Shown: in pieces, positions 1 to 64,000 of the stretch
How the letters are laid out: each line of letters begins with the position of its first letter
How positions within the stretch are numbered: the first letter of the stretch is position 1
Assembly (NCBI GenBank): GCA_018656065.1
Contig: JABHZY010000024.1
Coordinates: 5,227 to 69,226, forward strand
DNA from: Candidatus Komeilibacteria bacterium
GTDB lineage: Bacteria; Patescibacteriota; Patescibacteriia; UBA1558; GWA2-36-10
Length of the DNA: 64,000 nt
Direction: 5' to 3'
Notes under the pieces: model-generated
Database searches by the model: none
Seen by the model: the letters and a program-made list of their open reading frames with translations, nothing else
Told to the model about the DNA's origin: nothing
Made by a program: the position numbers and the translations under genes

Positions 1-1
1 T

Positions 2-211
2 GATAGCGGAGGAGTCAAAGAAGTATTTAATAGTTCTAAGCAGGCTATTTTAGTGCCTGGTGACGATTTAAGAGCTTTAGTAATAGCAATTAAGAACTTA
101 TTGAATAATCCTTTAGAAGCTGATAAACTAGCAGTTGCCGCCTATAAGCGAGCTGGGCAATTTAAAGGCGCTCAAGAACAGTCATTAATATTAAAAGAAA
201 TTTTAAAATAG
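2..211 (+). CDS. C-terminal end of a GT-B (family 1/4) glycosyltransferase; 5' part lies outside the window
   Basis: Open frame from the window edge to TAG at 209-211. Translation ...GGVKEVFNSSKQAILVPGDDLRALVIAIKNLL... resembles GT4 C-termini. Confidence 0.6.
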   Translation, partial: DSGGVKEVFNSSKQAILVPGDDLRALVIAIKNLLNNPLEADKLAVAAYKRAGQFKGAQEQSLILKEILK

Positions 212-212
212 T

Positions 213-1382
213 ATGAAAAAATTTGATGTCATAATGCTCAACATGTCTAATTATTCCGAATGGGATGAGGGTGTTTCTAATCGTAATTATCATATTTTAC
301 GTGAGCTTTTAAATAGAGAAGAAGTCGGTAAAGTTTTGGCTGTAGATTATTTGCCACTTAATTTTAAAAGAGCTTTACGAACTTATAAAGAAGACTTGGT
401 TTTAAATATTGATAAATCTAAGATAGTAAAGAGAGGATTGACTCATAAAGTTTCTAAAATTTCTGAAAAACTTTATGTCTATACTGATATAGATTTTTGG
501 CTGAGACCAAAGAGTAGTATGAATAGAATTAAAAAGACTGCTATTGATTTGGGATTTGATGACTTTGTATTATGGTCATACTATCCTTTTGCTGCCCCGC
601 ATTGGGATAACATGGGTCAGAAGATGACAATTTTTGACGCAGTAGATAATTGGTTGCTTCATTCCTCTTATGAGAAATATACAGATAGGCTTAAGGCTAA
701 TTATGAAAAAATAAAAGATGAAACAGATTTAATTTTTGTAGTTTCTAAAAATCTAACTAATTTTTTTGATGATCAACCAAATGTCTATTGGGTGCCAAAT
801 GGAGTAGATATAAAACATTATAATAAAAAGTTTGCTCTAATGAACAGAGATATTTCTGATATTGCTAAACCGATAATTGGTTATGTTGGTGTAGTGCAAA
901 AAAAAGTTGATTTTGAATTATTAAAATATTTAGCTGATAAAAATCCTGATAAGTCTATTGTGATTGTTGGGCCAGTTTGGGCAGAGCAGGAAAAAGCTAA
1001 AGAAGTCTTAGCGCAACAAAAAAATGTATATTTCTTAGGCTATAAAAAATATAACGAAGCTCCTCAATATATCCAGCAATTTGATGTAGGAATAATTCCA
1101 CACAAAACAGCTGGTTTTAGTGCTACTACCAATCCAATGAAAATGTATGAATATTTAGCCTGTGGTAAACCAGTAGTTGCTACTGATAATATTGGGACAG
1201 AAAATGTAGAAGATATGATTTCTGTAGCTAAAGATTATGAAAGTTTTAATCAAGCTGTTAATAATGCTTTAGAAAATGATAAGCCAGAAGCTATAACTAA
1301 ACGCCGAGAGTTTGTTAAAAAGTTTTCTTGGTTTAATACAGTATCTAAGATGATTGATTTAGTTAATAATAAATTTAATTAG
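213..1382 (+). CDS. glycosyltransferase, GT-B fold (family 1/4)
   Basis: 389-aa ORF. The C-terminal NPMKMYEYLACGKPVVAT stretch is typical of the GT4 EX7E region. Lies in a cluster of glycan genes. Confidence 0.85.
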   Translation: MKKFDVIMLNMSNYSEWDEGVSNRNYHILRELLNREEVGKVLAVDYLPLNFKRALRTYKEDLVLNIDKSKIVKRGLTHKVSKISEKLYVYTDIDFWLRPKSSMNRIKKTAIDLGFDDFVLWSYYPFAAPHWDNMGQKMTIFDAVDNWLLHSSYEKYTDRLKANYEKIKDETDLIFVVSKNLTNFFDDQPNVYWVPNGVDIKHYNKKFALMNRDISDIAKPIIGYVGVVQKKVDFELLKYLADKNPDKSIVIVGPVWAEQEKAKEVLAQQKNVYFLGYKKYNEAPQYIQQFDVGIIPHKTAGFSATTNPMKMYEYLACGKPVVATDNIGTENVEDMISVAKDYESFNQAVNNALENDKPEAITKRREFVKKFSWFNTVSKMIDLVNNKFN

Positions 1383-1383
1383 T

Positions 1384-2250
1384 ATGAGGCCAGATATTTC
1401 CATTGTTATTGTTAATTGGAAAGCTAAAGATTTTTTAAAGAAATGTCTAAAATCTATTTTTGATTATCAAAACGATTATCAAGTAGAAGTATTTGTCGTA
1501 GATAATGATAGTCAGGATGGTAGTGTAGAAATGCTTAAAGAAAAATTTCCTCAAGTAATTTTAATGCCCCTAGCTAAAAATATTGGTTTTGGCGCTGCGA
1601 ATAATTTAGCTATAGATAAGGCCCAAGCAGAATATATATTTTTATTAAATCCTGATACAGAATTGACTAAAGACTTTTTAGATCACGCCTTTGTTTATAT
1701 GCAAAGTAATCCAGGGGTTGGTATTATAGCCCCTAAAATTCTAAATAGTGATGGTAGTCAACAATTATCAATTAGGCGTAATCCAAATTTGTTGTCTCAA
1801 ATTCTAGTGTTGTTTAAGCTGATAAATATATTGCCTAATAACAGAATATTAAGTAATTATTTATTTAAAAATTTTGATTATACTAAAGAACAATCAGTGG
1901 ATCAAATAATGGGTGCGGCTATGTTAATTCATAAGTCTGTTTTTGAAAAAATAGGTATTTTTGATGAAAAGTTTTTTATTTGGTTTGAGGAGGTTGATTT
2001 ATGCAAAAGAGCTCGTCAGGCCAATATAAGTATAAGATATTTTCCAGGCGCCGAGATTGTCCATCATGGCGGAGAGAGTTTTTCACAGGCGAATAGTTTG
2101 AAGAAGCAGTTATTTTTTAATAATAGCTTGCTATATTATTTTTATAAACATAAGGCTATCTGGCAGAGTTTTATAATTTTGTTATTGATTCCAATTAATA
2201 TAATTTTGACATTAGTTTATGTCATATTTTTCAAAAGAAAAACAAAATAG
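1384..2250 (+). CDS. family 2 glycosyltransferase
   Basis: N-terminal ISIVIVNWK...VVDNDSQDGS and LNPDT motifs (GT-A DXD type). C-terminal TM helix. Confidence 0.9.
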   Translation: MRPDISIVIVNWKAKDFLKKCLKSIFDYQNDYQVEVFVVDNDSQDGSVEMLKEKFPQVILMPLAKNIGFGAANNLAIDKAQAEYIFLLNPDTELTKDFLDHAFVYMQSNPGVGIIAPKILNSDGSQQLSIRRNPNLLSQILVLFKLINILPNNRILSNYLFKNFDYTKEQSVDQIMGAAMLIHKSVFEKIGIFDEKFFIWFEEVDLCKRARQANISIRYFPGAEIVHHGGESFSQANSLKKQLFFNNSLLYYFYKHKAIWQSFIILLLIPINIILTLVYVIFFKRKTK

Positions 2251-3667
2251 ATTTTTTCCTAAGTGGTTGGTAATATTTATAGTTTTAGAATTATTATCTG
2301 GCCTAGCTTGGCGTTTTAACGATCTTAATTGGGTTGTGCTACTTATTATCGCTTTAGTTAGCTTATTTTTTCTTTTTAAAAAACCAATTTATTCTCTTTA
2401 TATACCCTTGGCTGAAATTTTTTGGGGATCATTGGGTCACAGCTTTGATTATAATATTATTAACACCCGACTACTAATATTTATATTAGTAGTGCTAGTT
2501 TTTGTAATTACAAATATACGTCAATTAAATAAGTTAAAACTCTTCAAGGATAAAGCTTTGGGTAGAGTTTATTTGTTTTTATTATTTTTTATATTAGTTA
2601 CTGTTGTATCCGGATATTATAATAGCTATAATCTTAAAAAAGTATTTTTTGATGCTAATGCTTATTTCTATCTTTTATATTTACCTATTTGGTATGAAGT
2701 TTACGATAAAAAATATTTAAAAAATGTATTTGATATATTAAAAGCAGCTGTTTTAGTAATAGCTGTTAAAACCTTAGTGTTACTTAATATTTTTTCTCAA
2801 GGTTATGAATTTATAGATACAGATAGTATCTATAAATGGGTTAGAGACACTAGAACAGGAGAAATTACACCGTTCAAAGATTCTTTTTTTAGAATTTTTA
2901 TGCAATCTCAATTTTATTTAATCTTGGCTTGGTTTTGGTTGTTTTTAAAGCAGATGAAGGATTTCAAGAATAAAAATAGTTTTTTATTACTAGCTATTAT
3001 CTCCGCGGCATTAATGATTTCTTTATCTCGTAGTTTCTGGTTAGGAGCTTTTATTGGCCTATTATTTATAGTGATAAATATTTTTATTTATCAAAAAAAG
3101 CGTATTTCATTTCATATATTTTTATCTTTAGGTGCTGTAGCTGTAGCGGGTATTTTATTGGTACAGGTTTTTTACAATTTACCAATTTATAAAAATATAA
3201 ATATTTTTACACAACGCACAACTAGTGTAGCTGAACCAGCTGCTAATACTCGTAGTCAATTATGGGGACCAATGTGGCAAACAATAGCAGAGCGTCCAGT
3301 AATTGGGCATGGTTTCGGTAAAGAGATTAGTTTTAAATCTTCAGATCCTCGTATAAAAAATGTAGATAATCCTGAAGGCTGGACTACTACTTATGCTTTT
3401 GAATGGGGTTGGATGGATCAATTAGTTAAGGGCGGGGGGATACTAGTCTTATTATTTGTTATTTGGATAATGCAGCTTTATTATCGGGCTTATGTTAGGA
3501 TAACAACTGACCCTGTACTTAGCTTAGTATTAACCGCTACATTGACTAGTTTGCTAATTATTCATATATTTACACCATATATTAATCATCCGTTAGGTTT
3601 AGCATTTTTAATGCTTGTTAGTATAATTTTTGGATCGTATGCAAAAAAAACCAACAGTTACTATTAG
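2219..3667 (+). CDS. O-antigen ligase/polymerase-like polytopic membrane protein
   Basis: 482-aa ORF that is almost entirely hydrophobic helices with one large loop. Sits among GT genes. Confidence 0.7.
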   Translation: MSYFSKEKQNRFFPKWLVIFIVLELLSGLAWRFNDLNWVVLLIIALVSLFFLFKKPIYSLYIPLAEIFWGSLGHSFDYNIINTRLLIFILVVLVFVITNIRQLNKLKLFKDKALGRVYLFLLFFILVTVVSGYYNSYNLKKVFFDANAYFYLLYLPIWYEVYDKKYLKNVFDILKAAVLVIAVKTLVLLNIFSQGYEFIDTDSIYKWVRDTRTGEITPFKDSFFRIFMQSQFYLILAWFWLFLKQMKDFKNKNSFLLLAIISAALMISLSRSFWLGAFIGLLFIVINIFIYQKKRISFHIFLSLGAVAVAGILLVQVFYNLPIYKNINIFTQRTTSVAEPAANTRSQLWGPMWQTIAERPVIGHGFGKEISFKSSDPRIKNVDNPEGWTTTYAFEWGWMDQLVKGGGILVLLFVIWIMQLYYRAYVRITTDPVLSLVLTATLTSLLIIHIFTPYINHPLGLAFLMLVSIIFGSYAKKTNSYY

Positions 3668-4637
3668 TTTACTTACTTGGAATGGTCAAAAGTATTTACC
3701 TTGGCTATTGAAGAGTTTATCTAAACAATCCTTTAAGGATTGGGAGCTTTTGGTTCTTGATAATGCCTCTACTGATAAATCAGTAGATATAATACGAGAA
3801 TATTATCCTAAGGCGAGAATTGTACATCAAAAACAAAATATTGGTTTTGCCAAAGGGCATAATCTACTTATTAATTGGTCTAATTCAGATTATATATTAG
3901 TTTTAAATCAGGATTTGATATTAGAGCCAAATTATATCAGAGAGCTGGTAGATTTTTTACAACAAAATACTAAAGTAGCTAGTTGTAGTGGTAAGTTAAT
4001 GTATTGGAATTTTAAGGCTGGTCTTAAAACTAAGACTATAGATTCTTATGGTTTTAAAATAGATAAAAAAAGAGAAGTGACTGATAGATATCAAGGACGG
4101 TCAGAAATAAAAATTGATAATGAAGAGGTCTTTGGCTTATCAGCTACGGCCACTTTATATAGACGCAAAGCACTGGAGATTATAGCTGGGCAAGCAAAAG
4201 CTAATCATTTTCAATATTTTGATGAAGATTTTTTTGCTTATAAAGAAGATATTGATTTAGCTTGGCGACTTAGATTATTTGCTTGGGAAAATTGGTTAGT
4301 TACTACTACTAAAGCTTATCATCACCGCAGTGTGTCTAAAGGTAAGGATCTTAAAGAGTCTCGTAAGACTAGGGGGTTTGCTAATAAACTTTCTTATCGC
4401 AATCATTTAATGTTACTTTATAAAAATTCTTTTTATAAAAACCTGTTTAAAGATTTTTTAGCTATTAAATGGTATGAGTTTAAAAAATTTGTTTATTTAT
4501 TATTATTTGAAAGAAGCACTCTAGTAGGTGTAAAAGAATATTTTGCTAATATTCCAAGTTTAGCTAAAAAAAGAAAATACATTATGAGACATAGAAAAGT
4601 GAATGCAGATGAAATATATAAATGGTTTGAAAAATAA
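3630..4637 (+). CDS. family 2 glycosyltransferase
   Basis: VTISLLTWNG...VLDNASTDKS and LNQD motifs. Confidence 0.85.
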   Translation: MDRMQKKPTVTISLLTWNGQKYLPWLLKSLSKQSFKDWELLVLDNASTDKSVDIIREYYPKARIVHQKQNIGFAKGHNLLINWSNSDYILVLNQDLILEPNYIRELVDFLQQNTKVASCSGKLMYWNFKAGLKTKTIDSYGFKIDKKREVTDRYQGRSEIKIDNEEVFGLSATATLYRRKALEIIAGQAKANHFQYFDEDFFAYKEDIDLAWRLRLFAWENWLVTTTKAYHHRSVSKGKDLKESRKTRGFANKLSYRNHLMLLYKNSFYKNLFKDFLAIKWYEFKKFVYLLLFERSTLVGVKEYFANIPSLAKKRKYIMRHRKVNADEIYKWFEK

Positions 4638-4638
4638 T

Positions 4639-5445
4639 ATGGAACTTTCAATTGTAATTTTAAATTATAATAATAAAAATTTAGTCAAAGAACTTTTAAA
4701 GAATTTGACAGAATTAAATATTTCATATCAGTATGAGATTATTGTAGTTGATAATGCTTCTTATGATGGCATAAAAGATATTATTAAAGAAAAATTTCCA
4801 AATATTAAATTTATTCAGAGTGACAAGAATGGCGGTTTTGCTTCTGGTAATAATCTTGGCATTAAAGAAGCTCAGGGTAAGTATATTATGATTATGAATC
4901 CTGATTTAGCAATTTTATCTGACGCTATAGATAAACTTTATCAATATATGGAAAATAATCTTGAGGTGGCTTTGGCTGGACCAAGATTAATTAATGCTGA
5001 TAAAAGTGTACAGCCATCTTGTACCACATTACCAGATTGGAAGCTACCAATGTACAGACGCACATCTTTAGCCAATACTAAAGCTGGGAAGAAATGGTTA
5101 GATAAATATTTAATGAAGGATTTAGATCATTATAAAAATAATTATGTCCCAGCTTTGTTTGGAGCTTGTTTAATTTTTCGTCGTGATGCGCTAGATAAGG
5201 TGGGTTTATTAGATGAGCGCTATTTTATGTATTTAGAAGATTTAGATTGGTCTCGTCGTTTTTGGCAGAATGGCTATAAAGTGGCTTATGTTGGCGAAGC
5301 TGAGATTATCCACTTACATCGTCGTCAATCAGCTGCCCAGGGGCTTTTGAAGACATTATTTTCCAAAACAGCTCGTAATCATATTATTAGTTTTGTTAAA
5401 TATCTCCTAAAATTTAAGGGTCAGAAATTACCTAAAATTTCTTAA
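4639..5445 (+). CDS. family 2 glycosyltransferase
   Basis: MELSIVILNYNN...VVDNASYDG and MNPD motifs. The ATG at 4639 sits just after the upstream stop and is preferred to the track start at 4603. Confidence 0.85.
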   Translation: MELSIVILNYNNKNLVKELLKNLTELNISYQYEIIVVDNASYDGIKDIIKEKFPNIKFIQSDKNGGFASGNNLGIKEAQGKYIMIMNPDLAILSDAIDKLYQYMENNLEVALAGPRLINADKSVQPSCTTLPDWKLPMYRRTSLANTKAGKKWLDKYLMKDLDHYKNNYVPALFGACLIFRRDALDKVGLLDERYFMYLEDLDWSRRFWQNGYKVAYVGEAEIIHLHRRQSAAQGLLKTLFSKTARNHIISFVKYLLKFKGQKLPKIS

Positions 5446-5506
5446 TTTTACCTTGATTTATAAGCCAATTTCTTGTATTATTATTTTATAAGAAATTTTT
5501 AAATTT

Positions 5507-7009
5507 ATGGCAAAAAACCAAGAAAAAGAGCTTGATATCAATGATGAATATCAACAAAGATTAGCTAAATTAGATAATCTAAGAGAAGCTAAAATAGACC
5601 CTTATCCAGCCCAAAGTAATAAAACTACTGATGTGGCTGATTTTTTGAAAGATTTTGATAAATTATTAGCTAGCCAGAAGAAAATAATAATTGGAGGTAG
5701 GATTACTAGCTTACGTCTACAAGGTGGTTCCTGTTTTTTTCATTTTCAAGATTATTCGGGAAAAGTTCAAATATTTTTTAGAAAAGATCAGATCGGGGCA
5801 GAGGACTATAAAATTTTTAAAGAAAATATTGATACAGGCGATTTTATAGAAGTGGCTGGTACAGCTTTTGAAACTAAGACTAAAGAACCAACTCTTTTAG
5901 CTACAAGTTGGCAAGTTTTATCTAAGGCTTTATTGTCATTGCCAGATGAGTATTATGGCTTGAAAGATCCTGATCTTAGATTCAGAAAAAGATATTTAGA
6001 TTTATTAGTCAATCCAAAAGTAAAAGATACTTTTAAATTACGTAGCGATGTTATTAAATTGACTCGTCAATATTTTGATAAAGAAGGTTTTATAGAAGTA
6101 GACACTCCAGTTCTACAATCTGTAGCCGGCGGAGCCACCGCTGAGCCATTTATTACTCATCACAATGCTTTGGACATTGATATGTATCTTAGAGTCGCTC
6201 CTGAGTTGTATCTAAAACGTCTGATAGTTGGCGGCTATGATCAGGTTTATGAAATGGCTCGTTGTTTTAGAAATGAAGGTATAGATCATCAACATAATCC
6301 AGAGTTTACTCAAATTGAAGCTTATTGGGCATACAAAGAATATAGCTTTTTGATGGAATGGATGGAAAAATATTTTGAATTTTTAGTAAAGGGTATTAAC
6401 AATGGCGATACCAAAATAAAAAATGCTAAAGATATAATTGATTTTAAAGGACCATATCCAAGACTTGATTTTAAAGAAGCCTTAGACAAAGCTTTAAAAA
6501 TTGATCTTGATAAAACTAGTGATAAAGAATTGGTAGATATTGCTAAGCAAGCTAAGTTAGATGTCGATAAAACCTGGGGTAGAGGTAAGTTGTTAGATGA
6601 ACTGTATAAGAAATTTGTACGTTCCAAACTTATCCAACCAACCTTTATTATCAACCATCCGCTAGAGCTTTCTCCACTATCTAAGAAAATGCCAGATAGA
6701 CCAGGTTATGTAGAAAGATTTCAATTGGTAGTTAAAACTGCGGAACTTTGCAATGCTTTTTCTGAGCTCAATGATCCACTTGATCAAGAAGAGCGTTTTG
6801 CTGAGCAAAAGAAACTTCACGAAGCTGGCGATCAAGAAGCTCAAGGATCTGATGCCGAGTTTGTTGAAGCTCTTAAACATGGTATGCCGCCAACAGTTGG
6901 TTTAGGTGTTGGTATTGATAGATTAGTAATGATGCTTGGTGATATAGAAAATATCAAAGAAGTTATTTTATTTCCAACTATGAGACCAAAAAATAATGAA
7001 AATAAATAA
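5507..7009 (+). CDS. lysS: lysine--tRNA ligase (class II)
   Basis: 500 aa. OB-fold N-terminus and class II motifs including CFRNEGIDHQHNPEFTQIE and GVGIDRLVM. Confidence 0.97.
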   Translation: MAKNQEKELDINDEYQQRLAKLDNLREAKIDPYPAQSNKTTDVADFLKDFDKLLASQKKIIIGGRITSLRLQGGSCFFHFQDYSGKVQIFFRKDQIGAEDYKIFKENIDTGDFIEVAGTAFETKTKEPTLLATSWQVLSKALLSLPDEYYGLKDPDLRFRKRYLDLLVNPKVKDTFKLRSDVIKLTRQYFDKEGFIEVDTPVLQSVAGGATAEPFITHHNALDIDMYLRVAPELYLKRLIVGGYDQVYEMARCFRNEGIDHQHNPEFTQIEAYWAYKEYSFLMEWMEKYFEFLVKGINNGDTKIKNAKDIIDFKGPYPRLDFKEALDKALKIDLDKTSDKELVDIAKQAKLDVDKTWGRGKLLDELYKKFVRSKLIQPTFIINHPLELSPLSKKMPDRPGYVERFQLVVKTAELCNAFSELNDPLDQEERFAEQKKLHEAGDQEAQGSDAEFVEALKHGMPPTVGLGVGIDRLVMMLGDIENIKEVILFPTMRPKNNENK

Positions 7010-7595
7010 ATTATTAATAGCTACGCATAATATAGGTAAGTTTAAAGAATCAGAAGAAAGGCTTAGTAAAAATTTGCCAAATACAAAAATTATTTCATTA
7101 TCAGATCTAGGTATCACAGAAGATTTTGAAGAAACAGGTGAAACTTATGAAGAAAATGCTATGGGTAAAGCTAAATTTTATTATAATTTGGCTAAAATAC
7201 CAACTATAGCTGATGATTCAGGATTATCAGTTGATGCCTTAGGAGGAGAACCAGGAGTACATTCTAGAACTTGGCCAGGCTATACAGCCACAGATGAAGA
7301 ATTGTTGGAAATGATTTTAGATAAAATGAAAGATGTACCTAAAGATAAAAGAACAGCTTGCTTTGTCACGGTCATAGCATTTTATAACGGTGCAGAAGAA
7401 ATGATAGCTAAGGGAGAAGAATTTGGAAGTATATCTGATAAGTCTGAATCAAAAATGGATGAAGGCTTGCCATATAGCGCAGTATTTTTTCCTAAAGGAC
7501 ATAATAAAGTATTTTCACAGTTAAGTATTGAAGAAAAAAATGCGATAAGCCATCGTGGTAGAGCATTAGAAAAAATAATTAAAAAATTAAAATAA
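6996..7595 (+). CDS. rdgB: non-canonical purine NTP pyrophosphatase (RdgB/HAM1 family)
   Basis: IATHNIGKFKE N-terminus and ISHRGRAL C-terminal motif. Confidence 0.88.
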   Translation: MKINKLLIATHNIGKFKESEERLSKNLPNTKIISLSDLGITEDFEETGETYEENAMGKAKFYYNLAKIPTIADDSGLSVDALGGEPGVHSRTWPGYTATDEELLEMILDKMKDVPKDKRTACFVTVIAFYNGAEEMIAKGEEFGSISDKSESKMDEGLPYSAVFFPKGHNKVFSQLSIEEKNAISHRGRALEKIIKKLK

Positions 7596-7596
7596 T

Positions 7597-8166
7597 ATGG
7601 ATAAAAGAAATCTTTTGATCATGACTGGGGGAATATTAATAGCCTTGGTTTTGATGTTGAGTTTTCCAGTTAAAAAAATTACTATGGAAGAAGCAATTAT
7701 AAAAACAAATAAAGGAGATATCAAGGTAGCCTTATTTCTTAACAGAGTGCCAGTCACTGTAGAAAATTTTGTAAAATTAGCTCAAGATGATGTTTATAAT
7801 GACGTAAAATTTCACAGAGTAATGGAAGATTTTATGATTCAAACCGGTGATCCTCAAACTAAAGGTGAAGAAGGAAAAGATTTTGTTTACACTCCAGATA
7901 ATAGTGGTTTGCCAATCGCTGGTACCGGTGGACCAGGTTATACATTTGAAGATGAATTTCATCCAAATTTAAAACATAATATAGCTGGTATTTTATCTAT
8001 GGCTAATTCAGGTCCTGACACCAATGGTTCGCAATTTTTCATTACACATCTACCAACTCCTTGGTTAGATGGTAAACACAGCGTCTTTGGTCGGGTTTTA
8101 GAAGGTCAGGATGTAGTTGATTCAATAGTGCAAGGTGATTATATAAAGAAAGTAGTAATCAAATAG
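7597..8166 (+). CDS. ppiB: cyclophilin-type peptidyl-prolyl isomerase with N-terminal membrane anchor
   Basis: FHRVMEDFMIQTGDP and SMANSGPDTNGSQFFI motifs. Hydrophobic N-terminus. Confidence 0.92.
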   Translation: MDKRNLLIMTGGILIALVLMLSFPVKKITMEEAIIKTNKGDIKVALFLNRVPVTVENFVKLAQDDVYNDVKFHRVMEDFMIQTGDPQTKGEEGKDFVYTPDNSGLPIAGTGGPGYTFEDEFHPNLKHNIAGILSMANSGPDTNGSQFFITHLPTPWLDGKHSVFGRVLEGQDVVDSIVQGDYIKKVVIK

Positions 8167-8167
8167 T

Positions 8168-9415
8168 ATGTTAGATATTAAAAAAATTAGAGAAAATAAA
8201 AAAGACATTGAAAAATCTCTTCTTAAGCGTATAGATAAAAAAGATCTTGATTTAGATAAGATTTTAAAGCTCGATGATCAACGCAAAGAATATTTACTAG
8301 AAGTAGAGCAGCTGCAAGCTGAGCGTAATAAATCCTCTAAAACTAAGCCGGACGCTAAAACTATCAAAGCCATGAAAGCTTTGGGTGAAAAAATAAATTT
8401 TCTTGAAGCTAGTTTATTTGCCGTAGAAGATGAATTACAAGAAGCTTTAGCAGCTTTACCAAATATTGTAGCAGATGAAGTGGTAGCAGGCGGTAAGGAA
8501 AATAATAAAATTATTAAGACTTTTAGTGATAAGCCAAAATTAAATTTTGAAGCAAAAAATCACGTTGATTTAGCTACTGATTTAGGTCTGATAGATTATG
8601 AAAGAGCCGCTAAGATGTCTGGGGCTGGTTTCTGGGCTTATATTGGCGATGGAGCTTTACTTGAATGGGCTTTGCTTAATTATTTTGCTGATTATCATAG
8701 AGACAATAATTATACTTTTATAATTCCACCATACTTATTAACTGAGCAATCAGCTTTTACTTCTGGGCATTTACCGAAATTCAAAGATGATTTGTTTTGG
8801 GCTACTAAAGATAAATTATGCCTTAATGCTACTTCTGAAATGATGCTGGGGAATTATCATCGTGATGAGATGTTAGACACAAAATCTTTGCCATTAAAAT
8901 ATTATGCTTATTCAACTTGTTTTCGTAGAGAGGCTGGATCTTATAGAGCAGAGGAGAGAGGTATGATTCGTGGGCATCAGTTTAATAAAATTGAAATGTT
9001 TCAGTTTACTAAGCCAGCCGATTCATGGACAGCTTTTGATGAATTGTTAAAGCACGCTGAAAATCTTGTTGAAGGCCTAGGTTTACATTATACGTCTGTT
9101 CAGCTAGCCGCTGGGGATTGTAGTGCAGCAATGGCCAAGACAATAGATATAGAAGTTTGGATTCCATCTATGAATGGCTATAAAGAAGTATCTAGTGTGT
9201 CTAATGCTTTGGATTATCAAGCAAGGCGTGGTAATACTAGATTTAAAGATACTGATGGCAAAAATAAATTTGTACATACTCTAAATGCTTCAGGATTAGC
9301 TACTAGCCGTATTTTTCCAGCTATCTTAGAGCAATATCAGCAAGCAGACGGTACAGTCAAGATTCCGGAAGCTTTGCGTAAATACATGGGTGATAAAGAA
9401 TTTTTAGGAAAATAA
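8168..9415 (+). CDS. serS: serine--tRNA ligase
   Basis: Coiled-coil N-terminal arm. TCFRREAGS and NASGLATSR class II motifs. Confidence 0.97.
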   Translation: MLDIKKIRENKKDIEKSLLKRIDKKDLDLDKILKLDDQRKEYLLEVEQLQAERNKSSKTKPDAKTIKAMKALGEKINFLEASLFAVEDELQEALAALPNIVADEVVAGGKENNKIIKTFSDKPKLNFEAKNHVDLATDLGLIDYERAAKMSGAGFWAYIGDGALLEWALLNYFADYHRDNNYTFIIPPYLLTEQSAFTSGHLPKFKDDLFWATKDKLCLNATSEMMLGNYHRDEMLDTKSLPLKYYAYSTCFRREAGSYRAEERGMIRGHQFNKIEMFQFTKPADSWTAFDELLKHAENLVEGLGLHYTSVQLAAGDCSAAMAKTIDIEVWIPSMNGYKEVSSVSNALDYQARRGNTRFKDTDGKNKFVHTLNASGLATSRIFPAILEQYQQADGTVKIPEALRKYMGDKEFLGK

Positions 9416-10512
9416 TGTTGACTTGGATAGAAATAAATAAAAAGAATATTTTACACAATATTAGGCAGTTCAAAAATTTGGCGCCTAAGGCTGAGTTTTG
9501 GCCAGTAGTTAAAAGTAATGCCTATGGTCATGGCAGTAAAGAAATAGTAGCTTTCCTTAAAGGCAATGATGATGTGTCTGGATTTATGGTCGCCAACTTG
9601 GAAGAAGCTTTAGAGATTAAAGCTTTGACTAATAAGCCAATTATAGTACTTAGTTATTTTGATAGAGAAAACACTGAACTTTTAGAACAAGTAGATTCAC
9701 AAATTTCCTTACCAATTTATGATTTAGATACAGTAGATTATTTACAAGCCTTGAATAAAGATATTTTAGTAAATGTAAAAATAGAGACAGGTACATCTCG
9801 TTTAGGTTTTAGAGTCGATGAAGCTAAGAAGGCAATAGAGCACATAGAAGCTAAGAAAAATATAAATATTTTTAGCATCTTTACTCATTATGCAGAATCT
9901 GAGGCTGAAGATCAGACTTTTACTAAAAATCAATTAGCTATTTTTGAAAAAGCTACTAAAGATTATAAAAAATATAAACTTCATTCTGCTTGTAGTGCAG
10001 CTAGTATAGCTTTACCTGAGTCTCAAGGAAATATTGTTAGAATTGGTTTAGCTTTTTATGGCCTATGGCCCAGTGAAGCGACTAAGAGAAGAGCCTGGAT
10101 GTCCAAAATGTGTTTACAGCCTTTAATGTCTTGGAAAACTAAAGTAGTTCAAATAAAGCAATTAAAAAAAGGTGATTCGGTTGGTTATAATAGATCATAT
10201 AAATGTACTAAGGATTGCAAAGTTGTGGTCTTACCAATTGGCTATAATGAGGGCTATAGTAGATTACTTTCTAATAGTGGAGAAGTATTAATTAAGGGGC
10301 AGCGATGTTCGGTAAGAGGTAATATTTGCATGAATCTTACAATGGCAGAGATTCCAAATGACCTAGATGTAGAAGTGGGGGAGGTAGTTACATTGTTGGG
10401 ACAAGATAATGGTCAAAATATTAGTGTTGAGGAAGTGGCTAAACAATGTCAGACTATAAATTATGAAATAGTCACTAGAATAAATCCAAATTTAATCAGA
10501 AAGATAGTTTAA
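9415..10512 (+). CDS. alr: alanine racemase
   Basis: PLP-lysine motif VVKSNAYGHG. Start overlaps the serS stop (TAATG). Confidence 0.93.
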   Translation: MLTWIEINKKNILHNIRQFKNLAPKAEFWPVVKSNAYGHGSKEIVAFLKGNDDVSGFMVANLEEALEIKALTNKPIIVLSYFDRENTELLEQVDSQISLPIYDLDTVDYLQALNKDILVNVKIETGTSRLGFRVDEAKKAIEHIEAKKNINIFSIFTHYAESEAEDQTFTKNQLAIFEKATKDYKKYKLHSACSAASIALPESQGNIVRIGLAFYGLWPSEATKRRAWMSKMCLQPLMSWKTKVVQIKQLKKGDSVGYNRSYKCTKDCKVVVLPIGYNEGYSRLLSNSGEVLIKGQRCSVRGNICMNLTMAEIPNDLDVEVGEVVTLLGQDNGQNISVEEVAKQCQTINYEIVTRINPNLIRKIV

Positions 10513-10562
10513 TATTTAACGTTTTACGACACATAATATATAGATATATATTAAAGTAGGGT

Positions 10563-11387
10563 ATGAGTGGTTTAATTAAAACAACTAAATCATGGAAAAG
10601 GCATTTACCTCAAAGACCGCAAAAGGTCCAGAGGGGTTATTATGCTAAGCAAAAAAATATTCAACGCAAAACTGTTATTAGAATTATTTTTGTAATTTTT
10701 GTTATCTTAATCGTTCAAAGTATTTTTCAAATAAAGTATTTGAGAATTAAAAATATAGAATTAAATAATAATAATGACCTAGGTATCGAAGAAGTTCAAG
10801 AATTTATCTTAAATGAGCTTACAGTTACCAAGTTTTTCTTTTTTCAAAAGAATAATTATTTTCTAGTACCTATAGAAGACCTAGATGAACAATTGGTATT
10901 AAAATATAATTTGGAAGAAGTTGAGTTAGAGAAGAAATGGCCTAACACATTAAAAATTACAGTTAAGGAAAAAAGTTCACACTTTATTTGGCAGAAAGAT
11001 GACTTAATATACCTCTTAGATGCTACAGGGCTCTTAAATCGCCAAATCAGCATTTTGGACGATAAATACTTGGTCTTAGATGATAAGCGTAATCTTAGAC
11101 CTAGTGGAGAGCAAATTTTTACAGATCAAGAGATAAATATTATCAATCAGATATATTTAAACTGGATGGATATGATAGCTTCTAAAGCCAAGCTAAATAA
11201 AATTACTATTTATAATGATTGGAGCATCGAGTTGAATACTGAAGTTGGTTTTTATGTTAAGTTAGATAAGGATCAAGATATCCAAGAACAGTTAAATAAT
11301 TTAAAGGCGGTGCTAGAAGAAAATATTACAGGAGTAGATGTAGATTATATTGACGTTAGATTCGGGGATAAGGTCTATTTTAAGTAG
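10563..11387 (+). CDS. FtsQ-like cell division protein (TM anchor + POTRA-like domain)
   Basis: Basic N-terminus, a single TM helix, then LRIKNIELNNNNDL...-type POTRA region. Confidence 0.6.
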   Translation: MSGLIKTTKSWKRHLPQRPQKVQRGYYAKQKNIQRKTVIRIIFVIFVILIVQSIFQIKYLRIKNIELNNNNDLGIEEVQEFILNELTVTKFFFFQKNNYFLVPIEDLDEQLVLKYNLEEVELEKKWPNTLKITVKEKSSHFIWQKDDLIYLLDATGLLNRQISILDDKYLVLDDKRNLRPSGEQIFTDQEINIINQIYLNWMDMIASKAKLNKITIYNDWSIELNTEVGFYVKLDKDQDIQEQLNNLKAVLEENITGVDVDYIDVRFGDKVYFK

Positions 11388-11487
11388 ATTATTGTAATAA
11401 TCCATCGACCATGCTCAGGACGCAGGGCTATACTAGCCTTTTTATTATACATACTATGAACTGAGTATAATAACTCTTACACTCAGT

Positions 11488-11516
11488 TTGACAATATAAA
11501 ACCTAAGCTTTATAAT
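11488..11516 (+). promoter_or_regulatory. sigma70-type promoter giving a leaderless recombinase mRNA
   Basis: TTGACA(11488-93), 17 nt, TATAAT(11511-16). The ATG at 11523 lies only 6 nt after the -10. Confidence 0.6.
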
Positions 11517-11522
11517 ATAAAC

Positions 11523-12479
11523 ATGGTTAAAACAAATAAAAAGTATCAGCTTCCCCTCTTAGATGAGTATCTTGAAAATATTCAGTCTAATAACTACTCT
11601 ACTGAGACGGTCTACAACTATGAAAGAGACTTAAATACTTTTGAAAACTTTTTAGAGAGTGATATTAAAACAGAGTTTAAGAAATTAACTAAGAGGTCTA
11701 TTATAAAATTTAAGGCTTACCTATCCTCTACTTCTAGAACTACTGCTTCAAATGAAGTTGGTGAAAAAAAATTATCGAGTTATAGTATTAATCGTATACT
11801 GTCAGCCTTGCGTTCTTATTTAAAATTTTTAATTGACGTAGATTATAAAACTCCTGTGACTGCTGATGCTGTTAAGTTGCTTAAGACGGAAAAGAAGTAT
11901 GGGCAAGTACCAGAGATGAATCAATTGATTACTTTGATAGAAGCACCAAGTAAATTTGAAACTGATCCAACTATTAAGTTGCGTAACCGAGCAATGCTTG
12001 AAACTTTATTTGCTACTGGTATGCGTATTTCTGAGCTTCTTTCTCTTAAGCGTGAGCAACTAGATAATACTGGACGTATCTATGTAATGGGCAAAGGTAA
12101 GAAACAGCGTTTTGTTTATTTAACTCCTCGAGCTATCAAACATATTAAAGATTATTTAGCTACGCGTCATGATAGCACACCTTATATTTTTATTCCTTAC
12201 AGGGGTTTAAATAACGCTGATAAGAATAAAAAGATATCTACTAATTATTTGCAATCAAAAATAAAAAGATACAGAGAACTCTTGGCTATTAATATACCTA
12301 TATCAGCTCACTCTATTCGTCATAGCTTTGCTACCTATTTGGCCGAAAACGGCGCTAATCCGGCAGCTATTCAAATACTACTAGGACATGAGTCATTAGA
12401 TACAACTACTCGTTATGTACACGCTAGTGACCGTTATGCAGAAAAAATGCATACAGATTTCCATCCTCTCAAAAAATAG
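11523..12479 (+). CDS. tyrosine recombinase, XerC/XerD family
   Basis: N-terminal SAM-like domain. Catalytic region ATGMRISELLSL...HSIRHSFATYL...LGHESLDTTTRYVH (R-H-R-H-Y pattern). Confidence 0.88.
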   Translation: MVKTNKKYQLPLLDEYLENIQSNNYSTETVYNYERDLNTFENFLESDIKTEFKKLTKRSIIKFKAYLSSTSRTTASNEVGEKKLSSYSINRILSALRSYLKFLIDVDYKTPVTADAVKLLKTEKKYGQVPEMNQLITLIEAPSKFETDPTIKLRNRAMLETLFATGMRISELLSLKREQLDNTGRIYVMGKGKKQRFVYLTPRAIKHIKDYLATRHDSTPYIFIPYRGLNNADKNKKISTNYLQSKIKRYRELLAINIPISAHSIRHSFATYLAENGANPAAIQILLGHESLDTTTRYVHASDRYAEKMHTDFHPLKK

Positions 12480-12506
12480 GTATTAAATATAGATAATATA
12501 TTAATA

Positions 12507-12531
12507 AAATAGCTAATCTTAGCTATTTTTT
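12507..12531 (+). terminator. intrinsic terminator of the recombinase gene
   Basis: AAATAGCTAA-TC-TTAGCTATTT hairpin followed by a T run. Confidence 0.6.
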
Positions 12532-12552
12532 AGTTTATTTAGATTATAACTC

Positions 12553-12581
12553 TTGACAAATATTAATATCTATGTTATAGT
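12553..12581 (+). promoter_or_regulatory. promoter of RNA A
   Basis: TTGACA, 17 nt, TATAGT. Confidence 0.65.
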
Positions 12582-12587
12582 GAGTAA

Positions 12588-12710
12588 TCACCCAAGGAAG
12601 GTGAAACTTATCTGGACCAGCAAAGTCCAAAAGATCCCCCGCTGCTGGCGTTCGTCCCCCGTTTTCTCCTCACATGGAGAATTCTAGAACGCCAGCAGCC
12701 CCCCTTTTTT
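12588..12710 (+). ncRNA. orphan GC-rich small RNA A (about 123 nt), family unknown
   Basis: Starts downstream of a consensus promoter. Hairpins CACC/GGTG and TGGAC/GTCCA. A 13-bp stem (12641-53 / 12687-99) encloses a CUCC/GGAG hairpin. Ends in T6. No ATG ORF with an RBS. Confidence 0.55.
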
Positions 12711-12759
12711 ATAAGGGTTTTTTGTTTATTTAAAAATTTAGCTAAAATGAAAAAAGGGA

Positions 12760-12969
12760 CCTTACGATCAGATCCCTCTTCTTCCACCCCAGCACATGGG
12801 CCAGAATGGGTGCTCCCTATAAGGAAGCTGAGAAAGCGGCGTTCCGGATTAGCGTGTCGGTCTTCACGAAGGTTCAGCTTTACACTAATGACCTAGTGAA
12901 GTTTTAAACCAATTACATCAAATCCAGATGCCTACTTTACATTGTTGGTACGTTTGCTTTTTGAGCACA
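12760..12969 (-). ncRNA. orphan GC-rich RNA B (about 210 nt), family unknown
   Basis: Minus-strand promoter at 12976-13004. 3' hairpin GGGAUC/GGUCCC (12766-86) plus U6. Its U.G pair is valid only on the minus strand. Only ORFs of 16 codons or fewer. Confidence 0.55.
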
Positions 12970-12975
12970 AAAAGA

Positions 12976-13004
12976 ATAATATCACATATAGATATATTTG
13001 TCAA
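12976..13004 (-). promoter_or_regulatory. promoter of RNA B
   Basis: TTGACA(13004-12999), 17 nt, TATTAT(12981-12976) on the minus strand, directly after the M23 gene terminator. Confidence 0.6.
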
Positions 13005-13009
13005 TAGTA

Positions 13010-13040
13010 AAAGCCCCTATAGAAAAGGGGCTAATTTTAG
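13010..13040 (-). terminator. intrinsic terminator of the M23 peptidase gene
   Basis: AGCCCCT/AGGGGCT hairpin followed by a T run on the minus strand. Confidence 0.65.
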
Positions 13041-13060
13041 TTAAAATTTTATAGTATTAA

Positions 13061-14314
13061 TTAAGGCAGATAATTCAATGGATTAACAGGAATTCCGTTT
13101 AGACGTACTTCTAAATGAAGATGAGGTCCAGTAGAAAATGGTCCAGCTCCTCTAGTACCAGGCATACCACCAGTATAGCCGATAATATCCCCTTTAGAGA
13201 CAAATTGATCAGCGCTAACATTTATTTTATTAACATGACCATAGACACTAGATAGACCATCAGCATGGACTAGCATAATATAGCTATAACCAGTTGCTCC
13301 TCCATCTCTAGCTTTAGCTACGTAACCTGACTCTGCAGCTCTAAGAGCAGTGCCTTGTGGAGTAGCAATATCTATGGCATTATGTTCAAAAATATATCTA
13401 TAAGGATAATCTGGATCATGGAAATAAGCAGTTATCCGTTGTGATGGTATGGGCCACATTAATCCATCGCTATCAATACTATCTAATTGTAATTGACGGT
13501 TTAATTTTTCTCGAGCAATTTTTTCTAGATAAACTATATCATTATCAATTTGTTTTTGCTCTTCTTTAGCCTGACGAAGCAATTCTTGATATTTAGCTTC
13601 TTGACCTTCAGTAGAAGCCATTAAATTGAACTTTGATATTTTTTGTCCGTCTAAATTTCCTTTTTTACCATTTAATATATTTTTCAGAGTATCTAATTCA
13701 GTTTTTTCATTTTCTAAACTATCTTTATCATTATTTAAGGCTAATTTTATTTCTCCAAGATTTTCTACTCCTTCAAAAAGATTATCTTGCATATCTTCTA
13801 ACCTATTTAGGTCAGCTATAAAATCACTAAAATTATCATTTAGTATTAAAATTTCTAGCAAACTAGATTTTTGTTGTTGTCTATGTAGAGATCTAATTAC
13901 TTCAGCTAAGATGTCTTTTTGGTCATCTATCTCGTTTTCTTTAGCGTCTATCTTTAATTCAGTATTTTCTATTTTTAAATCAAGAGTTTCAACTTCTAAA
14001 CCAGCTGCTTCAATTTCTAAATTAATTTTAGCAATACTTTCATTAAGAGTACTAACTTGGTTAGAAAGACTGCCTAGTTCTTTTTGTTTAGCATAGATAT
14101 TTTTTTGATAGATATCTATTTGTCTATGTAATTCTTGAATTTCTGATCTTTTAGCATTAATATCCTGATTTACTTGCCATGTTTCCACAGTATCTAAGGT
14201 ATCTAATTTATACTCTACGGCTAAGCCGTTATTTGGCAAAAAAATAAAACTAAGCAGTGCTATAGTTAATATACTGGATAATACTCTAATAGTTTTTATT
14301 TTTATTTGTAGCAT
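13061..14314 (-). CDS. M23 family metallopeptidase with long coiled-coil (EnvC-like)
   Basis: Signal/TM N-terminus and about 250 aa of coiled coil. C-terminal HNAIDIA...GPHLHLEV LytM motifs. Confidence 0.9.
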   Translation of the reverse strand: MLQIKIKTIRVLSSILTIALLSFIFLPNNGLAVEYKLDTLDTVETWQVNQDINAKRSEIQELHRQIDIYQKNIYAKQKELGSLSNQVSTLNESIAKINLEIEAAGLEVETLDLKIENTELKIDAKENEIDDQKDILAEVIRSLHRQQQKSSLLEILILNDNFSDFIADLNRLEDMQDNLFEGVENLGEIKLALNNDKDSLENEKTELDTLKNILNGKKGNLDGQKISKFNLMASTEGQEAKYQELLRQAKEEQKQIDNDIVYLEKIAREKLNRQLQLDSIDSDGLMWPIPSQRITAYFHDPDYPYRYIFEHNAIDIATPQGTALRAAESGYVAKARDGGATGYSYIMLVHADGLSSVYGHVNKINVSADQFVSKGDIIGYTGGMPGTRGAGPFSTGPHLHLEVRLNGIPVNPLNYLP

Positions 14315-14368
14315 GGTTTATTAAATATAACTATATTATAGCATATTTATACTATATTGGCAAGAAAA

Positions 14369-15796
14369 CTAACTTAATTTTTTTATAGCCTTTTTTACTC
14401 TACTTAAGGCTTCTTCTTTGCCTAAGAATTCTAAAAGCTCTCCAGGTGATGGACTACGTTCTAATCCAGAACAAGCCACTCTTAATGGCCAAAAAATATC
14501 TCCTGGACTTAAATTTCTCTTGGCTATAATATCTTTAATAGAATTATTAATAGTATCTTGATCCCATTCGCTATGATGTATTTTTCCTAGGATGCCTAAA
14601 GCTAAGTTTATACCCTCTTTAGTTTTCTCAAAGTCTGATTTTTTAAAAATTAACATTTCTTTGTCATATTCTGGAAGATCAAATAAAAATTTACTATCTT
14701 CACCTAAATCAGCTAAGTTATCAATACGACTACCAAATAATCTCAAGACTTTTTTAGCTTTATGAGCATTTTTACCAAGAAATTTTTCGGTGTTAGATAT
14801 TAATTGTTCAAATCTTTTATCATTTTGTTCTATAATTTTGCGAATGTATTCAGCATTAAACCAATTAAGTTTAGTAATATCAAAGACAGCTCCGGCTTTA
14901 TTAATTTTCTCTAGAGAAAACTCTTTTATTAACTCATTAATCATAAAAAACTCTTGGTCATTACCAGGATTCCAACCTAATAGAGCTACATAGTTTATTA
15001 AAGACTCAATTAGGTAGCCTTTTTTTAAATAATCTTCCACAGCTACATCGCCTTGTCTTTTGGAAAGCTTTGATTTATCAGGGTTTAGCAGTAAGGGTAA
15101 ATGTACAAAAGTTGGTAAATTATATTTTAAAGCTTTATAAATTAAAATATGTTTTGGAAAAGACGGCATCCATTCCTCTCCTCTAATAACATGACTGATA
15201 CGCATGTCATGATCATCTACCACATTTGCTAAATGATAGGTTGGAAATTTATTAGACTTTAATATCACAAAATCATCTAAATCCTGCCCTTTTATAGAAA
15301 TTTTTCCATAGACAGCATCTTGGCCAACTATAATTTCATCATCAGGAATCTTAAAACGGACTACAAATTTTTGACCGGCTTGTATATTTTTATCAATTTC
15401 TTCTTTACTAAGATTTAGACAATGACGATCATATTTTGGTACTTGTTTATTTTTCTGCTGTTCTTCTCTTACTTTATCTAATCTTTCGGGAGAACAAAAA
15501 CATTTATAGGCTTGATTATTATTTATTAATTTATCACTAGCTTTTTGATATAAACTGAGACGGTCGGATTGATGTTTAACTTCTACATCAGACACTATAC
15601 CTACTTTAGCTAGAGTATCTATTAATTCTTGATCAGCATTAGCTATATATCTTTCTCGATCAGTATCTTCTATCCTAATGATAAATTCTCCTTTATTTTT
15701 TTTAGCCCACAAATAAGAGAATAGCGCAGTACGTAAACCACCTATATGTAAGTATCCAGTTGGACTGGGGGCAAATCTAGTTCTTATTTTCTCCAT
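14369..15796 (-). CDS. gltX: glutamate--tRNA ligase
   Basis: HIGG (HIGH) at the N-terminus and a KLSKR (KMSKS) motif. Confidence 0.96.
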   Translation of the reverse strand: MEKIRTRFAPSPTGYLHIGGLRTALFSYLWAKKNKGEFIIRIEDTDRERYIANADQELIDTLAKVGIVSDVEVKHQSDRLSLYQKASDKLINNNQAYKCFCSPERLDKVREEQQKNKQVPKYDRHCLNLSKEEIDKNIQAGQKFVVRFKIPDDEIIVGQDAVYGKISIKGQDLDDFVILKSNKFPTYHLANVVDDHDMRISHVIRGEEWMPSFPKHILIYKALKYNLPTFVHLPLLLNPDKSKLSKRQGDVAVEDYLKKGYLIESLINYVALLGWNPGNDQEFFMINELIKEFSLEKINKAGAVFDITKLNWFNAEYIRKIIEQNDKRFEQLISNTEKFLGKNAHKAKKVLRLFGSRIDNLADLGEDSKFLFDLPEYDKEMLIFKKSDFEKTKEGINLALGILGKIHHSEWDQDTINNSIKDIIAKRNLSPGDIFWPLRVACSGLERSPSPGELLEFLGKEEALSRVKKAIKKLS

Positions 15797-15801
15797 ATAT
15801 T

Positions 15802-16527
15802 TTATTGTTTTTTTCGCTTATTTCTATAAATTAAATAGGGAAATTGTATAATAGCTCTATTTATACGGAATAACCTATTGGGTTGTAAAATCAGTCGCCA
15901 TAGCCATTCTAAGCCAAAACTTTGTATAAATTTTGGCGCTCTCTTCATTTTACCAGACATGAAGTCAAAAGTCCCGCCTACTCCAGCCGCTATTTTAAGC
16001 TTAGGAATTTGCTTTATATTTTCTGATATCCATATATCTTGCTTCGGTGCTCCGAAGCCAACTAACATAATTTCAGGAGCAAATAATTTAGCTTTAGCTA
16101 AAGCAGTATTTTCATCAGCTACCTGGAAATCAAGACTAGGATATTTGGCCTTGATAGTCATAAAAAACTGATCTGTCTTTGTCCAACCTTCGCTATATAA
16201 ACAAAACATTATTTTTAGATCTTGGTTAATAGCTTTGTCAATTAGTATTTCTGTTAGTCGTGCACCTGTGATTCGATCATCAAGAGAAACTTTATGACCC
16301 ATGTATTGCAGAGCCTTGATGATACCAGTGCCATCAATCAAAGAAATGCTAGATTGATTAATAATTTTTAAAAATTCTTTATTTTTTTGACTACTAACTA
16401 CAAATTCAGGATTAATAGTAGCTATTTGATGAGTTTTGTCAGAATTTAAAAATTCAAGCAATTTATTTTTTAAAAGATGCTCGGCAATTACATTTACTTT
16501 TACTCCTAGAAGATTATATTCGGTCAT
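15802..16527 (-). CDS. WecB/TagA/CpsF family glycosyltransferase
   Basis: 241 aa. VGFGAPKQDIWI and RAPKFIQSFGLEWLWRL family motifs. Confidence 0.85.
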   Translation of the reverse strand: MTEYNLLGVKVNVIAEHLLKNKLLEFLNSDKTHQIATINPEFVVSSQKNKEFLKIINQSSISLIDGTGIIKALQYMGHKVSLDDRITGARLTEILIDKAINQDLKIMFCLYSEGWTKTDQFFMTIKAKYPSLDFQVADENTALAKAKLFAPEIMLVGFGAPKQDIWISENIKQIPKLKIAAGVGGTFDFMSGKMKRAPKFIQSFGLEWLWRLILQPNRLFRINRAIIQFPYLIYRNKRKKQ

Positions 16528-17075
16528 AAGTCAAAGGCTTGTAAACTAGTAAATGATGGTCCAGTTTTACTCAATTCACTTTCTATAAGTTCAAAGTATG
16601 ACGCAAAGAATGATTTTTGTACTGACCAATTTTCAAATTCCTTAAATTCTTTAAAATCAGCTGTTTGTTTTACTCTAGCCAAAGTAAGGTGTGTAGAAAA
16701 TTTACGAACTTCTTTATGTGCTAAACCATCTTCAAATAAAACCTGTTCTATCTCATCATATAAGTTCTGTAAAATTTCATTTTCTTTTATTTTTAAAACT
16801 AGAACTTTTGGTTGACGTTCATTAAATATTTCAGTTTGGTCAATTTCAAGTTCCAAATCATTTATAGCAAGATCCAATTTATTCAAGCTATCTATAATAT
16901 CTGGTATTTTATCTATTGGCATTTCACCTAAAAATTTTAAAGTTAGATGAATTTGATCAGGGTGAACTTTTTTTATCTTTTCCCAAGGTAAATCGAGTGC
17001 TTCAAATTTTTTGAATATATCTTTAACAATACTTGGATCAATTGGTAGAGATATAAATAATCTTTTAGTTTCCAT
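16524..17075 (-). CDS. thpR: RNA 2',3'-cyclic phosphodiesterase (2H / LigT family)
   Basis: Two HxTx motifs: HLTLKFLG and HLTLARV. Confidence 0.85.
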   Translation of the reverse strand: METKRLFISLPIDPSIVKDIFKKFEALDLPWEKIKKVHPDQIHLTLKFLGEMPIDKIPDIIDSLNKLDLAINDLELEIDQTEIFNERQPKVLVLKIKENEILQNLYDEIEQVLFEDGLAHKEVRKFSTHLTLARVKQTADFKEFKEFENWSVQKSFFASYFELIESELSKTGPSFTSLQAFDL

Positions 17076-17176
17076 AGTATGATTTTATCTTAAATATACT
17101 CAAAAATCAATGGCAATAATGTCTAAATTTTGTTATAATATATAGACCAAAAATAAAATAATAACTTTAAATTTTT

Positions 17177-18652
17177 ATGCCCAGTTTTTATAGGAAGAAA
17201 ATAGCGATTTTTACTTTATTGGCAATACTTATCCCCAATCTAGCTTTTGGAGCCGAAGTAAATTATGACAAAATAATATCTGATTCAGACGCGGAAAATT
17301 ATCAGTCTATGACCATGCCTGAGATTAGAGATTTTTTACGTTCACAAAATTCATATTTAAAAGATTTTAAGTATAGTGGAAATAATCCATCTCCTTCTCA
17401 GATAAAATCAGATCCTGAGAAGAAATATGTTCAAACCAGGTCTGCCTCTGAAATAATCTATAATGCTGCTCAAGAAGCTAAAATAAACCCACAATTTCTT
17501 TTGGTCCTACTTCAAAAAGAACAAGGTTTAATAGAATATTCTAATCCATCTGAGAGAGGTGTGAATTTTGCCATGGGCTATTATTGTTATGATGGAAATT
17601 ATTGTAATGTAAAATACAAAGGTTTCGGTAAACAAGTTAGAGGTGCTGCTTTACAGTTTAGATGGTACTTAGATAATATTTACAGTTATAATTGGCAGCC
17701 TAATAAACCAGCCTGTGCTGATGATCCTAATACACTTTTACCTTGCACTTCTAGAGGTACTGTAGTCACACCAGCTAATAAGATTACTGCGGCTATGTAT
17801 ATTTATACTCCGCATCTTCATGGTAATAAATTATTTTTTAGTCTTTGGAATAAATATGGTTTCGGTGGTTTAATTGACGAAGGAGATGATATACCAATTG
17901 GCAGTCTAGGTTTTTTGCCTGATGGAGCTTTGGTAAAAGCTAAAGATGGTGAAGAAGGAACTATTTATTTGATAGCCAATGGTCAAAAGAGAGCTTTTTC
18001 TAGTATGACCTCTTTGATATCAAGATTTGATCCAGATAAAGTGTTATCTGTAGATCAAGATGAGCTTGATAAATATGATGATGGTTCGTTGATTGCTCAC
18101 GCTAATTATTCACTCCTAGAAGATTCTAAGAGTAATAAATATTTAATTGATGGTCTGAATAAGAGATTGATAGTCTCAGACGAAGCTTTTAGGCAATTAG
18201 GTTTTAATCCTATGGAAATAGAAGGAGCTAATTCTTCTGATTTAGCTGCTTATGCAAATGGTGATGATTTGACTGAATCCTCTACTCCTTTTGCTGAATT
18301 ATGGCAAGATATGGATACTGAGACAGTTTATTTGGTAAAAGATGCTAAGAAACGTAGGATTATAGATCAGCTGATAATTGATGCCAATTTTCCTGATATG
18401 AAAATTAAAGAAGTAACAGCCAAAACATTAAGTGATTTAGAGACTGGTGCGCCAGTTAAGTTGGCCGATGGTACTTTATTTAAGAAAGCTTTAGATCCTA
18501 GGGTTTATGTGATTTCTAATGGTGAGCGTCGTTTAATTCCTGACGGCACTACTTTTGATAAATTAGGCTATGATTGGACTCAAATTTATACAATTTCTAA
18601 TAAAATATTAAATTTCCATAAACTTGGATCTACTATAGTCAGTCAAGAATAA
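17177..18652 (+). CDS. secreted cell-wall-associated protein with four C-terminal repeats of about 45 aa
   Basis: Signal peptide. INPQFLLVLLQKEQGL region. Repeats of the form YLIxxGxKRxI...LGYxxxxI at four positions. Confidence 0.6.
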   Translation: MPSFYRKKIAIFTLLAILIPNLAFGAEVNYDKIISDSDAENYQSMTMPEIRDFLRSQNSYLKDFKYSGNNPSPSQIKSDPEKKYVQTRSASEIIYNAAQEAKINPQFLLVLLQKEQGLIEYSNPSERGVNFAMGYYCYDGNYCNVKYKGFGKQVRGAALQFRWYLDNIYSYNWQPNKPACADDPNTLLPCTSRGTVVTPANKITAAMYIYTPHLHGNKLFFSLWNKYGFGGLIDEGDDIPIGSLGFLPDGALVKAKDGEEGTIYLIANGQKRAFSSMTSLISRFDPDKVLSVDQDELDKYDDGSLIAHANYSLLEDSKSNKYLIDGLNKRLIVSDEAFRQLGFNPMEIEGANSSDLAAYANGDDLTESSTPFAELWQDMDTETVYLVKDAKKRRIIDQLIIDANFPDMKIKEVTAKTLSDLETGAPVKLADGTLFKKALDPRVYVISNGERRLIPDGTTFDKLGYDWTQIYTISNKILNFHKLGSTIVSQE

Positions 18653-18657
18653 TATAT

Positions 18658-19449
18658 ATGATTACTTTTGCTAGCTTTGTTCCTCATTCTCCAATTTTGA
18701 TTCCTGAGGTCGGCAAAGAAAATCTAAAAAAATTAAAAGATACCATTCAAGCTTATAAAAATTTAGAGCATGATTTATATGCTTCTAAGCCAGATTTGGT
18801 AATTCTTATTTCTCCTCATGCCAATAGTCAAGAGGGTGAATTTTTTACTATCAATCAACAGCCAAAATTAAGAGCTGATTTTAAAGATTTTGGTGATTTG
18901 GTAACTAAGCTAGAATTTGATAATGATATTGGTTTGGGCTACCAAATAAAAGAATCTTGCGAAGATTATTTTCCAATTATGTTGACTTCTAATAAACAAT
19001 TAGATTACGGCTCAGGTGTACCGCTCCTCTATTTAATGGAACACTTGCCTAATACTAAAATTATTAGCATTGGTTATGCAGATTTACCTTATGGAGATCA
19101 TATAAAATTTGGTGAGTTAATTCGTAAACAAATTAATTTAGCTGACAAACGTGTGGCTATTGTAGCTTCTGGAGATCTTTCCCACAAACTACATAAAGAT
19201 TCACCAGCTGGTTATTCACCTCGAGCTCAAGAGCTTGATCAGACAATAATAAAACTACTTAATAATAATCAAGTTGATGATATTGTAAATATAGATCGAA
19301 AGTTAGTAAAAGAAGCTGGCGAATGTGGTCTACGTTCTTTGCTAATATTATTAGGGATTATTAAAGAATTAAACTATCAGCCTGAGAAATTGAGTTATCA
19401 AGCACCATTTGGGATTGGTTATTTAGTAGAAAACTTTAAAGTAAAATAA
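18658..19449 (+). CDS. class III extradiol dioxygenase-like (LigB/MEMO-like) family protein
   Basis: PHSPILIP N-terminus and SGDLSHKL motif. Function uncertain. Confidence 0.6.
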   Translation: MITFASFVPHSPILIPEVGKENLKKLKDTIQAYKNLEHDLYASKPDLVILISPHANSQEGEFFTINQQPKLRADFKDFGDLVTKLEFDNDIGLGYQIKESCEDYFPIMLTSNKQLDYGSGVPLLYLMEHLPNTKIISIGYADLPYGDHIKFGELIRKQINLADKRVAIVASGDLSHKLHKDSPAGYSPRAQELDQTIIKLLNNNQVDDIVNIDRKLVKEAGECGLRSLLILLGIIKELNYQPEKLSYQAPFGIGYLVENFKVK

Positions 19450-19467
19450 AACATTTTTAAAAGCTCC

Positions 19468-19734
19468 TTAAGAGGAGCTTTTTTTATATTCAGCTACAAG
19501 TTTAAAAAAATAACGCCATCGTCCAGATCCCTGGGCTAGTTCTTTGGTATCATCTAGACATTTTTCTACGAAATTTTTATCATGATCTTTGCAGATTTTG
19601 AAAACAGAATTCCTTTTTGATTGCGGAATTGCTAATTCATCTATAATACCTAAAGCTAAATCCTGCCATTGATAGGCTGGTGCTTTTTTCCCTTCTTTCT
19701 TCTTATTTTTGAATATATCGGCTATTTGTTGCAT
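19468..19734 (-). CDS. hypothetical protein (88 aa)
   Basis: ORF flanked by a terminator hairpin (19462-79). No family recognised. Confidence 0.45.
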   Translation of the reverse strand: MQQIADIFKNKKKEGKKAPAYQWQDLALGIIDELAIPQSKRNSVFKICKDHDKNFVEKCLDDTKELAQGSGRWRYFFKLVAEYKKSSS

Positions 19735-19859
19735 AAAGTCATTATAACAAATATATTTTGCTTTATATAGTTGACAAAATATAGTATATATAGTATATTA
19801 AGCTGTTTTGAAAAAGACAATCTATCGCCATAATTATCAAAATATAGTATATTATAGAT

Positions 19860-20360
19860 ATGTTTAAAATAGCTAAATATCCAGATCCAATACTCAGAAA
19901 AACAGCTAAGCCAATTAGTGATTTTAACGATGAATTAAAAAAGATGGCCAGCGATATGGCCGAGGTCATGTATGAAGATGATGGCATAGGATTAGCTGCT
20001 CCTCAAGTAAGTAAGAGCCTTAGGCTGATTGTAATAGGATTGGGACACGGCGATTTCAAGACTTATGTTAATCCAGAGATTACATTTTTTTCTAAAGAAA
20101 AAACCAAGACTGATGAAGGTTGTTTATCTTTACCAAAAATATTTGGTGATGTTATTAGGCCAAAGAAAATTCATGTAAAATATTACGATTTAGATGGTCA
20201 GGTGCACAAAGAAAAATTGAAAGGTATTGATTCTGTAATATTGCAGCACGAAGTAGATCATTTGAATGGAATTTTATTTATTGATAGAGTTGAAAAAATT
20301 AATCAGGGGCAAGAGTTATTAGATGCCCTAAAAAAACAACTTGATGAACAAGCCAAATAA
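19860..20360 (+). CDS. def: peptide deformylase
   Basis: GIGLAAPQV, EGCLS and QHEVDHLNG motifs. TTGACA-17-TATATT promoter near 19771-19799. Confidence 0.95.
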   Translation: MFKIAKYPDPILRKTAKPISDFNDELKKMASDMAEVMYEDDGIGLAAPQVSKSLRLIVIGLGHGDFKTYVNPEITFFSKEKTKTDEGCLSLPKIFGDVIRPKKIHVKYYDLDGQVHKEKLKGIDSVILQHEVDHLNGILFIDRVEKINQGQELLDALKKQLDEQAK

Positions 20361-21273
20361 ACAAATTATATTTTGGGGTACACCTGAGTTTGCTGTACCC
20401 TCTTTAGATACCTTAAATAAATTATCTTTAGTATCTTTGGTGATTACTCAGCCAGATAGACCAGCTGGACGTGGTAAAAAATTATTAGCCAGTCCAGTAA
20501 AAGAATATGCCAGTAAAAATAATATTGATATCTTGGATCCGCAAGAGCTGAATAAAGATTTTGCAGAAACTCTTAAAAAATATTTACCGGCTACTTTTAT
20601 AGTAGTAGCCTATGGCAAAATAATTCCGCAAGAAATATTAGATTTATCTGAACTAACAGCTATTAATATTCACCCATCAATGTTGCCTATATTACGTGGG
20701 CCATCTCCTATACAAACAGCGCTTTTACAAGGTTTTGATTCTACAGGAGTGTCATTAATGCAATTAGATAAAAAAATGGACCATGGGCCTATTTTGAGCC
20801 AAATAGAGGTAAAAATAGACTCAAATGAAGACTATATTTGCTTGTCTGAGCGATTATCTACTATTGGAGCTGATATATTAAATAAAAACATCTTAGATTA
20901 TCTAAATAGTCAGGCCACTCCTCTACCTCAGGATGATAATCAAGCTACTTTTTGTAAGATGATTAAAAAAGAAAATGGTCAGATTGATTGGCAAAAACCT
21001 GCTCAGGAAATTCATAATCAAGTTAGAGCTTATAGACAATGGCCTAGAGCTTATACAAAACTAGATAATTTGGATATTAAATTTTTAAAAACAGAAGTAG
21101 TGGCAGAAATTTTAAAACCAGGAGAAATAAAATTTGATAAAAACAGTTTAATAGTTGGCACAGTCGAAGATAGTTTAAAAATCTTAGAACTTCAGCCAGC
21201 TGGTAAAAAAGCCATGAGCTCTCAAGATTTTATACGAGGTTATCAAAAATATCTAGATAAAATTTTTCAATAA
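20341..21273 (+). CDS. fmt: methionyl-tRNA formyltransferase
   Basis: HPSMLPILRGPSPIQ motif. Overlaps def as an operon. Confidence 0.95.
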   Translation: MMNKPNKQIIFWGTPEFAVPSLDTLNKLSLVSLVITQPDRPAGRGKKLLASPVKEYASKNNIDILDPQELNKDFAETLKKYLPATFIVVAYGKIIPQEILDLSELTAINIHPSMLPILRGPSPIQTALLQGFDSTGVSLMQLDKKMDHGPILSQIEVKIDSNEDYICLSERLSTIGADILNKNILDYLNSQATPLPQDDNQATFCKMIKKENGQIDWQKPAQEIHNQVRAYRQWPRAYTKLDNLDIKFLKTEVVAEILKPGEIKFDKNSLIVGTVEDSLKILELQPAGKKAMSSQDFIRGYQKYLDKIFQ

Positions 21274-21305
21274 AAAATACTCTAATTAATTAGAGTATTT
21301 TTTAG
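21274..21305. terminator. bidirectional terminator
   Basis: Perfect palindrome AAAAAATACTCTAATTAATTAGAGTATTTTTT between convergent genes. Confidence 0.7.
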
Positions 21306-21306
21306 T

Positions 21307-22269
21307 TTATTTATTTTCTTTAGCTTGCCTTGCTTGAGCTAGCTTGGCTCTCATATTTTGTCTAACTTCATCGTTAGCATTTATAGATATCATACTTGCT
21401 GCCAGATCTAAATTACCAGATTTTAATAATTCTTCAAATAATTTTCCACTTGCTCTATCCAGAAATTCCTGACCTCCACTGTGATTTATTTTCGTTTTAT
21501 TAGCAAATAGCCATTTTCCGGATGTAACAAAATCATCATTATCAAGTGCTTCAATGAAAGCAAAATCATCCAATGATTCAGCTTCTTTTTTCTCTTTTTC
21601 CATCTTTTTAAAAACATCTCCCCATAAATCTTCTATCTCTTGTGTTCTAGCCTCTGTTTCTGGTATATCTGGCATAGCTTCTTCCTCTGCTATAGCCTCT
21701 CCCATGGCTTGTTTTTCAGCTGCTAATGGATCAATTAATTCTGTTGACTCCATAACATCTTTAAGATTTTTTGCTCTACCCTCTTTAGATCTTCCTTCGG
21801 GTAAAATATCTATCATTCTTTGAGCACCATCAAAATCTCCAGTATCACGATAAGCTCTAAACAAATCTCCACTTCTGTGGTCTAACCATCTTTCGTTATT
21901 TTCATATTTTCCGTCTTTAACAGATTCTAACCATGCTTCGGCTTTAGCCGTGTCTCCAGAAATAATGGCTTTATCAAAATCTTTTGTATTTTCAATACCT
22001 TCTTCTTGTTCTACTGAAGTTTCATTAGCATCTTGAGTAACTTGCTCTAATCCCATAGATTCTCTTTGAGCAGCTAGAGCATCAATATCTTCTGCCCCTA
22101 CTTTTTGAGCATAAGCTTTATCGGCAGCTATTTCATCTGCTGATATCTCACCTGTTACTGACTCCATATTTTCTGGAGCTTGCTCAACAGGGTTATTCTC
22201 GTTGTCTGGCGTAAGTTTTTCTTTTTCACTCATATGTTTTATTTTACTTTTTTCTTTTCTGTAACCCAA
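21307..22269 (-). CDS. acidic hypothetical protein
   Basis: 320-aa ORF rich in E and D. The start may instead be the ATG at 22233, which avoids overlap with the upstream gene. Confidence 0.55.
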   Translation of the reverse strand: MGYRKEKSKIKHMSEKEKLTPDNENNPVEQAPENMESVTGEISADEIAADKAYAQKVGAEDIDALAAQRESMGLEQVTQDANETSVEQEEGIENTKDFDKAIISGDTAKAEAWLESVKDGKYENNERWLDHRSGDLFRAYRDTGDFDGAQRMIDILPEGRSKEGRAKNLKDVMESTELIDPLAAEKQAMGEAIAEEEAMPDIPETEARTQEIEDLWGDVFKKMEKEKKEAESLDDFAFIEALDNDDFVTSGKWLFANKTKINHSGGQEFLDRASGKLFEELLKSGNLDLAASMISINANDEVRQNMRAKLAQARQAKENK

Positions 22270-23759
22270 AAACCTAAATATTTACCAAGCATCAATCTAG
22301 TTTGAGCATCTATAGCTGGTATAGAACCAAATATTATCATAGTAATTGGAAATATAATCCACTGTAATAACATTAGCAAATATTTAAAAGGTTTCATAAT
22401 TCTGGAACCTCTTTGTTTTGGCGGTATTGGCGGTAAGATAAATACACTCATTAAGGCAATTAAAATCATACCCACCATTCCAGAACGCATTAAGTTTTCT
22501 AGCATCAAAGGCGCGTTTTGAGTTAAGACACTAGTTAAGCCTTGTTTTTCAGCTAAATATAGAGGCAAATAACCCATGATAAATATTAACATTGGTGCAG
22601 TAGCCCAAGTATACACTCCTTCGGTCTGGTTCCAAGTATAAACCAATTTTTTATTGAAGGGCATTTTTTTATTTTTAGCAAATTGCCAAACCATATATGG
22701 AAAATGTTCTACTCCGTAAGCCCAACGACGCATTTGTTTATATTGATTTACCAAACTACGCCAGATATTCCCAACGTAAACAGTGTTCATTGATACAGGG
22801 ATATGCATTGGTTCTACTTCATAGTCACCATCATAATGTATCAAGCATTGTAAAAATATACGAGAGTCTTCAGTTACTATATTATTTTGCCAAAATCCAA
22901 TATCTACTAGTGCTTGCCAACTCATTGAATGGGAAGAAAAAGTAAATAATCTTTCTGGACGAGCCAAATCAGTTAATAACCAAAAAGTAGTGGAGTTAGC
23001 TACTACTCTAGTAATTGGATCAGATTCCCAAATGTTATTATGATAAAAAGCCATTGGTTGAAAAGAGGTTCGGTATGGATTTTTATGTGAAATAAATTTA
23101 TGGGTCAAGTAAGCAAAATAGTCTGGATGAGAAATAGTATCTACATCAAAAGCTGAGACAATAAGTTTTTTATAATCAAAACCTTCGGCATCAATATATT
23201 TTTTAACCTCATATCCAGCATGATAAAGATTAGAGCCCTTGCCTTTAATTTCGCCTTCTAAATTATCAGGATGAACAGTTATGATTATTTTATGAAAAAT
23301 ATCTTGGTATTTTTCTTTTATTTTATTAGCCAGAGGAACAAATTGTTCTTCATAACGACCCTCTCCAGCTAAAATTATTATCATTTGTTTTTGATCGTAT
23401 TTAGTTTTCCTAGCCAGATTATTAAAAGTAACATCAACAACCTCAAATGGCTCACCAGCAGTGGGTAAAAATACAATATGATGATATTCACGCCAGTGTT
23501 TATTGTGAGTATGTTTTAGAAATTGCCACCAGTCTACTTTAGTAGCTCGCCTATATTTAAACCAAGAAAGTAATAAAAATATAAGCATATAAGTAATACG
23601 CAAAACAAAATAGACATCAAAAATTATAACAAAATATATACCATATAATGGTGAGATAAATGATAGAGATATGGTAATAATAAAAGTAAGCCAGACCATC
23701 ATGCCAGGCATTATTTCTAGATTTCTATACTTATAATAGTCTTTATATTCTTGTTTCAT
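22239..23759 (-). CDS. membrane-embedded processive family 2 glycosyltransferase
   Basis: Multiple TM helices. FDVDT and TEDSRIF motifs plus the Q-x-x-R-W signature (QYKQMRRWAYG). Confidence 0.8.
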   Translation of the reverse strand: MKQEYKDYYKYRNLEIMPGMMVWLTFIITISLSFISPLYGIYFVIIFDVYFVLRITYMLIFLLLSWFKYRRATKVDWWQFLKHTHNKHWREYHHIVFLPTAGEPFEVVDVTFNNLARKTKYDQKQMIIILAGEGRYEEQFVPLANKIKEKYQDIFHKIIITVHPDNLEGEIKGKGSNLYHAGYEVKKYIDAEGFDYKKLIVSAFDVDTISHPDYFAYLTHKFISHKNPYRTSFQPMAFYHNNIWESDPITRVVANSTTFWLLTDLARPERLFTFSSHSMSWQALVDIGFWQNNIVTEDSRIFLQCLIHYDGDYEVEPMHIPVSMNTVYVGNIWRSLVNQYKQMRRWAYGVEHFPYMVWQFAKNKKMPFNKKLVYTWNQTEGVYTWATAPMLIFIMGYLPLYLAEKQGLTSVLTQNAPLMLENLMRSGMVGMILIALMSVFILPPIPPKQRGSRIMKPFKYLLMLLQWIIFPITMIIFGSIPAIDAQTRLMLGKYLGFWVTEKKKVK

Positions 23760-24835
23760 AAACTATACCGATCACTTTCTATGCCAACTGCCTCAGAAAT
23801 ATGTTTATAATTATCGTGTTGAATTATATTTTCTAGTTGTCTGTTTATGATATTTACAGCAGTAGGGCCATTATAAATTAGGCCCGTAATTAATTGCACT
23901 AAATTGGCACCAGCTTTAATTTTTTTGTAGGCATCATGTCCTGAAAAAATACCACCTGTTCCTATAATTTTATATTTACCTTCACTATGTTGATAAAGAT
24001 AAGCAATTATTTCATTAGATTTATCTCTGGTAGGCTGACCTGAAATACCACCTGGTTTATCTTGATTCTTTGATTTTAGATTTAAACTAGCTTTATCCTT
24101 AGCTAGATTAGAAGCAATAATAGCACTAATATTATATTTCTTAGCTAAATAAATAATATCATCTAGCTCTTCTTTGGACAAATCTTGACCAATTTTTAAC
24201 CAAATTGGCTTTTTAGATTTATTTATAGATTGTATTCTGTCTAAAATTGGTTCTAGTAATTTTTTTGACTGCAAACCAGTAAAACCAGCTACATTTGGAC
24301 AAGAAAGATTAATAGTAACAATATCAGCATGTTCTGCTAATATTTCAAAGCTAGCCTGATAATCATCGGCTGCTTTTTCCATAGCTACATTACTAGTTTT
24401 AGCAATACTAGCAGATATTAAAGCAGTTTTTGTTTTAAGTACCTCGGCTATTTTTTTAGCGCCTTGGTTGCATAAGCCATAATAAACAACTAAAGCTTTA
24501 TCTTTTGGTAGTCTCCAAAGCCTAGGCTTTGGGTTGCCTTCTTGGGCTTGATGAGTAATAGAGCCAATTTGAGCCCAAGCAAATCCCATAGCTGACCAAG
24601 TATTGATAGCTTTACCATTTTTGTCTAAACCAGCTGCTAAGCCAACTGGATTTTTAAAGTATAAGCCAAATAATTTTTGACGTAATCTAGGTGAAGTATA
24701 GTTTAACCTAGATTTTAATAACTTATTTAATAATTTTGATTTACTAAAAAAAGATAAGCCCCATAATGTAAAATCATGGATTTTTTCTGGATCAGTTAGA
24801 AATAGAATGGGTCTAATAATTTTTTGGTAAAACAT
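23756..24835 (-). CDS. pyrD: dihydroorotate dehydrogenase, class 2 type
   Basis: 359 aa with the N-terminal extension of class 2 enzymes. NLSCPN and GTGGI motifs. Confidence 0.92.
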   Translation of the reverse strand: MFYQKIIRPILFLTDPEKIHDFTLWGLSFFSKSKLLNKLLKSRLNYTSPRLRQKLFGLYFKNPVGLAAGLDKNGKAINTWSAMGFAWAQIGSITHQAQEGNPKPRLWRLPKDKALVVYYGLCNQGAKKIAEVLKTKTALISASIAKTSNVAMEKAADDYQASFEILAEHADIVTINLSCPNVAGFTGLQSKKLLEPILDRIQSINKSKKPIWLKIGQDLSKEELDDIIYLAKKYNISAIIASNLAKDKASLNLKSKNQDKPGGISGQPTRDKSNEIIAYLYQHSEGKYKIIGTGGIFSGHDAYKKIKAGANLVQLITGLIYNGPTAVNIINRQLENIIQHDNYKHISEAVGIESDRYSL

Positions 24836-25111
24836 TTATTTTTGTAAAATTTCTTTTAATTTTTTTAAATTCTCAGCCATAATTTTAACATAAAGATCTT
24901 TTATGAAATCAGGGTCAATATTATTTTTTTTAGCCCAAAGAGTGATATTTTCTTTTATTTCTATTTCCCTTTTAAAATCACGAATATTATCAGGATCCTT
25001 ACATTTAGCTACTTCCTCCATTAAGGATAGCCTAATGGCTAGGCTTTTGATAATTAGTTTATCTGCTTCGTCTATTTTTTCCCTAATTTTAGCTATTTTA
25101 TCTTGTGACAT
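24836..25111 (-). CDS. chorismate mutase (AroQ class, stand-alone)
   Basis: 91 aa. IREKIDEADKLIIKSLAIRLSLMEEVAKCK is typical of the AroQ helix 1. Confidence 0.75.
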   Translation of the reverse strand: MSQDKIAKIREKIDEADKLIIKSLAIRLSLMEEVAKCKDPDNIRDFKREIEIKENITLWAKKNNIDPDFIKDLYVKIMAENLKKLKEILQK

Positions 25112-25172
25112 ATTGAAAATAAGTAGCTATAATCTACCAGAAAAGCGATTATTTTTCAAGGGGTTTTATTGT

Positions 25173-25201
25173 TTGACAGAAGAAAATTTTAGGAATATAA
25201 T
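25173..25201 (+). promoter_or_regulatory. promoter of RNA C
   Basis: TTGACA, 17 nt, TATAAT (exact consensus). Confidence 0.7.
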
Positions 25202-25207
25202 ACAGCA

Positions 25208-25358
25208 ATTCAAGAGTACATGTTCAAGGAACAGAACGAGGAAATTAGGTGGGGCCTTTCCTTAGTTGGCTATTTAGTGAGCATCGGCACAGGCCACTGC
25301 TCGTTTTATCCAACGAAACGTACTCGGCTGCGTACGTTGTTCTGTTCCTCTCTTTTTC
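25208..25358 (+). ncRNA. orphan GC-rich structured RNA C (about 150 nt, four-way junction), family unknown
   Basis: Closing stem 25228-38 / 25335-48 with one G.U valid only on the plus strand. Three internal hairpins: AGGAAA/UUUCCU, GUUGG/CCAAC enclosing GAGCA/UGCUC, and ACGUAC/GUACGU. A U run follows the closing stem, and a second hairpin lies at 25362-84. Confidence 0.55.
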
Positions 25359-25401
25359 TATAACCAAGTCCTATGGGCTTGGTTTTCACTGTAATCAAAA
25401 A

Positions 25402-25419
25402 AGACTCACTAAAGAGTCT
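25402..25419. terminator. bidirectional terminator
   Basis: AGACTC-actaa-GAGTCT hairpin flanked by A and T runs. Overlaps the NUDIX gene stop. Confidence 0.6.
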
Positions 25420-25876
25420 TTGTTTTTATATTATGTTTTATTACTTGGTCTTTTTTGCCAAGTAGGAAATCAGCTTCGAATTTTTTATTTTCTAGAAATA
25501 CAGGAAACCAATATTGAGCATCGTTCCACATTTTTTTGTAGGGAATATTATCTAAATCAAACCACTTAGGTTTCATTTCTTCACTCTCCTCTACTAAGCC
25601 ACTAAAATTATCACAATGAAAAACATGCATTTCCAAATCTTGATCTTTATCTTGCCAAGAAAAGTCTATTATAGCTACCGGCTCCAAAGATTTTATTTCT
25701 AGAGAACATTCTTCAAATACTTCACGCCTAGCGGCCTCTTCTATACTCTCACCAACTTCAAGTTTACCGCCAAAACCATTTGTCTTGCCCACGCCGAAGC
25801 CTCTTTTCTTAAGACCTAATAATATTTGATTATCTTTAGTAATTAAAACTAGGGTTAGTACAGTTTTTTTAGGCAT
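25409..25876 (-). CDS. NUDIX hydrolase (MutT-like)
   Basis: Nudix box GGKLEVGESIEEAARREVFEECSL. Confidence 0.9.
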   Translation of the reverse strand: MPKKTVLTLVLITKDNQILLGLKKRGFGVGKTNGFGGKLEVGESIEEAARREVFEECSLEIKSLEPVAIIDFSWQDKDQDLEMHVFHCDNFSGLVEESEEMKPKWFDLDNIPYKKMWNDAQYWFPVFLENKKFEADFLLGKKDQVIKHNIKTKTL

Positions 25877-26285
25877 TAATCAAATTATTATCTAATAATT
25901 CTTTAAAATAAATGTCTAAATCATCTATTTGTTTTAGTTCTTCAGCGCTATACCATTTATATTGGTCGTTTTCTGATTCATCTAGTCTGATATTACCCTC
26001 TACTTCACCGATATAAGTCAGTCTAACTACATGTATTTCAGGTTTAGGGATAATATCTTGAGCAGCTATTAATTTTGGTATACCGACTAATTCTAAATTA
26101 GTCTCTTCTTTAATCTCACGCTTAAGATTGTCTATTAATACTGAGCCTGGATCAATACGACCACCAACTATATCCCAACGTCCTTTGATATCTGGATATT
26201 TATCCAATGAACGACGTAACATTAGATATTTACCTTCTTTGTTTTTTAGTAGAGCTTTAACACCTACTTGTAGTTTTACATCCAT
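25869..26285 (-). CDS. NUDIX hydrolase
   Basis: Nudix box GGRIDPGSVLIDNLKREIKEETNL. Confidence 0.9.
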   Translation of the reverse strand: MDVKLQVGVKALLKNKEGKYLMLRRSLDKYPDIKGRWDIVGGRIDPGSVLIDNLKREIKEETNLELVGIPKLIAAQDIIPKPEIHVVRLTYIGEVEGNIRLDESENDQYKWYSAEELKQIDDLDIYFKELLDNNLINA

Positions 26286-26286
26286 A

Positions 26287-26595
26287 TTATGATTCGTCTA
26301 ATATTATTTTTTTATCAAAACCACCTCTTTTATTAAATTTATCTTGTTTGATCTTTGCTATTTCTTCTTTATTAAAGCCGTATAATTTACAAATAGCATC
26401 AATTACTTCATAAATATCAGCTATTTCAGTAATATCTTCTGATTCTATAAATTCATTAGCTTCTTCTAGTAATTTAGCTTTTAATTTAATCTTGTATTCG
26501 TCGTCACTAGCAATATGAGTAACAGGCTGGCCGTTATTAGTAATAATTATTTCGGGAATTTTATCACGAATTAACTTGTTGTATTTTTTAGACAT
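26287..26595 (-). CDS. MazG-like / PRA-PH-like nucleoside triphosphate pyrophosphohydrolase
   Basis: 102 aa. KLIRDKIPEII...EEANEF...EIADIYEVIDAI all-alpha NTP-PPase pattern. Confidence 0.7.
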   Translation of the reverse strand: MSKKYNKLIRDKIPEIIITNNGQPVTHIASDDEYKIKLKAKLLEEANEFIESEDITEIADIYEVIDAICKLYGFNKEEIAKIKQDKFNKRGGFDKKIILDES

Positions 26596-27118
26596 CTTCT
26601 TCCCCTTCTTCTAGTTCTTCTATTTCTAATTCCTTATCTTCCTTTATTATTTCCTCCTCCTCTGGTTCTGGTTCTTCTTCTACTTCGTCTGGTTCAGGTT
26701 CTGGTTCTTCTTCTACCACTTCCTCTTCTACTTCGTCTGGTTCAGGTTCAGGTTCTGGTTCACTATTTGATGCTGCTGCACCACCTTCGCCATCTCCATC
26801 ATTTAATTCATCTAAAAGTTCATCTAGAGTAGAATTTTCTACTGAAAATAAAGTCTCTACAGTATCGTATAATTGATCCAACAAGTCTCTTGCTTCCTCG
26901 TCTAATGTATCTGATTGCACACGTTCGATTAGAGCTCCATTTCTCTTGTATATTGATAATCTATAAAGACCATTGGAAATCTTATTAAGATTCAAAACAC
27001 CACTGTTTAAACTTAAGTTATAGTAATCTTGAGAGCGGTGTTCCCAAGTATAAGACCCATTGTTAGTTTTTATTACTAATCTATTGAGTATATTTCTTAT
27101 TCTGTTTGGATTACTCAT
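26588..27118 (-). CDS. hypothetical protein with acidic Pro-Glu repeat tail
   Basis: 176-aa ORF. C-terminus reads EPEPEPEPDEVEEEVVEEEPEPEPDEVEEEPEPEEEE. Confidence 0.55.
   Translation of the reverse strand: MSNPNRIRNILNRLVIKTNNGSYTWEHRSQDYYNLSLNSGVLNLNKISNGLYRLSIYKRNGALIERVQSDTLDEEARDLLDQLYDTVETLFSVENSTLDELLDELNDGDGEGGAAASNSEPEPEPEPDEVEEEVVEEEPEPEPDEVEEEPEPEEEEIIKEDKELEIEELEEGEEDV
26640..26770. repeat. imperfect tandem duplication encoding the PE/acidic repeat
   Basis: The unit cttctacttcgtctggttcaggttc... occurs twice about 50 nt apart inside the CDS. Confidence 0.6.
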
Positions 27119-27142
27119 AATTTTTTAATTTAATTTTAAGTT

Positions 27143-29857
27143 TTATTTACCATGGCATTTTTTATATTTCTTACCACTACCACAGTAACAAGGATCGTTT
27201 CGGCCAATACGCTTACCAGTCTCATCAATTGGTTTATTAGATACAGCAGGATTAGCTTGTGAACGATTAGCTACTTGTTTTTGGAAAGGTTGATAGCCTT
27301 GTTTTTGTTCTTCAAAAACTTTTTGACTCTCCCCTGGTTTAGGACCAGAGGCTACTGTATTTCGTTTCAAGTTGACTTTAAATATAGAATAAACTATTTG
27401 CTTTCTAATTGCCTCTAGTAATTGATTAAACAAATTAAAAGCCTCGCGTTTATATTCAATTAAAGGATCTTTTTGGCCATAACCTTGTAAACCAATTCCA
27501 GTTCGAAGTTTGTCCATAGCAGTTAAATGCTCTACCCATAAAGTATCAATACTTTTTAGAACAATACTGCGCTCAATAATTTGCATTGGCTTCCAAGTAT
27601 CATCTTGTAAATCAACATTAGCATTAATATCTTCGGTTAAGGCTAAATATTTATTTTTAGCAATGGAATTAATATACTCAATTACTTTATCTCTATTGTC
27701 ATGAGAATTACTTTTGCCGTTTTGAGTTAAAAGTTCTTTAATTTTAATTTCTTCTTCTGATTCTAAAACAAAAATTGATTTTAGAGTTTCTAAAATTTCT
27801 TTAGGATCAAAGTCACCAGTATTTTTTTCACCCAGCGTATGGAATGAAACTACACTTTCAATTTCTTGATCAACATATTCTAGTACTATATCTTGAGAAC
27901 TTTTTTCAGTCTTATGTTCTTTGTCAGAAAATATTTCAAGTAATTGTTGGCGAGAACCATAAACTACTTGGCGATGTTTGTTAATTACATCATCATACTC
28001 TACTAAGTGTTTTCTAATATCAAAGTTATGGCCTTCCACTTTTTTCTGAGCAGATTCTATAGAATTGGAAATTAATTTATTTTCTATAGGCATATCTTCA
28101 GCAATACCTAGTTTATCCATCATATTTTTCATACGATCTGAGCCGAAAATACGCATCAAATCATCTTCCATAGAAATATAAAATTGAGATGAGCCAATAT
28201 CACCTTGACGCCCAGCTCGACCACGGAGCTGATTATCAATACGACGTGATTCATGACGTTCTGTGCCGAGAACATGTAAACCACCTAATTCAATAATCTC
28301 ATCACATTTAGCTTTATCCATTGGTGAACCACCTAAAATAATATCTACACCACGGCCAGCCATATTAGTAGCTACTGTAACAGCGCCTTTGCGACCAGCT
28401 TGAGATATAATTTCAGCTTCTTTTTCATGAAATTTAGCATTCAATAAATTATGTGGAATACCAGCTTTTTCTAATAATTTGCCAAGTTCTTCATTTTTAT
28501 CAATAGAAATTGTACCAACCAACACCGGTTGACCCTTATCATGACGTTCTTGAATTTCCCTGACAATTGCTTTTAATTTGCCACGATAAGATTTATAGAT
28601 TTTATCTCCTTGATCGTCTCTAGAAAATGCTTTGTTAGTTGGAATAACAGTCACATCTAAATTATAAATCTTAGCCATTTCTTCTGCTTCCGTAGCTGCT
28701 GTACCTGTCATACCTCCTAATTTTTTATACATCCGGAAGTAATTCTGAAAAGTTACTGTAGCTAAAGTCATACTTTCCTTTTGAATTTCTACTCCCTCTT
28801 TAGCTTCAATAGCTTGATGTAAACCTTCACTATAACGACGACCAGGCATCATACGGCCAGTAAATTCATCAATAATAATTACTTCATTATCTTGAATTAC
28901 ATAATCTCTATCTTTGCTAAATAAAGTTTTAGCTTTTAAAGCTGATTCTATATGATGGACACTTTCCATACCATGACTTTCATATATATTGTCCACGCCC
29001 AAAGATTTTTCCATTTTACTTACACCCTCTTCAGTTAAGGTGCAAGCTTTCATTTTTTCATCAATATTATAATCTTCATTTTCTTTGAGAGTTTGAATCA
29101 TTTGAGCAAATTGTCCATAACGATCTGTAGATTGATCAGCTGGAGCAGATATAATTAATGGAGTTCTAGCTTCGTCAATTAAAACACTATCAACTTCATC
29201 AATCAAAGTATAGTGTAAACCACGCTGAACTTGTTTTTCACTATCTTGGGTCATGTTGTCTCTTAGATAATCAAAACCAAATTCATTATTAGTACCATAG
29301 GTAATATCAGCTTGGTAAGCCTCCTTTCTTTCTACTGGACGTAGAGAATCATCTTCACTTGTGTCATAAACAAAAGCACTGTCATGAGCAATTACACCAA
29401 TGCTAATACCTAAAAAATCATAAACTTTTGCCATCCAAACAGCATCACGTTTAGCTAAATAATCATTTACAGTAATAACGTGTACACCTTTATCTGATAA
29501 AGCATTAAGATAAACTGCTAAAGTGGAAGTAAGAGTTTTACCCTCCCCTGTTTTCATTTCAGCAATCTGACCTTGATGTAAAACAATGCCTCCTAAAATT
29601 TGTACATTATAATGCCGTTGTCCCAAAGTACGTTGAGCAGCAACTTTTATAAGGGCAAAAGCCGGCACCAGGACATCATCCAATTTGGTACCGTCTTGTA
29701 TTTGCTTTTTTAGATTTAGACTTTCTTTTTTTAATTCGTCGTCGTTGAGTTTGAGAAATTCCTTTTCTTTTTCGTTTATAGCATCAACTTGTGGTTGTAA
29801 GCTTTTCAAGAATTTTTCATTCGCATCGCCAAATAGTTTATCTAGAAATTTTAACAT
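27143..29857 (-). CDS. secA: preprotein translocase ATPase SecA
   Basis: 904 aa. MKTGEGKTL Walker A, DEVDSVLIDEARTPLIIS, and the C-terminal zinc motif CYCGSGKKYKKCHG. Confidence 0.98.
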   Translation of the reverse strand: MLKFLDKLFGDANEKFLKSLQPQVDAINEKEKEFLKLNDDELKKESLNLKKQIQDGTKLDDVLVPAFALIKVAAQRTLGQRHYNVQILGGIVLHQGQIAEMKTGEGKTLTSTLAVYLNALSDKGVHVITVNDYLAKRDAVWMAKVYDFLGISIGVIAHDSAFVYDTSEDDSLRPVERKEAYQADITYGTNNEFGFDYLRDNMTQDSEKQVQRGLHYTLIDEVDSVLIDEARTPLIISAPADQSTDRYGQFAQMIQTLKENEDYNIDEKMKACTLTEEGVSKMEKSLGVDNIYESHGMESVHHIESALKAKTLFSKDRDYVIQDNEVIIIDEFTGRMMPGRRYSEGLHQAIEAKEGVEIQKESMTLATVTFQNYFRMYKKLGGMTGTAATEAEEMAKIYNLDVTVIPTNKAFSRDDQGDKIYKSYRGKLKAIVREIQERHDKGQPVLVGTISIDKNEELGKLLEKAGIPHNLLNAKFHEKEAEIISQAGRKGAVTVATNMAGRGVDIILGGSPMDKAKCDEIIELGGLHVLGTERHESRRIDNQLRGRAGRQGDIGSSQFYISMEDDLMRIFGSDRMKNMMDKLGIAEDMPIENKLISNSIESAQKKVEGHNFDIRKHLVEYDDVINKHRQVVYGSRQQLLEIFSDKEHKTEKSSQDIVLEYVDQEIESVVSFHTLGEKNTGDFDPKEILETLKSIFVLESEEEIKIKELLTQNGKSNSHDNRDKVIEYINSIAKNKYLALTEDINANVDLQDDTWKPMQIIERSIVLKSIDTLWVEHLTAMDKLRTGIGLQGYGQKDPLIEYKREAFNLFNQLLEAIRKQIVYSIFKVNLKRNTVASGPKPGESQKVFEEQKQGYQPFQKQVANRSQANPAVSNKPIDETGKRIGRNDPCYCGSGKKYKKCHGK

Positions 29858-29866
29858 ATACGTATT

Positions 29867-30226
29867 CTAATCTTTCTTTCTCCAAAATTTTAGTGATTTA
29901 AAATTTTTAATATTTTTTCTGAGTTTATCTAATCTTTTATCTTTATTTTTGACTAACAAACGAGCTAATTTTTCTTGAACTTTATCTACCGCAGCTCTAG
30001 CATCACTATCCTCTTCTTTGACAAAAATAGATTTTTTATCTGCTAAGCTTAATTTAGCTTCTACAGTGTAAACCTCTCCTTTGTTATGATGCTGATCTCT
30101 TTTTAACTTTACTTGAAAATCAAGAACATTTATTTGATATTTATCTAAATTATCAAATCTATCTTGTAGATATTGTCTAAAAGGTTCTGTGAGATTAAAA
30201 TTTTGATTATAAATTTGAATCTTCAT
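29867..30226 (-). CDS. hpf: ribosome hibernation promoting factor (HPF/RaiA family, short form)
   Basis: 119 aa. N-terminal MKIQIYNQNFNLTEPFRQYLQDRF pattern of sigma54-modulation/S30EA proteins. Confidence 0.8.
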   Translation of the reverse strand: MKIQIYNQNFNLTEPFRQYLQDRFDNLDKYQINVLDFQVKLKRDQHHNKGEVYTVEAKLSLADKKSIFVKEEDSDARAAVDKVQEKLARLLVKNKDKRLDKLRKNIKNFKSLKFWRKKD

Positions 30227-30233
30227 AGTTTTC

Positions 30234-30422
30234 TTATGCTTGTTCGGATTTTTTATCCATTATTTTTTTAATAATGAGAATAATAACTAATACTGCTGCT
30301 CCGCCTACTAACATTAAAAATGTCTTGTCTTGGTAAAAAGATGTTGCTTCAACGCCAGCTTCTTGAGCTTGAGCAGCTTTAGCCATAAAAATTAGACTAC
30401 TTAAGATTAATGCTTTTTTCAT
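30234..30422 (-). CDS. small secreted/membrane protein (62 aa)
   Basis: Signal peptide ending AQAQE plus one TM helix. Confidence 0.45.
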   Translation of the reverse strand: MKKALILSSLIFMAKAAQAQEAGVEATSFYQDKTFLMLVGGAAVLVIILIIKKIMDKKSEQA

Positions 30423-30479
30423 AGTTTTTGTTTAATTATTTTATATATTAAATATACCAAATTTAGCTTAATATCACAA

Positions 30480-32216
30480 TTATTCTAAGATTGCCTTGAT
30501 GCGTCTAATACCAGCTGATGAAGACTGTTCTTTTTTGATATGAAAATGACCTAAATGTTTAGTATTATCTACATGAGGACCGCCACAAATTTCTTTAGAA
30601 AAGCTTCCTACTTCATATATTTTTATCTTTTCACCATATTTATTATCAAAAAGACCAATAGCACCTTGATTTTTAGCTTCATCTACTGACATTTCTTTAA
30701 AATTTACTTCCAAACCAGCTTTAATTTGCTCATTAACCATATCTTCCACAGCTTGTTTTTGCTCAGGAGTTAATGCTTCAGGATGAACAAAATCAAACCT
30801 TAATCTTTTTTCATTGATATTACTACCACGTTGTTCGACGTGATCGCCTAATACATTTCGCAAAGCTTGATGTAGCAGATGAGTGGCAGTGTGATATTTG
30901 GTAGCCATTTCTCCGTCATCAGCTAATCCGCCTTTAAACATTCCAGCGCTAGCAGTTCTAGATAGTTCTTGGTGTTTTTTAAATTCAGCTTCGAATTCTT
31001 GCTTGTTTATTTTAATATTACTTTCTTGAGCTAATTCTTCAGTCATTTCTAGTGGAAATCCATAGGTAGAAAACAATACAAAAGCAGCTTTACCATCAAC
31101 AGTTTTTAGTTTAGTAAATTCTTTTAGTCCTTTTGCTAAAGTCTTAGTAAATTTCTCTTCTTCTTTGGTTAATTCAGAAATTATAAATTTTTTATTATCT
31201 ACTAACTCAGAATAACCTGATTTATATAAGTTAATTATTATTTCAGCTAATTCAACACAAAAATTGTTTTCTATATTTATTGATTTGCCAAATCTTATTG
31301 CTCTTCTGATTAATCTACGCAAAACATAACCTTGATCTTTATTGGATGGAGCTATACCACGTGGATCACCCATCATAAATACAGCCGATCTAATATGATC
31401 AGCTATGATTCTAAAAGACTTTTTATCATCTTCATATTTTTTACCAGAAAGTTTTTCTAGTTGTTTTATAATTGGCTGCCAGAGCTCAGTTAAATAATTA
31501 TCATCAAAGCCATTAAGCACCGCTAAGGTTCTTTCAAAGCCCATACCAGTATCAATATTTTTTTGTTTTAATGCTTCGTATTTACCATCAGCGGTTTTAT
31601 TGTATTGCATGATGACATTATTCCAAATTTCTACCCAACCATTATCATCTTCATGAAACACCTCAGGAGCATCTCCTTGACCTGTCCAATAGAATATCTC
31701 TGTATCAGGACCACAAGGACCAGTTTGTCCAGCTGGACCCCACCAATTTTCTTTTATCTTTTCTATTCTATCTTGAGCTACTCCGAGATCTAACCAAACC
31801 TTTTCTGATTGACTATCATAATTCGGCACATCTTCATTACCACCAAAAATAGATACAGCTAGATTTTTTTTGTCTAACTTTAATGTCCCAGTTAAAAATT
31901 CCCAAGAAAATTTAATAGTTTCTTCTTTAAAATAATCGCCTAATGACCAATTGCCAAGCATTTCAAAAAAAGTATGGTGGGTAGCATCGCCCACTTCGTC
32001 TATGTCTCCAGTTCGGACACATTTTTGGACATTGACTAATCTATTGCCTTCAGGATGTTTTTCTCCAACTAGATACGGCACCAAAGGATGCATACCAGCA
32101 GTAGTGAATAAAACTGTTGGATCATTTTCCGGAATTAAAGAAGCAGAGCTAATCAATGCATGATTTTGGCTCTGAAAATATTCAAAAAAACTCTTTTTTA
32201 ATTCTTGTGAAGTCAT
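30480..32216 (-). CDS. alaS: alanine--tRNA ligase, short form without the C-Ala domain
   Basis: Class II catalytic core. Editing-site HTATHLLHQAL and CGGPHV motifs. The ATG at 32216 (MTSQELKK) is preferred to the TTG at 32231. Confidence 0.93.
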   Translation of the reverse strand: MTSQELKKSFFEYFQSQNHALISSASLIPENDPTVLFTTAGMHPLVPYLVGEKHPEGNRLVNVQKCVRTGDIDEVGDATHHTFFEMLGNWSLGDYFKEETIKFSWEFLTGTLKLDKKNLAVSIFGGNEDVPNYDSQSEKVWLDLGVAQDRIEKIKENWWGPAGQTGPCGPDTEIFYWTGQGDAPEVFHEDDNGWVEIWNNVIMQYNKTADGKYEALKQKNIDTGMGFERTLAVLNGFDDNYLTELWQPIIKQLEKLSGKKYEDDKKSFRIIADHIRSAVFMMGDPRGIAPSNKDQGYVLRRLIRRAIRFGKSINIENNFCVELAEIIINLYKSGYSELVDNKKFIISELTKEEEKFTKTLAKGLKEFTKLKTVDGKAAFVLFSTYGFPLEMTEELAQESNIKINKQEFEAEFKKHQELSRTASAGMFKGGLADDGEMATKYHTATHLLHQALRNVLGDHVEQRGSNINEKRLRFDFVHPEALTPEQKQAVEDMVNEQIKAGLEVNFKEMSVDEAKNQGAIGLFDNKYGEKIKIYEVGSFSKEICGGPHVDNTKHLGHFHIKKEQSSSAGIRRIKAILE

Positions 32217-32309
32217 ATTATTATAATTCAAAAAATTTACTGTTTTTACAGTAAATCTGTATATATTTTAGTAAATTATAGCTTAAAAGTCAACTTATTT
32301 TAGTAAGTT

Positions 32310-32610
32310 AAAAACCCTGTCAGAGTACGAAGAAGCTGAAAGGGGGTTCAGCAGCTCGTTGATCACGAAGTGATCCTCTGACAGGGTGTGTCGTGGTGGA
32401 CCTTGATTAGGTTCCGCTCCGCTCTGATCGTGTGGCAGCGCTAGGCAATTTATTACCTAAATCAAGGTCCAACTATATTAATAGGGTCATCGGTGGAGGT
32501 CTGCTATAGCTGCTGGATCTAAAAGATCCATTGGCTTGGGTGCGTACACAGCCACAGCCACAGCCTCATGGAGGAGAGAAAGACACATCGATGACCCAAG
32601 AACATATAAC
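32310..32610 (-). ncRNA. orphan GC-rich structured RNA D1 (about 300 nt, three domains); strand tentative
   Basis: Three domains: an 11-bp stem 32315-25 / 32376-86 closing a three-way junction; a 15-bp stem 32398-412 / 32455-70; and a 12-bp stem 32484-95 / 32586-97. On the minus strand it is preceded by TTGACT-17-TATACT and ends in U5. One G.U in the third stem favours the plus strand instead. Confidence 0.45.
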
Positions 32611-32616
32611 CGAGCC

Positions 32617-32645
32617 AGTATATATTATATACTAAAGATAGTCAA
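32617..32645 (-). promoter_or_regulatory. candidate promoter of RNA D1
   Basis: TTGACT(32645-40), 17 nt, TATACT(32622-17) on the minus strand. Confidence 0.4.
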
Positions 32646-32661
32646 TATCTAGCAAATAAAC

Positions 32662-33120
32662 AAAAAAAAGTACCGGTCCCCCGCGTGAAATACGAGGGAC
32701 CGGCGAGAAAGGCTGCTACGAGCAAGCGTCGACGGGTTGAAGTATATTCTCTCCAGTTGGGACAGGATACCCCGGTCGGAGTTTGAGTCAACAGACAACA
32801 TGCTGGGGTCGCAAATCCCAGCGCTCCTTGAAACGGTCCTTGAAGGACCAGGTGCTTGCTTGCAATAGCAGCCACTTACAGTGGCCATCGCATTTTGATT
32901 GAATAGATCTGAGAGAGACGCCGGCGTTCCGTAGAACAGGTGTGATATGCTAGTCAAAGGCGCTAGCAGGCACACTGATGGTCTTGTCTCCCTATCCAGG
33001 GCAATCGTAAATTGATGGTCACTACCATCGTGTCGTATCTCCGTATTCTCGGACTTGTTTTTCCCTCCTAAGAAGTGTATTATGACACGCTGGCTTTAAA
33101 ATTGATGAACCCTTCTTGAC
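32662..33120 (-). ncRNA. orphan GC-rich structured RNA D2 (about 460 nt), family unknown
   Basis: Minus-strand promoter at 33127-56. Many local hairpins, including GAUGGU/ACCAUC, GCUAG/CUAGC, GCCAC/GUGGC, GGUCC/GGACC and GCUGGG/CCCAGC. An 11-bp terminator stem (32673-32703) has a U.G valid only on the minus strand and is followed by U8. The ORFs in this region run through the terminator. Confidence 0.55.
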
Positions 33121-33126
33121 TATTTA

Positions 33127-33156
33127 ATTTTAGACTAAACAAAGTAATATTGTCAA
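33127..33156 (-). promoter_or_regulatory. promoter of RNA D2
   Basis: TTGACA(33156-51), 18 nt, TAAAAT on the minus strand. Confidence 0.6.
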
Positions 33157-33207
33157 GAGTTTAGCTAATTTATCCACAAATATACTTAATTTATTGATTT
33201 TACAAGC

Positions 33208-33236
33208 TTTACAAAAATATATAAATATTATATTAT
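33208..33236 (+). promoter_or_regulatory. candidate promoter of the leader-peptide / 70-aa gene unit
   Basis: TTTACA, 17 nt, TATTAT. The ATG of the leader ORF lies 7 nt after the -10 (leaderless). Confidence 0.5.
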
Positions 33237-33243
33237 TTAGTTT

Positions 33244-33306
33244 ATGAAACAAATCAGCCAAACATATTATTTTCTTTGGCGTAACACTTATATTGATAAG
33301 TGGTGA
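33244..33306 (+). CDS. candidate 20-aa leader peptide MKQISQTYYFLWRNTYIDKW
   Basis: ATG at the predicted TSS. 6 of 20 residues are aromatic. The ORF covers segment 1 and segment 2 of the alternative structures. Confidence 0.4.
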   Translation: MKQISQTYYFLWRNTYIDKW

Positions 33307-33373
33307 TTTGTTATTTAGTTTTTAAATTTATATTAAATATCAGTTCGTCGCTTATCAATAAGCGATTTTTTTT
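33285..33373 (+). promoter_or_regulatory. candidate transcription attenuator (1:2, 2:3, 3:4 alternative hairpins)
   Basis: 1:2 hairpin CACTTAT/ATAAGTG (33285-302). 2:3 pairing ATTGATAAG (33292-300) with CTTATCAAT (33351-59), 9 perfect bp and extendable with wobbles. 3:4 terminator TCGCTTA-TCAA-TAAGCGA (33348-65) plus T8. Confidence 0.5.
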
Positions 33374-33413
33374 GTTTTTCGTCACTATCACTCTAGAGCC
33401 AAGGAGGGCCACA

Positions 33414-33626
33414 ATGCCCTGTACACTCAGCAAAGGTCAAGATGTTCGGAATATTGGAACTGGTGAAGCCCATATTATCACTGATATGCGCAAAACTCCT
33501 CCTCGTCAAATTGTTGGAGGTTGGGGGTCTGATGTCGTAGAATATACTCACATCCAGGTAGATGGGCAAACTAACAACGATGGGCATCCGGTTTGGCAAG
33601 CCTCTGGTGATTTCGAAGAAATCTAA
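33414..33626 (+). CDS. orphan GC-rich small protein (70 aa)
   Basis: Strong SD AAGGAGGG 5 nt before the ATG. Protein-like composition. Own terminator. The GTG at 33300 in the track is an unlikely start. Confidence 0.7.
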   Translation: MPCTLSKGQDVRNIGTGEAHIITDMRKTPPRQIVGGWGSDVVEYTHIQVDGQTNNDGHPVWQASGDFEEI

Positions 33627-33658
33627 GACTTGCTTTGGAGTAAGAGGAGCAAAAAGAA

Positions 33659-33690
33659 AGAGAGGTGCTAAGCGCCTCTCTTCTTCTATT
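33659..33690. terminator. terminator shared by the 70-aa gene and the convergent LRR gene
   Basis: AGAGAGGTGC-taa-GCGCCTCTCT hairpin with T-rich flanks on both strands. Confidence 0.6.
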
Positions 33691-33707
33691 TATAATTTTG
33701 TAATCCC

Positions 33708-34550
33708 CTATTTCTTTATAATATCTGTATTACTAAGACCAGCTTCTATGATATCTAGGTCATAAACAGAATAATTGTTACCTGAAATATTTAAAGTTTT
33801 TAAAGTTTTTAAATTAGCTAATTCATGAGGTAAGCCAGTAAATAAATTATTTGATAAATCTAATTCCTCCAGATTAGTAAGTTGACCTATTTCAGCTGGT
33901 AGATTAGTCATTTTATTATTACTAATATCTAAAATTCTTAATTTAGTGAGATTTCTAATTTCAGCTGGCAAAGTGTCACTTATATTATTATGAGATATAT
34001 TTAAAATTTCTAAATTAGACGCTTTTAAAACACGCTCCGGAAAAGAATTTAAGCTTGCATCTTCCATATTATGTTCTTTGATATTTTCATAATCTAAAAA
34101 AACAACTGCCCTAGTATTTTCTACCGTTTCTCTAAACTCTTCACTATCTGGATGATTATAAAATTTTGGAATGTAATGAAATCCTAGAGTAGCTATTATT
34201 ATAACTACAGCTCCTACAATAGCTAATATGCTTCGGCCATAGTCTACTTTAACTACATTTCTGCCAGATTGTTTAGCATTATTAACTTGTTTTGGCGTTT
34301 TCGGTTCGGTATATTTACCTTGTTTAATATAATTTTTATCTACTGCTTGACCCATCCATTGGATTATCCTGTTTTGCATAAAAATTAAAATTACAAATAT
34401 TGGCCACATGTTTGTAATTAAGCTAAAAGCTAATATAACGTAATAGTATAGTTTTAATTTATGACTTCTAGATTGCGGAGTGTCATTCTCTGAAATTATA
34501 AAATTGTTTTTATCCATATTTTTAGTATTAAAGTGACTATAGTATAACAA
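33708..34550 (-). CDS. membrane-anchored leucine-rich repeat (LRR) protein
   Basis: Two or three TM segments, then five or more LRRs (LxxLxLxxNxL), e.g. LEILNISHNNISDTLPAEIRNLTKLRILDISNNKMTNLPAEIGQLTNLEELDLSNN. Confidence 0.85.
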   Translation of the reverse strand: MLYYSHFNTKNMDKNNFIISENDTPQSRSHKLKLYYYVILAFSLITNMWPIFVILIFMQNRIIQWMGQAVDKNYIKQGKYTEPKTPKQVNNAKQSGRNVVKVDYGRSILAIVGAVVIIIATLGFHYIPKFYNHPDSEEFRETVENTRAVVFLDYENIKEHNMEDASLNSFPERVLKASNLEILNISHNNISDTLPAEIRNLTKLRILDISNNKMTNLPAEIGQLTNLEELDLSNNLFTGLPHELANLKTLKTLNISGNNYSVYDLDIIEAGLSNTDIIKK

Positions 34551-34599
34551 AAAAATAAATCTTATGAAACCTAAAAATTTATGCTATAATTATTATATT

Positions 34600-35103
34600 A
34601 TGTTAACTAAAGTTGCAAAAAATAAATTAGGTTTCACGCTAGTAGAATTATTAGTTGTAATTGCCATTATTGGTATTTTATCTACAGCAACTGTAGTTAA
34701 TTTACGAACAGCTAAAGCGAAAGCTCGAGACGCCAAAAGATTAGCTGAAGTTATGCAAATAACTAAAGCTGTGGAACTTTTTAATAGTGAAAAGGGCTAC
34801 TATCCTAATACAAATTGTCATAATTTACCCAGTGTAGTGCTTTGCACATCAAGATTAAGTAGTGGTAATTGGATACCTGAATTAGTAACAGAATTTGCAG
34901 CTAATCTACCAGATGATCCTCTAAATGCTAATGTTGATGGGGAGGAATATTTTTATTGGTTTACTAGAGACGCTGGTACTGGAAATCCTGCTGACTATTT
35001 TTATATATTATTTAATTTAGAAGTTACTGATAGAATAGACAATTGCAATAATCATCCATATGGCACAACATACTCATGTATGGGTGGCGGTGAATTACCA
35101 TAA
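34600..35103 (+). CDS. type IV pilin / pseudopilin-like protein
   Basis: Prepilin signal KNKLG|FTLVELLVVIAIIGILS (G-1, F+1, E+5). TGcTATAAT extended -10 at 34582-90, 9 nt upstream of the ATG at 34600. Confidence 0.85.
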   Translation: MLTKVAKNKLGFTLVELLVVIAIIGILSTATVVNLRTAKAKARDAKRLAEVMQITKAVELFNSEKGYYPNTNCHNLPSVVLCTSRLSSGNWIPELVTEFAANLPDDPLNANVDGEEYFYWFTRDAGTGNPADYFYILFNLEVTDRIDNCNNHPYGTTYSCMGGGELP

Positions 35104-35110
35104 ATAAAAA

Positions 35111-35132
35111 ACACCTTAAAATTTTTAAGGTG
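35111..35132. terminator. bidirectional terminator
   Basis: ACACCTTAAAA/TTTTAAGGTGT hairpin flanked by A6 and T6. Confidence 0.65.
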
Positions 35133-35145
35133 TTTTTTATTTTAC

Positions 35146-35541
35146 TTACAGACAATCTTTAGCTTTTAATAAGTCTATAGCAGATGGCGTAGCGCCATTT
35201 ACAATTTCGTTTGTTCTGGCTTCACCTAATTTTTCTATAAAACAAGCTGACATCTCAGGTGTTATCTCACTAGGTAGACTAACTACATCTACACCCATAT
35301 TATGCAGGGCTTCTTCCTGTTTATTTGGTATTAATGGATGATCAAAATTAGCCTCTTCAAAAGATACTCGCTCTTCTTCTGGCACTATTTTATAATCATC
35401 TATTTGAAGGATTAAGTAGCTATTTAATGTGCTGGCTATCAATTTATCTCTTAATTGAGCTGGATTAAAAATAATAATAACAATCAACCCTATGATAACT
35501 AATGAAATTATTAGACCTAAAAAATCTAATATTTTTTTCAT
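35146..35541 (-). CDS. N-terminally anchored hypothetical protein (131 aa)
   Basis: A single N-terminal TM helix. No recognised family. Confidence 0.5.
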   Translation of the reverse strand: MKKILDFLGLIISLVIIGLIVIIIFNPAQLRDKLIASTLNSYLILQIDDYKIVPEEERVSFEEANFDHPLIPNKQEEALHNMGVDVVSLPSEITPEMSACFIEKLGEARTNEIVNGATPSAIDLLKAKDCL

Positions 35542-35676
35542 AGCTTTATATTAATAATAATATTTTTATTATAATCTATTTTAAAAACAAAAGCTAAAAT
35601 AAAAACACAAACTTCAATGTGTTTAGGCTTAAAATAAGTGAACTAGAGCAAAAGCTTAGTGTTTAAGGACTTATAC

Positions 35677-35705
35677 TTGACAAATAGTCTTTTTTAGTGT
35701 AGAAT
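35677..35705 (+). promoter_or_regulatory. promoter of the DEAD-box helicase gene, followed by a structured 5' UTR of about 95 nt
   Basis: TTGACA, 17 nt, TAGAAT. The UTR contains CTCC/GGAG and ATGACC/GGTCAT hairpins. Confidence 0.6.
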
Positions 35706-35801
35706 ACTCTATTATTATGCTCCACTTTAAGGAGCGAGACTCGGAACCTCTTGTTTTATATAAATATGACCAGATGGAATATCGGGTCATAATTTTTATA
35801 T

Positions 35802-37070
35802 ATGACAAATACAAGAAAAAAACCATCGGGTTTTGCTGACTTAGGCATTTCTCCGACCATATTAAAGCAATTGCAAAAATTGAACTTTAATACCCCTACC
35901 CCTATCCAAGCTCAGGCTATACCAATAGCTATTACGGGCCAAGATTTAATGGGTATTGCTCAAACTGGTACTGGGAAAACCATTGCTTTTGGTATTCCTA
36001 TGATTCAAAGCCTCTATGCTAATAAAGGTACTGGTTTGGTATTATTACCTACTCGTGAATTAGCCGCTCAAGTAGACCAGTCTCTTAAGAATCTAGGCAG
36101 TGCCTTTGGTTTGCGCACTGCTATTTTAATTGGCGGCACTCCTCTTCCACCTCAAACTAGAGCTTTGAATGCTAGACCACATGTTATTATAGCTACTCCT
36201 GGTAGACTGATAGATCATCTACAAAGAAAAAGATCTATTCTTAATAATGTTAAAGTTTTTGTACTAGACGAAGCTGATCGAATGCTAGATATGGGATTTG
36301 AACCAGATATCAAAAGAATATTAAGCACTATCCCGGCTGGCAAGCGTCAAACTATGCTTTTTTCAGCTACTATGCCCCCTAAGATTACCAATTTAGCCAG
36401 AAACTACATGCGTTCACCTCTGCGTGTAGAGGTAGCTCCAGCTGGTACTACTGCCAAAGATATAACTCAAGAAGTATTTATCGTCCCTAGAGATAAAAAA
36501 CTTTCTTTGTTAGATCAATTATTGTCTGAATACAAAGAACGTGTACTTGTTTTTAGTCGTACCAAACATGGTGCTAAAAAAATTACTAGAGTAATAAATT
36601 CTTTAGGACATAAAGCCGCTGAGATTCATTCTAATAGATCTCTAACTCAGCGAACTAAAGCTTTAAAAGATTTTAAATCTGGATTTACTAGAGTTTTAGT
36701 AGCTACAGATATAGCTTCTCGTGGTATTGATGTAAAAGATATAGAATTGGTTATTAATTATGATTTACCTGACCAGGCTGATGATTATGTACATCGTATT
36801 GGGCGTACTGGTAGAGCTGGTAAAAAAGGTAAGGCTGTTTCATTTGTAGCCCCTGATCAAAAAAGAGATATTATAGCTATCGAAAGATTAGTGCGTATAA
36901 AATTGCCAATTAAACCATTACCTGCGATGAAAGCACGCATTATAGTGCCTAAAGAAGCTCCTAAAAGAAATTTTGCTAATCAAGGTGGTGGACGACCTCC
37001 ACGTCAAAAAAATAGTAACAGAACTCGTCGTTCCCAAGCTTTTAGACGTCGTCGTAAAAAAAGTATTTAA
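35802..37070 (+). CDS. DEAD-box ATP-dependent RNA helicase with basic C-terminal tail
   Basis: AQTGTGKT, DEAD, SAT and HRIGRTGR motifs. Confidence 0.93.
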   Translation: MTNTRKKPSGFADLGISPTILKQLQKLNFNTPTPIQAQAIPIAITGQDLMGIAQTGTGKTIAFGIPMIQSLYANKGTGLVLLPTRELAAQVDQSLKNLGSAFGLRTAILIGGTPLPPQTRALNARPHVIIATPGRLIDHLQRKRSILNNVKVFVLDEADRMLDMGFEPDIKRILSTIPAGKRQTMLFSATMPPKITNLARNYMRSPLRVEVAPAGTTAKDITQEVFIVPRDKKLSLLDQLLSEYKERVLVFSRTKHGAKKITRVINSLGHKAAEIHSNRSLTQRTKALKDFKSGFTRVLVATDIASRGIDVKDIELVINYDLPDQADDYVHRIGRTGRAGKKGKAVSFVAPDQKRDIIAIERLVRIKLPIKPLPAMKARIIVPKEAPKRNFANQGGGRPPRQKNSNRTRRSQAFRRRRKKSI

Positions 37071-37072
37071 TT

Positions 37073-37573
37073 ATGAGAGTACCTATTAGAAAAGGTGGTA
37101 AATTTACTCATATTAAGTCTGATCCATATATTACTCAGGCTAAATTTGATGAACTTAGTAATAAATTAGCTAGATTAAAAGAAGATATTCAACCTGAATT
37201 AGCTAAAGAGGTTAAGAGATTAGCTTTGATGGGTGATTTTTCTGAAAATGCAGCTTACCAAATAGCTAAAGGTAGATTACGCAGTACAAATTATAAGATG
37301 GATAAAATAGCTAAGCAAATTGCTGAAGCAAAAATTATAAAAACTGATCAAAATACTCATGCTATACAAATTGGTCATCAAGTAAGTCTAGAATGTAATA
37401 AAAAAATAATAAAATATCGTATCCTTGGTTCTTCAGAAACCAATCCTACTCAAGGGACAATATCTCATCAGTCTCCGCTTGGTAAATTACTTTTAAATAA
37501 ATCTGTAGGAGATACTATAGAACTTAAACTTGATGAGCAAATAGTAAATTATAAAATAATAAAAATAAACTAA
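37073..37573 (+). CDS. greA: transcription elongation factor GreA
   Basis: 166 aa. N-terminal coiled coil with the MGDFSENAAYQ motif and a C-terminal FKBP-like domain. Confidence 0.9.
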   Translation: MRVPIRKGGKFTHIKSDPYITQAKFDELSNKLARLKEDIQPELAKEVKRLALMGDFSENAAYQIAKGRLRSTNYKMDKIAKQIAEAKIIKTDQNTHAIQIGHQVSLECNKKIIKYRILGSSETNPTQGTISHQSPLGKLLLNKSVGDTIELKLDEQIVNYKIIKIN

Positions 37574-37576
37574 AAA

Positions 37577-37604
37577 CCGCCCTGAGCGTAGTCGAATGGG
37601 CGGT
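37577..37604. terminator. bidirectional terminator
   Basis: CCGCCC...GGGCGG hairpin flanked by A5 and T runs. Confidence 0.7.
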
Positions 37605-37611
37605 TTTCTTT

Positions 37612-38271
37612 TTACTTAGTACTTATTACTATCCATTGGCCACTTTCATCTTTTTTCATTTCTAATTTACTAAATTTAGCAAACATTTTTTCTAATTCTA
37701 CTTTGTCATAAAAACTATGAGGTATATCTTTTTCGGGACCAATTAAAGGAATGGCTGTATTTTTATCTAACATCTTATGTTCTTTGAAAGTTCGCCAAGT
37801 CTTTAAACATTTCTTGTCCGGAATAGTTATAAAAGTTTTACCTCCATCCATAAGAGCAGTATAAATTTCGTTTACTAATTTTTGTAAATCTTTTTTAAAA
37901 CCATGATTAATTGTTCGAATAGATATTATAAGGTCGTATTTATTAGGGATTATTTTCATATTAAACATATCAGCCTGTTTTATATTCCCTACTTTAAGCC
38001 CTAAAACCTCTTTGGTCATAGCTACTGAGGTTTCACTAAAATCAATCCCATCCACTTTAAAACCCAAGGAAGCTAAATAATTTAGATACTGTCCTTTACC
38101 ACAACCAATATCAAAAACATAACTATCTTTAAAATTTGTTTTAGATACAAATTCAACAAATAAAGGACTGATACCTTCTATAAAACAACAAGGTACCACT
38201 CCATCATTCATATCTTGCCAACTTTCATCTTTTTTATTAAAAGCTTTGTAGATTTTATCCCAATTTGCCAT
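37612..38271 (-). CDS. class I SAM-dependent methyltransferase
   Basis: Motif I VFDIGCGKGQY. Confidence 0.8.
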   Translation of the reverse strand: MANWDKIYKAFNKKDESWQDMNDGVVPCCFIEGISPLFVEFVSKTNFKDSYVFDIGCGKGQYLNYLASLGFKVDGIDFSETSVAMTKEVLGLKVGNIKQADMFNMKIIPNKYDLIISIRTINHGFKKDLQKLVNEIYTALMDGGKTFITIPDKKCLKTWRTFKEHKMLDKNTAIPLIGPEKDIPHSFYDKVELEKMFAKFSKLEMKKDESGQWIVISTK

Positions 38272-38322
38272 ATTTTTATTATAACTTATTGAAGAATAAA
38301 AACCGCCTATCTGGCGGTTTTC

Positions 38323-38442
38323 TTATTTGGTTTTTTTCTTAGCTTTTTCTTCAAGCATCACTCGTTTTGCTTCTAGTCTTTTAGCTGTTTTTTTAGAGCT
38401 AGATTTTTGTACTCTACCAACAGCATGTCTTCTTTTTGCCAT
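38323..38442 (-). CDS. unlisted small basic protein (39 aa) MAKRRHAVGRVQKSSSKKTAKRLEAKRVMLEEKAKKKTK
   Basis: ATG-to-TAA ORF below the track cutoff. Immediately followed by the CCGCC/GGCGG terminator (38302-17). About 45 percent K+R. Confidence 0.45.
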   Translation of the reverse strand: MAKRRHAVGRVQKSSSKKTAKRLEAKRVMLEEKAKKKTK

Positions 38443-38513
38443 ATAAGTGTCATTTATTATTAATTACAGAGGTATACTAGCTTGTTATTGGAATAAAATC
38501 AAGGCTGCGGGGC

Positions 38514-40151
38514 TTATTTGCCAATAATACATTGATTCTTCTCACAAAGTGGATATCCAGCTCCACAGTCAATTGGACCTTCACAACTAGCCGTACAAGG
38601 TGCGTCAATTGGATCAGGAGCATATTTTTTATTAATGTAATCTGTAGGATGACAAATTCTATCAGGCACGCAATCATCAACTGTTTCACACATATGCGAA
38701 AGAACATAAACTAAATCTACAGGTTTATTTTCATCTGAATTATCCTCTTGGTTTGAATCATCATCAACTTCTTCAGCTATATTTTCTAATTTTTTACGAA
38801 ATACAATAGCATTAGGTAAAGATCTGCCTGGTCCAATCATATAAGAATTATCATAATATAAAGCCGAACTACCACCGCCATCTAAATTTAGTGCTTCGGT
38901 AGCTCCTAAAGTTTTAAAAATCTCAGCAAAGTCTATCATATTAGCTGACCTAGCAATAACTAAATAAATATTCTGATCATCATAACCAATGCCACCTCTA
39001 GTTGCTTTTGAATTATAACTACTATAATGAGGCTCAGAATTTACAACTACTACACCATTTTCTATTAGGGAAGGACGATTTGAAATTCCTGCTATTTGAG
39101 TTGTGTTCCTATAAGTTAGCCAAGCTCCTATATTAGATAAACCTTTGTTTGGTCTATGAAAATGAAAATATTCACCGTTGGCTCCAGCGGCCATCCATGA
39201 GCCGTTGTGATAAAAACCAATATCTCTATTTATAACTATATTTAAATTACTATTTAAAACTGGAGATAAAAAAGAATTTTTAGTGCTTGCGCATTCAGCA
39301 TAATCTGGCGGACAAAAGTATGTTCCATTTATACCAATTTCAGCTGAGTTGTCTTGAACATAGGAAGCTAATGATTTAGTAGCGCAATCTCCATCGCAGT
39401 CTGCACTAATGGCAGTATCAGTTATCATCAAATATTTATCTTTAGTTAAAGTAACTAAACTAATATCAAAAGAACCTCTGCTGGTATCTATAGTGTATCT
39501 TTTATAAGATGAATATTCATCCAGTATTTCAGAATCTTGTATTATTGAAATTTTATCTAGATTGGCATTTGTGATACCTAAGCTCAAATACCTCATAATC
39601 TGATAGGCAGCTGGTCCATCTGGCATATAATATCTTTTATTATCAACTGGATTTATATACCAAGCTTCTCCATGAGCCTCTACCTGCAGGAGAATTTTAC
39701 CACTTAAATCACTGGCTAAATTATTATCATATATAGGTTTTTCTTCTCCTAAAGGATTTTGATTATTTCTTACTTCTTGACCATCACTTAAACCATCACC
39801 ATCAGTATCATAATTATAAGCATCGGTTCCTAGTCCATCTTCTAATTTATTACAAAGACCATCGCTATCTGAATCTAAACATTCAAAACGATCTTCAAAA
39901 CCAATTGGAATCTTAGTTAAGTTAGTATTAGTAATTCCTAGACCTAAGTCTCTCATCATTCCATAAGCAGCATTACCATCAGCCATATACATTCGACGAC
40001 CATCAGATGGTTGAACATACCAAGCCTCGCCATTTTCCTCTACTTGAAGCAAAATACGACCTCTAAGCCTAGTTTCAGCTGGAGCAGCCTCTGTAGACCC
40101 AATAGTAGTGAATAATATTAAGCCCATAATAACTAATAAAAGCTTTTTCAT
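38514..40151 (-). CDS. secreted multidomain protein with a phosphodiester glycosidase (DUF2233/NAGPA-like) domain
   Basis: Signal peptide. Two repeats of about 55 aa (ILLQVE..GEAWY...LGITN.NL.KI). Thrombospondin type 3-like DxDxDG repeats. INGTYF and LDGGGSSALY motifs. Cys-rich C-terminus. Confidence 0.7.
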   Translation of the reverse strand: MKKLLLVIMGLILFTTIGSTEAAPAETRLRGRILLQVEENGEAWYVQPSDGRRMYMADGNAAYGMMRDLGLGITNTNLTKIPIGFEDRFECLDSDSDGLCNKLEDGLGTDAYNYDTDGDGLSDGQEVRNNQNPLGEEKPIYDNNLASDLSGKILLQVEAHGEAWYINPVDNKRYYMPDGPAAYQIMRYLSLGITNANLDKISIIQDSEILDEYSSYKRYTIDTSRGSFDISLVTLTKDKYLMITDTAISADCDGDCATKSLASYVQDNSAEIGINGTYFCPPDYAECASTKNSFLSPVLNSNLNIVINRDIGFYHNGSWMAAGANGEYFHFHRPNKGLSNIGAWLTYRNTTQIAGISNRPSLIENGVVVVNSEPHYSSYNSKATRGGIGYDDQNIYLVIARSANMIDFAEIFKTLGATEALNLDGGGSSALYYDNSYMIGPGRSLPNAIVFRKKLENIAEEVDDDSNQEDNSDENKPVDLVYVLSHMCETVDDCVPDRICHPTDYINKKYAPDPIDAPCTASCEGPIDCGAGYPLCEKNQCIIGK

Positions 40152-40154
40152 ATT

Positions 40155-40754
40155 CTATTCAACAAAAGAAAAACTCTTAACTACTTTTTCAAAGATAGCT
40201 TCACTAGCCTCATTATCATTAGAAACATACAATAATCTATATGTGACATCGCCCTTTACTAAATGATATTCAATCATTTTTTTATCGTCAGTTTGTATTT
40301 CAAAGCGTGTGGCTGCTTGTCCAGCAACAGTAATTTCTTTAGTAATATAATCATCTTTGTCTTTAGCTAAATCTTCTAAGCTAATTCTAGACTTTTCTAT
40401 TACAATCTGTCCTAAATATTCAGACATTAAGCCCATAAGCCCATCCTTGTCTATAATTAAATAATCATCGATTAATTCATTGCTACCAGCAGTTTCTATA
40501 TCAGATTTCATAAAATGTTGCCAATACCAACCATCTGGTCTCATAACTGTGTAACCCATAGCCTTGTTTTCATATAAGACATATTCCTCTTCATCATCTG
40601 TAATAGCTAGATTATGATCTTTAATAAGGTCTTTTACTTCTTCAGCTTCTGTTATTGTATCTTCTGCTTTCTCAAATTCATCAACAACTTTTGAGCTACA
40701 AGCTGCGCCCATTAAAAAAGTAAGAACGAATAAACTTAGTAATATTTTTTTCAT
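40155..40754 (-). CDS. putative lipoprotein (199 aa)
   Basis: Signal peptide ending FLMGAAC. Confidence 0.55.
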   Translation of the reverse strand: MKKILLSLFVLTFLMGAACSSKVVDEFEKAEDTITEAEEVKDLIKDHNLAITDDEEEYVLYENKAMGYTVMRPDGWYWQHFMKSDIETAGSNELIDDYLIIDKDGLMGLMSEYLGQIVIEKSRISLEDLAKDKDDYITKEITVAGQAATRFEIQTDDKKMIEYHLVKGDVTYRLLYVSNDNEASEAIFEKVVKSFSFVE

Positions 40755-40779
40755 GGTTTTTTTATTAATTTATAATTTA

Positions 40780-41568
40780 TTAATATTGTCCTTTGCCTTT
40801 ATATTTTCCACTACGTACAGCTTCAGCTCCGCCTATCTCTGCCTGATTTGTTTTATGGTAGGCTTCAGAGGCAGTGAATTCAGATAAAATTTTCTCAATC
40901 ATTTCTGGCTGATCTTTATAACGTTCACGTAAAAAATCTTCTGCTGCTAAAAACTTAACTTCCATTGAGACTAGCTCTGGCTTCTTTTCCTTCATTGCTT
41001 CCCAAAAAGCTTCAGCTCTATCAAGACGTAAATCAAGTAAGAGGAAAGCTACTTTAGTTAATCCCTCGGCATGAGCAAGCTCTATTGAATTTTCAACATC
41101 ATCCTGAGTAGTTTTAGTCTTATCAAGTATTTTTATATTTTCATTACCTAAATTTTCAGAAGCATTAGTTTCTCTTTCAAATACTTCCATCATAGGTCCA
41201 GCTTCACTTAAAGAAGGATTATCGGCTGCATGTTTATCAAGAGCAGCAGCACGTCCTGCGGCAAAAATAACTAGCTTTGGAGGAACCCCCTTTTTTACTA
41301 GATCTTCATAATATTGCGCTGCAGCCAATGTTACGGCATTACCTCCACCAACAATGGCATTTTCACCGTCTTTATCTAAGTCTAAGTTCCTTTCTGCTGT
41401 TCGCCAGCCTTTATCATCAACTTCTTGAATAAGACGCGTAGGCTTCCATTTTTCTTCTCCTTTGACATCTACACGTTCAATACTATGCCCAGGAACAACA
41501 ATGACTTCTGCCTGATACAATTCTGACGGTTCTTGTTCTGCAGATAATTTTTCTCTATTAAACTTCAT
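40780..41568 (-). CDS. hypothetical protein (262 aa)
   Basis: ORF with no signal peptide. The ATG lies 6 nt after a TACAAT -10. Family not recognised with confidence. Confidence 0.55.
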   Translation of the reverse strand: MKFNREKLSAEQEPSELYQAEVIVVPGHSIERVDVKGEEKWKPTRLIQEVDDKGWRTAERNLDLDKDGENAIVGGGNAVTLAAAQYYEDLVKKGVPPKLVIFAAGRAAALDKHAADNPSLSEAGPMMEVFERETNASENLGNENIKILDKTKTTQDDVENSIELAHAEGLTKVAFLLLDLRLDRAEAFWEAMKEKKPELVSMEVKFLAAEDFLRERYKDQPEMIEKILSEFTASEAYHKTNQAEIGGAEAVRSGKYKGKGQY

Positions 41569-41574
41569 AGCTTT

Positions 41575-41607
41575 ATTGTAGCTTATTTTAGAAAAACAAA
41601 AAAGCCC
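41575..41607 (-). promoter_or_regulatory. conserved 33-nt promoter motif, copy 1
   Basis: Minus strand GGGCTTTTTTGTTTTTCTAAAATAAGCTACAAT. Nearly identical to the copies at 43270 and 43941. Confidence 0.55.
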
Positions 41608-41621
41608 AAAAATTTGGGCAA

Positions 41622-41802
41622 AAGAAAAAAGATTGAGAGGGGTTGGTGTGAAAGAAAAAGTGTTGATGGGGTTTGTTGTTGTGTGATAAGTGTGCAGTGT
41701 TGGGGATGCACTTTCTACTGCCTAACTTTTAAGCTTCAGAAAGCACATCCACAATCACTATACTTATCTTCCCTACGATTTCTTTCTACTCTCAATCTTT
41801 GA
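41622..41802 (-). ncRNA. orphan rod-like RNA E (about 180 nt), family unknown
   Basis: TTTACA-16-TATTAT promoter (41836-41809, minus). 11-bp closing stem 41629-39 / 41789-99 followed by U6. 13-bp apical stem 41704-16 / 41748-60 with two wobble pairs valid only on the minus strand. The 3' arm is CA- and C-rich. Confidence 0.55.
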
Positions 41803-41863
41803 GTCCTAATAATAACATATCTATAAAATATGTAAAGTCTAAGTTATACACAAGGTGTCCATT

Positions 41864-43243
41864 TTAATTCACTACTATTACACTATTTAAATCAGGATCT
41901 CCACTAACAGTATAAGTGCCATAAGTATTAATTTTCCAGACAAAGTAAGCTTGACCATTATCATCGGCTACTATTATTTGTCGTTTTGCTGCGACTACTC
42001 CTGGACCAGCTAAGGACAAAGTCATTTCAGTACCTGGGACAGTGGCTATAGCAGCGTAAATTTCACTGTATTCTCCTGGCTTAACATGTTCAAAAGAAGT
42101 TTGCATTACTATACTAAGTTCTTGTCCATCAAATTCTCCAACTAATCCACTAGTTTCCGTTTCGGTCATTGGATCAAGAGCTGTACCACTACTTAAAGGA
42201 GTTTCCCAAATTTGAACAAAACCCCAACTTAATGCTGTAATACCTTCGTAAGGACCATAATTTGTTATTCGATTACTACGCACCTCTACGGTCTCTGACC
42301 CTTCTTCAGCATCTGTGTAAGGATCATTGATATCTAAATAAGTTTGACCATCACCCTGATGAATCCCAGTAACAGTTACCATATGTCCACCAGTAGATTT
42401 ACCATCTGCATTAGCAAACTTTATACGTAATTCAACAGAAGCACCTTTTTCTAAAGCCTCTCTAATAGGATCTATAGTTTCAATGCCGTGTGTATCACCT
42501 ACTTTTGTAGTTCTAATTGGCAAGCCATGTCTAGCTGCCCAAAGATTTTTACCAGTTACAAAATCATCAGACTGAACACCATTAGCCATATTCCATTTCA
42601 TATCTTCTTTCAGCTCCTCTATCAATTCTTCTGGTTTTATAGATTTGTCTTCAGCATCTCCATGTTGATTTATGAGCGAGATTAAACCATTGGCTGCTGC
42701 GGTAGGAGCGCACTCACCTTTTTTTTGATCTATATCAGGTACATTCTCTTGAGTTATTTCAATTAATCCGTCATCAGCATAGACCAAATTAACTCCTAGG
42801 CCTTTCATAGCTTCTTCTGGATTGGTAATGGTGTCCAAATCCATTAACTCACTTAAATCAGATATTTTTATACTTACATTTTTACTAACACTTTCATCAT
42901 CAAGTTGGACTAAAATATTTTGTTCTTCAACAAAATTATCTGGCGCTTTAAAATATACTTTATTTCTTTTATTAGCTTTAGCTAAGACCATCATATCTTT
43001 AACTAGCCATTCAGTAGCTTCAAATATTCCGTTGTTATCTGAATCTATGGCTAAACTTAATTTACTTCTACTATCTTCACTTGCTAAAAAGTTGATTCCT
43101 AGGGCAGCATTGCCATTATTATAGCTAATAAGGCTTAAATCTGAGCCCAAAACAGCTATATCAGGCTCCTTATCCTGACCTTTTAGTAAGAATATAGCTA
43201 TTATAACTATAATTATTACAATAATTGGTATTATTTTCTTCAT
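41864..43243 (-). CDS. membrane-anchored surface protein with a papain-like (C39-like) cysteine peptidase domain
   Basis: N-terminal TM helix. KKGECAPTAAANGLISL (candidate catalytic Cys) and STGGHMVTVTGI...NDPY (candidate His/Asp). Confidence 0.6.
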   Translation of the reverse strand: MKKIIPIIVIIIVIIAIFLLKGQDKEPDIAVLGSDLSLISYNNGNAALGINFLASEDSRSKLSLAIDSDNNGIFEATEWLVKDMMVLAKANKRNKVYFKAPDNFVEEQNILVQLDDESVSKNVSIKISDLSELMDLDTITNPEEAMKGLGVNLVYADDGLIEITQENVPDIDQKKGECAPTAAANGLISLINQHGDAEDKSIKPEELIEELKEDMKWNMANGVQSDDFVTGKNLWAARHGLPIRTTKVGDTHGIETIDPIREALEKGASVELRIKFANADGKSTGGHMVTVTGIHQGDGQTYLDINDPYTDAEEGSETVEVRSNRITNYGPYEGITALSWGFVQIWETPLSSGTALDPMTETETSGLVGEFDGQELSIVMQTSFEHVKPGEYSEIYAAIATVPGTEMTLSLAGPGVVAAKRQIIVADDNGQAYFVWKINTYGTYTVSGDPDLNSVIVVN

Positions 43244-43269
43244 ATATTTATATTAAAGATTATAATTTT

Positions 43270-43302
43270 ACTATAGCTTATTTTAGAAAAACAAAAAAGC
43301 CC
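43270..43302 (-). promoter_or_regulatory. conserved 33-nt promoter motif, copy 2
   Basis: Minus strand GGGCTTTTTTGTTTTTCTAAAATAAGCTATAGT. Confidence 0.55.
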
Positions 43303-43340
43303 TGAAGTAGGGCTATAGAATAATATTAGAACTTTTTTAA

Positions 43341-43934
43341 CTAAATAATTTTAAATGCTATTAAGATAGCAATAATAATTAAACTTGCAGCGGCAAGTTC
43401 TTTTTTAAATCTTAACTTATCTACTCTTTCTGCAAAATAAATTGCAATTGATACTTGTATGAGTGTAGCTACATATATGCCTATGATAACTAAAGTTTTT
43501 TCGTAGAAATTACGCTCTAAAAAAATAGGCACAATCACAATAATATCATCCAGTATAGTTAAAAAAGATATAACAAAGCCTAGACCTATTAATTCCAGAA
43601 AACGAGCATTACTTATCTTTTTTATTTTGGCCACTTCTTTGGCTGTTTGTTTTTTACGCTCTGGCATAAAAAGACCAAAATAAATACCAATAGCTAAGGT
43701 AATAATAATACCAGCGATAATATAACGTACACCCGGAACACTTTTAATAGCTTCTGAAAATAAAATAGCCAAAATTATAGCTGCGGTAAGTGATAATAAT
43801 GTACCAATTGAAAAAGCTACTTTACCGAGCCTTGTTTTGGTAAGTGATGCAATGACTGGAATTCTAGTTAATGTATCATCAAAGCTAGCTACTGCTTTTA
43901 CTAAAAAACCTAAACTTATATTTTTGAATATCAT
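43341..43934 (-). CDS. integral membrane protein (197 aa, about 6 TM helices)
   Basis: Hydrophobic throughout. The ATG lies 6 nt after a TATGAT -10. Confidence 0.6.
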   Translation of the reverse strand: MIFKNISLGFLVKAVASFDDTLTRIPVIASLTKTRLGKVAFSIGTLLSLTAAIILAILFSEAIKSVPGVRYIIAGIIITLAIGIYFGLFMPERKKQTAKEVAKIKKISNARFLELIGLGFVISFLTILDDIIVIVPIFLERNFYEKTLVIIGIYVATLIQVSIAIYFAERVDKLRFKKELAAASLIIIAILIAFKII

Positions 43935-43940
43935 GACTGT

Positions 43941-43973
43941 ATCATAGCTTATTTTAGGGAAACAAAAAAGCCC
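43941..43973 (-). promoter_or_regulatory. conserved 33-nt promoter motif, copy 3
   Basis: Minus strand GGGCTTTTTTGTTTCCCTAAAATAAGCTATGAT. Confidence 0.55.
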
Positions 43974-43979
43974 CTAGGA

Positions 43980-44008
43980 TTGACAATATTAGTATAAAAT
44001 AGTTATAT
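43980..44008 (+). promoter_or_regulatory. promoter of the 139-aa gene
   Basis: TTGACA, 17 nt, TTATAT. Divergent from motif copy 3. Confidence 0.55.
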
Positions 44009-44058
44009 GTAGTTGTTAGTATAGTTCTTGTCACAAACCTCGGAAAGAGGGTGTCATT

Positions 44059-44478
44059 ATGTACTGGAAAAATGATGCTGAAGCAATCGCATTTTTACAA
44101 TCGCGCGGACAACTAATCCCTATGGATCCTAAAGACATCAGAGAAGTTGCCACATTAATTCTTGATTTAGAATTAAAGAGGGCTAGAGAAGCTGAAGAGG
44201 CAGCTGAAAAAAGAACTGCTAGAGAAAAAAGAGGTCTCCGAAATTGGGATATAATCAAAAGAGGTCGCGAAGTTGTAGAAGCTGAAGAGGCAGCTGAAGA
44301 AGCTCGCATCAGACAGGCTGCAGCCGATGAATTTAAGCGACGAAAAGAAGCTGAGGAGGCGGCTAATCGTTGTTCATCATGCGGTAAAATTAAAAAAACC
44401 TGTAACACATGCAGTACGACGGTATGTTGTGGAACAAACATAAGTGGGTACTGCTGGCATTGCTGGCATGATGATTGA
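44059..44478 (+). CDS. orphan GC-rich protein (139 aa): charged helical region plus Cys-rich C-terminus
   Basis: SD AGAGGGTG before the ATG. EAEEAAE repeated three times. Tail CSSCGKIKKTCNTCSTTVCCGTNISGYCWHCWHDD. Own terminator. Confidence 0.65.
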   Translation: MYWKNDAEAIAFLQSRGQLIPMDPKDIREVATLILDLELKRAREAEEAAEKRTAREKRGLRNWDIIKRGREVVEAEEAAEEARIRQAAADEFKRRKEAEEAANRCSSCGKIKKTCNTCSTTVCCGTNISGYCWHCWHDD

Positions 44479-44479
44479 A

Positions 44480-44513
44480 GAGCGTTCGAAAATTCGGGCG
44501 CTCGTTTCTTTTT
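44480..44513 (+). terminator. intrinsic terminator of the 139-aa gene
   Basis: GAGCGTTCGAA/TTCGGGCGCTC stem with two U.G pairs valid only on the plus strand, followed by a T-rich run. Confidence 0.6.
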
Positions 44514-44619
44514 ATCTAAAATTTACAAACAAAAAATCATCTCAAAAGATGACTTTCTGTTGACAGGGGTGTTGGGACATGATTGGAACTTTTTTTGATG
44601 AAAATGCTTAATAATTGTA

Positions 44620-44979
44620 TTATTTTTGTCTGTCTGATTTCCAATTATTATAATCTACACAGCTTTTACCATCCCAACAAAACTTTTCACCACAAGTACA
44701 CTGCTCTCTATATGATTCTTCTAGACTACACGTATAATCAATATGCCCTTGCATCCCCTCATTTTCAAGCTGTCTTTCACAGCTTGGCGGCGGCGCGCAG
44801 GAAGTAATTGTTTGCCATTCACCTCCACTAATTTTACAATCTATCTCTATATCGCCAGTTAGCTTATTTTTTTTAACTTCTTCTCGTACAACTTCTTCTT
44901 TACTACTATTATATTCTTTCCAAACAAATACTCCTCCAAATATAATAGCTGAAATTAAAATGGATAAAATAATTTTCAT
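44620..44979 (-). CDS. small secreted/anchored Cys-rich protein (119 aa)
   Basis: N-terminal hydrophobic helix. 10 Cys in the mature part. Confidence 0.55.
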   Translation of the reverse strand: MKIILSILISAIIFGGVFVWKEYNSSKEEVVREEVKKNKLTGDIEIDCKISGGEWQTITSCAPPPSCERQLENEGMQGHIDYTCSLEESYREQCTCGEKFCWDGKSCVDYNNWKSDRQK

Positions 44980-45041
44980 AATTTTGATATTTATTTAAAT
45001 AACGTCCTTAGTATAACAAAAAAAAGGTAGTAGGATTCGAA

Positions 45042-46106
45042 CTAAACTATATTCCCACTGGCAATCAACTCATCTTTTTTATAAACAGCCAATATCTGTC
45101 CCGAAGCTACGCCAGCTTGAGATTTTTTAAACTCAGCTATTAGATCTCTCGACTTCGCTCGAGATGACAAAACGATGTCTTGACCAGGCTGTCGATAGCG
45201 GATTTGAGCCTTAGCTTTAAGAGGTAATTTATGCTCCTTACCAAGCCAATGTAAATCAGTCATTTGAACACTTTTGTTGTACAGAGCCTCATCATCTACA
45301 TGACCGACTATAAGTTTGTTATTTTTAATATCTTTAGATACTACATACCATGGACCAGAACCACCAATATCCAAACCTTTCCTTTGTCCAATCGTATAAT
45401 ACCAAACACCTTGATGCTCACCCAAGACATTACCTTTAGTATCGACTATCTCCCCTGTCTTAGGTTTTATTTTTTGTTGTAAAAATATTTTAAGATCTAC
45501 TTTACCAATAAAACAAATTCCCTGACTATCTTTACGGTCAGCATTTGGTAGTTTGGCTTGCTTAGCAATTTTACGAACTTCAGGTTTCTCGATATCGCCA
45601 ATTGGAAAGACTGCTTTGGAAAGCTGGGTTTGATTTAAACCGGCTAGAAAATATGATTGGTCTTTATTTAGATCTTTACCTCTTAGTAAATGAAATCCAT
45701 CCTTATCTTCTTTGACTTGAGCATAATGCCCAGTAGCTATTTTATCAAAACCAAGTTTGATAGCTTTTTCTAAAAACAACTTAAATTTGATTTCATTATT
45801 ACATAAGACATCAGGATTTGGAGTCAGACCTGCCTTATAATTATCAAATATATAATTTACTACCTTGTCATGATATTCTGCTTCAAAATCAAAAGTCTGA
45901 ATAGGCACTTTAAGATGTGCAGCTACTCTATAAGCCATTAAACGGTCTTCTTTCCAAGGACAAGTGCCTTTAACATTCACTTTTTCGGAAAAGTTTTTCA
46001 TAAAGGCAACCTCTACTTCATAGCCTTGTTGTTGTAGTAAATACAAAGCCACAGCGCTATCTACACCGCCAGAAAGCCCTACTAAAATTTTGGTTTTCTT
46101 TGTCAT
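45042..46106 (-). CDS. mnmA: tRNA 2-thiouridine(34) synthase
   Basis: PP-loop VGLSGGVDS and conserved catalytic Cys regions. Confidence 0.95.
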   Translation of the reverse strand: MTKKTKILVGLSGGVDSAVALYLLQQQGYEVEVAFMKNFSEKVNVKGTCPWKEDRLMAYRVAAHLKVPIQTFDFEAEYHDKVVNYIFDNYKAGLTPNPDVLCNNEIKFKLFLEKAIKLGFDKIATGHYAQVKEDKDGFHLLRGKDLNKDQSYFLAGLNQTQLSKAVFPIGDIEKPEVRKIAKQAKLPNADRKDSQGICFIGKVDLKIFLQQKIKPKTGEIVDTKGNVLGEHQGVWYYTIGQRKGLDIGGSGPWYVVSKDIKNNKLIVGHVDDEALYNKSVQMTDLHWLGKEHKLPLKAKAQIRYRQPGQDIVLSSRAKSRDLIAEFKKSQAGVASGQILAVYKKDELIASGNIV

Positions 46107-46123
46107 TTTATTTAAACTGCGCT

Positions 46124-46618
46124 TTATTCACGACTTGTTATAATTAAATCCATAGAATCTTTTAATTCGGTTATTAATTTTACTTGATCAAGTCTTTCTA
46201 AATTACTATCTTCAATAATTGCACTAACTTGAGTCATGTCTACGTCATCTACAGTTCCGGCATCTCCTGCTTCAGCCATAAGAACTAGTAATTGATCTTT
46301 CCTCTCTTCATTGAGATCACTATGATCTATAATACCAATAATTTTATCCATATCTACATCATCCTGATTGGCCAAAGACTCTAATACACCATCTAGCATT
46401 TCATCTCTTAATTTCCGGCTTTCATCAGAATTAACTGGTTTTAATTTAGCCACTTGCTCAACAGCTGCAAATTCAGCTAGCGACATTACTTCAGCCGCTG
46501 GCAACTTAGCCTTATCTTTTATATCTTCTACCGGCCTAGGTTTACCTGCTAGTCTAGCACTTTTTGATCTTTTTTTAGGCGTATCTCCTATTAATTTAGC
46601 TCCTTCAAATTTATTCAT
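46124..46618 (-). CDS. acidic hypothetical protein (164 aa)
   Basis: ORF with a repeated DVDM..I..IIDxS(D/N)L pattern. No recognised family. Confidence 0.5.
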   Translation of the reverse strand: MNKFEGAKLIGDTPKKRSKSARLAGKPRPVEDIKDKAKLPAAEVMSLAEFAAVEQVAKLKPVNSDESRKLRDEMLDGVLESLANQDDVDMDKIIGIIDHSDLNEERKDQLLVLMAEAGDAGTVDDVDMTQVSAIIEDSNLERLDQVKLITELKDSMDLIITSRE

Positions 46619-46678
46619 ATGTTTATATATTACCTTAAAAATATAGCATGTAACTACTTGAATTTCAATTATTTAATC

Positions 46679-46707
46679 TTGACATAATCTTTAATATATT
46701 CTATTAT
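46679..46707 (+). promoter_or_regulatory. promoter of the 77-aa gene
   Basis: TTGACA, 17 nt, TATTAT. Confidence 0.65.
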
Positions 46708-46787
46708 ATTTTTTCACGTACATTTCGACCTGATAGCAAAATACTCTCCTGTCTCCATTAACCCCGATTTCTCTAACGGAGGTAAAG

Positions 46788-47021
46788 ATGAAAGCACCTA
46801 CCCTGGATTTTCCCAACGACGAAACAGCTGTGATCCTAATGCCCAATTGCCGTATAGCTACCGCTCTGCGCGAATTCCTCTTTGAACATGACTTCCATAT
46901 GAAGTCCCAAGATACTCAAGGAGGATTGATTATTCGGATACCAGCGGACGCGGACATTACTGAATCTAAGGAGCGTCTGCAGATTCTCTATGGCAAATTT
47001 TGCTATAAACAAGGTATTTAA
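46788..47021 (+). CDS. orphan GC-rich small protein (77 aa)
   Basis: SD GGAGGT 4 nt before the ATG. Protein-like composition. 5' UTR of about 75 nt. Own terminator. Confidence 0.7.
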   Translation: MKAPTLDFPNDETAVILMPNCRIATALREFLFEHDFHMKSQDTQGGLIIRIPADADITESKERLQILYGKFCYKQGI

Positions 47022-47045
47022 GGTGTCGCCTAAACGGTAATACCT

Positions 47046-47076
47046 AAAAAGGCCAATCCTTCGGGGGCGGCCTTTT
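47046..47076. terminator. terminator (GGCC...UUCG...GGCC hairpin)
   Basis: AAAAAGGCCAATCCTTCGGGGGCGGCCTTTT between convergent genes. Confidence 0.65.
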
Positions 47077-47084
47077 AGCTTTAT

Positions 47085-48584
47085 TTATTTCCCTATCTTA
47101 AATATATTTATTTTTTCTAAACCTTTGTCAGCTAATTTAATTCTTTCTTTAGTGCGAGCATAAAGAGTGAATAATCTTTCACCTTTTTTAACATGATCAT
47201 CAAACTCTTTATTAAGATAAATACCTGCTAATTGATCAGCTGGCGCACCTAAAATACGAGCTATGGTATTAATACCCTTATTATCAGTAAAAATGATCCT
47301 ACCTGACTTAGGAGCATTATAATACTTCTTATGAGCCGCTAAGACTATATCATTTGGATCAATATCATATTTACCACCTTGAGCTTTAAGAATTTCTTGC
47401 ATTTTTTTCCAAGCAGCCCCTGACTCTAAAGTCTTCCAAGCTATAGCAGCTCCTTGGCCTTTTTTAGCCTTACCAGCTAATTCTAGAAGCTCTCCAGCTA
47501 AATGTATTGCTTTATTAGCTAAATCAGCTGGATAATTATCTTTTTGTTGCAATACTCTCAAAACATCACGAGCCTCTAAAGCCGGACCAACACCCATGCC
47601 AATTGGGTCTTCAGTCTGAATCATTATTACTTTTATTTTTATATTAAATTTTCTGGCAATGTATTTAAACTTTCTTTCCAATTCTTTAGCTATCTTCATG
47701 TTTGGAATTTTAGTAGTTTCACCTACTGGCATGTCTATTACTAAATGAGTTACTCCAGAGGCAACTTTTTTAGCCATAATAGAAACCAACATCTTGTCGT
47801 AAGGTTCCATAGATAATGGATAGGATACTTTCAGAATTTTATCATCCGCTGGAGCCAAATTAAGGCCACCACCCCAAACTAAACATCCACCTACTTTTTT
47901 AACTATTTTTTTAATCTCTTTAGCACTAAAAGAAACTGGCGCTAAAACTTCCATAGTATCTGATGTGCCAGCTGGAGATGTGATAGCTCTAGAAGAGTTT
48001 TTAGGTATTACTAAGCCCAAAGCAGCAATAATGGGTATCACTATCATAGTAGTCCTATTTCCAGCTAAACCGCCCACGGAATGCTTATCTACGACCATCT
48101 TATGAGGAAATTTAAGCATTTCTCCGGTCTCAGCCATAGCTTTGGTCATAAAATACAATTCTTGATCATCATAATCACGTATAAAACTAGAAGCTACAAA
48201 ATAAGTGGTTTCAGTACGCGTTAGGATTCCCTTGGCAATGTCAGAGAATATTTGATAAAAATCCTCGTAGTTTAATTTTTTACCCAATAATCTTTTTTTA
48301 ATAGCTTTAATAGATTTGGCTCGTTCAATAAATTCTATTTCCGCAATAGTATTTGGAGAAATTTTCATCTTTTCCCAAATATCTTTATAAAAACCTATCT
48401 GTCCGAGCTTAACCCTTTTTTGACTGGTGTTTGCTTCTGCAATTACAGAATGATCTGGCCAAGTAATTTTTACTTTATCACCCGCTTTAATTCCATAGCG
48501 CCTAGCTTCTTCTCTATTCAGTAATACTATATTAGATTGACCAGTTTTAATGTCTAATTTTTTTATTTTTAGATAATATGGCAT
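47085..48584 (-). CDS. AMP phosphorylase-type (archaeal DeoA-like) nucleoside phosphorylase
   Basis: 499 aa with the N-terminal extension of about 80 aa absent from thymidine phosphorylases. DKHSVGGLAGNRTT motif. Confidence 0.85.
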   Translation of the reverse strand: MPYYLKIKKLDIKTGQSNIVLLNREEARRYGIKAGDKVKITWPDHSVIAEANTSQKRVKLGQIGFYKDIWEKMKISPNTIAEIEFIERAKSIKAIKKRLLGKKLNYEDFYQIFSDIAKGILTRTETTYFVASSFIRDYDDQELYFMTKAMAETGEMLKFPHKMVVDKHSVGGLAGNRTTMIVIPIIAALGLVIPKNSSRAITSPAGTSDTMEVLAPVSFSAKEIKKIVKKVGGCLVWGGGLNLAPADDKILKVSYPLSMEPYDKMLVSIMAKKVASGVTHLVIDMPVGETTKIPNMKIAKELERKFKYIARKFNIKIKVIMIQTEDPIGMGVGPALEARDVLRVLQQKDNYPADLANKAIHLAGELLELAGKAKKGQGAAIAWKTLESGAAWKKMQEILKAQGGKYDIDPNDIVLAAHKKYYNAPKSGRIIFTDNKGINTIARILGAPADQLAGIYLNKEFDDHVKKGERLFTLYARTKERIKLADKGLEKINIFKIGK

Positions 48585-48589
48585 AAATT

Positions 48590-50356
48590 TTAAAATTTGA
48601 TAACTTCACCAGGATCTAAATCCTTAGCTACCCTATCTTCTGTTTTTCTAATTTCTTTGCTTGGTTCTTTAATTTGTTTCTTAACTTCTTTCTTAGTCTC
48701 TACTGGCTTAATTTTAGATTCTTCTCTTTTTACAGAAGGCTTTCTACCTTTTAAAGCGTCTGCTAAAGAAGTAAATTCTTCCTCTTTGCCATTGTCAGAA
48801 ATTATTTTAATACTAGAAGGAGGTGGAACTTTACCAGCCCTAGAAAGATCTAAACATTCTCGACAATAGATAGGCTTTTTAGGATCTGGGTCAAAATTTA
48901 TTGTGGTGTGTTTACCACATAAGTCACAAACTACATTTTTGGTAAAACCTGTGTCTTTTGGTTTGCGTTTTCTTGGCTTTTTTTCTCTGTTAGTAGTTTC
49001 TGTTGTTTTAGAAACAACTCTATCGGCAGTTTTAGCAACTGTGCCAGTGGCTGGTACATTCACATCTTCGTCTCCTCTGCCCTCAGCCCAGCGAATAATT
49101 CTATCTTCTATTACTTCTCTTGGTTTGGCATATCTCTCACGAGTAATATTAATTATTTTATCTTTGACACCTGCAGCCTCTTCGGTCATGGCCACTGGTG
49201 GCAATGTTTTAGCAGAAAAACCCTCTGAAGTAACACCATCAATCATTAATTTAATATAAATTTCAAATTTAGAAAGATTAACTAAATCTTCTTGAGTAAA
49301 AGTTGGAAAAAATTCTTTTTCTAAAAACTCAGCGTCAGCTGCACCAACTCTAAAATTGACTATAGTACCAACATTACCAAACACAGCAGCTGTCATTTCT
49401 TCAGGAACTTGTTCAATATATTGATGGGCAATAATAAGATTTAGTTTATATTTTCTAGCTTCAGATAATATATTAGCAAATGACTCAGTAGCAAAATTTT
49501 GAAATTCATCTACATATAAGTAAAAATCTTTTCTTTCTTCTTCTATAGTATCTACTCTACTCATAGCAGCTAATTGGATTTTAGTAATCATCATAGCTCC
49601 TAGCAAGGCTGAATTATCTTCACCAACTCTACCTTTAGAAAGATTTAACAGCAAAATTTTCTGACCATCCATAATCTCTCTCATATTGAAAGATGATCTA
49701 ACTTGGCCTAAAATATTTCTAATCAAGGCTGATGACAAGAAACGGCCAACCTTATTTTGAATAGGTGCTATGGCCTCTGCTTGAAATCTATCAGGATACT
49801 TACTATATTCATCTACCCAAAAAGCTTTAACAACAGGATCAGATATTTTTTCTACAACTTTTTTCCTAAAAGCTTTATCAGTCAACATTCTCATAATACC
49901 TAAGAGAGTTGAGCCAGGATATTCTAATAAAGCTGAAATGGCGTGATGCAGTACATATTCTAATCTTGGCCCCCAGGAATCAGCCCAAATCTTTTGAAAT
50001 ACACCGATTAATCCCGATACTACCAAATGCCTTTGACTAGCATCTACTTGTTCTAAAACATTAAAACCAATTGGAAAATCCAAGTCAGCTGGATTGAAAT
50101 ATATAACGTCATTAATACGTTCGCGTGGTACAAAATTAATGACTTTTTCTACTAAATCACCATGAGGATCTACTACACAAACACCTTTTCCATCTTGAAT
50201 ATCTTGGATAATCATATTTTCCAAAACAGTAGATTTACCCATGCCAGTTTTGCCAATAAAATACATATGGCGACGTCTGTCATCAGTTTTAATTCCAAAT
50301 TTTACATTGGAATTTCTATAATTTGTTTCAGCAAAAATTGTTATTTTATCATTCAT
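48590..50356 (-). CDS. TraD/VirD4-like (type IV secretion coupling-protein family) P-loop ATPase with C-terminal zinc ribbon and Lys-rich tail
   Basis: Walker A GKTGMGKS and Walker B LYVDEFQNF. CDLCGK...CRECL at residues 477-502. Confidence 0.8.
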   Translation of the reverse strand: MNDKITIFAETNYRNSNVKFGIKTDDRRRHMYFIGKTGMGKSTVLENMIIQDIQDGKGVCVVDPHGDLVEKVINFVPRERINDVIYFNPADLDFPIGFNVLEQVDASQRHLVVSGLIGVFQKIWADSWGPRLEYVLHHAISALLEYPGSTLLGIMRMLTDKAFRKKVVEKISDPVVKAFWVDEYSKYPDRFQAEAIAPIQNKVGRFLSSALIRNILGQVRSSFNMREIMDGQKILLLNLSKGRVGEDNSALLGAMMITKIQLAAMSRVDTIEEERKDFYLYVDEFQNFATESFANILSEARKYKLNLIIAHQYIEQVPEEMTAAVFGNVGTIVNFRVGAADAEFLEKEFFPTFTQEDLVNLSKFEIYIKLMIDGVTSEGFSAKTLPPVAMTEEAAGVKDKIINITRERYAKPREVIEDRIIRWAEGRGDEDVNVPATGTVAKTADRVVSKTTETTNREKKPRKRKPKDTGFTKNVVCDLCGKHTTINFDPDPKKPIYCRECLDLSRAGKVPPPSSIKIISDNGKEEEFTSLADALKGRKPSVKREESKIKPVETKKEVKKQIKEPSKEIRKTEDRVAKDLDPGEVIKF

Positions 50357-50359
50357 ATT

Positions 50360-51850
50360 TTAAGCAGTTGGTAAATTAGGTGGTGCTTGACCCTTATGCC
50401 TAGGAGCTTCGATAGTTGCTGTGTCTTTTTTAGCAAATTTTTCTTCAAAATGTTTATCTGATAAATCAACATTAAAATTAGGTGTAACTAATTGTCTAGT
50501 TAATTCTTCACTAACTTCACTTTTACCAACTTCTTCTAATTTATTAACTGGTAATGATGAAGGTGGTTCAGATTTCTTAGTTTCAGTACGTTGTAATAAT
50601 GGAGCTTTAACAAACTTACTTGGAAAATGCCAAATAGTAGCTAACTCTTCTGTATTTAAAATAAAATAATTATGTCCTCTGGTACCACTACGATTTTTAT
50701 AGCCAGCCATCAATCTCTTTCTACGCCAAGCTGTACGAGTTTTTATAAAGAAATAATTAATTTTGGTCTTAGTTTTTTTATCTGGCATAAAAGAATTAAG
50801 ATCCAGGGTATTAAATTGTTTGATAGAACCAAAAACAGAAGATATTACTCTGGCTGGAGCATACAATTCTTTTGGAGAAATATATATCAAACGAATTTTA
50901 CATTCAAAACCAGTTTTACTAGCCTTTTTTTCTATAGCTTCTACAGCTCCTTTTTCACCTGGAGTAAGGTGAAGCATTAAAGATGGCATATCATCCTTAG
51001 TCTTACTAGCTGGTGAGGCAGTCAAATCTTGCGGCCAGATCATAGGCTCTCCAGTAGACAAGAAAAATAAGCTCGTAATAGGATCAAATACCCTATTAAA
51101 AAAACCTTTCTTTTCAGTAAACTTTTTTCCAGCTATTTTATAAGCTTCTTTCATACTACGTTTTGGCCAACCAAAACCCGTTGGTTTAACCAAAATTTGA
51201 AACCAAACCTGTTCACCAATTTGGATTTTACTCATTGTTTCTAGCATTGAAGCTAAAGGATCTTTGAATTCACCAGACACAGCATCTTCAAACTCTGTAT
51301 AAGTTCTGATAGGATAGGCTTCATTCTCGGCCAAAATTACCTCTGCACCCCAAATGTTATGAGTGTCATTTGGATAATCATCGGGCGTATCACCTACATA
51401 GTCTTCTACTTCAGTAATCTCTGCATCTGGATACTGAGAATAAATAGAACTTTCTATCAAATCACGATATTGACTAGGAGTTCTTATCAAAAATTGTACA
51501 TAACCATCAATACTAACTATTTCAAAGGTAAAACTAAGTTGAAAATTTCCATCTCTATATATTTCCAAGAGATTTAAGGGGCTATGAGCACCTGATACTG
51601 TAGAAAAAAGTTGCTCTACAGCCTTTGGAGTCTGTTCAGTATCTTTTGGCACATCAATAGCTAAAATGACAAATTTTTGAGTTCCAAACCATTTTAAACT
51701 TTGTCTAAGATGCCAAATTTCAAATATACCTCGAGAAATTACAATGAAATAAATAAGCCAGCCTCCATTTTTGAAGAATAACCAAGCTACTGCACCAAAG
51801 CCTTGGTCCATAGCTGCGTACAATGCTGAAAAATCTAAAGTTAATTCCAT
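50360..51850 (-). CDS. membrane protein coupled to the TraD-like ATPase
   Basis: 496 aa with N-terminal TM helices. Its stop lies 4 nt from the ATPase start. Confidence 0.55.
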   Translation of the reverse strand: MELTLDFSALYAAMDQGFGAVAWLFFKNGGWLIYFIVISRGIFEIWHLRQSLKWFGTQKFVILAIDVPKDTEQTPKAVEQLFSTVSGAHSPLNLLEIYRDGNFQLSFTFEIVSIDGYVQFLIRTPSQYRDLIESSIYSQYPDAEITEVEDYVGDTPDDYPNDTHNIWGAEVILAENEAYPIRTYTEFEDAVSGEFKDPLASMLETMSKIQIGEQVWFQILVKPTGFGWPKRSMKEAYKIAGKKFTEKKGFFNRVFDPITSLFFLSTGEPMIWPQDLTASPASKTKDDMPSLMLHLTPGEKGAVEAIEKKASKTGFECKIRLIYISPKELYAPARVISSVFGSIKQFNTLDLNSFMPDKKTKTKINYFFIKTRTAWRRKRLMAGYKNRSGTRGHNYFILNTEELATIWHFPSKFVKAPLLQRTETKKSEPPSSLPVNKLEEVGKSEVSEELTRQLVTPNFNVDLSDKHFEEKFAKKDTATIEAPRHKGQAPPNLPTA

Positions 51851-51982
51851 ATTTGTATTTATATTATACCCTTTTTTGAACTTTTTTTAAAGTCTTAATT
51901 AAAACAAAACACCTTCCTTATCTATCAAACAATAGATATTTACAAAGGAAGGTGTTTTTTTAAATTTTATATTAAGATGTTT

Positions 51983-53095
51983 TTATTCAGTCTTGTCAGT
52001 TTTTAATGAATAGCGTCCTTTTTCATCGCGGACAAATTTATCTTTATTCATTAAGGCTAATGTAATAGTAGTTTCTTTAATCATGCGTTTTTCAAAAACT
52101 GCTTCAGTGATTTCTTTCTTAGTTAAAGGTTTGTCACTGTCATTTAAAATATCAGCAATTACATCTGCAACTACACCTGGCTTATATCCCCATTCTTTTA
52201 AGGCATAAATACCACGGCCAACTAATACATACTTTTTATCTAAAATTAATTCATTATGAATGGTCGCTGGATAGGCTTTACGATGATCAAAAGCCATTTG
52301 ATTAATAATATCGGCAATATTTGTAAAATGCATAGGCTTACCTTTTTTCTGTAAGACTAGATAAATTTTATCATTCATTCTACGTGGAGTAATGCTTGCC
52401 CATTCTACTAATCCCCATTCTTCATAAGGATTTGATTTCAATTTTTTAGTAACATTAATAAAGTTTATAACTACTCTATCTGTTAAATCATTATTATTAT
52501 CATAAAATTCAGTTTCTTGAATTTTCTCAATAAGCTCATCTAAATTTAAAGTATCACCATGACCATCTATTAGAGAACGTATATTATCAATAGTGTCATT
52601 AAACAAATCTACATTGGCTTCTGGAGTCTTCCAAAAACCATTACTGTGCTTTGTTTCCTTAGCAAAACTAAATCTATGACTTAAGAGCTGATTTAATATA
52701 AATTTGATAGCAGATTTATTTTCTTCTGAACTACCAGGAATTGCTAACAATTCATCTATTAAATTTTCTTCAGACATCAAACCACCATGCTCAGCTAAAG
52801 TTGAGTTGGCAATATCTTCAATCTCTTTAAGGATAGTTTGATTGAAGCTTTTATTTATCTTTTTCAGAGAAGTGTTTTCAATTTGTCTAATTCTCTCACG
52901 AGTAACGCTATATTGTTTACCAATATCCTCAAGAGTCTTTTTCTCTGAACCAGATAAGCCGTGACGCATTTTTATAATTTCTTGCTCACGTTCTGATAAA
53001 GCAGTCAAAATATTTTCTAAAGTTTGATGGGGATCAAAATCAGACAGCTTTGACAGATGCTTTGATGTAATTACTTGATCTAAAATTCCAGACAT
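51983..53095 (-). CDS. sigma-70 region 4-like HTH protein with C-terminal HARE-HTH-like domain
   Basis: LSEREQEIIKMRHGL...TLEDIGKQYSVTRERIRQIENTSLKKI (region 4 pattern). C-terminal winged-HTH-like region ...IHNELILDKKYVLVGRGIYALKEWG. Confidence 0.65.
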   Translation of the reverse strand: MSGILDQVITSKHLSKLSDFDPHQTLENILTALSEREQEIIKMRHGLSGSEKKTLEDIGKQYSVTRERIRQIENTSLKKINKSFNQTILKEIEDIANSTLAEHGGLMSEENLIDELLAIPGSSEENKSAIKFILNQLLSHRFSFAKETKHSNGFWKTPEANVDLFNDTIDNIRSLIDGHGDTLNLDELIEKIQETEFYDNNNDLTDRVVINFINVTKKLKSNPYEEWGLVEWASITPRRMNDKIYLVLQKKGKPMHFTNIADIINQMAFDHRKAYPATIHNELILDKKYVLVGRGIYALKEWGYKPGVVADVIADILNDSDKPLTKKEITEAVFEKRMIKETTITLALMNKDKFVRDEKGRYSLKTDKTE

Positions 53096-53242
53096 ATACT
53101 TTCTTTACAATTTATCTGATTTTATTTGTAATAATAAAATTCCATTATAAAGTAACATATTTTCTAAAATTAGTCAAGACCCCTAGCATGAATATACCAG
53201 CGGTCTTGAGTTATTAGCTAATTTTAGCCAAAATTGTAATTT

Positions 53243-54148
53243 TTAAGATTTTCTCTTGCGCCAAATAGTCAAAAGTGGTGAAGCTAAGAATATAGAAGAA
53301 TAAGTACCAATAATAACACCTAAAACTAAGGCTAAAACAAAGTTTTTGATACTTTCTCCACCGAAAAAGTATATAGCTAACAGTACTAATAACGTAGTAA
53401 CTGAGGTATTGATAGATCTGACAATAGTTTGGTTAACACTAATATTAACTATTTCACTAAAACTCTTATTATTATTTTTAAAAAGATTTTCTCTAGTTCT
53501 ATCGAAAGTAACAATAGTATCATGAACAGAAAAACCAAGGATTGTAAGTAAGGCTGTCACAAATAAACTATCTACTTCAATATTTAGGAAATAACCTAAG
53601 GCAGCAAATATACCTGCAATAACCAAAATGTCATGTGTTAAAGCTATGATAGCAGCTATGCCAAATTTCCAAGAAGCTACCGGTTTCGATACTTTACGAA
53701 AGGCATAAGCAATATATAAAACAATAAAGACCAAAACTACTAAAATAGACTGAACTGCCTTTGCTTTTAATTCATTGCCAATAATTGGACCAACTGCTTC
53801 AAAACGCAATTCTGAGAATTGATTATCCTCTACTCCTTCAATCTCTATAGCAGCTAATCCGCTATTAATTTCTTGATGAGTACTTTCATCTATCTCTTCA
53901 AAACGAATAATATAGTCATGTTCGCCACTTGGTTGTAACTTTAAGCTATTAATATCTAAATCTACTAAAGACTTTGACACTTGTTCCATACTTGGTCTAG
54001 CTTTAGAGTATGAGACTTCTAAAATACTACCGCCTGTAAAATCAATTCCGAGTTTTAAACCCCACAGAGCCAAGAAAATTATAGATATTGTAACTAATAG
54101 GCCAGAAAACCCAAACCAAATTTTTCTTTTTCCAATAATATCGTACAT
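53243..54148 (-). CDS. secF: protein translocase subunit SecF
   Basis: 301 aa. GIDFTGG motif and six TM helices. Confidence 0.93.
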   Translation of the reverse strand: MYDIIGKRKIWFGFSGLLVTISIIFLALWGLKLGIDFTGGSILEVSYSKARPSMEQVSKSLVDLDINSLKLQPSGEHDYIIRFEEIDESTHQEINSGLAAIEIEGVEDNQFSELRFEAVGPIIGNELKAKAVQSILVVLVFIVLYIAYAFRKVSKPVASWKFGIAAIIALTHDILVIAGIFAALGYFLNIEVDSLFVTALLTILGFSVHDTIVTFDRTRENLFKNNNKSFSEIVNISVNQTIVRSINTSVTTLLVLLAIYFFGGESIKNFVLALVLGVIIGTYSSIFLASPLLTIWRKRKS

Positions 54149-54152
54149 ATAG

Positions 54153-55823
54153 TTATTGTTTTTTCTTATTTACACCAAATAAACACAATTTATTTTCTAA
54201 ATGTTTATTAACTATCATTCTTAAGAATGTTCTAGTTAAAGTAATAGCTGAGAACATAGATACTAAAATACCAATAGCTAATGTAATAGCAAAACCTTTA
54301 ATAATAGAAGTACCAAACCAAGCTAATATAATACAAGTAATAATTGATGATATATTTGAGTCTCTAATAGATGCCCAAGCTCGGATAAAACCATTTTCTA
54401 TAGCTGTATTTAAGCTTTTGCCCTTGCGTAATTCTTCTTTAGTACGTTCAAATATTAATATATTAGCATCTACAGCCATACCAATAGAAAGTATAAACCC
54501 AGCTACACCAGCTAAAGTCATAGTAATTGGAATAATTTCGAAAATAGCTAGAGCTAATACAGTATAGATAGCTAAAGCAATCACTGATAATAGACCAGGT
54601 AATCTATAAAAAACTAGCATAAATAAAGCTGCAGCAGCTAAACCTATCAAACCAGCTAATAAACTTTTATTAACTGATTCTTCACCTAAGCTAGCTCCAA
54701 TGGTAGTTTGACCAATAAGTTCTATTGGTACTGGTAAAGCTCCTAAATTTAAATTTTTAACTAGCTCCTTAGCTTCTGGGATAGTAAAACTTCCGGAAAT
54801 TTGAGCTTGTCCATCTTTAATAGGCTCATTTACTACAGGGCTAGAAATTAATTCTCCATCCAAAAATATTGCAATTGGTTTGCCAACATTCTCTGTAGTA
54901 ATTTGGCCAAATAAATCTTTTCCTTTGTCATTAAATGATAACAACACTATTGGAGCTTGAGTATTTTGTTGAAAACTAAGCTGTGCCTTAGCCACATCAC
55001 GACCACTTAACCCAGATTCTTCCCATACTATATTAGCTAAATCAGCGTTAGCCTTTTGAAATAAAATATGAGCAGAATGTACTTCTACTTCTCCTTGATC
55101 ATTTAATCTTTGATCTATTTTTTTTATAATATGATAACCAAATTGAGATTCTATAAGTTCTGACGCTATTTCATCAGATTGAAGTTGATCAAAAATAGCT
55201 TCATCAAATTCTGGTACAAAAACGTCTCTAACTACAAAGCCCAGATCTCCGCCATTCATAGCAGAACCAGGATCTTCACTATATTCGGTAGCTAAAGTAC
55301 TAAAATCTTCTCCAGCTAAAGCTCTCGCTAATATCTCTTGAGCTTGAACTTTAATTTCATCTATTTCCTCTTCTCCCTCAACAACTTCTTCAATAACAGG
55401 CTCACCTTGAAGTTTAAATTCAAGATGCGGAGTTTTATCAATAATAGCTATAGCCTCATTAGCATCTTTAACGCCAGCTAATTCTACAATTATACGATAA
55501 TTATCTCCACTAAAGTTAGTCTGTACTACTGGTTCAGAGACACCGTAGGCATTTACACGACGTTCAATCACATCACGAAGTGCTTCTACACCATCCCTCT
55601 TCTCATCGCCTTCCATAGCTGAAACATCAGCCTGATAGACTAAATGAGTACCTCCTTGAAGATCTAAACCTAAATGTACCTTAAATTTACCAAACCATCC
55701 TGGAGCGCTAGGCCAAACGACCATAGCAGCAAAAATAGTTAGTAAAACAATAAAGGCAAATGTGGTTCTTACCTTAGTAGCAGTTACCTGCCCTTTGTTT
55801 GAAATTTTACTGTATTTATTCAT
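54153..55823 (-). CDS. secD: protein translocase subunit SecD carrying an inserted parvulin (PpiC-type) PPIase domain
   Basis: LGLDLQGGTH and VELAGV motifs with C-terminal TM helices. Residues about 155-256 read DFSTLATEYSEDPGSAMNGGDLGFV...FDEAIF...SQFGYHIIK. Confidence 0.9.
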   Translation of the reverse strand: MNKYSKISNKGQVTATKVRTTFAFIVLLTIFAAMVVWPSAPGWFGKFKVHLGLDLQGGTHLVYQADVSAMEGDEKRDGVEALRDVIERRVNAYGVSEPVVQTNFSGDNYRIIVELAGVKDANEAIAIIDKTPHLEFKLQGEPVIEEVVEGEEEIDEIKVQAQEILARALAGEDFSTLATEYSEDPGSAMNGGDLGFVVRDVFVPEFDEAIFDQLQSDEIASELIESQFGYHIIKKIDQRLNDQGEVEVHSAHILFQKANADLANIVWEESGLSGRDVAKAQLSFQQNTQAPIVLLSFNDKGKDLFGQITTENVGKPIAIFLDGELISSPVVNEPIKDGQAQISGSFTIPEAKELVKNLNLGALPVPIELIGQTTIGASLGEESVNKSLLAGLIGLAAAALFMLVFYRLPGLLSVIALAIYTVLALAIFEIIPITMTLAGVAGFILSIGMAVDANILIFERTKEELRKGKSLNTAIENGFIRAWASIRDSNISSIITCIILAWFGTSIIKGFAITLAIGILVSMFSAITLTRTFLRMIVNKHLENKLCLFGVNKKKQ

Positions 55824-55880
55824 ATATTTTTGTAATCGACAATGTCAGTATTTTAGCATATTTAATGATTTTGACAAGCT

Positions 55881-56774
55881 CTATCCACTTATAACAGATT
55901 TTATCCAAATATCTAATAAATTAGCAAAATCCTCCCCTCCCACTTGTATAGCCTTTGGCAGTAATGAATTATTAGTCATACCAGGAATTGTATTGATTTC
56001 TAAGAAATATATCTTATCCTCATCTACAATAAAATCACTACGACTAATATGTCTAGCTCCCAAAGCTAAGTGCATTTTAAGTGCTTGAGCTTGGAGTTCT
56101 TCAGCTAATTTATTATCTATTAGCGCTGGGCATAATTCTTCAACTAATTTATTATCATACTTACTTTCATAATCAAAAAAAGAATTTTTAGAACGTATCT
56201 CTATAACTGGCAAAGCAAAAGCTTCTCCATCTTTATCTATAATAGGAACCGTCAACTCTTTTCCTTCTATATAATCCTCTACTAAAACTTTATCACTATA
56301 TTTAAAAGCCTTTTCTAATGATTTATCTAAATCTGCTTGATTATGAGCAATTGATATTCCAATTGAACTACCACCAGCTAAAGGCTTGATGACTACTGCT
56401 TTTTTAAATTCTATTTTAGTAAGTTTATTTAAAATTTGATCCCCAGCTAATAAAAGACCTATCTTCTCCGCTAAATATTTACTTAAATATTTATCCATAC
56501 CTACTGCATGAGCTTCTACGTCAGAAAATATAAAAGGAACGCCTAAGGTTTTCAAAAAACCTTGTACTACTCCATCTTCTCCGCCAGGACCATGAAAAAC
56601 TGGAACAGCTGCTTGATATTTTTTATACTCTGCTAAAAATTTATCTAAATCTTTTGGAAAATCAAATACTGTCACTTCATAATTTTTCTTAAGTGCTTGA
56701 ATTACATTTTCACTGGAGGCTAGAGCGACTTCTCTTTCAGAACTAGTCCCGCCCGTTAGTACAGCAATTCTCAT
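55881..56774 (-). CDS. ddl: D-alanine--D-alanine ligase
   Basis: ATP-grasp fold. MRIAVLTGGTSSEREV N-terminus and EINTIPGMT motif. Confidence 0.93.
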   Translation of the reverse strand: MRIAVLTGGTSSEREVALASSENVIQALKKNYEVTVFDFPKDLDKFLAEYKKYQAAVPVFHGPGGEDGVVQGFLKTLGVPFIFSDVEAHAVGMDKYLSKYLAEKIGLLLAGDQILNKLTKIEFKKAVVIKPLAGGSSIGISIAHNQADLDKSLEKAFKYSDKVLVEDYIEGKELTVPIIDKDGEAFALPVIEIRSKNSFFDYESKYDNKLVEELCPALIDNKLAEELQAQALKMHLALGARHISRSDFIVDEDKIYFLEINTIPGMTNNSLLPKAIQVGGEDFANLLDIWIKSVISG

Positions 56775-56778
56775 ATAT

Positions 56779-57573
56779 TTATTTTTTAATACTAAAAGCT
56801 TGTATAGCTAAACCTAAATAAGGAAATATCTTAGCTAGTATTTTATTTTCTAGTTTTAAATATATTTTATAAAATTTTAATAAAAATTTATTATTAGATC
56901 TTACAAAATAATCATAAGTATAAAAAATTTTAACATCAAAATCTGCTTTTTTCAACTGCTTTTTCAAAATCCAAGGCTTATAACTTTCAGCATCAGGCTC
57001 AATAACTTCTTTAGAAGCCTTATTTAGACCTATATGGCTAAATATTTTACTAAATACTCTATTTATAGCCCAAGTATAGAAAAATGGATTATAAGGCTTT
57101 AAAAATTCACTATTTGGTTCACCAAGCAAAACAAAAGTGCCGCCTGTCTTAAGTACTCTATTAGCTTCTTTAAAAGTATCATCTACTGCAAAAAAATGAT
57201 GCAGAGATCCATTTATAATTACCATATCAAAATAATTATCCGGATAAGGTAAATTTACTACCTCTGAACATTCTAATTTTAACTTTGGATATTTTTCTTT
57301 AGCAATTTTTAATACCTCTTCAGATAAATCTACCCCGTAGACTTCTTCGGATATTTGAAATAAAGAATTGGCCAAACGACCAGTGCCGCAGCCCAATTCT
57401 AAACTTTTTTTAATTTTTTTTGCTCCTAAAAATAATTTTAAATTATCAAAATTCCAAGCATCTACAATTTTTGCGCTAGGAGGATCTATGTGCCAATGAT
57501 CATATTTGGCTGCAGTCTCATTATAATATTCTTTCTGGACCTTAGATTTTTCAGTGTATAAGTTTTGACTCAT
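56779..57573 (-). CDS. class I SAM-dependent methyltransferase
   Basis: Motif I LELGCGTGR. Confidence 0.8.
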   Translation of the reverse strand: MSQNLYTEKSKVQKEYYNETAAKYDHWHIDPPSAKIVDAWNFDNLKLFLGAKKIKKSLELGCGTGRLANSLFQISEEVYGVDLSEEVLKIAKEKYPKLKLECSEVVNLPYPDNYFDMVIINGSLHHFFAVDDTFKEANRVLKTGGTFVLLGEPNSEFLKPYNPFFYTWAINRVFSKIFSHIGLNKASKEVIEPDAESYKPWILKKQLKKADFDVKIFYTYDYFVRSNNKFLLKFYKIYLKLENKILAKIFPYLGLAIQAFSIKK

Positions 57574-57583
57574 TAAAATTGTT

Positions 57584-59683
57584 TTATAAATCTAAATCGT
57601 TTACCTTTTCCCAATCATTTTCATTTAAAACTGCCACGTAATCATTAGCTATAACATACATATAGTCATCCAAATATAAAGCGCGTTTTACATCTGGTAC
57701 ATTAAGCGCTCTAACTAACTCTAGGCTATCATTAGCATATGAAAATACATAACCGCCTTTATAAGATGGTAAGAAAAATACTTCATGTTTTGGATCTTGT
57801 AAAAAGGCATGATGATTATGTAAGGCTTCACTACCATACTCTTCTAAAGAATATTTAGCAATTTCTCTTGGGTTACTTGGATCTGACACATCAAAATTAG
57901 AAATTTTTACTTGTCTATTTTCCATGCCTATACCTAATATATTATCTTCTGATAATGGATGTAAATATGATGAATAACCAGGAATCTTTAATTGACCAAC
58001 CATTTTTGGATCTTTTGGATTAGATAAATCTAAAGTATAAAATGGGTCAGTTTGTCTGAAAGTTACTAAATAACCTACTTCACCAATAAATCTAGCAGCG
58101 TAAATGCGCTCACTTAAACCTAAGTCTAAAATAGAACCTTTAATCTTTAAATTTTTATCTAAGACATAAACATCATTAACTTGAGTATCACGACCACCTC
58201 TTCCAAAACCCCAACGTTCACCAATGGTAGTAGCCACCCTAAGATGATTATCATATTCATCCATTGAAAACTGATTTAATAGATACCCAGGTACTGTACC
58301 GGTAGCATCAATTTTTAAATTATCAATATCAATTTTTACAATTCCAGTAGTATTTAAATATCTTTTATTATCTTCATAATAATCAACCATTCTGTTCTGC
58401 ATCTCATTTTCTAATTTCAAGGTCTCATCTTTATCTAAAGATTGCATCCAATCATTTAATACAGTTTGCAGTTCATTCAATTTAGAACTATTACTAATAT
58501 CATAAGTACTTAATTTTTTTAATTTCTTTTGTACTTCTGCAGATACCAAGCCGTCCATTTTAGTAGTCATAAAATCAAACATAAAATCAAACATATCTAA
58601 ATTTTGATTATAAGCTACATAAAGAGCCTCTTTTGACATATAAACATTTGAGCTTCCCTGATCACCTACAAAAGAAATACTATCGTCAAACTCTCCAGAT
58701 TCAACATCCAAACTTAAAGCTGTAAAAGTAGAGCTTATTTGCCCTGGATTAACTGGATAATATATATCACCACAAGGCACTAACATTGCCTCACCCTCTC
58801 TAATAAACGGACTAATTGGACAAGGATTATAAGTATTTATTCTAGTCTGAGTGAGTAAGTAAATCTTATCATTATATAATCTAGAAGTTGTTAACCAAGT
58901 ATTATCATCTAATTTTACATCCCACTTTTTATTTGGGTCTTTAGGATCTGACACATCATAAGCTACTATATCTTGCCCTGAAAATACAACTAAAGTATCA
59001 TTTGCTAAAAGTAAATCACCAGTTAAATCAATTTTAGAGCTGAGCTCTAAATCACTTACTGGCCAAGCATTTATAATATTAGTTTTAGTTTTATTTTCAA
59101 ATTGTACTTTTTCAAAATTTCCATCTAAATCAAAATCTTCTATAAGCACTGGAGATCCAGCAGTTGCCCAATAACCACTTATATCAGAAAAGAAAATTTC
59201 CTTACCGTTGGTTTTGACAATATCTGGCTCATCAATACCCATAACTTGCACATTTGTATCTGAAACTCTATCTGGACTGCCGCCTCCGTCTCCCCAAACA
59301 ACAGCTTCGTTTATACCCATATCTTTAGCCATCCCAACACTATCCTCCATCATCATTGCTGGTTCTGCAAAAGAACGTACAGAATTAATACCGTAATTTA
59401 CTGAATCATTTACTTCTTTTAAATAAGCTTTAAATTCATCCGCAGACTTAAACTTTTTAAAATTAGTATCTTTGGCTAATCTATTTGTTAAAGGGTTAAA
59501 ATTTAAATGCTGATTATTGTTAGGACTAGTATCTATTTTGGAAACCATAGTCACTAAAGCTACTGCGGATAATAAAATTAAAGCCACTAAATAAACTGGG
59601 GTAAAACCAAATTTATTAAATATAGATTTTTTATTTTTTTTCCTTGATTTTGCTCTTCTTTCAGAGAGTTTGTTTTTAAACAT
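57584..59683 (-). CDS. secreted beta-propeller domain protein
   Basis: N-terminal TM/signal segment. TNVQVMGIDEPDIVKTNGKEIFF-type motif and repeated blades. Confidence 0.7.
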   Translation of the reverse strand: MFKNKLSERRAKSRKKNKKSIFNKFGFTPVYLVALILLSAVALVTMVSKIDTSPNNNQHLNFNPLTNRLAKDTNFKKFKSADEFKAYLKEVNDSVNYGINSVRSFAEPAMMMEDSVGMAKDMGINEAVVWGDGGGSPDRVSDTNVQVMGIDEPDIVKTNGKEIFFSDISGYWATAGSPVLIEDFDLDGNFEKVQFENKTKTNIINAWPVSDLELSSKIDLTGDLLLANDTLVVFSGQDIVAYDVSDPKDPNKKWDVKLDDNTWLTTSRLYNDKIYLLTQTRINTYNPCPISPFIREGEAMLVPCGDIYYPVNPGQISSTFTALSLDVESGEFDDSISFVGDQGSSNVYMSKEALYVAYNQNLDMFDFMFDFMTTKMDGLVSAEVQKKLKKLSTYDISNSSKLNELQTVLNDWMQSLDKDETLKLENEMQNRMVDYYEDNKRYLNTTGIVKIDIDNLKIDATGTVPGYLLNQFSMDEYDNHLRVATTIGERWGFGRGGRDTQVNDVYVLDKNLKIKGSILDLGLSERIYAARFIGEVGYLVTFRQTDPFYTLDLSNPKDPKMVGQLKIPGYSSYLHPLSEDNILGIGMENRQVKISNFDVSDPSNPREIAKYSLEEYGSEALHNHHAFLQDPKHEVFFLPSYKGGYVFSYANDSLELVRALNVPDVKRALYLDDYMYVIANDYVAVLNENDWEKVNDLDL

Positions 59684-59747
59684 ATATTTATTTTATTTAC
59701 ACTGCTAAACGCAATTATTATATTTATTTTTATATTATAACACAAAA

Positions 59748-60434
59748 CTAGTTAGCGCCAAAACGTCTATGTCTTTTATCAAACTCTTCTATAGCTAGGT
59801 CTAAATCTGCTTGACTAAAATCTGGCCAGTCTGTTTCAGGAAAATAAAATTCACTATAGACTGATTGCCAAGTTAAAAACCCAGATAAGCGTTGTTCGCC
59901 AGAAGTACGTATTATCATATCAGGATCAAGCATGCCAGCTGAATCAATATTTTGACTAATTATGTCTTCTGTAATTTGATCCGCTGTAATTCCAGCTTGA
60001 CTAATTTTTTTATAAGCCCTAACTAATTCATCTCTACCTCCATAGCTTAAACAAATATTTAATATTCCTTTTTTACCATCTTTAGTTTTTTCTAAGGCTG
60101 TAGTCATAGATTTTTGTATATCATCAGCAAAATCTTCTCGTCTACCAAAAAAATTCACTTTAACTCCTTGCTTGGCTAAAATATTTATTTCTTTATTTAT
60201 CAATAATCTAAATAGATCCATCAGATAAACTACTTCTTTTTTATCTCTGTTCCAATTTTCTGTAGAAAAAGCATAGACAGTTAAAATTTTAATACCTTTA
60301 TCAAAGGCGTACTGAGCAATAGTTTTTAAATTTTCAAAACCTTGCCGATGACCTTCAAAAGTAGGCAAACCTTTTGCTCGAGCCCAACGACGATTACCAT
60401 CTAATATAATACCTATATGTTTTGGAATTTTCAT
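59748..60434 (-). CDS. uppS: isoprenyl transferase (undecaprenyl diphosphate synthase)
   Basis: HIGIILDGNRRWA and RTSGEQRLSGFLTWQ motifs. Confidence 0.95.
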   Translation of the reverse strand: MKIPKHIGIILDGNRRWARAKGLPTFEGHRQGFENLKTIAQYAFDKGIKILTVYAFSTENWNRDKKEVVYLMDLFRLLINKEINILAKQGVKVNFFGRREDFADDIQKSMTTALEKTKDGKKGILNICLSYGGRDELVRAYKKISQAGITADQITEDIISQNIDSAGMLDPDMIIRTSGEQRLSGFLTWQSVYSEFYFPETDWPDFSQADLDLAIEEFDKRHRRFGAN

Positions 60435-60468
60435 ATTATTATTATAACACCATAGACAAAATAAAAAA

Positions 60469-60486
60469 ACGCCCCTGACGGGGCGT
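60469..60486. terminator. bidirectional terminator
   Basis: ACGCCCC-tgac-GGGGCGT hairpin flanked by A7 and T7. Confidence 0.7.
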
Positions 60487-60502
60487 TTTTTTATTAAATT
60501 TA

Positions 60503-60877
60503 TTAATCAACTGTTTGTGCGAAAAGTTCACTAAGTACAAATCTAGATACAGCATAGGCAGTTAAAATAATAACTAAACCTACAACGCCTGCGCCAATTA
60601 ACTTTTTGGCTTCATCTACTTTTTCAGAACTTCCATAAGAAGTCATCCATTTGAAACCACCAAATAAGATAATTAAAGTAGTTAATATTCCTAGAAAACC
60701 TAAGATAATGTTAATTACCCCTCCAATGGTTTCTCTTAAAGGTTTTGACCCTAAGGCAATATTAGATGTAGAAAAATCGTCATACCCCCAAGCATTAACG
60801 TCAGCAGGCTGAGCGTTAGCTACATTAGCTGCTAAACTAGGAGCTAATACCAAAGCAAATGTTAATATTTTCTTCAT
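60503..60877 (-). CDS. small secreted two-TM protein, TrbC/VirB2-like (T4SS pilin-like) topology
   Basis: Signal peptide ending ANAQP, then two hydrophobic helices in a 124-aa protein. Confidence 0.5.
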   Translation of the reverse strand: MKKILTFALVLAPSLAANVANAQPADVNAWGYDDFSTSNIALGSKPLRETIGGVINIILGFLGILTTLIILFGGFKWMTSYGSSEKVDEAKKLIGAGVVGLVIILTAYAVSRFVLSELFAQTVD

Positions 60878-60993
60878 TTTATTATGAATTACTATTTAAT
60901 TAATTACAAAATTATTATAGCATTAAATTGTTTGTTTGTAAAATTTGCTGAGAATAAATCTAGATTAAAACAATAACTAAATCTATAAAGCTG

Positions 60994-61003
60994 TGGCTCG
61001 GGG
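60994..61003 (-). repeat. direct repeat of the tRNA-Gln 3' end (CCCCGAGCCA)
   Basis: The 10-nt tggctcgggg at 60994-61003 is identical to 61089-61098. Confidence 0.6.
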
Positions 61004-61088
61004 CGTTGGGCTATTGCCCAGCATCTTTAGTTATTTCGCTTGCAGCTCAGATTTATTTAGATCCCAGCCTGCACTCACTTTGTTCGTT

Positions 61089-61162
61089 TGGCTCGGGGAC
61101 AGGGAGTCGAACCCCGATTGACGGGACCAGAACCCGTTGTCCTACCATTAGACGATCCCCGA
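61089..61162 (-). tRNA. tRNA-Gln (anticodon CUG), CCA encoded
   Basis: Manual cloverleaf. Acceptor TCGGGGA/TCCCCGA, D arm GTC/GAC, anticodon stem ACGGG/CCCGT with loop TTCTGGT, T arm CGGGG-TTCGACT-CCCTG, then G-CCA. Confidence 0.9.
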
Positions 61163-61169
61163 ATAATAA

Positions 61170-62666
61170 TTAAAGCATTTCTCCACCAAAAGTATCCAAC
61201 ACCTCTTCTATTCCATTTTCACTTTTACCTTTAAAATTTTGATGATTTTGTTTATAGTTAGGGTCAATTTCAAAACTTATACTTATCTTTCTATCTAATA
61301 TTTCATTAAAAGTGGCTATTAAATTTTCTTTTACTTCGGGCTTATCCAATTGCTCTCTATGAAAATCATATTCTAAACCAATAATAAGTAAATTTTGTTC
61401 TATGCTTAAAGGATGGCTAGTTTGTAACATAGCAGACAAAGAATGATTCAACGGTTTAGCATTAGCTACTACTTTATGCCAATTAGTTTGAAGATTTTTA
61501 ATATCTTCGGTATTTAAATTAATTTTTTTTTTTGACTTTTCCTCGACTACATCACTTGAAAAATCTTTAGTTTCTTCTTGGGCTAATAAAAATTCTACAC
61601 ACGCTAATTCCAGTGGCAATTGATCTATCATTGTTTCTTTAATAGACAGCTTATCTAAAACAATATTTAATAATTTTGATATATCTTCTAAAGCAAAATC
61701 TTGAGCATGTTTTTTTATAGAATCAGTTAAGTTATCATCAAAATCAATAACAAAACTTGGGCCAATAATCTTATAAAGCATTATCTGTCTAATATAATCT
61801 ACAAAATCTGAAATGAAAATATTTAAATCAGCTCCCTCATCTACTAGTTTATTTATTTGATTCAAGGCTGTTGAAAGATTTTTTAATCGAAGCGCCCCTG
61901 TTAATTCATCAATAGCTTGCCAATTACTATTTGGTAAGACCAAAGAAGCTAATTCATCTGTAACCTTACCCCCACTTATAGAAATAACTTGACCTAATAA
62001 TGATTCGGCATCTCTAAGACATCCCTCACTACGACGAGCTATCTCTGATAAAATTTTCTCTGAAATTTGTACTTTTTCCCATTCAGCAATTTCAGTCATT
62101 CTTTTCACGATATCTTTAATAGGAATTTTCTTTAAATCAAATCTTTGGCAACGAGAAATAATAGTTTCTGGAACTTTATGAATTTCTGTAGTAGCTAGTA
62201 TAAAAATAACTCTCTTAGGCGGCTCTTCCAATGTTTTGAGTAAAGCATTAAAAGCAGATTTAGAAAGCATATGAACCTCATCTACAATAAAAACCTTATA
62301 GCCATTACTATTAAATGGTGGAATCTGTGAATTAGCAATGATATTATCACGTACATTGTCTACACCAGTATGAGAAGCAGCATCAATCTCTATGATATCC
62401 ATAGATCGTCCGGCTAATATAAGATTGCAATTTTCACAATTGTTACATGGCTCAGACTCTTTATCTTTACGATTAGTACAATTTAATGAACGAGCAAAAA
62501 GACGGGCCAAACTAGTTTTGCCCGTACCGCGAGGTCCAACAAATAAATAAGCGTGGGCTAAATTCCCACTAGCTATTTCATTTTCTAAAGTAATCTTAAT
62601 CGGCTTTTGACCGACTATTTCTTTGAAAACTTTTGGTCTATATTTTCTATAAATGACTTCTGACAT
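61170..62666 (-). CDS. dnaX: DNA polymerase III subunit gamma/tau
   Basis: GPRGTGKTS Walker A, a zinc module CTNRKDKESEPCNNCENC, and SRCQRF. Confidence 0.95.
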   Translation of the reverse strand: MSEVIYRKYRPKVFKEIVGQKPIKITLENEIASGNLAHAYLFVGPRGTGKTSLARLFARSLNCTNRKDKESEPCNNCENCNLILAGRSMDIIEIDAASHTGVDNVRDNIIANSQIPPFNSNGYKVFIVDEVHMLSKSAFNALLKTLEEPPKRVIFILATTEIHKVPETIISRCQRFDLKKIPIKDIVKRMTEIAEWEKVQISEKILSEIARRSEGCLRDAESLLGQVISISGGKVTDELASLVLPNSNWQAIDELTGALRLKNLSTALNQINKLVDEGADLNIFISDFVDYIRQIMLYKIIGPSFVIDFDDNLTDSIKKHAQDFALEDISKLLNIVLDKLSIKETMIDQLPLELACVEFLLAQEETKDFSSDVVEEKSKKKINLNTEDIKNLQTNWHKVVANAKPLNHSLSAMLQTSHPLSIEQNLLIIGLEYDFHREQLDKPEVKENLIATFNEILDRKISISFEIDPNYKQNHQNFKGKSENGIEEVLDTFGGEML

Positions 62667-62669
62667 AAT

Positions 62670-63254
62670 CTAAAGATTGAGATCGAGTTCGTCAGTAGAA
62701 GCCACTTTATTATTAGTTTTAATTATATTCTCTACAGCTGCCCAAGCGCTATCAGAATCCTTGGAGACTAATATAACCGCCTCATCACCCTCCTCTCCTT
62801 TAAAATATGTAACAGAAGCTAAGAGCACTTTATATATTTTGTCTCCAGCTAAAATCACAAATTCATTAGTGGCCTTATCTTTAATAAGATGGCCAACTAA
62901 CCTTGTTCTTTCTACTGGCGATATTTGTTTAAAAATAAATGAACCGTCCTGACTTATAGTTAATTTTAATATATCTCCTTCTACAAGTTTTGACTTAGAA
63001 GCATAATTAGCTGGCACACTATATTGCTTACCATCTGGCCCTATCATTATCTGACCATTAAACACTCCTTCAACTATCAAACCTTCATCGCCATCAATTT
63101 CTTTACCAACCTGAGCAGCTCGTAGACTATAGTCTACTGCTTGGGAAGAAGATTTTCCAGTTATTTCACCTAAAACTTGTTTAGTTTTAGTCAATTCTAA
63201 TTCTAAATTATATACTAAAGCTTCTAAATCTTTTATTTTTTTGGTTTTAGACAT
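62670..63254 (-). CDS. hypothetical protein (194 aa)
   Basis: ORF tightly coupled to dnaX. No recognised family. Confidence 0.5.
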   Translation of the reverse strand: MSKTKKIKDLEALVYNLELELTKTKQVLGEITGKSSSQAVDYSLRAAQVGKEIDGDEGLIVEGVFNGQIMIGPDGKQYSVPANYASKSKLVEGDILKLTISQDGSFIFKQISPVERTRLVGHLIKDKATNEFVILAGDKIYKVLLASVTYFKGEEGDEAVILVSKDSDSAWAAVENIIKTNNKVASTDELDLNL

Positions 63255-63340
63255 TTTTGTTTTTGTTTACGAGCTTTTTTGGCTCTATTTCACCTAATAA
63301 TTTATCACAAAATTTGGCTCTTGGCAATATAAATTTTTAT

Positions 63341-64000
63341 TTATGGACGAGCCATATTAGCTTTAATTTCATTTTCTATAACTGTTTTATCACGACCATA
63401 TTTAAGGCGTGATAATTCTTTAATAGCCTTAGCTAATTCATAGTTACCTTTTTCTGGTAATATGGGATTAAAATTAAAGGCCGGCGGATTTTGATTATCT
63501 ATTAATAATTTTATATAACAGGTAAATTTTGGCATATTTACCAAATCATATTCCGTTACTACTGGTGCCATTTGTTTAGCTATAACTTCTGCATCATCAA
63601 CACCAATTCTATATGATATCAATGTACCAACATTACCAAAAATTGCATCTTTAACGCTGGTATCTCCATCTTTAACTAACTGAGCTAAAAATTGATGTGC
63701 CAAAACTAAGTTAAGTTTATATTTTCTAGCTTCTGATAATATTATCGAAATACTATCCGTTATATAATTTTGGAACTCGTCAATATATAAATAAAAATCA
63801 TCTCTTTCTTCTTCTGGTGTATCTACTCTACTAAGAGCAGCAAATAATATTTTACCAATCATTATCATACCCAATAAACTACTATTCATTTCTCCAATCT
63901 TACCTTTAGATAAATTAATTATTATTATTTTATTTTCATCCATAGCCTTTCTAAAATTAAAAGCGCTCTTAGTTTGAGAAATAATAGGACGAATAGTATC
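63341..64000 (-). CDS. second TraD/VirD4-like ATPase (paralog of 48590..50356); N-terminal part lies outside the window
   Basis: The frame stays open upstream of the track ATG to the window edge (...DTIRPIISQTKSAFNFRKAMDENKIIIINLSKG). It aligns with LIRNILGQVRSSFNMREIMDGQKILLLNLSKG of the first copy. Walker B LYIDEFQNY. Confidence 0.8.
   Translation of the reverse strand, partial: DTIRPIISQTKSAFNFRKAMDENKIIIINLSKGKIGEMNSSLLGMIMIGKILFAALSRVDTPEEERDDFYLYIDEFQNYITDSISIILSEARKYKLNLVLAHQFLAQLVKDGDTSVKDAIFGNVGTLISYRIGVDDAEVIAKQMAPVVTEYDLVNMPKFTCYIKLLIDNQNPPAFNFNPILPEKGNYELAKAIKELSRLKYGRDKTVIENEIKANMARP

Follow-up and report, generated by a model that had tools for sequence, protein, structure and literature searches.

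The G+C-rich islands in a 64,000-nt stretch (the window) of a Candidatus Komeilibacteria (Patescibacteria/CPR) metagenome-assembled genome are probably separate small genes, six for structured RNAs and three for small proteins. On the best reading, these small genes are lineage-restricted, their G+C content reflects selection for RNA helices, and they belong to a variable genome segment. Nine small genes would lie in and adjoining the segment from mnmA to alaS, whose gene content differs in every relative, and the density of the units reflects this variable segment rather than one system.

The genome has 32% G+C and the window 32.2%, and a composition scan found nine G+C-enriched units against this background, so the islands described in an earlier note are real. 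Measured over 200 nt, G+C is 0.44-0.455 at 12.6-12.9 kb, 0.44 at 25.2-25.4 kb, 0.435-0.54 at 32.3-33.1 kb, 0.435-0.475 at 33.4-33.7 kb, 0.42-0.46 at 44.1-44.5 kb and 0.425-0.465 at 46.7-47.1 kb; the patch of unit F at 41.6-41.8 kb is weak (0.385, with 0.436 in one 100-nt interval). The claim that such patches are confined to intergenic DNA held in part, as the longest and most G+C-rich segments of the window are the units, but coding DNA also reaches 0.41-0.45 in places, for instance in secA at 28.2-28.4 kb. The sole other long G+C-rich segment (60970-61215, 246 nt, 0.463) contains a tRNA-Gln gene. When stretches between ORFs of at least 90 aa within the window were scored by their best 120 nt, the spacers bearing units or tRNA-Gln were at or above 0.43 and all remaining spacers at or below 0.38, a clean separation.

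Table 1. Units and their predicted features (positions in the window; promoters are candidate sites, given as -35 element, spacer length and -10 element)
Feature	Position	Strand	Description
Unit A	12553..12727	+	Promoter TTGACA-17-TATAGT 12553-12581; RNA ~135 nt from ~12589
Unit A hairpins	12641-12700; 12702-17	+	Long hairpin; terminator, then U run
Unit B	12745..13004	-	Promoter TTGACA-17-TATTAT 13004-12976; RNA ~220 nt, 12968 to 12745
Unit B terminator	12782-12750	-	
Unit E	25173..25392	+	Perfect promoter TTGACA-17-TATAAT 25173-25201; RNA ~180 nt
Unit E 3' hairpin	25362-25384	+	Weak U run
Unit C	32305..32645	-	Promoter TTGACT-17-TATACT 32645-32617; RNA ~300 nt
Unit D1	32660..33156	-	Promoter TTGACA-18-TAAAAT 33156-33127; RNA ~460 nt
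Unit D1 terminator	32704-32672	-	
D2 leader	33208..33413	+	Promoter TTTACA-17-TATTAT 33208-33236
D2 leader ORF	33244-33306	+	Leaderless, 20 codons, MKQISQTYYFLWRNTYIDKW
D2 helix 1:2	33248-33256 with 33304-33312	+	
D2 antiterminator	33291-33317 with 33334-33360	+	
D2 leader terminator	33347-33366	+	Followed by eight U
D2 Shine-Dalgarno	33401-33407	+	AAGGAGG
D2 coding part and terminator	33414..33690	+	CDS 33414-33626 (70 aa, 46% G+C); terminator 33658-33682
Unit F	41598..41836	-	Promoter TTTACA-16-TATTAT (with TG) 41836-41809; RNA ~200 nt
Unit F terminator	41619-41604	-	
Unit G	43981..44512	+	Weak promoter; Shine-Dalgarno GAGG; CDS 44059-44478 (139 aa, 43% G+C); terminator 44480-44503
Unit H	46679..47080	+	Promoter TTGACA-17-TATTAT 46679-46707; Shine-Dalgarno GGAGGT; hairpin 47047-47076
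H CDS	46788-47021	+	77 aa, 44% G+C, third-position G+C 0.44

The units behave as separate small genes, most with a top-scoring candidate promoter and a hairpin terminator, and they would be transcribed as discrete RNAs. A near-consensus sigma-70 promoter had been proposed for each unit, and in a promoter scan eight of the nine carry a match among the best of their region (12/12 for E; 11/12 for A, B, D1 and H; 10/12 for C, D2 and F), while the site of G falls below the pass mark of the scan. Because sigma-70-like sites as a class hardly exceed shuffled expectation (74 versus 62 and 83 versus 65), the promoter case rests on rank and position rather than counts. Terminators as a class occur at about two to three times shuffled expectation (18 versus 8.4 and 17 versus 5.6) and were called by the scan for A, B, D1, D2, F and G; a clear hairpin with a U run was read by eye in C and H, and the proposal that every unit ends in this way falls short for E, with its poor U run. 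Like the promoters, these terminators are matches to consensus. The G-U pairs reported as evidence of strand stand for the terminators of B, D2 and G, but folding energy cannot separate the strands of E (z-scores of -5.2 on the plus and -5.7 on the minus strand).

The six RNA units, A, B, C, D1, E and F, would be stand-alone RNAs (~135-460 nt), each bounded by a candidate promoter and terminator of its own, and their G+C enrichment would be what stable helices require at 32% G+C. Their fold z-scores against shuffles range from -4.3 to -8.3. Unit C (-8.3), which forms three long hairpins, the last being its terminator, immediately precedes alaS and is oriented like it, with D1 (-4.3) in tandem on its upstream side. 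Homologues of C occur in two related metagenomic genomes, L091 and L096, which also keep the order D1 then C upstream of alaS, the D1 homologues being ~360 nt long. Unit F (-6.7) is one long hairpin, the 3' arm of which combines an unpaired, C/A-rich tract that varies in length with an invariant ACCAACCCCU; its homologues adjoin greA in L091 and occupy the matching position in L096.

Covariation in C, D1 and F was assessed on MAFFT alignments of three sequences, two of them 86% identical. In total, 12 pairs changed on both sides in C (5.8 +/- 1.7 in shuffles; 90.5% of cells paired), 18 in D1 (7.8 +/- 2.1; 88.3%) and 11 in F (4.0 +/- 1.5; 94.4%), with poor alignment between the window and the two relatives over some of D1 and over the hairpin that comes first in C. 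Slid controls gave 0-3 such pairs for F, a contrast that is inflated because the structures were derived from the same alignments. Compensatory changes exceed both the shuffled and the slid controls, and since paired positions change together between genomes, the folds of C, D1 and F are under selection.

Units A and B are convergent (z-scores of -6.3 and -4.3), and E folds into a multi-branch junction with a 12-bp closing stem. All three fold far better than shuffles, and no homologue was found among the loci examined. All five population contigs spanning the spacer of E share one sequence there, which is uninformative because their flanks are equally identical. As no relatives of A, B and E are known, the evidence for them is structure alone. 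By way of a guess, the six RNAs may work in trans, in regulation or by binding proteins, and F, with its variable C/A-rich unpaired arm and AUCACAA-type repeats, most resembles an RNA that sequesters proteins or other RNAs.

Strong Shine-Dalgarno sites occur in only three of the 62 genes of the window, D2, G and H, which confirms the earlier assignment of three small proteins with such sites. Third-position G+C in these three is 0.29-0.44 versus 0.11-0.28 in the remaining genes, and the association of Shine-Dalgarno sites with high G+C also appears in relatives. The structured-RNA explanation does not account for the three protein units as a class.

The D2 protein is conserved: L091, L093 and L096 encode homologues of 70-71 aa, and L098 encodes a 61-aa relative. 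It has no Pfam, NCBIfam or phage match. Its unit begins ~170 nt earlier than had been noted, at an A+T-rich leader that is better conserved than any other non-coding sequence encountered (mean column identity 84%, alignment A8). The architecture of this leader is predicted to be that of a ribosome-mediated attenuator, whose alternative helices are supported by linked changes. The leader ORF has 20-21 codons across genomes, many of them for Phe, Tyr or Trp, and its last codon is a second Trp. Its 3' end pairs with the first (5') arm of the intrinsic terminator; in five genomes both the reading frame and the Phe/Tyr/Trp run are retained. In the antiterminator, 98.4% of cells are paired, and one change at column 119 of alignment A9 is compensated in antiterminator and terminator alike. 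D2 is an old, conserved gene that would have been placed under this attenuator. Its transcript would open with the Phe/Tyr run followed by a Trp codon; a ribosome at the stop codon would cover the 5' arm of the antiterminator, letting the terminator form and transcription stop before D2, and a ribosome stalled on the aromatic codons would leave the antiterminator free, so that D2 is transcribed. This direction of control is the probable one.

Unusually for attenuation, the gene that the D2 leader would control is not an amino-acid gene. A full-text literature search found no paper describing leader-peptide attenuation in CPR bacteria.

The G protein, which has a region of charged helical repeats and a C-terminus rich in Cys, matched nothing among 1.84 billion representative proteins and nothing in Pfam, NCBIfam or phages, and a homology search with H returned only H itself, in a context identical in all 16 contigs that carry it. 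AMP phosphorylase and mnmA are adjacent in three sequenced relatives; therefore H and a 164-aa ORF (46124-46618) are an insertion relative to them. G and H are species-restricted orphans, most likely acquired recently. Their orphan status and the position of H within an insertion would also suit an unlikely alternative, in which the islands are foreign DNA from higher-G+C organisms or phages that use Shine-Dalgarno sites, gathered in a hot spot, with G+C as a relic of origin. The canonical Shine-Dalgarno sites and raised third-position G+C of the protein units in a genome otherwise without them, other G+C-rich Shine-Dalgarno genes in relatives, such as the 3-kb pspA/TPM island of L098, and the mnmA-alaS gene content that differs in each relative fit it as well. 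However, different species retain C, D1, F and D2, showing either compensatory changes or a conserved protein, the promoters of these four units have the A+T-rich form native to the genome, and the highly conserved D2 leader is A+T-rich and leaderless like native genes. The DNA of C, D1 and D2 (32300-33700) has no similarity in phage or plasmid records, nor do the D2, G and H proteins in phages.

The identity of the RNAs as lineage-restricted small genes was also weighed against known families and other functions. None of the patches matched any of 4227 Rfam families, whether at the gathering score or with E relaxed to 5-10. The earlier note had recognised no tmRNA, RNase P, SRP, 6S or T-box RNA, and Rfam models found none: RNase P, 6S, SRP and tmRNA gave no match at E up to 10 in stretches of 250-1100 nt from the window and L096, T-box gave none in the Rfam search, and ARAGORN found no tmRNA. 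These results argue against at least one of the RNAs being a housekeeping RNA too divergent for Rfam (RNase P for D1, 6S for F, SRP or tmRNA), which has a small probability. A structured RNA gene (~280-460 nt) stands upstream of alaS in each of the six distinct genomes sampled in the lineage (z-scores of -4.4 to -7.3 in L002, L003, L094 and L095), as would suit a single-copy essential RNA; yet the RNAs of the more distant relatives share no detectable sequence, and the promoter region of D1 can be aligned with L002 but the RNA body cannot. D1 of L091 contains GGAGGGGAAGAAAGAAGCGACUC and CAACCCGAGCUUAAG, which faintly resemble the two strands of helix P4 of E. coli RNase P, but by reading neither genome allows these strands to pair, and the AAGUCC motif is not conserved between the window and L091. 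The ~190-nt hairpin of F with its large internal loop recalls 6S RNA, but the loop is one-sided and varies from ~18 to 45 nt. The occupied alaS slot, and the position of C and D1 immediately upstream of alaS on its strand in the window, L091 and L096, could also mean that they are cis-acting leaders of the T-box or riboswitch-like kind rather than independent genes. This has a slightly smaller probability still: each ends in a strong terminator, neither has a T-box match, a separate and highly conserved alaS promoter, TTGACTTTTTAGCTTAAATTTACTAAAAT, follows the terminator as the best-conserved part of the spacer, and in L002 a 198-aa ORF separates the RNA from alaS. The least probable alternative is that some units regarded as non-coding are small-protein or decayed genes. 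A frame of 103 codons (12588-12896) runs through A and antisense to B, and its CTG at 12612 has a Shine-Dalgarno-like AAGGAAGGTGA seven nt ahead of it; D1 holds a GTG ORF of 108 codons (32975-32649); but the frames lack an ATG, GTG or TTG start at the right place and run across strong terminators, those of D1 and C are broken by indels between homologues, and substitutions track base pairing, not the periodicity of codons.

The trp, pheA, pheST and his operons are controlled by leader-peptide transcription attenuators. D2 resembles them in its short ORF containing consecutive regulatory codons (FFFF(W), YYFLW), its 1:2 helix, its 2:3 antiterminator overlapping the end of the ORF, and its 3:4 intrinsic terminator just before the gene; it differs in that the leader ORF is leaderless, the product is a 70-aa uncharacterised protein rather than a biosynthetic enzyme or tRNA synthetase, and the host is a CPR bacterium. 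F shares with 6S RNA a long, irregular hairpin fold (~190 nt), a large internal loop and a candidate promoter and terminator of its own, but it has no Rfam 6S match, and the C/A-rich loop lies on one side and varies in length. Like OLE, GOLLD, ROOL, HEARO and raiA, D1 (360-460 nt) and C (250-300 nt) are large stand-alone RNAs with several helices, but without sequence or model match, with a very narrow distribution and fast sequence evolution. In the GC-IGR approach, G+C-rich intergenic regions flag structured non-coding RNA genes in A+T-rich genomes (PMC6429828, PMC8632094, PMC11109978). The islands agree with it in being long and well above genome G+C, with strong folds, promoter and terminator flanks and covariation between genomes; in contrast, the families here are absent from Rfam 15 and known so far from a single Patescibacteria lineage, in three to five metagenomic genomes, and protein genes make up three of the nine islands. 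The island signal is already of a known type, and the units are new examples of it rather than a new type of system.

Nine G+C-rich islands, comprising six predicted structured RNAs (A, B, C, D1, E and F) and three small-protein genes (D2, G and H), stand out from a window of 32.2% G+C. In 200-nt windows, the patches named in the earlier note were confirmed, showing 0.42-0.54 G+C where the background is close to 0.30, with the longest rich segment reaching 47.8% G+C over 813 nt and the patch at 41.6-41.8 kb being marginal. The statement that such patches occur only between genes proved too strong, since some coding stretches also reach 0.41-0.45; what held is that the spacers separate into two clean groups, the best 120 nt having at least 0.43 G+C in spacers with units or tRNA-Gln and at most 0.38 in the remaining ones. 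Overlapping 42-nt direct repeats, rich in TTC, TCT and GGT on the plus strand, give a local peak of G+C and skew inside the coding sequence of a 176-aa gene.

The promoter-to-terminator architecture proposed for every unit was recovered, in the form of consensus promoters and terminators, for most of them. Eight of the nine start directly 3' of one of the best sigma-70 matches in their neighbourhood in a consensus scan, with a perfect promoter for E (TTGACA-17-TATAAT), scores of 11/12 for A, B, D1 and H and 10/12 for C, D2 and F, whereas the G promoter is weak and falls below the scan cut-off. Because promoter-like sites as a class hardly exceed the shuffled expectation, the argument rests on their rank and placement, not on counts. 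Terminator-like hairpins were found by scan for A, B, D1, D2, F and G and by reading for C and H, while the 3' hairpin of E is followed by a poor U run. All six RNA candidates fold with z-scores of -4.3 to -8.3 relative to dinucleotide shuffles; the folding energy of E is alike on both strands, and for this unit the strand assignment drawn earlier from wobble pairs is not reinforced by folding.

Coordinates of the units and of other features in the window and in related loci
Feature	Sequence	Positions	Strand	Remark
Unit A, predicted structured RNA	window	12553..12727	+	
Stop-free frame	window	12588-12896	+	103 codons
Unit B, predicted structured RNA	window	12745..13004	-	
Divergent segment	window	~22235-24500		
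Divergent segment	L102, L103	from 3600		
Unit E, predicted structured RNA	window	25173..25392	+	
176-aa gene	window	26588-27118		
42-nt direct repeats	window	26603-26761		
AlaRS gene	window	30480-32231	-	
Longest G+C-rich segment	window	32287-33099		
Unit C, predicted structured RNA	window	32305..32645	-	
Unit D1, predicted structured RNA	window	32660..33156	-	
D2 leader	window	33208..33413	+	
D2 antiterminator	window	33291-33317 x 33334-33360		25 bp
D2 terminator	window	33347-33366		33347-33360 in common with antiterminator
D2 coding unit	window	33414..33690	+	
61-nt module	window	41547-41607, 43242-43302, 43913-43973		read on minus strand
Unit F, predicted structured RNA	window	41598..41836	-	
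Peptidase_C39_2 protein	window	41864-43243		
Unit G, small-protein gene	window	43981..44512	+	
C-terminus of G	window	44359-44478		
H and 164-aa ORF	window	46124-47084		
Region compared with H and 164-aa ORF	L091	8478-11080		
Region compared with H and 164-aa ORF	L092	8500-11050		
Unit H, small-protein gene	window	46679..47080	+	
tRNA-Gln	window	61092-61162		
RNA upstream of alaS	L002	5034-5345		fold z -4.4
RNA upstream of alaS	L003	5629-5930		fold z -7.3
RNA upstream of alaS	L094	12300-12745		fold z -4.8
RNA upstream of alaS	L095	12855-13232		fold z -6.4
G+C-rich island	L098	8226-11375		3 kb

Related loci were obtained via AlaRS (L002 and L003) and via MnmA homologues (L091, L092, L093, L094, L095, L098, L099 and L100), L092 evidently being the same genome as L003 given their identical gene order. 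L096, recovered by a metagenome pattern scan with the unit C hairpin, is 86% identical to L091 across 8.3 kb. The window carries secA, a short alaS, mnmA, an AMP phosphorylase-like gene, greA and secDF, a gene content that fits a small CPR chromosome. The common gene order is secDF - sigma factor - DUF8128 - TrwB-like - AMP phosphorylase - mnmA ... greA ... alaS - S30AE - secA, with the content from mnmA to alaS different in every genome compared. The AMP phosphorylase gene adjoins mnmA in L091, L092, L094 and L095, and in the window the two are separated by H and a 164-aa ORF. A sister genome (protein P0004) has three other ORFs at this place, one of them an 83-aa gene that takes the position of H on the opposite strand. 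All units except A/B and E are located in the variable segment, in the alaS-side spacer or, next to mnmA, in the insertion that holds H, and much of the density that the earlier note considered unusual is due to this location in or near the variable segment. Rather than one system, the nine units are an assortment of small genes within a variable segment. The L098 locus, with 37% G+C overall, contains an island of at least 43% G+C bearing a TPM-phosphatase gene and pspA (55% G+C, with a Shine-Dalgarno site), which looks like horizontally acquired DNA.

Among the RNAs, comparative evidence was obtained for C, D1 and F. Two tandem promoter-to-terminator units located directly upstream of alaS, on the alaS strand, in L091 and L096 can be aligned to D1 and C, with their order kept, and an F homologue adjoins greA in L091 and occupies the matching position in L096. 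Compensatory changes in all three RNAs exceed both shuffled and slid controls in MAFFT alignments of three sequences, two of them close, with structures derived from the same data and with parts of D1 and of the first hairpin of C of unequal length and poorly aligned. The earlier reading of these units as structured RNAs is thereby upheld for C, D1 and F.

Covariation in C, D1 and F (three sequences, two of them close)
RNA	Predicted pairs	Cells paired	Pairs with both sides changed	Shuffled mean	Shuffles at or above observed	Slid controls
F	54	94.4%	11	4.0 +/- 1.5	0/500	0-3
C	64	90.5%	12	5.8 +/- 1.7	0/500	1-5
D1	103	88.3%	18	7.8 +/- 2.1	0/500	1-5

The closing stem of the first C hairpin, for instance, is GGGUCAUCG/CGAUGACCC in the window, GGGUCACCG/CGGUGACCC in L091 and GGGUCGCCG/CGGCGACCC in L096, and the middle of the second hairpin is GAUUUAGG/CCUAAUC in the window and GGGCUGGG/CUCAGUCC in both relatives. 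Profile searches with nhmmer revealed no further members of C, D1 or F in 100 loci, a pattern scan of viral contigs gave no match for the C hairpin, and blastn of 32300-33700 gave none in phage and plasmid DNA. The invariant unpaired ACCAACCCCU of F, together with its AUCACAA-type repeats, suggests a possible binding platform. Duplex prediction of each RNA against 62 start regions ranked G+C-rich starts at the top for every RNA, and the targets proposed in this way were rejected as a composition artefact.

D2 encodes a protein of 70 aa with homologues of 70-71 aa in L091, L093 and L096 and a 61-aa relative in L098. In every genome having it, the gene is G+C-rich and is preceded by AAGGAGG 5' of the start codon. 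The best reading is that D2 has been resident for long and that the motif has been under selection. A word-indexed homology search returned the query alone and overlooked the true relatives found by synteny, indicating that the method is word-limited. An AlphaFold2 model computed without an alignment was unusable (pLDDT 50).

The D2 leader is A+T-rich and, with 84% mean column identity in the leader alignment A8, is the most conserved non-coding sequence seen. Seven nucleotides 3' of the -10 box begins a leader ORF of 20-21 codons, whose frame, length and character are kept in five genomes; the peptides are MKQISQTYYFLWRNTYIDKW in the window, MKQIKANFFFFWFNAYIAKW in L091, MRQIKPNFFFFWYNPYIVKW in L096, MKQINQKFYFFWLDAYFVKW in L093 and MKILIHQFNKFFFFSPAIGRW in L098, featuring the codon clusters YYFLW, FFFFW, FYFFW or FFFF and a W-stop end in all five. 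The first arm of the antiterminator runs from the final codons of the leader ORF across its stop codon and 11 nt beyond it, and the terminator, which overlaps the second arm, is followed by eight U. This antiterminator helix is 98.4% paired across the five genomes, with one position occurring as U-G, A-U, C-G and G-U. At column 119 of the second leader alignment (A9), L098 changes an antiterminator A-U to G-C and a terminator U-A to C-G, so that both structures are compensated. In addition, helix 1:2 pairs codons 2-5 (AACAAAUCA) with UGAUUUGUU at the stop codon over 9 bp in four of the five genomes, the pairing in L098 being shifted, as found partly by reading. At the sequence level, the leader combines an in-frame aromatic codon cluster, a mutually exclusive antiterminator and terminator, and helix 1:2. 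A ribosome at the leader stop codon would block the antiterminator and transcription would end before D2, while a ribosome stalled on the aromatic codons would permit readthrough into D2; we infer this direction of control. A full-text literature search found no paper linking leader-peptide attenuation to Patescibacteria, and the D2 leader appears to be the first leader-peptide attenuator described in a Patescibacteria genome.

The small-protein genes are also set apart by their translation signals. Among the 62 genes of the window, 55 lack any Shine-Dalgarno-like sequence and four more have a weak 4-5-nt match; strong sites are confined to D2 (AAGGAGG), H (GGAGGT) and G (GAGG). The strong sites that the earlier note gave for three small proteins are thus confirmed. 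Third-position G+C is 0.29-0.44 in these three and 0.11-0.28 in the other genes, and the rare Shine-Dalgarno ORFs of the relatives likewise tend to be G+C-rich accessory genes. Many start codons of the window lie 7-20 nt 3' of a -10-like box, which suggests that many of its mRNAs are leaderless or near-leaderless. It may be that D2, G, H and similar genes of the relatives make up a translational class of their own. According to a published survey, the anti-Shine-Dalgarno motif of 16S rRNA is absent in a subgroup within Parcubacteria (PMC9297842); the window itself does not include the 16S gene of this genome. As the host lies in Parcubacteria, a special initiation route or particular conditions might govern the expression of such genes.

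D2, G, H and their neighbours matched no Pfam or NCBIfam family, and tblastn gave no phage match for the three. For G, a 139-aa protein whose tail is Cys-rich and which has a region of charged repeats, an exhaustive search found zero relatives among 1.84 billion representative proteins, and for H the word-indexed search gave the query alone; recent acquisition is the best reading for both. The C-terminus of G, CSSCGKIKKTCNTCSTTVCCGTNISGYCWHCWHDD, follows a leader-like region of ~100 aa and a Peptidase_C39_2 protein is encoded 0.8 kb away, so that G resembles a post-translationally modified peptide precursor, with no modifying enzyme evident nearby. A 61-nt module occurs three times in this region with 72-82% identity, comprising on the minus strand a terminator hairpin GGGC..GCCC with a U run, then CTAAAATAAGCTA and the next gene start; it is a repeated terminator-plus-promoter cassette before three consecutive accessory genes.

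For A, B and E, the evidence consists of signals and folding, as none of the loci examined contained a homologue. The E spacer is identical among population contigs, a comparison that is uninformative because the flanks are identical too. Two of these contigs, L102 and L103, are ~94-95% identical to the window overall; they match it exactly over a stretch comprising secA, the NUDIX genes, E and the chorismate mutase gene, and a sharp divergence sets in inside the dihydroorotate dehydrogenase gene and continues from there. The next gene is a glycosyltransferase-like allele of 504 aa where the window has an ORF of 506 aa. The divergence point marks a recombination boundary. A stop-free frame runs through the A terminator and antisense to B, with the Shine-Dalgarno-like AAGGAAGGTGA upstream and CTG at 12612, and is probably a chance product of G+C-rich sequence. 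Overall, the earlier interpretation is partly supported: comparative evidence shows C, D1, F and D2 to be functional, and A, B and E remain candidates.

A strongly folding, G+C-enriched RNA gene lies upstream of alaS in six distinct sampled genomes of the lineage. The RNAs at this position in L002, L003, L094 and L095 have their own predicted promoter and terminator, and their bodies have no detectable sequence in common with D1 or C. The slot is occupied either by one very fast-evolving RNA at a fixed locus or by RNA genes acquired repeatedly. The promoter region in L002 can be aligned to the D1 promoter region, which is not the case for the two RNA bodies; motifs common to the L002 and L003 RNAs gave only chance-level matches in the window. 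D1 and its positional counterparts may be one large structured RNA of 280-460 nt that evolves fast, conceivably a housekeeping RNA or ribozyme specific to Komeilibacteria, its sequence beyond alignment and its promoter and position fixed. The two linked readings of a lineage-wide RNA in the alaS slot and a separate translational class of Shine-Dalgarno genes are together considered improbable. The adjoining AlaRS comprises just 583 aa; it has the catalytic and second additional domains and lacks a long C-terminal part, a short form found in all relatives and in many matches from Spirochaetota and Clostridia.

No Rfam 15 family matches the islands; by eye, the earlier note had likewise matched none of six units to tmRNA, RNase P, SRP, 6S or T-box RNAs. 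Rfam 15 covariance models were run on the window, L002, L003 and L096, over the whole region and short stretches, with the family gathering threshold as minimum score and also with relaxed E-values. The sole match was tRNA-Gln, outside the islands; the islands gave none at the gathering score, nor with E-values relaxed to 5 for the complete region and to 10 for short stretches, there was no relevant match in L002, L003 or L096 either, and ARAGORN detected no tmRNA.

G+C-rich intergenic regions in A+T-rich genomes are a well-known signal (PMC6429828, PMC8632094, PMC11109978), and what is new here is the RNA families and the predicted attenuator in a CPR genome. The window provides three covariation-supported non-coding RNA families absent from Rfam, and strong Shine-Dalgarno sites offer a simple marker of a special gene class, acquired or differently translated. 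Much of bacterial diversity belongs to the CPR, and to our knowledge almost nothing is known of their RNA-based regulation.

Several known systems can be compared with these units. RNase P RNA is recognized by the conserved P4 strands GGAAAGUCC and ACAGAA..GGCUUA pairing together; D1 was rejected as such an RNA, as P4-like strings in L091 lack conserved equivalents in the window and by reading show no pairing, and no RNase P model matched. T-box leaders feature a specifier loop, a T-box sequence and a terminator/antiterminator controlling the downstream synthetase gene. C and D1 were rejected as a T-box or other alaS leader, since a strong predicted terminator ends each RNA and a separate predicted alaS promoter, the best-conserved part of the spacer, comes after, and no T-box model matched. 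6S RNA is a long hairpin of ~180 nt with a two-sided central bubble mimicking an open promoter; F appears unlikely to be such an RNA. Its long hairpin is conserved and fits, but the large loop is one-sided, lying in the 3' arm, is C/A-rich and varies from ~18 to 45 nt, and the 6S model gave no match. The predicted D2 attenuator provides a handle on how a biosynthetically limited organism might sense aromatic aminoacyl-tRNA supply, and the architecture of its leader is that of the trp, phe and his attenuators.

Follow-up and report, generated by a model that had tools for sequence, protein, structure and literature searches.

Downstream of the xerC gene of a Komeilibacteria-like CPR genome (32% GC), two small transcription units face each other, and the question raised by this locus is whether they are genuine RNA genes and, if so, of which kind. 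The units, here called RNA A and RNA B, lie in a 64-kb stretch of DNA (the window). There, where the GC skew switches, they occupy the intergenic spacer that separates xerC from the gene of an EnvC-like M23 peptidase. The segment 12400-13100 was 100% identical across six independent metagenome assemblies, which ruled out an assembly artefact. A previous sequence-only reading had placed the pair immediately downstream of a tyrosine recombinase, and this was correct as a position. Beyond position, however, the recombinase turned out to be a housekeeping Xer-type gene in conserved synteny and not the integrase of an element. The gene order serS, alr, ftsQ, xerC, followed by M23 and gltX, is common to Komeilibacteria/Parcubacteria MAGs, and XerC with those neighbours showed 92-77% identity.

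The features of the spacer are collected in Table 1. Both promoters were found where the earlier reading had placed them, and so were the two 5' hairpins, the 13-bp stem with its enclosed C/G hairpin, and the T6 of RNA A. The stem is perfect (12641-12653 with 12687-12699), and within it lie a UCUCC/GGAGA hairpin and another run of C5. The fold of RNA A (12588-12712) had a minimum free energy of -45.4 kcal/mol versus -25.0 +/- 3.7 kcal/mol in shuffles (z = -5.5). Its three C-runs (12636-40, 12656-60, and 12699-12704) were located exactly as described and are predicted to be unpaired, with mean unpaired probabilities of 0.98, 0.99, and 0.70, respectively; they make up three of only nine runs of five or more C on the plus strand of the window. 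RNA B was likewise recovered as a minus-strand unit with a terminator (13-bp stem and T6), whereas its length of 210 nt had to be corrected. Its minimum free energy was -76.8 versus -56.4 +/- 4.2 in shuffles (z = -4.8). The facing 3' ends, given earlier as about 50 nt apart, are actually separated by about 20-35 nt (12710 or 12723 versus 12744). Seven terminator-like sites were counted in the region, versus 0.9 expected from shuffles, and the hairpin at 12702-12723 was identical to the M23 terminator segment 13009-13030 at 19 of 22 positions in inverted orientation. The only reading frame of RNA A is a TTG-initiated one of 44 aa starting in the -35 box, and the RNA B strand had no ATG-started ORF longer than 10 codons. 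The locus holds two convergent units, independently promoted and terminated and without a convincing ORF, as had been proposed. They show the general marks of stand-alone sRNA genes, namely a sigma-70-type promoter, an intrinsic terminator, an intergenic position, no conserved ORF, and a stable fold.

Table 1 Features of the spacer between xerC and the M23 peptidase gene, with positions in the window.
Feature	Position	Strand	Description
Palindrome TAGCTAATCTTAGCTA	12510..12525	.	16 bp, just past the xerC stop; left edge of the variable slot
Promoter P_A	12553..12581	+	TTGACA 12553-12558, 17 nt, TATAGT 12576-12581; TG at 12573-12574; 11/12 matches
RNA A	12588..12710	+	about 123 nt, possibly to 12723
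RNA A, two small 5' hairpins	12588-12604, 12613-12629	+
Putative Shine-Dalgarno (SD) relic AAGGAAGG	12594..12601	+	loop and 3' arm of the first RNA A hairpin
RNA A, terminator module	12636..12704	+	C5, 13-bp stem, C6; then T6 at 12705-12710
Second small hairpin CCCTTTTTTATAAGGG with T6	12702..12723	+	after the RNA A terminator
RNA B	12969..12744	-	about 225 nt (220-225)
RNA B, 5' hairpin	12967-12955	-
RNA B, long irregular hairpin	12941-12830	-
RNA B, P3	12829-12813	-
RNA B, P4	12810-12785	-
RNA B, terminator	about 12783-12750	-	followed by U-run
Promoter P_B	13004..12976	-	TTGACA 13004-12999, 17 nt, TATTAT 12981-12976; TG extension; 11/12 matches
Intrinsic terminator of the M23 (EnvC-like) peptidase operon	13012..13032	-	right edge of the slot

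The two RNAs had been called orphans, with a cmscan search against Rfam proposed as a check. This search (Rfam 15, 4227 models) gave no family match for the whole window at the gathering threshold or for 12400-13120 at E<=10, so the orphan status held. Only tRNAs and chance matches were obtained with the positional counterparts at 9 + 7 related loci (seven relatives at E<=5) and with the islands at 32.2-33.2 kb, and ARAGORN detected no tmRNA.

Related loci, referred to by L numbers, were collected through the XerC protein (43 genome loci and 37 metagenome loci, with more added by eleven exact-protein look-ups). The spacer length varied from 47 nt in L011, in which the slot is empty, to about 4 kb in L001 and L007, with unrelated contents; that of L091 also holds a tRNA. 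The layout with P_A facing P_B recurred in at least five related lineages, in which the promoters were kept and the transcribed bodies were not. The P_A region aligned across seven lineages with TTGACA and TATGTTAT invariant, followed by diverging bodies, and the P_B region, which adjoins the M23 terminator, aligned in six lineages with invariant hexamers and TG motif. A convergent pair was present in the window, L002, L004/L046/L073/L099, L091, and L092. B-type RNAs occurred without a partner in L001, L093, L010, and L101; in L096/L097 and L100, they were accompanied by a protein gene. In L013 and L053, the gene driven by the P_A-type promoter is one with an SLT domain. For the clade, the slot layout with P_A directed rightwards, P_B leftwards, and back-to-back terminators is the ancestral one. 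Some relatives carry additional integrase genes near the slot.

The palindrome at the left edge of the slot was conserved, as a single copy, at this place in many relatives; it may be a dif (Xer) site or a site of protein binding. It is not known to match any described dif consensus sequence. The B unit has degenerate half-palindromes on either side (12733-12748 and 13034-13051); the dif half-site word was not enriched in the spacers (2.3 versus 1.8 per kb), and in a genome this rich in AT it occurs too often to be scored. The locus resembles dif modules and IMEX in having a variable slot by an xer gene, a conserved single-copy palindrome, a GC-skew switch, and slot contents that differ among close relatives, whereas its units have no flanking pairs of full Xer-site copies. 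The slot probably lies at the replication terminus, and if the palindrome is dif, TAGCTAATATTAGCTA would be expected as a single copy opposite the origin. Full-text literature searches for sRNAs or dif sites of CPR/Patescibacteria returned nothing relevant.

Homologs of RNA B itself were found, among the related loci, only in L001 (= L044; 6986-7212, minus strand) and L093 (1426-1651, minus strand), with an nhmmer E value of about 1e-14. The consensus structure comprised 67 pairs, with 92% of the cells paired versus 41-52% with slid partners, and nine pairs were changed on both sides, a number reached by only 1 of 500 shuffles; because the alignment consisted of three sequences, two of them 84% identical, and the structure was derived from these same sequences, this covariation support is suggestive and not a statistical proof. 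Between the window and L001, the identity was 85% in the promoter, 78% in P3-P4, 76% at the helix base, and 54% at the hairpin apex. The overall identity of 62% was equal to that at xerC third codon positions, used as a proxy for neutral drift, so that conservation alone is no proof of selection. No ORF was conserved on either strand in the two homologs, the plus-strand ORF 12747-12896 being broken by TGA in both. Since the pairing is kept and no ORF is conserved, we read RNA B as a real non-coding RNA gene, and the pairing evidence, suggestive as it is, points to a structured RNA of a fast-evolving, lineage-restricted family. The promoter, the lower part of the long hairpin, P3, and P4 are kept, and the apex drifts at about the neutral rate. 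Such an RNA would act by shape, as a protein-binding or scaffold RNA, not through a conserved antisense seed. The nhmmer profiles of B subfamilies did not cross subfamily borders, and homology between the B-type RNAs of different lineages was not demonstrable past a weak 5' patch. A covariance model of the B 3' domain matched the 3' ends of the B-type RNAs of L002 and L004 weakly; it also matched an unrelated terminator and was discarded as evidence of homology. Scans of viral contigs with the cores of B and A yielded two chance matches in GC-rich phage ORFs or none, and distant blastn against phages gave no match.

The body of RNA A had no homolog in about 100 related loci, and its C-rich part was absent even from relatives with a 92% identical XerC. 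RNA A shares with its sister RNAs only the promoter, the 5' end, and AAGGAAGG, which was invariant in the window, L002, L004, L091, and L092. In L003 and L096, AAGGAAGG is the SD of an intact 139-aa membrane-protein gene in the same slot; since it precedes an intact gene elsewhere, RNA A is most likely a truncated gene leader. Remnants of a coding start follow the SD in the sister RNAs, with AAAATGAGGA and then a stop after three codons in L091, three codons in L004, and AUG-UAG in L002, and CUG (12612-12614) is found in the window where the sister RNAs have AUG. These comparisons indicate that the A-type RNAs share their origin with the start of the 139-aa gene, and RNA A looks like a truncated leader, not a purpose-built sRNA. 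It would be a species-specific descendant of the leader, SD, and start region of this accessory gene, in which the ORF has been lost, CUG stands in place of AUG, and the transcript is now closed by a C-rich GC hairpin terminator. RNA A is probably still transcribed; for both RNAs, we infer transcription itself. The invariance of AAGGAAGG and P_A in five lineages devoid of the ORF speaks against a mere relic and suggests that the truncated RNAs themselves are selected. As in leader- or pseudogene-derived sRNAs, RNA A keeps promoter, 5' end, and SD, with a degenerated start codon, and ends at a terminator shortly after the SD. It differs from them in that no downstream gene remains to be regulated, the body past the SD is a novel C-rich hairpin, and the SD word is invariant in five truncated lineages. 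The C5-flanked 13-bp inverted repeat of RNA A could also be read as MITE-like; no other copies were found, and this idea was dropped.

The two units have a defined anatomy and a conserved position, RNA B has homologs with preserved pairing, and neither RNA belongs to a known family. With modest confidence, we consider them two independent, convergent RNA genes, each running from promoter to terminator in the variable xerC/M23 slot, RNA B being a structured RNA and RNA A the descendant of a leader. The mode of action of either RNA is something we can only infer.

A first alternative is that the two units have no role and are what is left of accessory genes or cassettes decaying in a terminus spacer prone to recombination, with strong promoters and terminators still flanking them. 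The varying length and unrelated contents of the spacer, the derivation of RNA A from a truncated gene start, and the near-neutral drift of the B body are all compatible with such debris. However, CPR genomes are small and gene-dense, the near-consensus promoters with TG extension are kept in 6-7 lineages, the pairing of RNA B is maintained with changes on both sides, AAGGAAGG stays invariant after the loss of the ORF, and the sequence is fixed in the six assemblies; this explanation consequently appears rather unlikely to us.

The sequence-only reading had speculated that the C-runs of RNA A pair with G-rich SDs in the manner of RsaE/RoxS. Such an RNA would repress translation, its targets being the few GC-rich accessory genes that bear an SD. 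RNA A does resemble RsaE/RoxS (RF01820, Bacillales) in being short and stand-alone and in combining at least two unpaired C-rich motifs with a Rho-independent terminator (13-bp stem, T6), and the enrichment of its C-runs in the window is strong. G-rich SDs were indeed confined to GC-rich accessory genes, the core genes of this genome having no SD and many of them being leaderless, so that a selective class of targets exists. However, the duplexes of RNA A with the three translation initiation regions named as targets (33395-33420, 44040-44065, and 46770-46795) were no better than those of dinucleotide shuffles: the P values were 0.235, 0.95, and 0.04, none of which survives correction for three tests, although the control is conservative because it preserves CC dinucleotides. 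Pairing of both A and B with these SD-bearing regions was at chance level, and the longest perfect complementarity in the window was an AT-rich 12-13-mer. Furthermore, RF01820 was not matched in sequence or structure even at E<=10, the host belongs to a different phylum (CPR) and is largely SD-less, and the C-rich body is absent in all relatives, so that neither a seed nor a pairing with targets is conserved. The terminator stem has a C-run immediately on each side, and these two runs may be no more than a part of it. Pairing energies no better than those of shuffled controls had been named in the sequence-only reading as an outcome that would refute the idea. The proposed mechanism was thus not borne out, and we regard it as doubtful at best.

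A broader version would have the slot RNAs silence SD-dependent accessory or foreign genes, A through its C-runs and B through CU-rich anti-SD-like words, with the slot serving as an Xer/dif-linked site of cassette exchange at the terminus. An anti-SD-like word was present in every B-type RNA, and beside the candidate dif site, slot contents turn over behind conserved promoters. No pairing statistic was significant, and we think this scheme quite improbable.

Very little probability was assigned to a divergent housekeeping RNA (6S, SRP, an RNase P fragment, or tmRNA) missed by Rfam owing to aberrant CPR sequences. Like stable RNAs, both stand out from an AT-rich genome by being structured and rich in GC, a tRNA lies in the same spacer of L091, and some B-type RNAs (L010, L002, and L091) fold as long rods. 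In the window (E<=10) and in seven relatives (E<=5), however, none of the 4227 families matched, tmRNA was not detected by ARAGORN, the GGAA/AGCA helix-8 motif of SRP was not found on sequence inspection, and the slot is empty in L011. RNA B is similar to 6S RNA (RF00013) and other shape-dependent RNAs in its length of about 200 nt, its GC-rich rod-like hairpin, its own strong promoter, and its retention of pairing with poor sequence conservation. Unlike 6S RNA, it had no covariance-model match, closing stem, or central bubble; its 5' and 3' ends are unpaired, and both the minimum-free-energy and the alifold structure consist of a long hairpin and three hairpins, including the additional P3 and P4.

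A type I toxin-antitoxin-like or antisense pair, in which one RNA is a toxin or slot-gene mRNA and the other represses it by pairing, was also considered. Two small RNAs that converge between genes and end at neighbouring, back-to-back terminators are reminiscent of par RNAI/RNAII, txpA/RatA, and bsrG/SR4, which are convergent RNAs with adjacent terminators; the partner of the B-type RNA in L096 and L003 is a membrane-protein gene, and CUUCCUU of RNA B is complementary to AAGGAAG. However, neither RNA has a small hydrophobic ORF, the only listed ORF on the RNA B strand being a GTG-initiated one of 59 aa (12787-12608) that is not hydrophobic, crosses the terminator, and has 17 codons in L001. 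Moreover, the two transcripts do not overlap, the A-B duplex was no better than shuffles (86% of which were as good), the pairing of B with the cognate SD region gave P = 0.085-0.8 in six lineages, and in four loci a B-type RNA, its promoter intact, is present without a partner. With no toxin ORF and no complementarity above chance, this interpretation is largely refuted. Finally, it is scarcely credible that the plus strand encodes a protein with RNA B as its antisense: a frame of 94 codons is open from CUG 12612 to TAG 12896, in register with the CUG near the AAGGAAGG SD and with an ATG-initiated part (12747-12896), but it crosses two intrinsic terminators and a T6/A-rich gap, would start with CUG, has no Pfam or NCBIfam match, and runs into a TGA in each of the two B homologs, and GC-rich sequence is naturally poor in stops.

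Of the regulatory and structural RNAs of CPR/Patescibacteria, bacteria with tiny genomes that cannot be grown alone, almost nothing is known. The orphan sRNA genes described here are new, a modest addition to the catalogue and not a new mechanism. Read as the leader descendant that it appears to be, RNA A would illustrate that the decapitated leader of an accessory gene, once the gene is lost, can give rise to an sRNA-like transcript, and the locus indicates a probable terminus/dif region whose cassettes turn over rapidly in these genomes. It provides a concrete, positionally conserved candidate RNA pair; RNA B has structure-preserving homologs and can therefore be searched for in metatranscriptomes.

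Both RNA units lie in the spacer between xerC and the M23 peptidase gene, which is the meeting point of converging genes and was 100% identical across six independent assemblies, all of one population. The strongest GC island within the first 30 kb of the AT-rich window (32% GC) falls inside this spacer (12562-12912, at most 57% GC). Besides other sites, a promoter scan returned TTGACA-17-TATAGT on the plus strand (P_A) and TTGACA-17-TATTAT on the minus strand (P_B), each with 11 of 12 matches and a TG extension; seven terminator-like sites were found in the same scan against 0.9 expected. The two convergent promoter-to-terminator units proposed in the sequence-only reading were confirmed in promoters, terminators, and folds. 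RNA A folded exactly as described there, into two small 5' hairpins and a perfect 13-bp stem with a UCUCC/GGAGA hairpin inside it and C6 and T6 after it; relative to dinucleotide shuffles, z was -5.5. Its three C-runs, claimed to be unpaired, were present and predicted to be so, and represent three of the nine plus-strand runs of at least five C in the 64 kb. From its 5' end, RNA B (z = -4.8) had a small hairpin, a long irregular one, the two short ones P3 and P4, and a 13-bp terminator. Its length was corrected from about 210 to about 225 nt, and the facing 3' ends were found to lie about 20-35 rather than about 50 nt apart. From these motifs, it is probable that each unit is transcribed from a strong promoter of the housekeeping type as far as an intrinsic terminator.

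Positions of the features in the window and in related xerC loci (L numbers)
Locus	Feature	Position	Strand	Remark
Window	xerC, Xer-type tyrosine recombinase	11523-12479	+	
Window	xerC-M23 spacer	12480-13060		
Window	16-bp palindrome TAGCTAATCTTAGCTA	12510-12525		directly after xerC
Window	P_A	12553-12581	+	RNA A promoter
Window	RNA A	12588-12712	+	
Window	RNA B	12969-12744	-	
Window	P_B	13004-12976	-	RNA B promoter
Window	coiled-coil/M23 peptidase	13061-14314	-	
Window	D1 and E	32300-33130	-	about 330 and about 430 nt
Window	SD-preceded GC-rich small accessory ORF	33414-33626		
Window	SD-preceded GC-rich small accessory ORF	44059-44478		
Window	SD-preceded GC-rich small accessory ORF	about 46788-47020		
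L002	palindrome copy	6986		
L003	palindrome copy	6953		
L009	palindrome copy	6961		
L012	palindrome copy	6958		
L014	palindrome copy	6934		
L010	palindrome copy	7157		
L049	palindrome copy	5957		
L009	GC-rich unit	6985-7215	+	
L012	GC-rich unit	6985-7225	+	
L003	GC-rich unit	6990-7480	+	
L014	GC-rich unit	6975-7420	+	
L096/L097	leader of intact 139-aa gene	3990-4255		
L003	leader of intact 139-aa gene	7490-7722		
L091	tRNA gene	6011-6082		71 bits
L098/L099	second tyrosine recombinase	1541-3017		323-327 aa, with the 166-aa DUF8371-like gene

Homologs of RNA B were found only in L001 and L093 (nhmmer, E about 1e-14). The promoter, a UUUUUGUGCU 5' end, the long-hairpin base (AAAGU.GGC / GCC.CUUU), both short hairpins (P3 and P4), and a terminator recur in all three RNAs; the apex of the long hairpin varies in sequence and length. 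With three sequences, two of them mutually close, and a consensus structure derived from the same three, RNAalifold gave 67 pairs, with standard pairs in 92% of the cells (41-52% when the 3' partners were slid by 1-3 columns) and 9 pairs changed on both sides, a number reached by 1 of 500 shuffles. Overall, the window and L001 were 62% identical, which equaled the value at xerC third codon positions, a proxy for neutral drift; by segment the identity was 85% for the promoter, 78% for P3-P4, 76% for the helix base, and 54% for the apex. The RNA B strand contained no ATG-initiated ORF of more than 10 codons, and the plus-strand ORF crossing it (12747-12896) was closed by TGA in L001 and L093. 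We therefore regard RNA B as a genuine gene for a non-coding RNA, belonging to a family that is lineage-restricted and evolves fast. Its resemblance to the B-type RNAs of other lineages was limited to architecture and a weak AGUAGUACCUG-like patch at the 5' end, and neither sequence profiles nor a CM established homology to them. The kept helices and hairpins, the drifting apex, and the absence of a conserved single-stranded seed tentatively point to a shape-dependent role, which might be protein binding or scaffolding rather than antisense regulation.

For the body of RNA A, neither some 100 related loci nor the remainder of the window yielded a homolog. RNA A and the A-type RNAs of L002, L004, L091, and L092 share the promoter, the first bases AAUC, and the octamer AAGGAAGG. 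In L003/L047 and L096/L097, where this slot holds an intact gene for a 139-aa membrane protein (77% identical between these lineages), the octamer is its Shine-Dalgarno (SD) sequence (AAAGGAAGGUGAG.AAAAUG); L023 also carries this gene (76-77% identical), its start being preceded by a different word, AAAGGTGG. Truncated starts of the gene were seen in L091 (AAAAUGAGGA kept, stop after three codons), L004 (AUG and two codons), L002 (AUG-UAG), and the window (CUG at the equivalent place). Based on the shared promoter, 5' end, SD octamer, and truncated starts, RNA A most plausibly represents what remains of a lost accessory gene, namely its leader, SD, and start after decapitation, with a C-rich, species-specific hairpin terminator now closing the transcript. 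In L013 and L053, P_A drives an SLT-domain gene. That RNA A is purely a relic is countered by the invariance of P_A and AAGGAAGG in five lineages without the ORF. As a young gene-leader derivative, RNA A may be neutral or may have been recruited, and its exposed C-runs and SD word are candidate interaction sites. Upstream of the intact 139-aa gene, some 200 nt of leader are conserved. This leader, which may be an attenuator or riboswitch-like, contains a long-range stem resembling a terminator (AAAUCAAUACA ... UGUAUUGAUUUUUU) as well as a C-rich stretch ahead of the SD, and in L003 it had no match in Rfam.

Upstream of all ~59 long ORFs in the window, the core genes had essentially no SD, and many were apparently leaderless (for xerC, TATAAT, 6 nt, ATG). 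SD-like words (GGAGG, AAGGAAGG) preceded only GC-rich small accessory ORFs, in agreement with the earlier claim that G-rich SDs are confined to such genes. Two more large GC-rich units, D1 and E, are orphan RNA-like genes. Both have a promoter of the TTGACA type and a terminator, and both lacked a match in Rfam at the gathering threshold and at E<=1.

The shortest spacer among relatives was 47 nt (L011) and the longest about 4 kb (L001, L007), and the contents were unrelated: different RNA-like units of high GC content, protein genes both small and large, and, in L091, a tRNA. P_A (TTGACA ... TATGTTAT) was alignable in seven lineages and P_B, which adjoins the M23 terminator, in six; alignability was soon lost 3' of each start site. 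A convergent pair was present in the window, L002, L004 (= L046/L073/L099), L091, and L092, a B-type RNA without a partner in L001, L093, L010, and L101, and a B-type RNA opposite a protein gene in L096/L097 and L100. None of these units matched an Rfam family. The spacer is a hot spot.

Several other arrangements were observed in or near this slot. Quite different GC-rich plus-strand units of about 190-430 nt, running from promoter to terminator, occupied L009, L012, L003, and L014 and had no Rfam match. In L091, the tRNA gene has its own TTGACA promoter, and after it come RNAs of three sorts: a small GC-rich hairpin, an A-type, and a B-type. L098/L099 and the P0003 locus carry a second tyrosine recombinase between ftsQ and xerC, accompanied by a 166-aa DUF8371-like gene, and the L098 spacer is filled by five small minus-strand genes; an integrated element appears to use this region. 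In the window, P_A and P_B (12549-12578 and 12979-13008) are inverted copies (77% over 30 nt), as are a small hairpin 3' of RNA A (12701-12722) and the M23 terminator (13009-13030; 19/22 identical), both followed by a TTTAG(C/T)TAAAA half-palindrome. Duplication or recombination during slot assembly may have left these copies. The slot resembles dif-module/IMEX systems by analogy, a likeness that is suggestive only.

The XerC search gave 43 genome and 37 metagenome loci, the nearest relatives being Komeilibacteria/Parcubacteria (Patescibacteria) MAGs with 92-77% amino-acid identity. The closest MAGs share serS-alr-ftsQ-xerC followed by M23-gltX-wecG-ligT in the opposite orientation. The XerC, XerD, and archaeal XerA models gave the recombinase about equal scores, all under the equivalog cut-offs; the enzyme is the housekeeping Xer and not an element integrase. 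At the spacer, GC skew changed from about +0.2 to about -0.15 (cumulative maximum at ~12 kb), which fits a replication terminus, skew and gene strand being confounded here. Many relatives carried a single copy of the palindrome (consensus TAGCTAAT(A/C)TTAGCTA, with A/T runs on both flanks) in this spacer, before or after the inserted material; the palindrome is a candidate for the dif site of these CPR genomes at their presumed replication terminus.

The proposed RsaE/RoxS-like pairing of the C-runs with G-rich 5' regions was not borne out: duplexes of RNA A with the three regions named gave P = 0.235, 0.95, and 0.04, those of RNA B P = 0.17-0.26, and none was significant after multiple-test correction, in a test that is conservative in that the dinucleotide shuffles retain CC. 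Pairing between RNA A and RNA B was no better than in shuffles, B-type RNAs against the SD region of the cognate A-type RNA or gene gave P = 0.085-0.8 in six lineages, and the longest perfect complementarity to the rest of the window was an AT-rich 12-13-mer. A type I toxin-antitoxin system was rejected, there being no toxin ORF, overlap, or complementarity, as were 6S, SRP, and tmRNA (no CM/ARAGORN matches, wrong architecture). A MITE (13-bp arms without further copies) and a coding frame from CUG 12612 to TAG 12896 (crossing two terminators, without family match or conservation) were dismissed.

Taken together, the pair belongs to none of RsaE/RoxS, 6S, type I toxin-antitoxin, or any Rfam 15 family. 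To our knowledge, orphan sRNA genes in the host phylum are essentially uncharted. In how it would work, the pair resembles ordinary stand-alone bacterial sRNA genes, and the two are new orphan sRNA genes whose features are real and positionally conserved.

Follow-up and report, generated by a model that had tools for sequence, protein, structure and literature searches.

The 297-bp spacer separating two minus-strand genes of a Candidatus Komeilibacteria bacterium, the chorismate mutase gene (24836-25111), which is followed by DHODH in the same operon, and a NUDIX gene (25409-25876), which is the last gene of a secA-hyp-hyp-NUDIX-NUDIX string, holds an element with a GC content of 0.50, versus 0.26-0.28 in the flanking spacer and 0.32 in the genome. 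In this respect the element resembles the tRNA of the window, not the spacer (the window is the whole stretch of 64,000 nucleotides that was analyzed; GC, 32%). What is this element, and where did it come from? We lean, by a little, toward the reading that 25162-25390 is a candidate gene for a young, single-copy, stand-alone structured small RNA (sRNA) of one Candidatus Komeilibacteria species. The genes flanking it are all on the minus strand, and the candidate RNA would be read from the plus strand.

The plus strand carries a sigma-70-type promoter, TTGACA-17-TATAAT, at 25173-25201 (TTGACA at 25173-78, TATAAT at 25196-201), which matches the consensus at 12/12 positions and is exact, as an earlier sequence-only reading of this DNA had claimed. 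Base composition leads one to expect ~0.07 promoters of this quality per 64 kb, counting both strands, and ~2e-4 per 230-bp insert; the window has two, the second (at 11488) belonging to a leaderless integrase gene whose ATG follows after 6 nt. Promoters with at least 11/12 matches number 13 in the window versus ~5 in shuffles, and they stand ahead of several GC-rich non-coding islands, among them the Rfam-less islands A, B, and E described below. Judging from the usual spacing of 6-8 nt past the -10 box, the consensus promoter would start a transcript near 25208. No minus-strand promoter overlapping the RNA was found in the promoter scan.

The predicted transcript would end at a terminator-like hairpin at 25362-25388 (plus strand; 10 bp at 25362-84, loop UAU, then UUUUCAC), giving a small RNA of ~181 nt (25208-25388), or of ~221 nt if it ends at a second terminator near 25428. 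The terminator scan left the hairpin at 25362-84 unflagged, and its U tract is short (four U). The scan did flag, on both strands, a bidirectional intrinsic terminator at 25400-25421, which is common to the convergent NUDIX operon and kept in relatives, and which may serve the small RNA as a back-stop. Between the folded core and the first hairpin lies a pyrimidine-rich single-stranded linker, CCUCUCUUUUUCUAU (25347-25361, plus strand), with the pyrimidine/U run CUCUCUUUUUCU directly 3' of the closing stem, so that the earlier description of a U run followed by a second hairpin was accurate. The ORF list agrees with that reading that no plus-strand gene follows: on this strand >8 kb separate the cassette from the next ORF that reaches 90 aa or more, and the convergent NUDIX gene comes first. 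With no regulated gene downstream on the plus strand, the element is indeed not an obvious cis-leader. As far as sequence signals go, the locus has what an sRNA gene should have, namely its own promoter and its own terminator on one strand and no downstream cistron.

The RNA is predicted to fold into a rigid four-way junction at 25227-25349 (plus strand), in which a closing stem brackets the three arms H1, H2, and H3, consistent with the earlier proposal. The closing stem (25227-37/25339-49) has 11 nt on each side that are 100% complementary, with pair probabilities of ~1.0. H1 (25238-63, loop AUUAGGUGGGGCCU) carries the G-rich loop that had been noticed before, AAUUAGGUGGGGCCU, at 25243-25257. 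H2 (25265-314) is a hairpin arm whose internal loop (25272-25312) consists of AUUUAG (25272-77) and UUUAUCCA (25305-12) flanking an upper hairpin with the apex UCGGCACAG (25284-92), and H3 is a hairpin arm at 25317-38. The junction leaves just 0-2 nt unpaired, and its pair probabilities are near 1. In addition, AAGAG of the 5' leader (25212-25216) is predicted to form an outer helix with CUCUU (25350-25354) at a pair probability of 0.7-0.9, and this helix covers the sole Shine-Dalgarno-like word before an ATG at 25220. The minimum free energy of 25205-25390 is -65.4 kcal/mol (z -5.5), which beats all 200 dinucleotide shuffles; the z of the core alone is -4.3. All helices are perfect Watson-Crick runs, as expected of young inverted repeats. 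The sequence-only reading had also suggested two conformations, with GAGUAC pairing with GUACUC as the alternative. Both words exist; the pairing costs +15.5 kcal/mol and has an ensemble probability of ~0, so that the two-conformation idea is thermodynamically negligible under the folding model.

The strand cannot be read from the fold alone, because the fold of the minus strand is just as stable (z -5.4 and -5.8). We assign the RNA to the plus strand because of the promoter, the terminators, and five G-U pairs on that strand, which would become A-C mismatches if the minus strand were read.

The alignments with the loci of relatives show that 25162-25390, ~230 bp, is a lineage-specific cassette. 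A DHODH-based locus search puts the window in Candidatus Komeilibacteria (Patescibacteria/CPR), and the DHODH identities of the nearest genomes are 88, 83, and 78%. In four related Patescibacteria loci the NUDIX terminator and the chorismate mutase promoter directly abut, and it is on this ground that we regard the cassette as a discrete lineage-specific indel; it appears to enclose exactly one plus-strand transcription unit, complete from promoter to terminator. In L002 (junction CAAGG-TCAAT-AAAAGGCTC) and in L045, 2-5 nt stand in place of all of 25162-25390, the junction being CAAGG-CT-AAAAAAGACTC in L045 and L046; in L039 (junction CAAGG-TTTA-GCTTGATTTTCACTTTATC-AAAAAAGACTC), TTTA stands in place of 25162-25376. 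A JGI locus has NUDIX and then DHODH with 115 bp between them, and in L001 the NUDIX and chorismate mutase/DHODH sides are adjacent without the cassette. Overall, the synteny of DHODH, chorismate mutase, and NUDIX relatives showed the element to be absent from L001, L002, L003, L039, L043, L045, and L046.

L039 is the closest relative (NUDIX, 88% aa identity; ~92% nt identity over 2.7 kb of aligned flank), and it retains the 3' arm and the U tract of the RNA's own terminator. Because L039 keeps this 3' remnant, the alignment suggests that the cassette predates the split from the L039 lineage and was deleted there, possibly between the CAAG microhomologies at 25157-60 and 25365-68. That four lineages are without the cassette argues that it is a recent gain and dispensable. 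In L039, other genes (2957-6960) occupy the place of chorismate mutase-DHODH: directly behind the 30 nt that are left of the chorismate mutase promoter come a Condensation-domain gene, two hypothetical genes, and genes for a 199-aa tyrosine integrase and a DEAD/ResIII helicase. The deletion in L039 adjoins this integrase-bearing island, and the site is a rearrangement hotspot.

Within the species, the near-identical strain contigs L040-L042 (NUDIX, 99% identical) carry the spacer, and the cassette is 100% identical, with no strain-level variation, in the eight contigs of this species that cover the full spacer; these come from five independent metagenome samples. The identity tract extends for >3.7 kb at 100% and is common to a strain that is 12-18% divergent just left of 24400. 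This identity says nothing on selection, because it lies inside a recombination tract. The co-occurring strain (L029/L030/L035) is 12-18% divergent at 22400-24400 and has one mismatch from ~24400 to at least 28111; its breakpoint falls within the DHODH gene, and the near-identical stretch, which includes the RNA cassette, is a recent homologous-recombination tract or else a chimera of the assembly.

The element appears to belong to no known RNA family and is, in kind, an orphan bacterial sRNA candidate. A search of Rfam 15 at the gathering threshold, which had been proposed as a check in the earlier reading, gave no match at the element, and no known family accounts for it; the sole match in the window was a tRNA-Gln at 61092-61162. 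When E values up to 10 were accepted for 25050-25500 (4227 families), no match went beyond the outer few bases of 25208-25356, and all were at chance level. ARAGORN found no tRNA or tmRNA at the element, reporting in the window only the tRNA-Gln (61089-61162). BLAST against phages and plasmids returned chance matches of 35-39 nt only. Six codon-degenerate patterns tiling the RNA had no match in viral contigs, and in JGI metagenome contigs they matched only the identical copy L038; the cassette is single-copy in the window as well as in the JGI metagenomes. Searches with a covariance model of the single sequence and its fold gave nothing significant in viral stretches, in the window (no paralogue), or in the loci of relatives. 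The 14-mer ATTAGGTGGGGCCT of the G-rich loop had 108 matches in viral contigs, and these were rejected as homologues: they are mostly an unrelated terminator hairpin of one phage family, GGCCCTACC-ATTA-GGTGGGGCC, of which the 14-mer is the 3' arm.

Several other identities were considered and rejected. A MITE or IS-derived element does not fit a single-copy sequence with no terminal inverted repeats, and the 4-nt CAAG direct repeat mentioned above equally fits a microhomology deletion in L039. IS200/IS605-type, bridge-RNA, retron, and DGR elements were set aside, as there is no recombinase or reverse transcriptase within several kb and there are no end structures. The promoter region as a direct repeat of the 5' part of the RNA was not significant, and pairing of the G-rich loop with the C-rich motifs of RNA A was no better than in shuffles.

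A clue to the origin of the element comes from secA, 3 kb away. A coding segment of secA at 28257-28320 (minus strand; codons ~513-534; ...MDKAKCDEIIELGGLHVLGTER...) has clustered exact words in common with the RNA. The H1-loop word AATTAGGTGG occurs three times in the window versus 0.15 expected, one of these being within secA, and the H1-loop sequence AAUUAGGUGG is identical to secA mRNA 28290-28281. The 34 nt of secA mRNA from 28290 to 28257 read AATTAGGTGG-TT-TACATGTTC-TCGGCACAG-AACG. The words of this stretch lie in the RNA at 25217-25 (TACATGTTC, 5' leader), 25231-38 (ACAGAACG, closing stem), 25243-52 (AATTAGGTGG, H1 loop), 25284-92 (TCGGCACAG, H2 apex, which equals secA 28269-61), and 25323-28 (CTCGGC, H3 loop). 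Together they cover 32/34 nt of the stretch, and no other site in the window comes close. Such coverage was reached by 2/1000 dinucleotide shuffles of the core (p ~0.002) and by 9/1000 shuffles of the whole RNA. The order of the words is scrambled in the RNA and their chromosomal orientation is inverted. They fall in three different reading frames, and therefore the relation to secA is one of nucleotide sequence and not of protein.

Most of the words common to the RNA and secA are sense, not antisense. Sixteen nt upstream of the word stretch, secA UGGAUAAA-G-CUAAAU (28320-28306) is the exact complement of both strands of the H2 internal loop, and this bipartite 14-nt complement is unique in the window. 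Among the common words are the codons CTC-GGC; of the Leu codons here, 2.5% are CTC, and CTC-GGC is 1/116 Leu-Gly pairs in the window, whereas secA of the relative L001 has the usual TTA-GGT at this place. The match is thus specific to the secA allele of this species, which points to sequence copying between the two loci after the L001 split. For the L039 lineage, the protein search for secA gave distant, partial SecAs only. The secA mRNA itself could form a 7-bp hairpin at 28257-28277 (minus strand), AUGUUCU-CGGCAC-AGAACGU, and one of the three synonymous changes versus L001 turns a U-G wobble of its stem into a C-G pair.

We read the secA link mainly as evidence of origin, a 34-64-nt piece of the nearby secA being the probable source, or exchange partner, of part of the cassette, and mimicry of secA mRNA by the loops is a secondary possibility. 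On the preferred reading, the RNA would be a trans-acting, protein- or RNA-binding sRNA, the leader and loops of which might offer secA-mRNA-like words as a decoy or mimic; this mechanism is a working guess in which we place low confidence at most. A classical antisense repressor of secA seems less likely. Cofolding of the RNA with secA mRNA gave a ddG of -7.4 kcal/mol, which ranked 123 of 1278 windows and is not outstanding, and no antisense promoter was found inside secA. A weak and borderline lead to another target comes from the H1 loop. Its sequence AAUUAGGUGG has a perfect 10-nt complement at 50374-50383 (minus-strand mRNA), upstream of a gene for a TraG/VirD4-like coupling protein (48590-50356) and 18-27 nt before its start codon; the predicted duplex of -18.5 kcal/mol is better than those of 100/100 shuffled loops, and this candidate target was the sole standout in a scan of translation-initiation regions, which covered 64 kb only.

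The secA words bear equally on whether the cassette has a function at all. It may be a neutral recent insertion, made when template switching or patchwork repair synthesis copied nearby DNA, secA included, in direct and inverted orientation, with any transcription being incidental. Hairpins and de novo miRNA genes are documented to arise by template switching and by inverted duplication of nearby or target sequence (PMC8794818, PMC10710096), and an element that is lineage-specific, single-copy, and homologue-less, that contains short exact secA words scrambled and inverted 3 kb from their source, that has perfect Watson-Crick helices fitting young inverted repeats, and that folds equally on both strands would fit such an event. 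However, only ~45 of the ~125 core nt trace to secA, the GC-rich helices are undecayed in a strongly AT-biased genome, and a 12/12 promoter that is well placed and well oriented and is followed by terminators is very unlikely to arise by chance in 230 bp. We consider that a neutral insertion has a small yet real chance of being the right account.

A bolder version of the sRNA reading joins origin and mechanism. The gene would be newly born by template-switch copying from secA and then fitted with a consensus promoter; its loops and leader would act as a mimic or decoy for a factor on secA mRNA, which would be a protein, an RNase, or an antisense RNA; and CTC-GGC would be the trace of sequence exchange or co-evolution. 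Taken as a whole, this scenario strikes us as rather improbable.

Could the transcript be an mRNA? The cassette contains an ORF of 47 aa, which begins with ATG and runs from 25220 to 25363 on the plus strand, inside the RNA. It was absent from the earlier reading, which had listed a long GTG ORF (25249-25569); the latter is present as described and is spurious. If the 47-aa ORF were translated, the RNA would be the mRNA of a type-I-toxin-like peptide or small membrane protein, the start of which is masked by 5'-3' pairing. The ATG lies ~12 nt past the predicted transcript start, behind a leader that, like those of other genes here, is AU-rich and has no Shine-Dalgarno sequence, and that lies within the AAGAG/CUCUU helix. 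The peptide is acidic at its N-terminus and semi-hydrophobic in the middle, and it contains a basic stretch. Gene starts in the window are in general without Shine-Dalgarno sequences, at a promoter-to-ATG distance that varies from 0 to 26 nt, and an argument against the ORF from the geometry of its start site was dropped on account of this variation. Several window genes begin 6-7 nt past the -10 box, which suggests leaderless mRNAs; the integrase gene mentioned above is one with a perfect promoter (11488-11516) and its ATG at 11523.

The composition of the ORF, in contrast, is not that of a gene. Its GC1/GC2/GC3 values are 0.40/0.44/0.54, whereas GC3 is 0.17-0.25 in eight neighboring genes and GC1>GC2>GC3 holds in seven of the eight. 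A HMMER search against 1.84 billion representative proteins found no small-protein relative, and gave spurious matches only, to proteins of 958-2659 aa, mostly repetitive or with several matched stretches. No gene caller called the ORF in any contig. The hydrophobic stretch of the peptide has a Kyte-Doolittle mean of ~1.0 over 19 residues, which is below that of a transmembrane helix, and no antisense promoter overlaps the locus. The 47-aa ORF is probably not a native coding gene, a coding role being unlikely, and we find it quite doubtful that the RNA acts as a peptide mRNA.

The position of the cassette raises the question of action in cis. The chorismate mutase-DHODH promoter, TTGAAA-17-TAGATT (25131-25159, minus strand), is divergent from and back-to-back with that of the cassette, the two -35 boxes being 13 bp apart, and it is kept in L002, L045, and L039. 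The cassette promoter might modulate chorismate mutase-DHODH by supercoiling or by competition for RNA polymerase, or read-through might be antisense to NUDIX-secA, with the fold mainly stabilizing or terminating the transcript. The back-to-back geometry and the two tandem terminators guarding the convergent NUDIX genes fit such a role. Yet relatives run the same operons without the cassette, and an elaborate four-way junction is unneeded for the purpose, which makes action in cis very improbable to our mind. Scarcely credible is a function of the minus strand, as a structured spacer or leader in read-through of the NUDIX operon into chorismate mutase: the minus-strand z values and the minus-strand orientation of all flanking genes favor it, but the NUDIX terminator (25421-25400) comes first on that strand, no minus-strand promoter is found ahead of the element, the conserved promoter of chorismate mutase itself lies downstream, and the five G-U pairs would be lost to A-C mismatches.

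We therefore return to the stand-alone sRNA gene. It is favored because a consensus promoter at this place has so small a probability by chance, because the fold is far more stable than that of shuffles, because the bounds of the indel coincide with promoter and terminator, because the ORF inside is without a codon-position GC gradient, and because there is no Rfam, tRNA, or tmRNA match. It is weakened because the element is absent from the four related lineages examined and could be neutral, because no homologue was found in the phage, plasmid, viral, and JGI metagenome collections or in the loci of relatives, because the minus strand folds as well, because its own terminator has only four U, because an ATG ORF behind a short leader without a Shine-Dalgarno sequence resembles other gene starts here, and because cofolding gives no outstanding duplex with secA mRNA.

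Among known systems, the cassette resembles in design the sRNAs of the RsaE/RoxS type, which are stand-alone, Hfq-independent sRNAs of low-GC bacteria with a C-rich main loop. Like them, it has its own sigma-70 promoter and intrinsic terminator, a compact multi-hairpin form (100-200 nt) richer in GC than the genome, and a pyrimidine-rich single-stranded stretch before the terminator. Unlike them, it has a G-rich main loop and a core that is a closed four-way junction, it is present in one species only, the genes here have no Shine-Dalgarno sequences to target, and there is no similarity by sequence or covariance model. The plan of a closing helix with three arms over ~125 nt followed by a terminator is also that of the SAM-I riboswitch, twister-sister, the hairpin ribozyme, and tRNA-like cloverleaves, and the near absence of junction nucleotides recalls the four-way-junction aptamers and ribozymes of Rfam. 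The cassette differs from these in having no Rfam match at E<10, no ARAGORN match, and no downstream gene.

With type I toxin mRNAs of the hok, fst, and aapA1 type the cassette has in common that the ORF is short, that the RNA around it folds very stably, and that the 5' and 3' ends pair across the region of the start; but the peptide is weakly hydrophobic (hydropathy ~1.0), GC3 (0.54) is non-coding, and there are neither protein relatives nor an overlapping minus-strand, antisense promoter; a type I toxin-antitoxin system was rejected on these grounds. Hairpin and miRNA genes born by template switching share with the cassette a lineage-specific structured locus, perfect stems, and inverted exact pieces, here from the nearby secA. 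The cassette differs from them in that the host is a bacterium, that it has a multi-arm junction and its own consensus promoter, and that the copied words lie mostly in loops.

The window contains, in all, five strongly promoted, strongly folding RNA candidates without an Rfam family. Cassette A (12553-12712, plus strand) combines a TTGACA-17-TATAGT promoter with a GC-rich RNA of 125 nt, which contains three CCCCC motifs and ends in a 13-bp terminator and U6 (z -5.5; no Rfam match at E<1), and it adjoins the leaderless tyrosine-recombinase gene at 11523-12479. Cassette B (13004-12740, minus strand) has a TTGACA-17-TATTAT promoter and a multi-hairpin RNA of ~230 nt that ends in GGGAUC...GGUCCC and U6 (z -3.8; no Rfam match). 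D and E are tandem minus-strand GC-rich RNA candidates upstream of alaS, at 32300-32645 and 32650-33156, respectively. D is ~310 nt long and ends in a long hairpin and U5 (z -7.4; no Rfam match at E<1); E is ~470 nt long, with a TTGACA-18-TAAAAT promoter and a 13-bp terminator followed by U8 (z -4.7; no Rfam match at E<1). E contains GGAGGGAAAAACAAGUCCGAG, which is loosely like the P4 strand of RNase P, and no RNase P model matches it. At 33401-33626 (plus strand) there is a GC-rich ORF of 70 aa (ATG at 33414) with a strong AAGGAGG Shine-Dalgarno sequence ahead; this sequence is found before essentially none of the other ~60 genes, and the ORF may be foreign DNA.

We found no publications on regulatory RNAs of Candidate Phyla Radiation bacteria, and the field appears to be little studied. 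A relative with ~92% identity in the flank allows the gain or loss of the cassette to be dated, and a neighboring essential gene accounts for part of the cassette sequence. Through this dating and the secA-derived words, the birth of an sRNA gene in an uncultured phylum can be put to the test; what speaks for a function are sequence signals. If the cassette proves non-functional, it would mean that repair synthesis readily makes look-alikes of RNA genes, a caution for the discovery of non-coding RNAs from GC islands in AT-rich genomes. Transcription and function, if borne out, would make the cassette a clean bacterial case of recent sRNA gene birth and would give a handle on secA-linked regulation in an unculturable organism.
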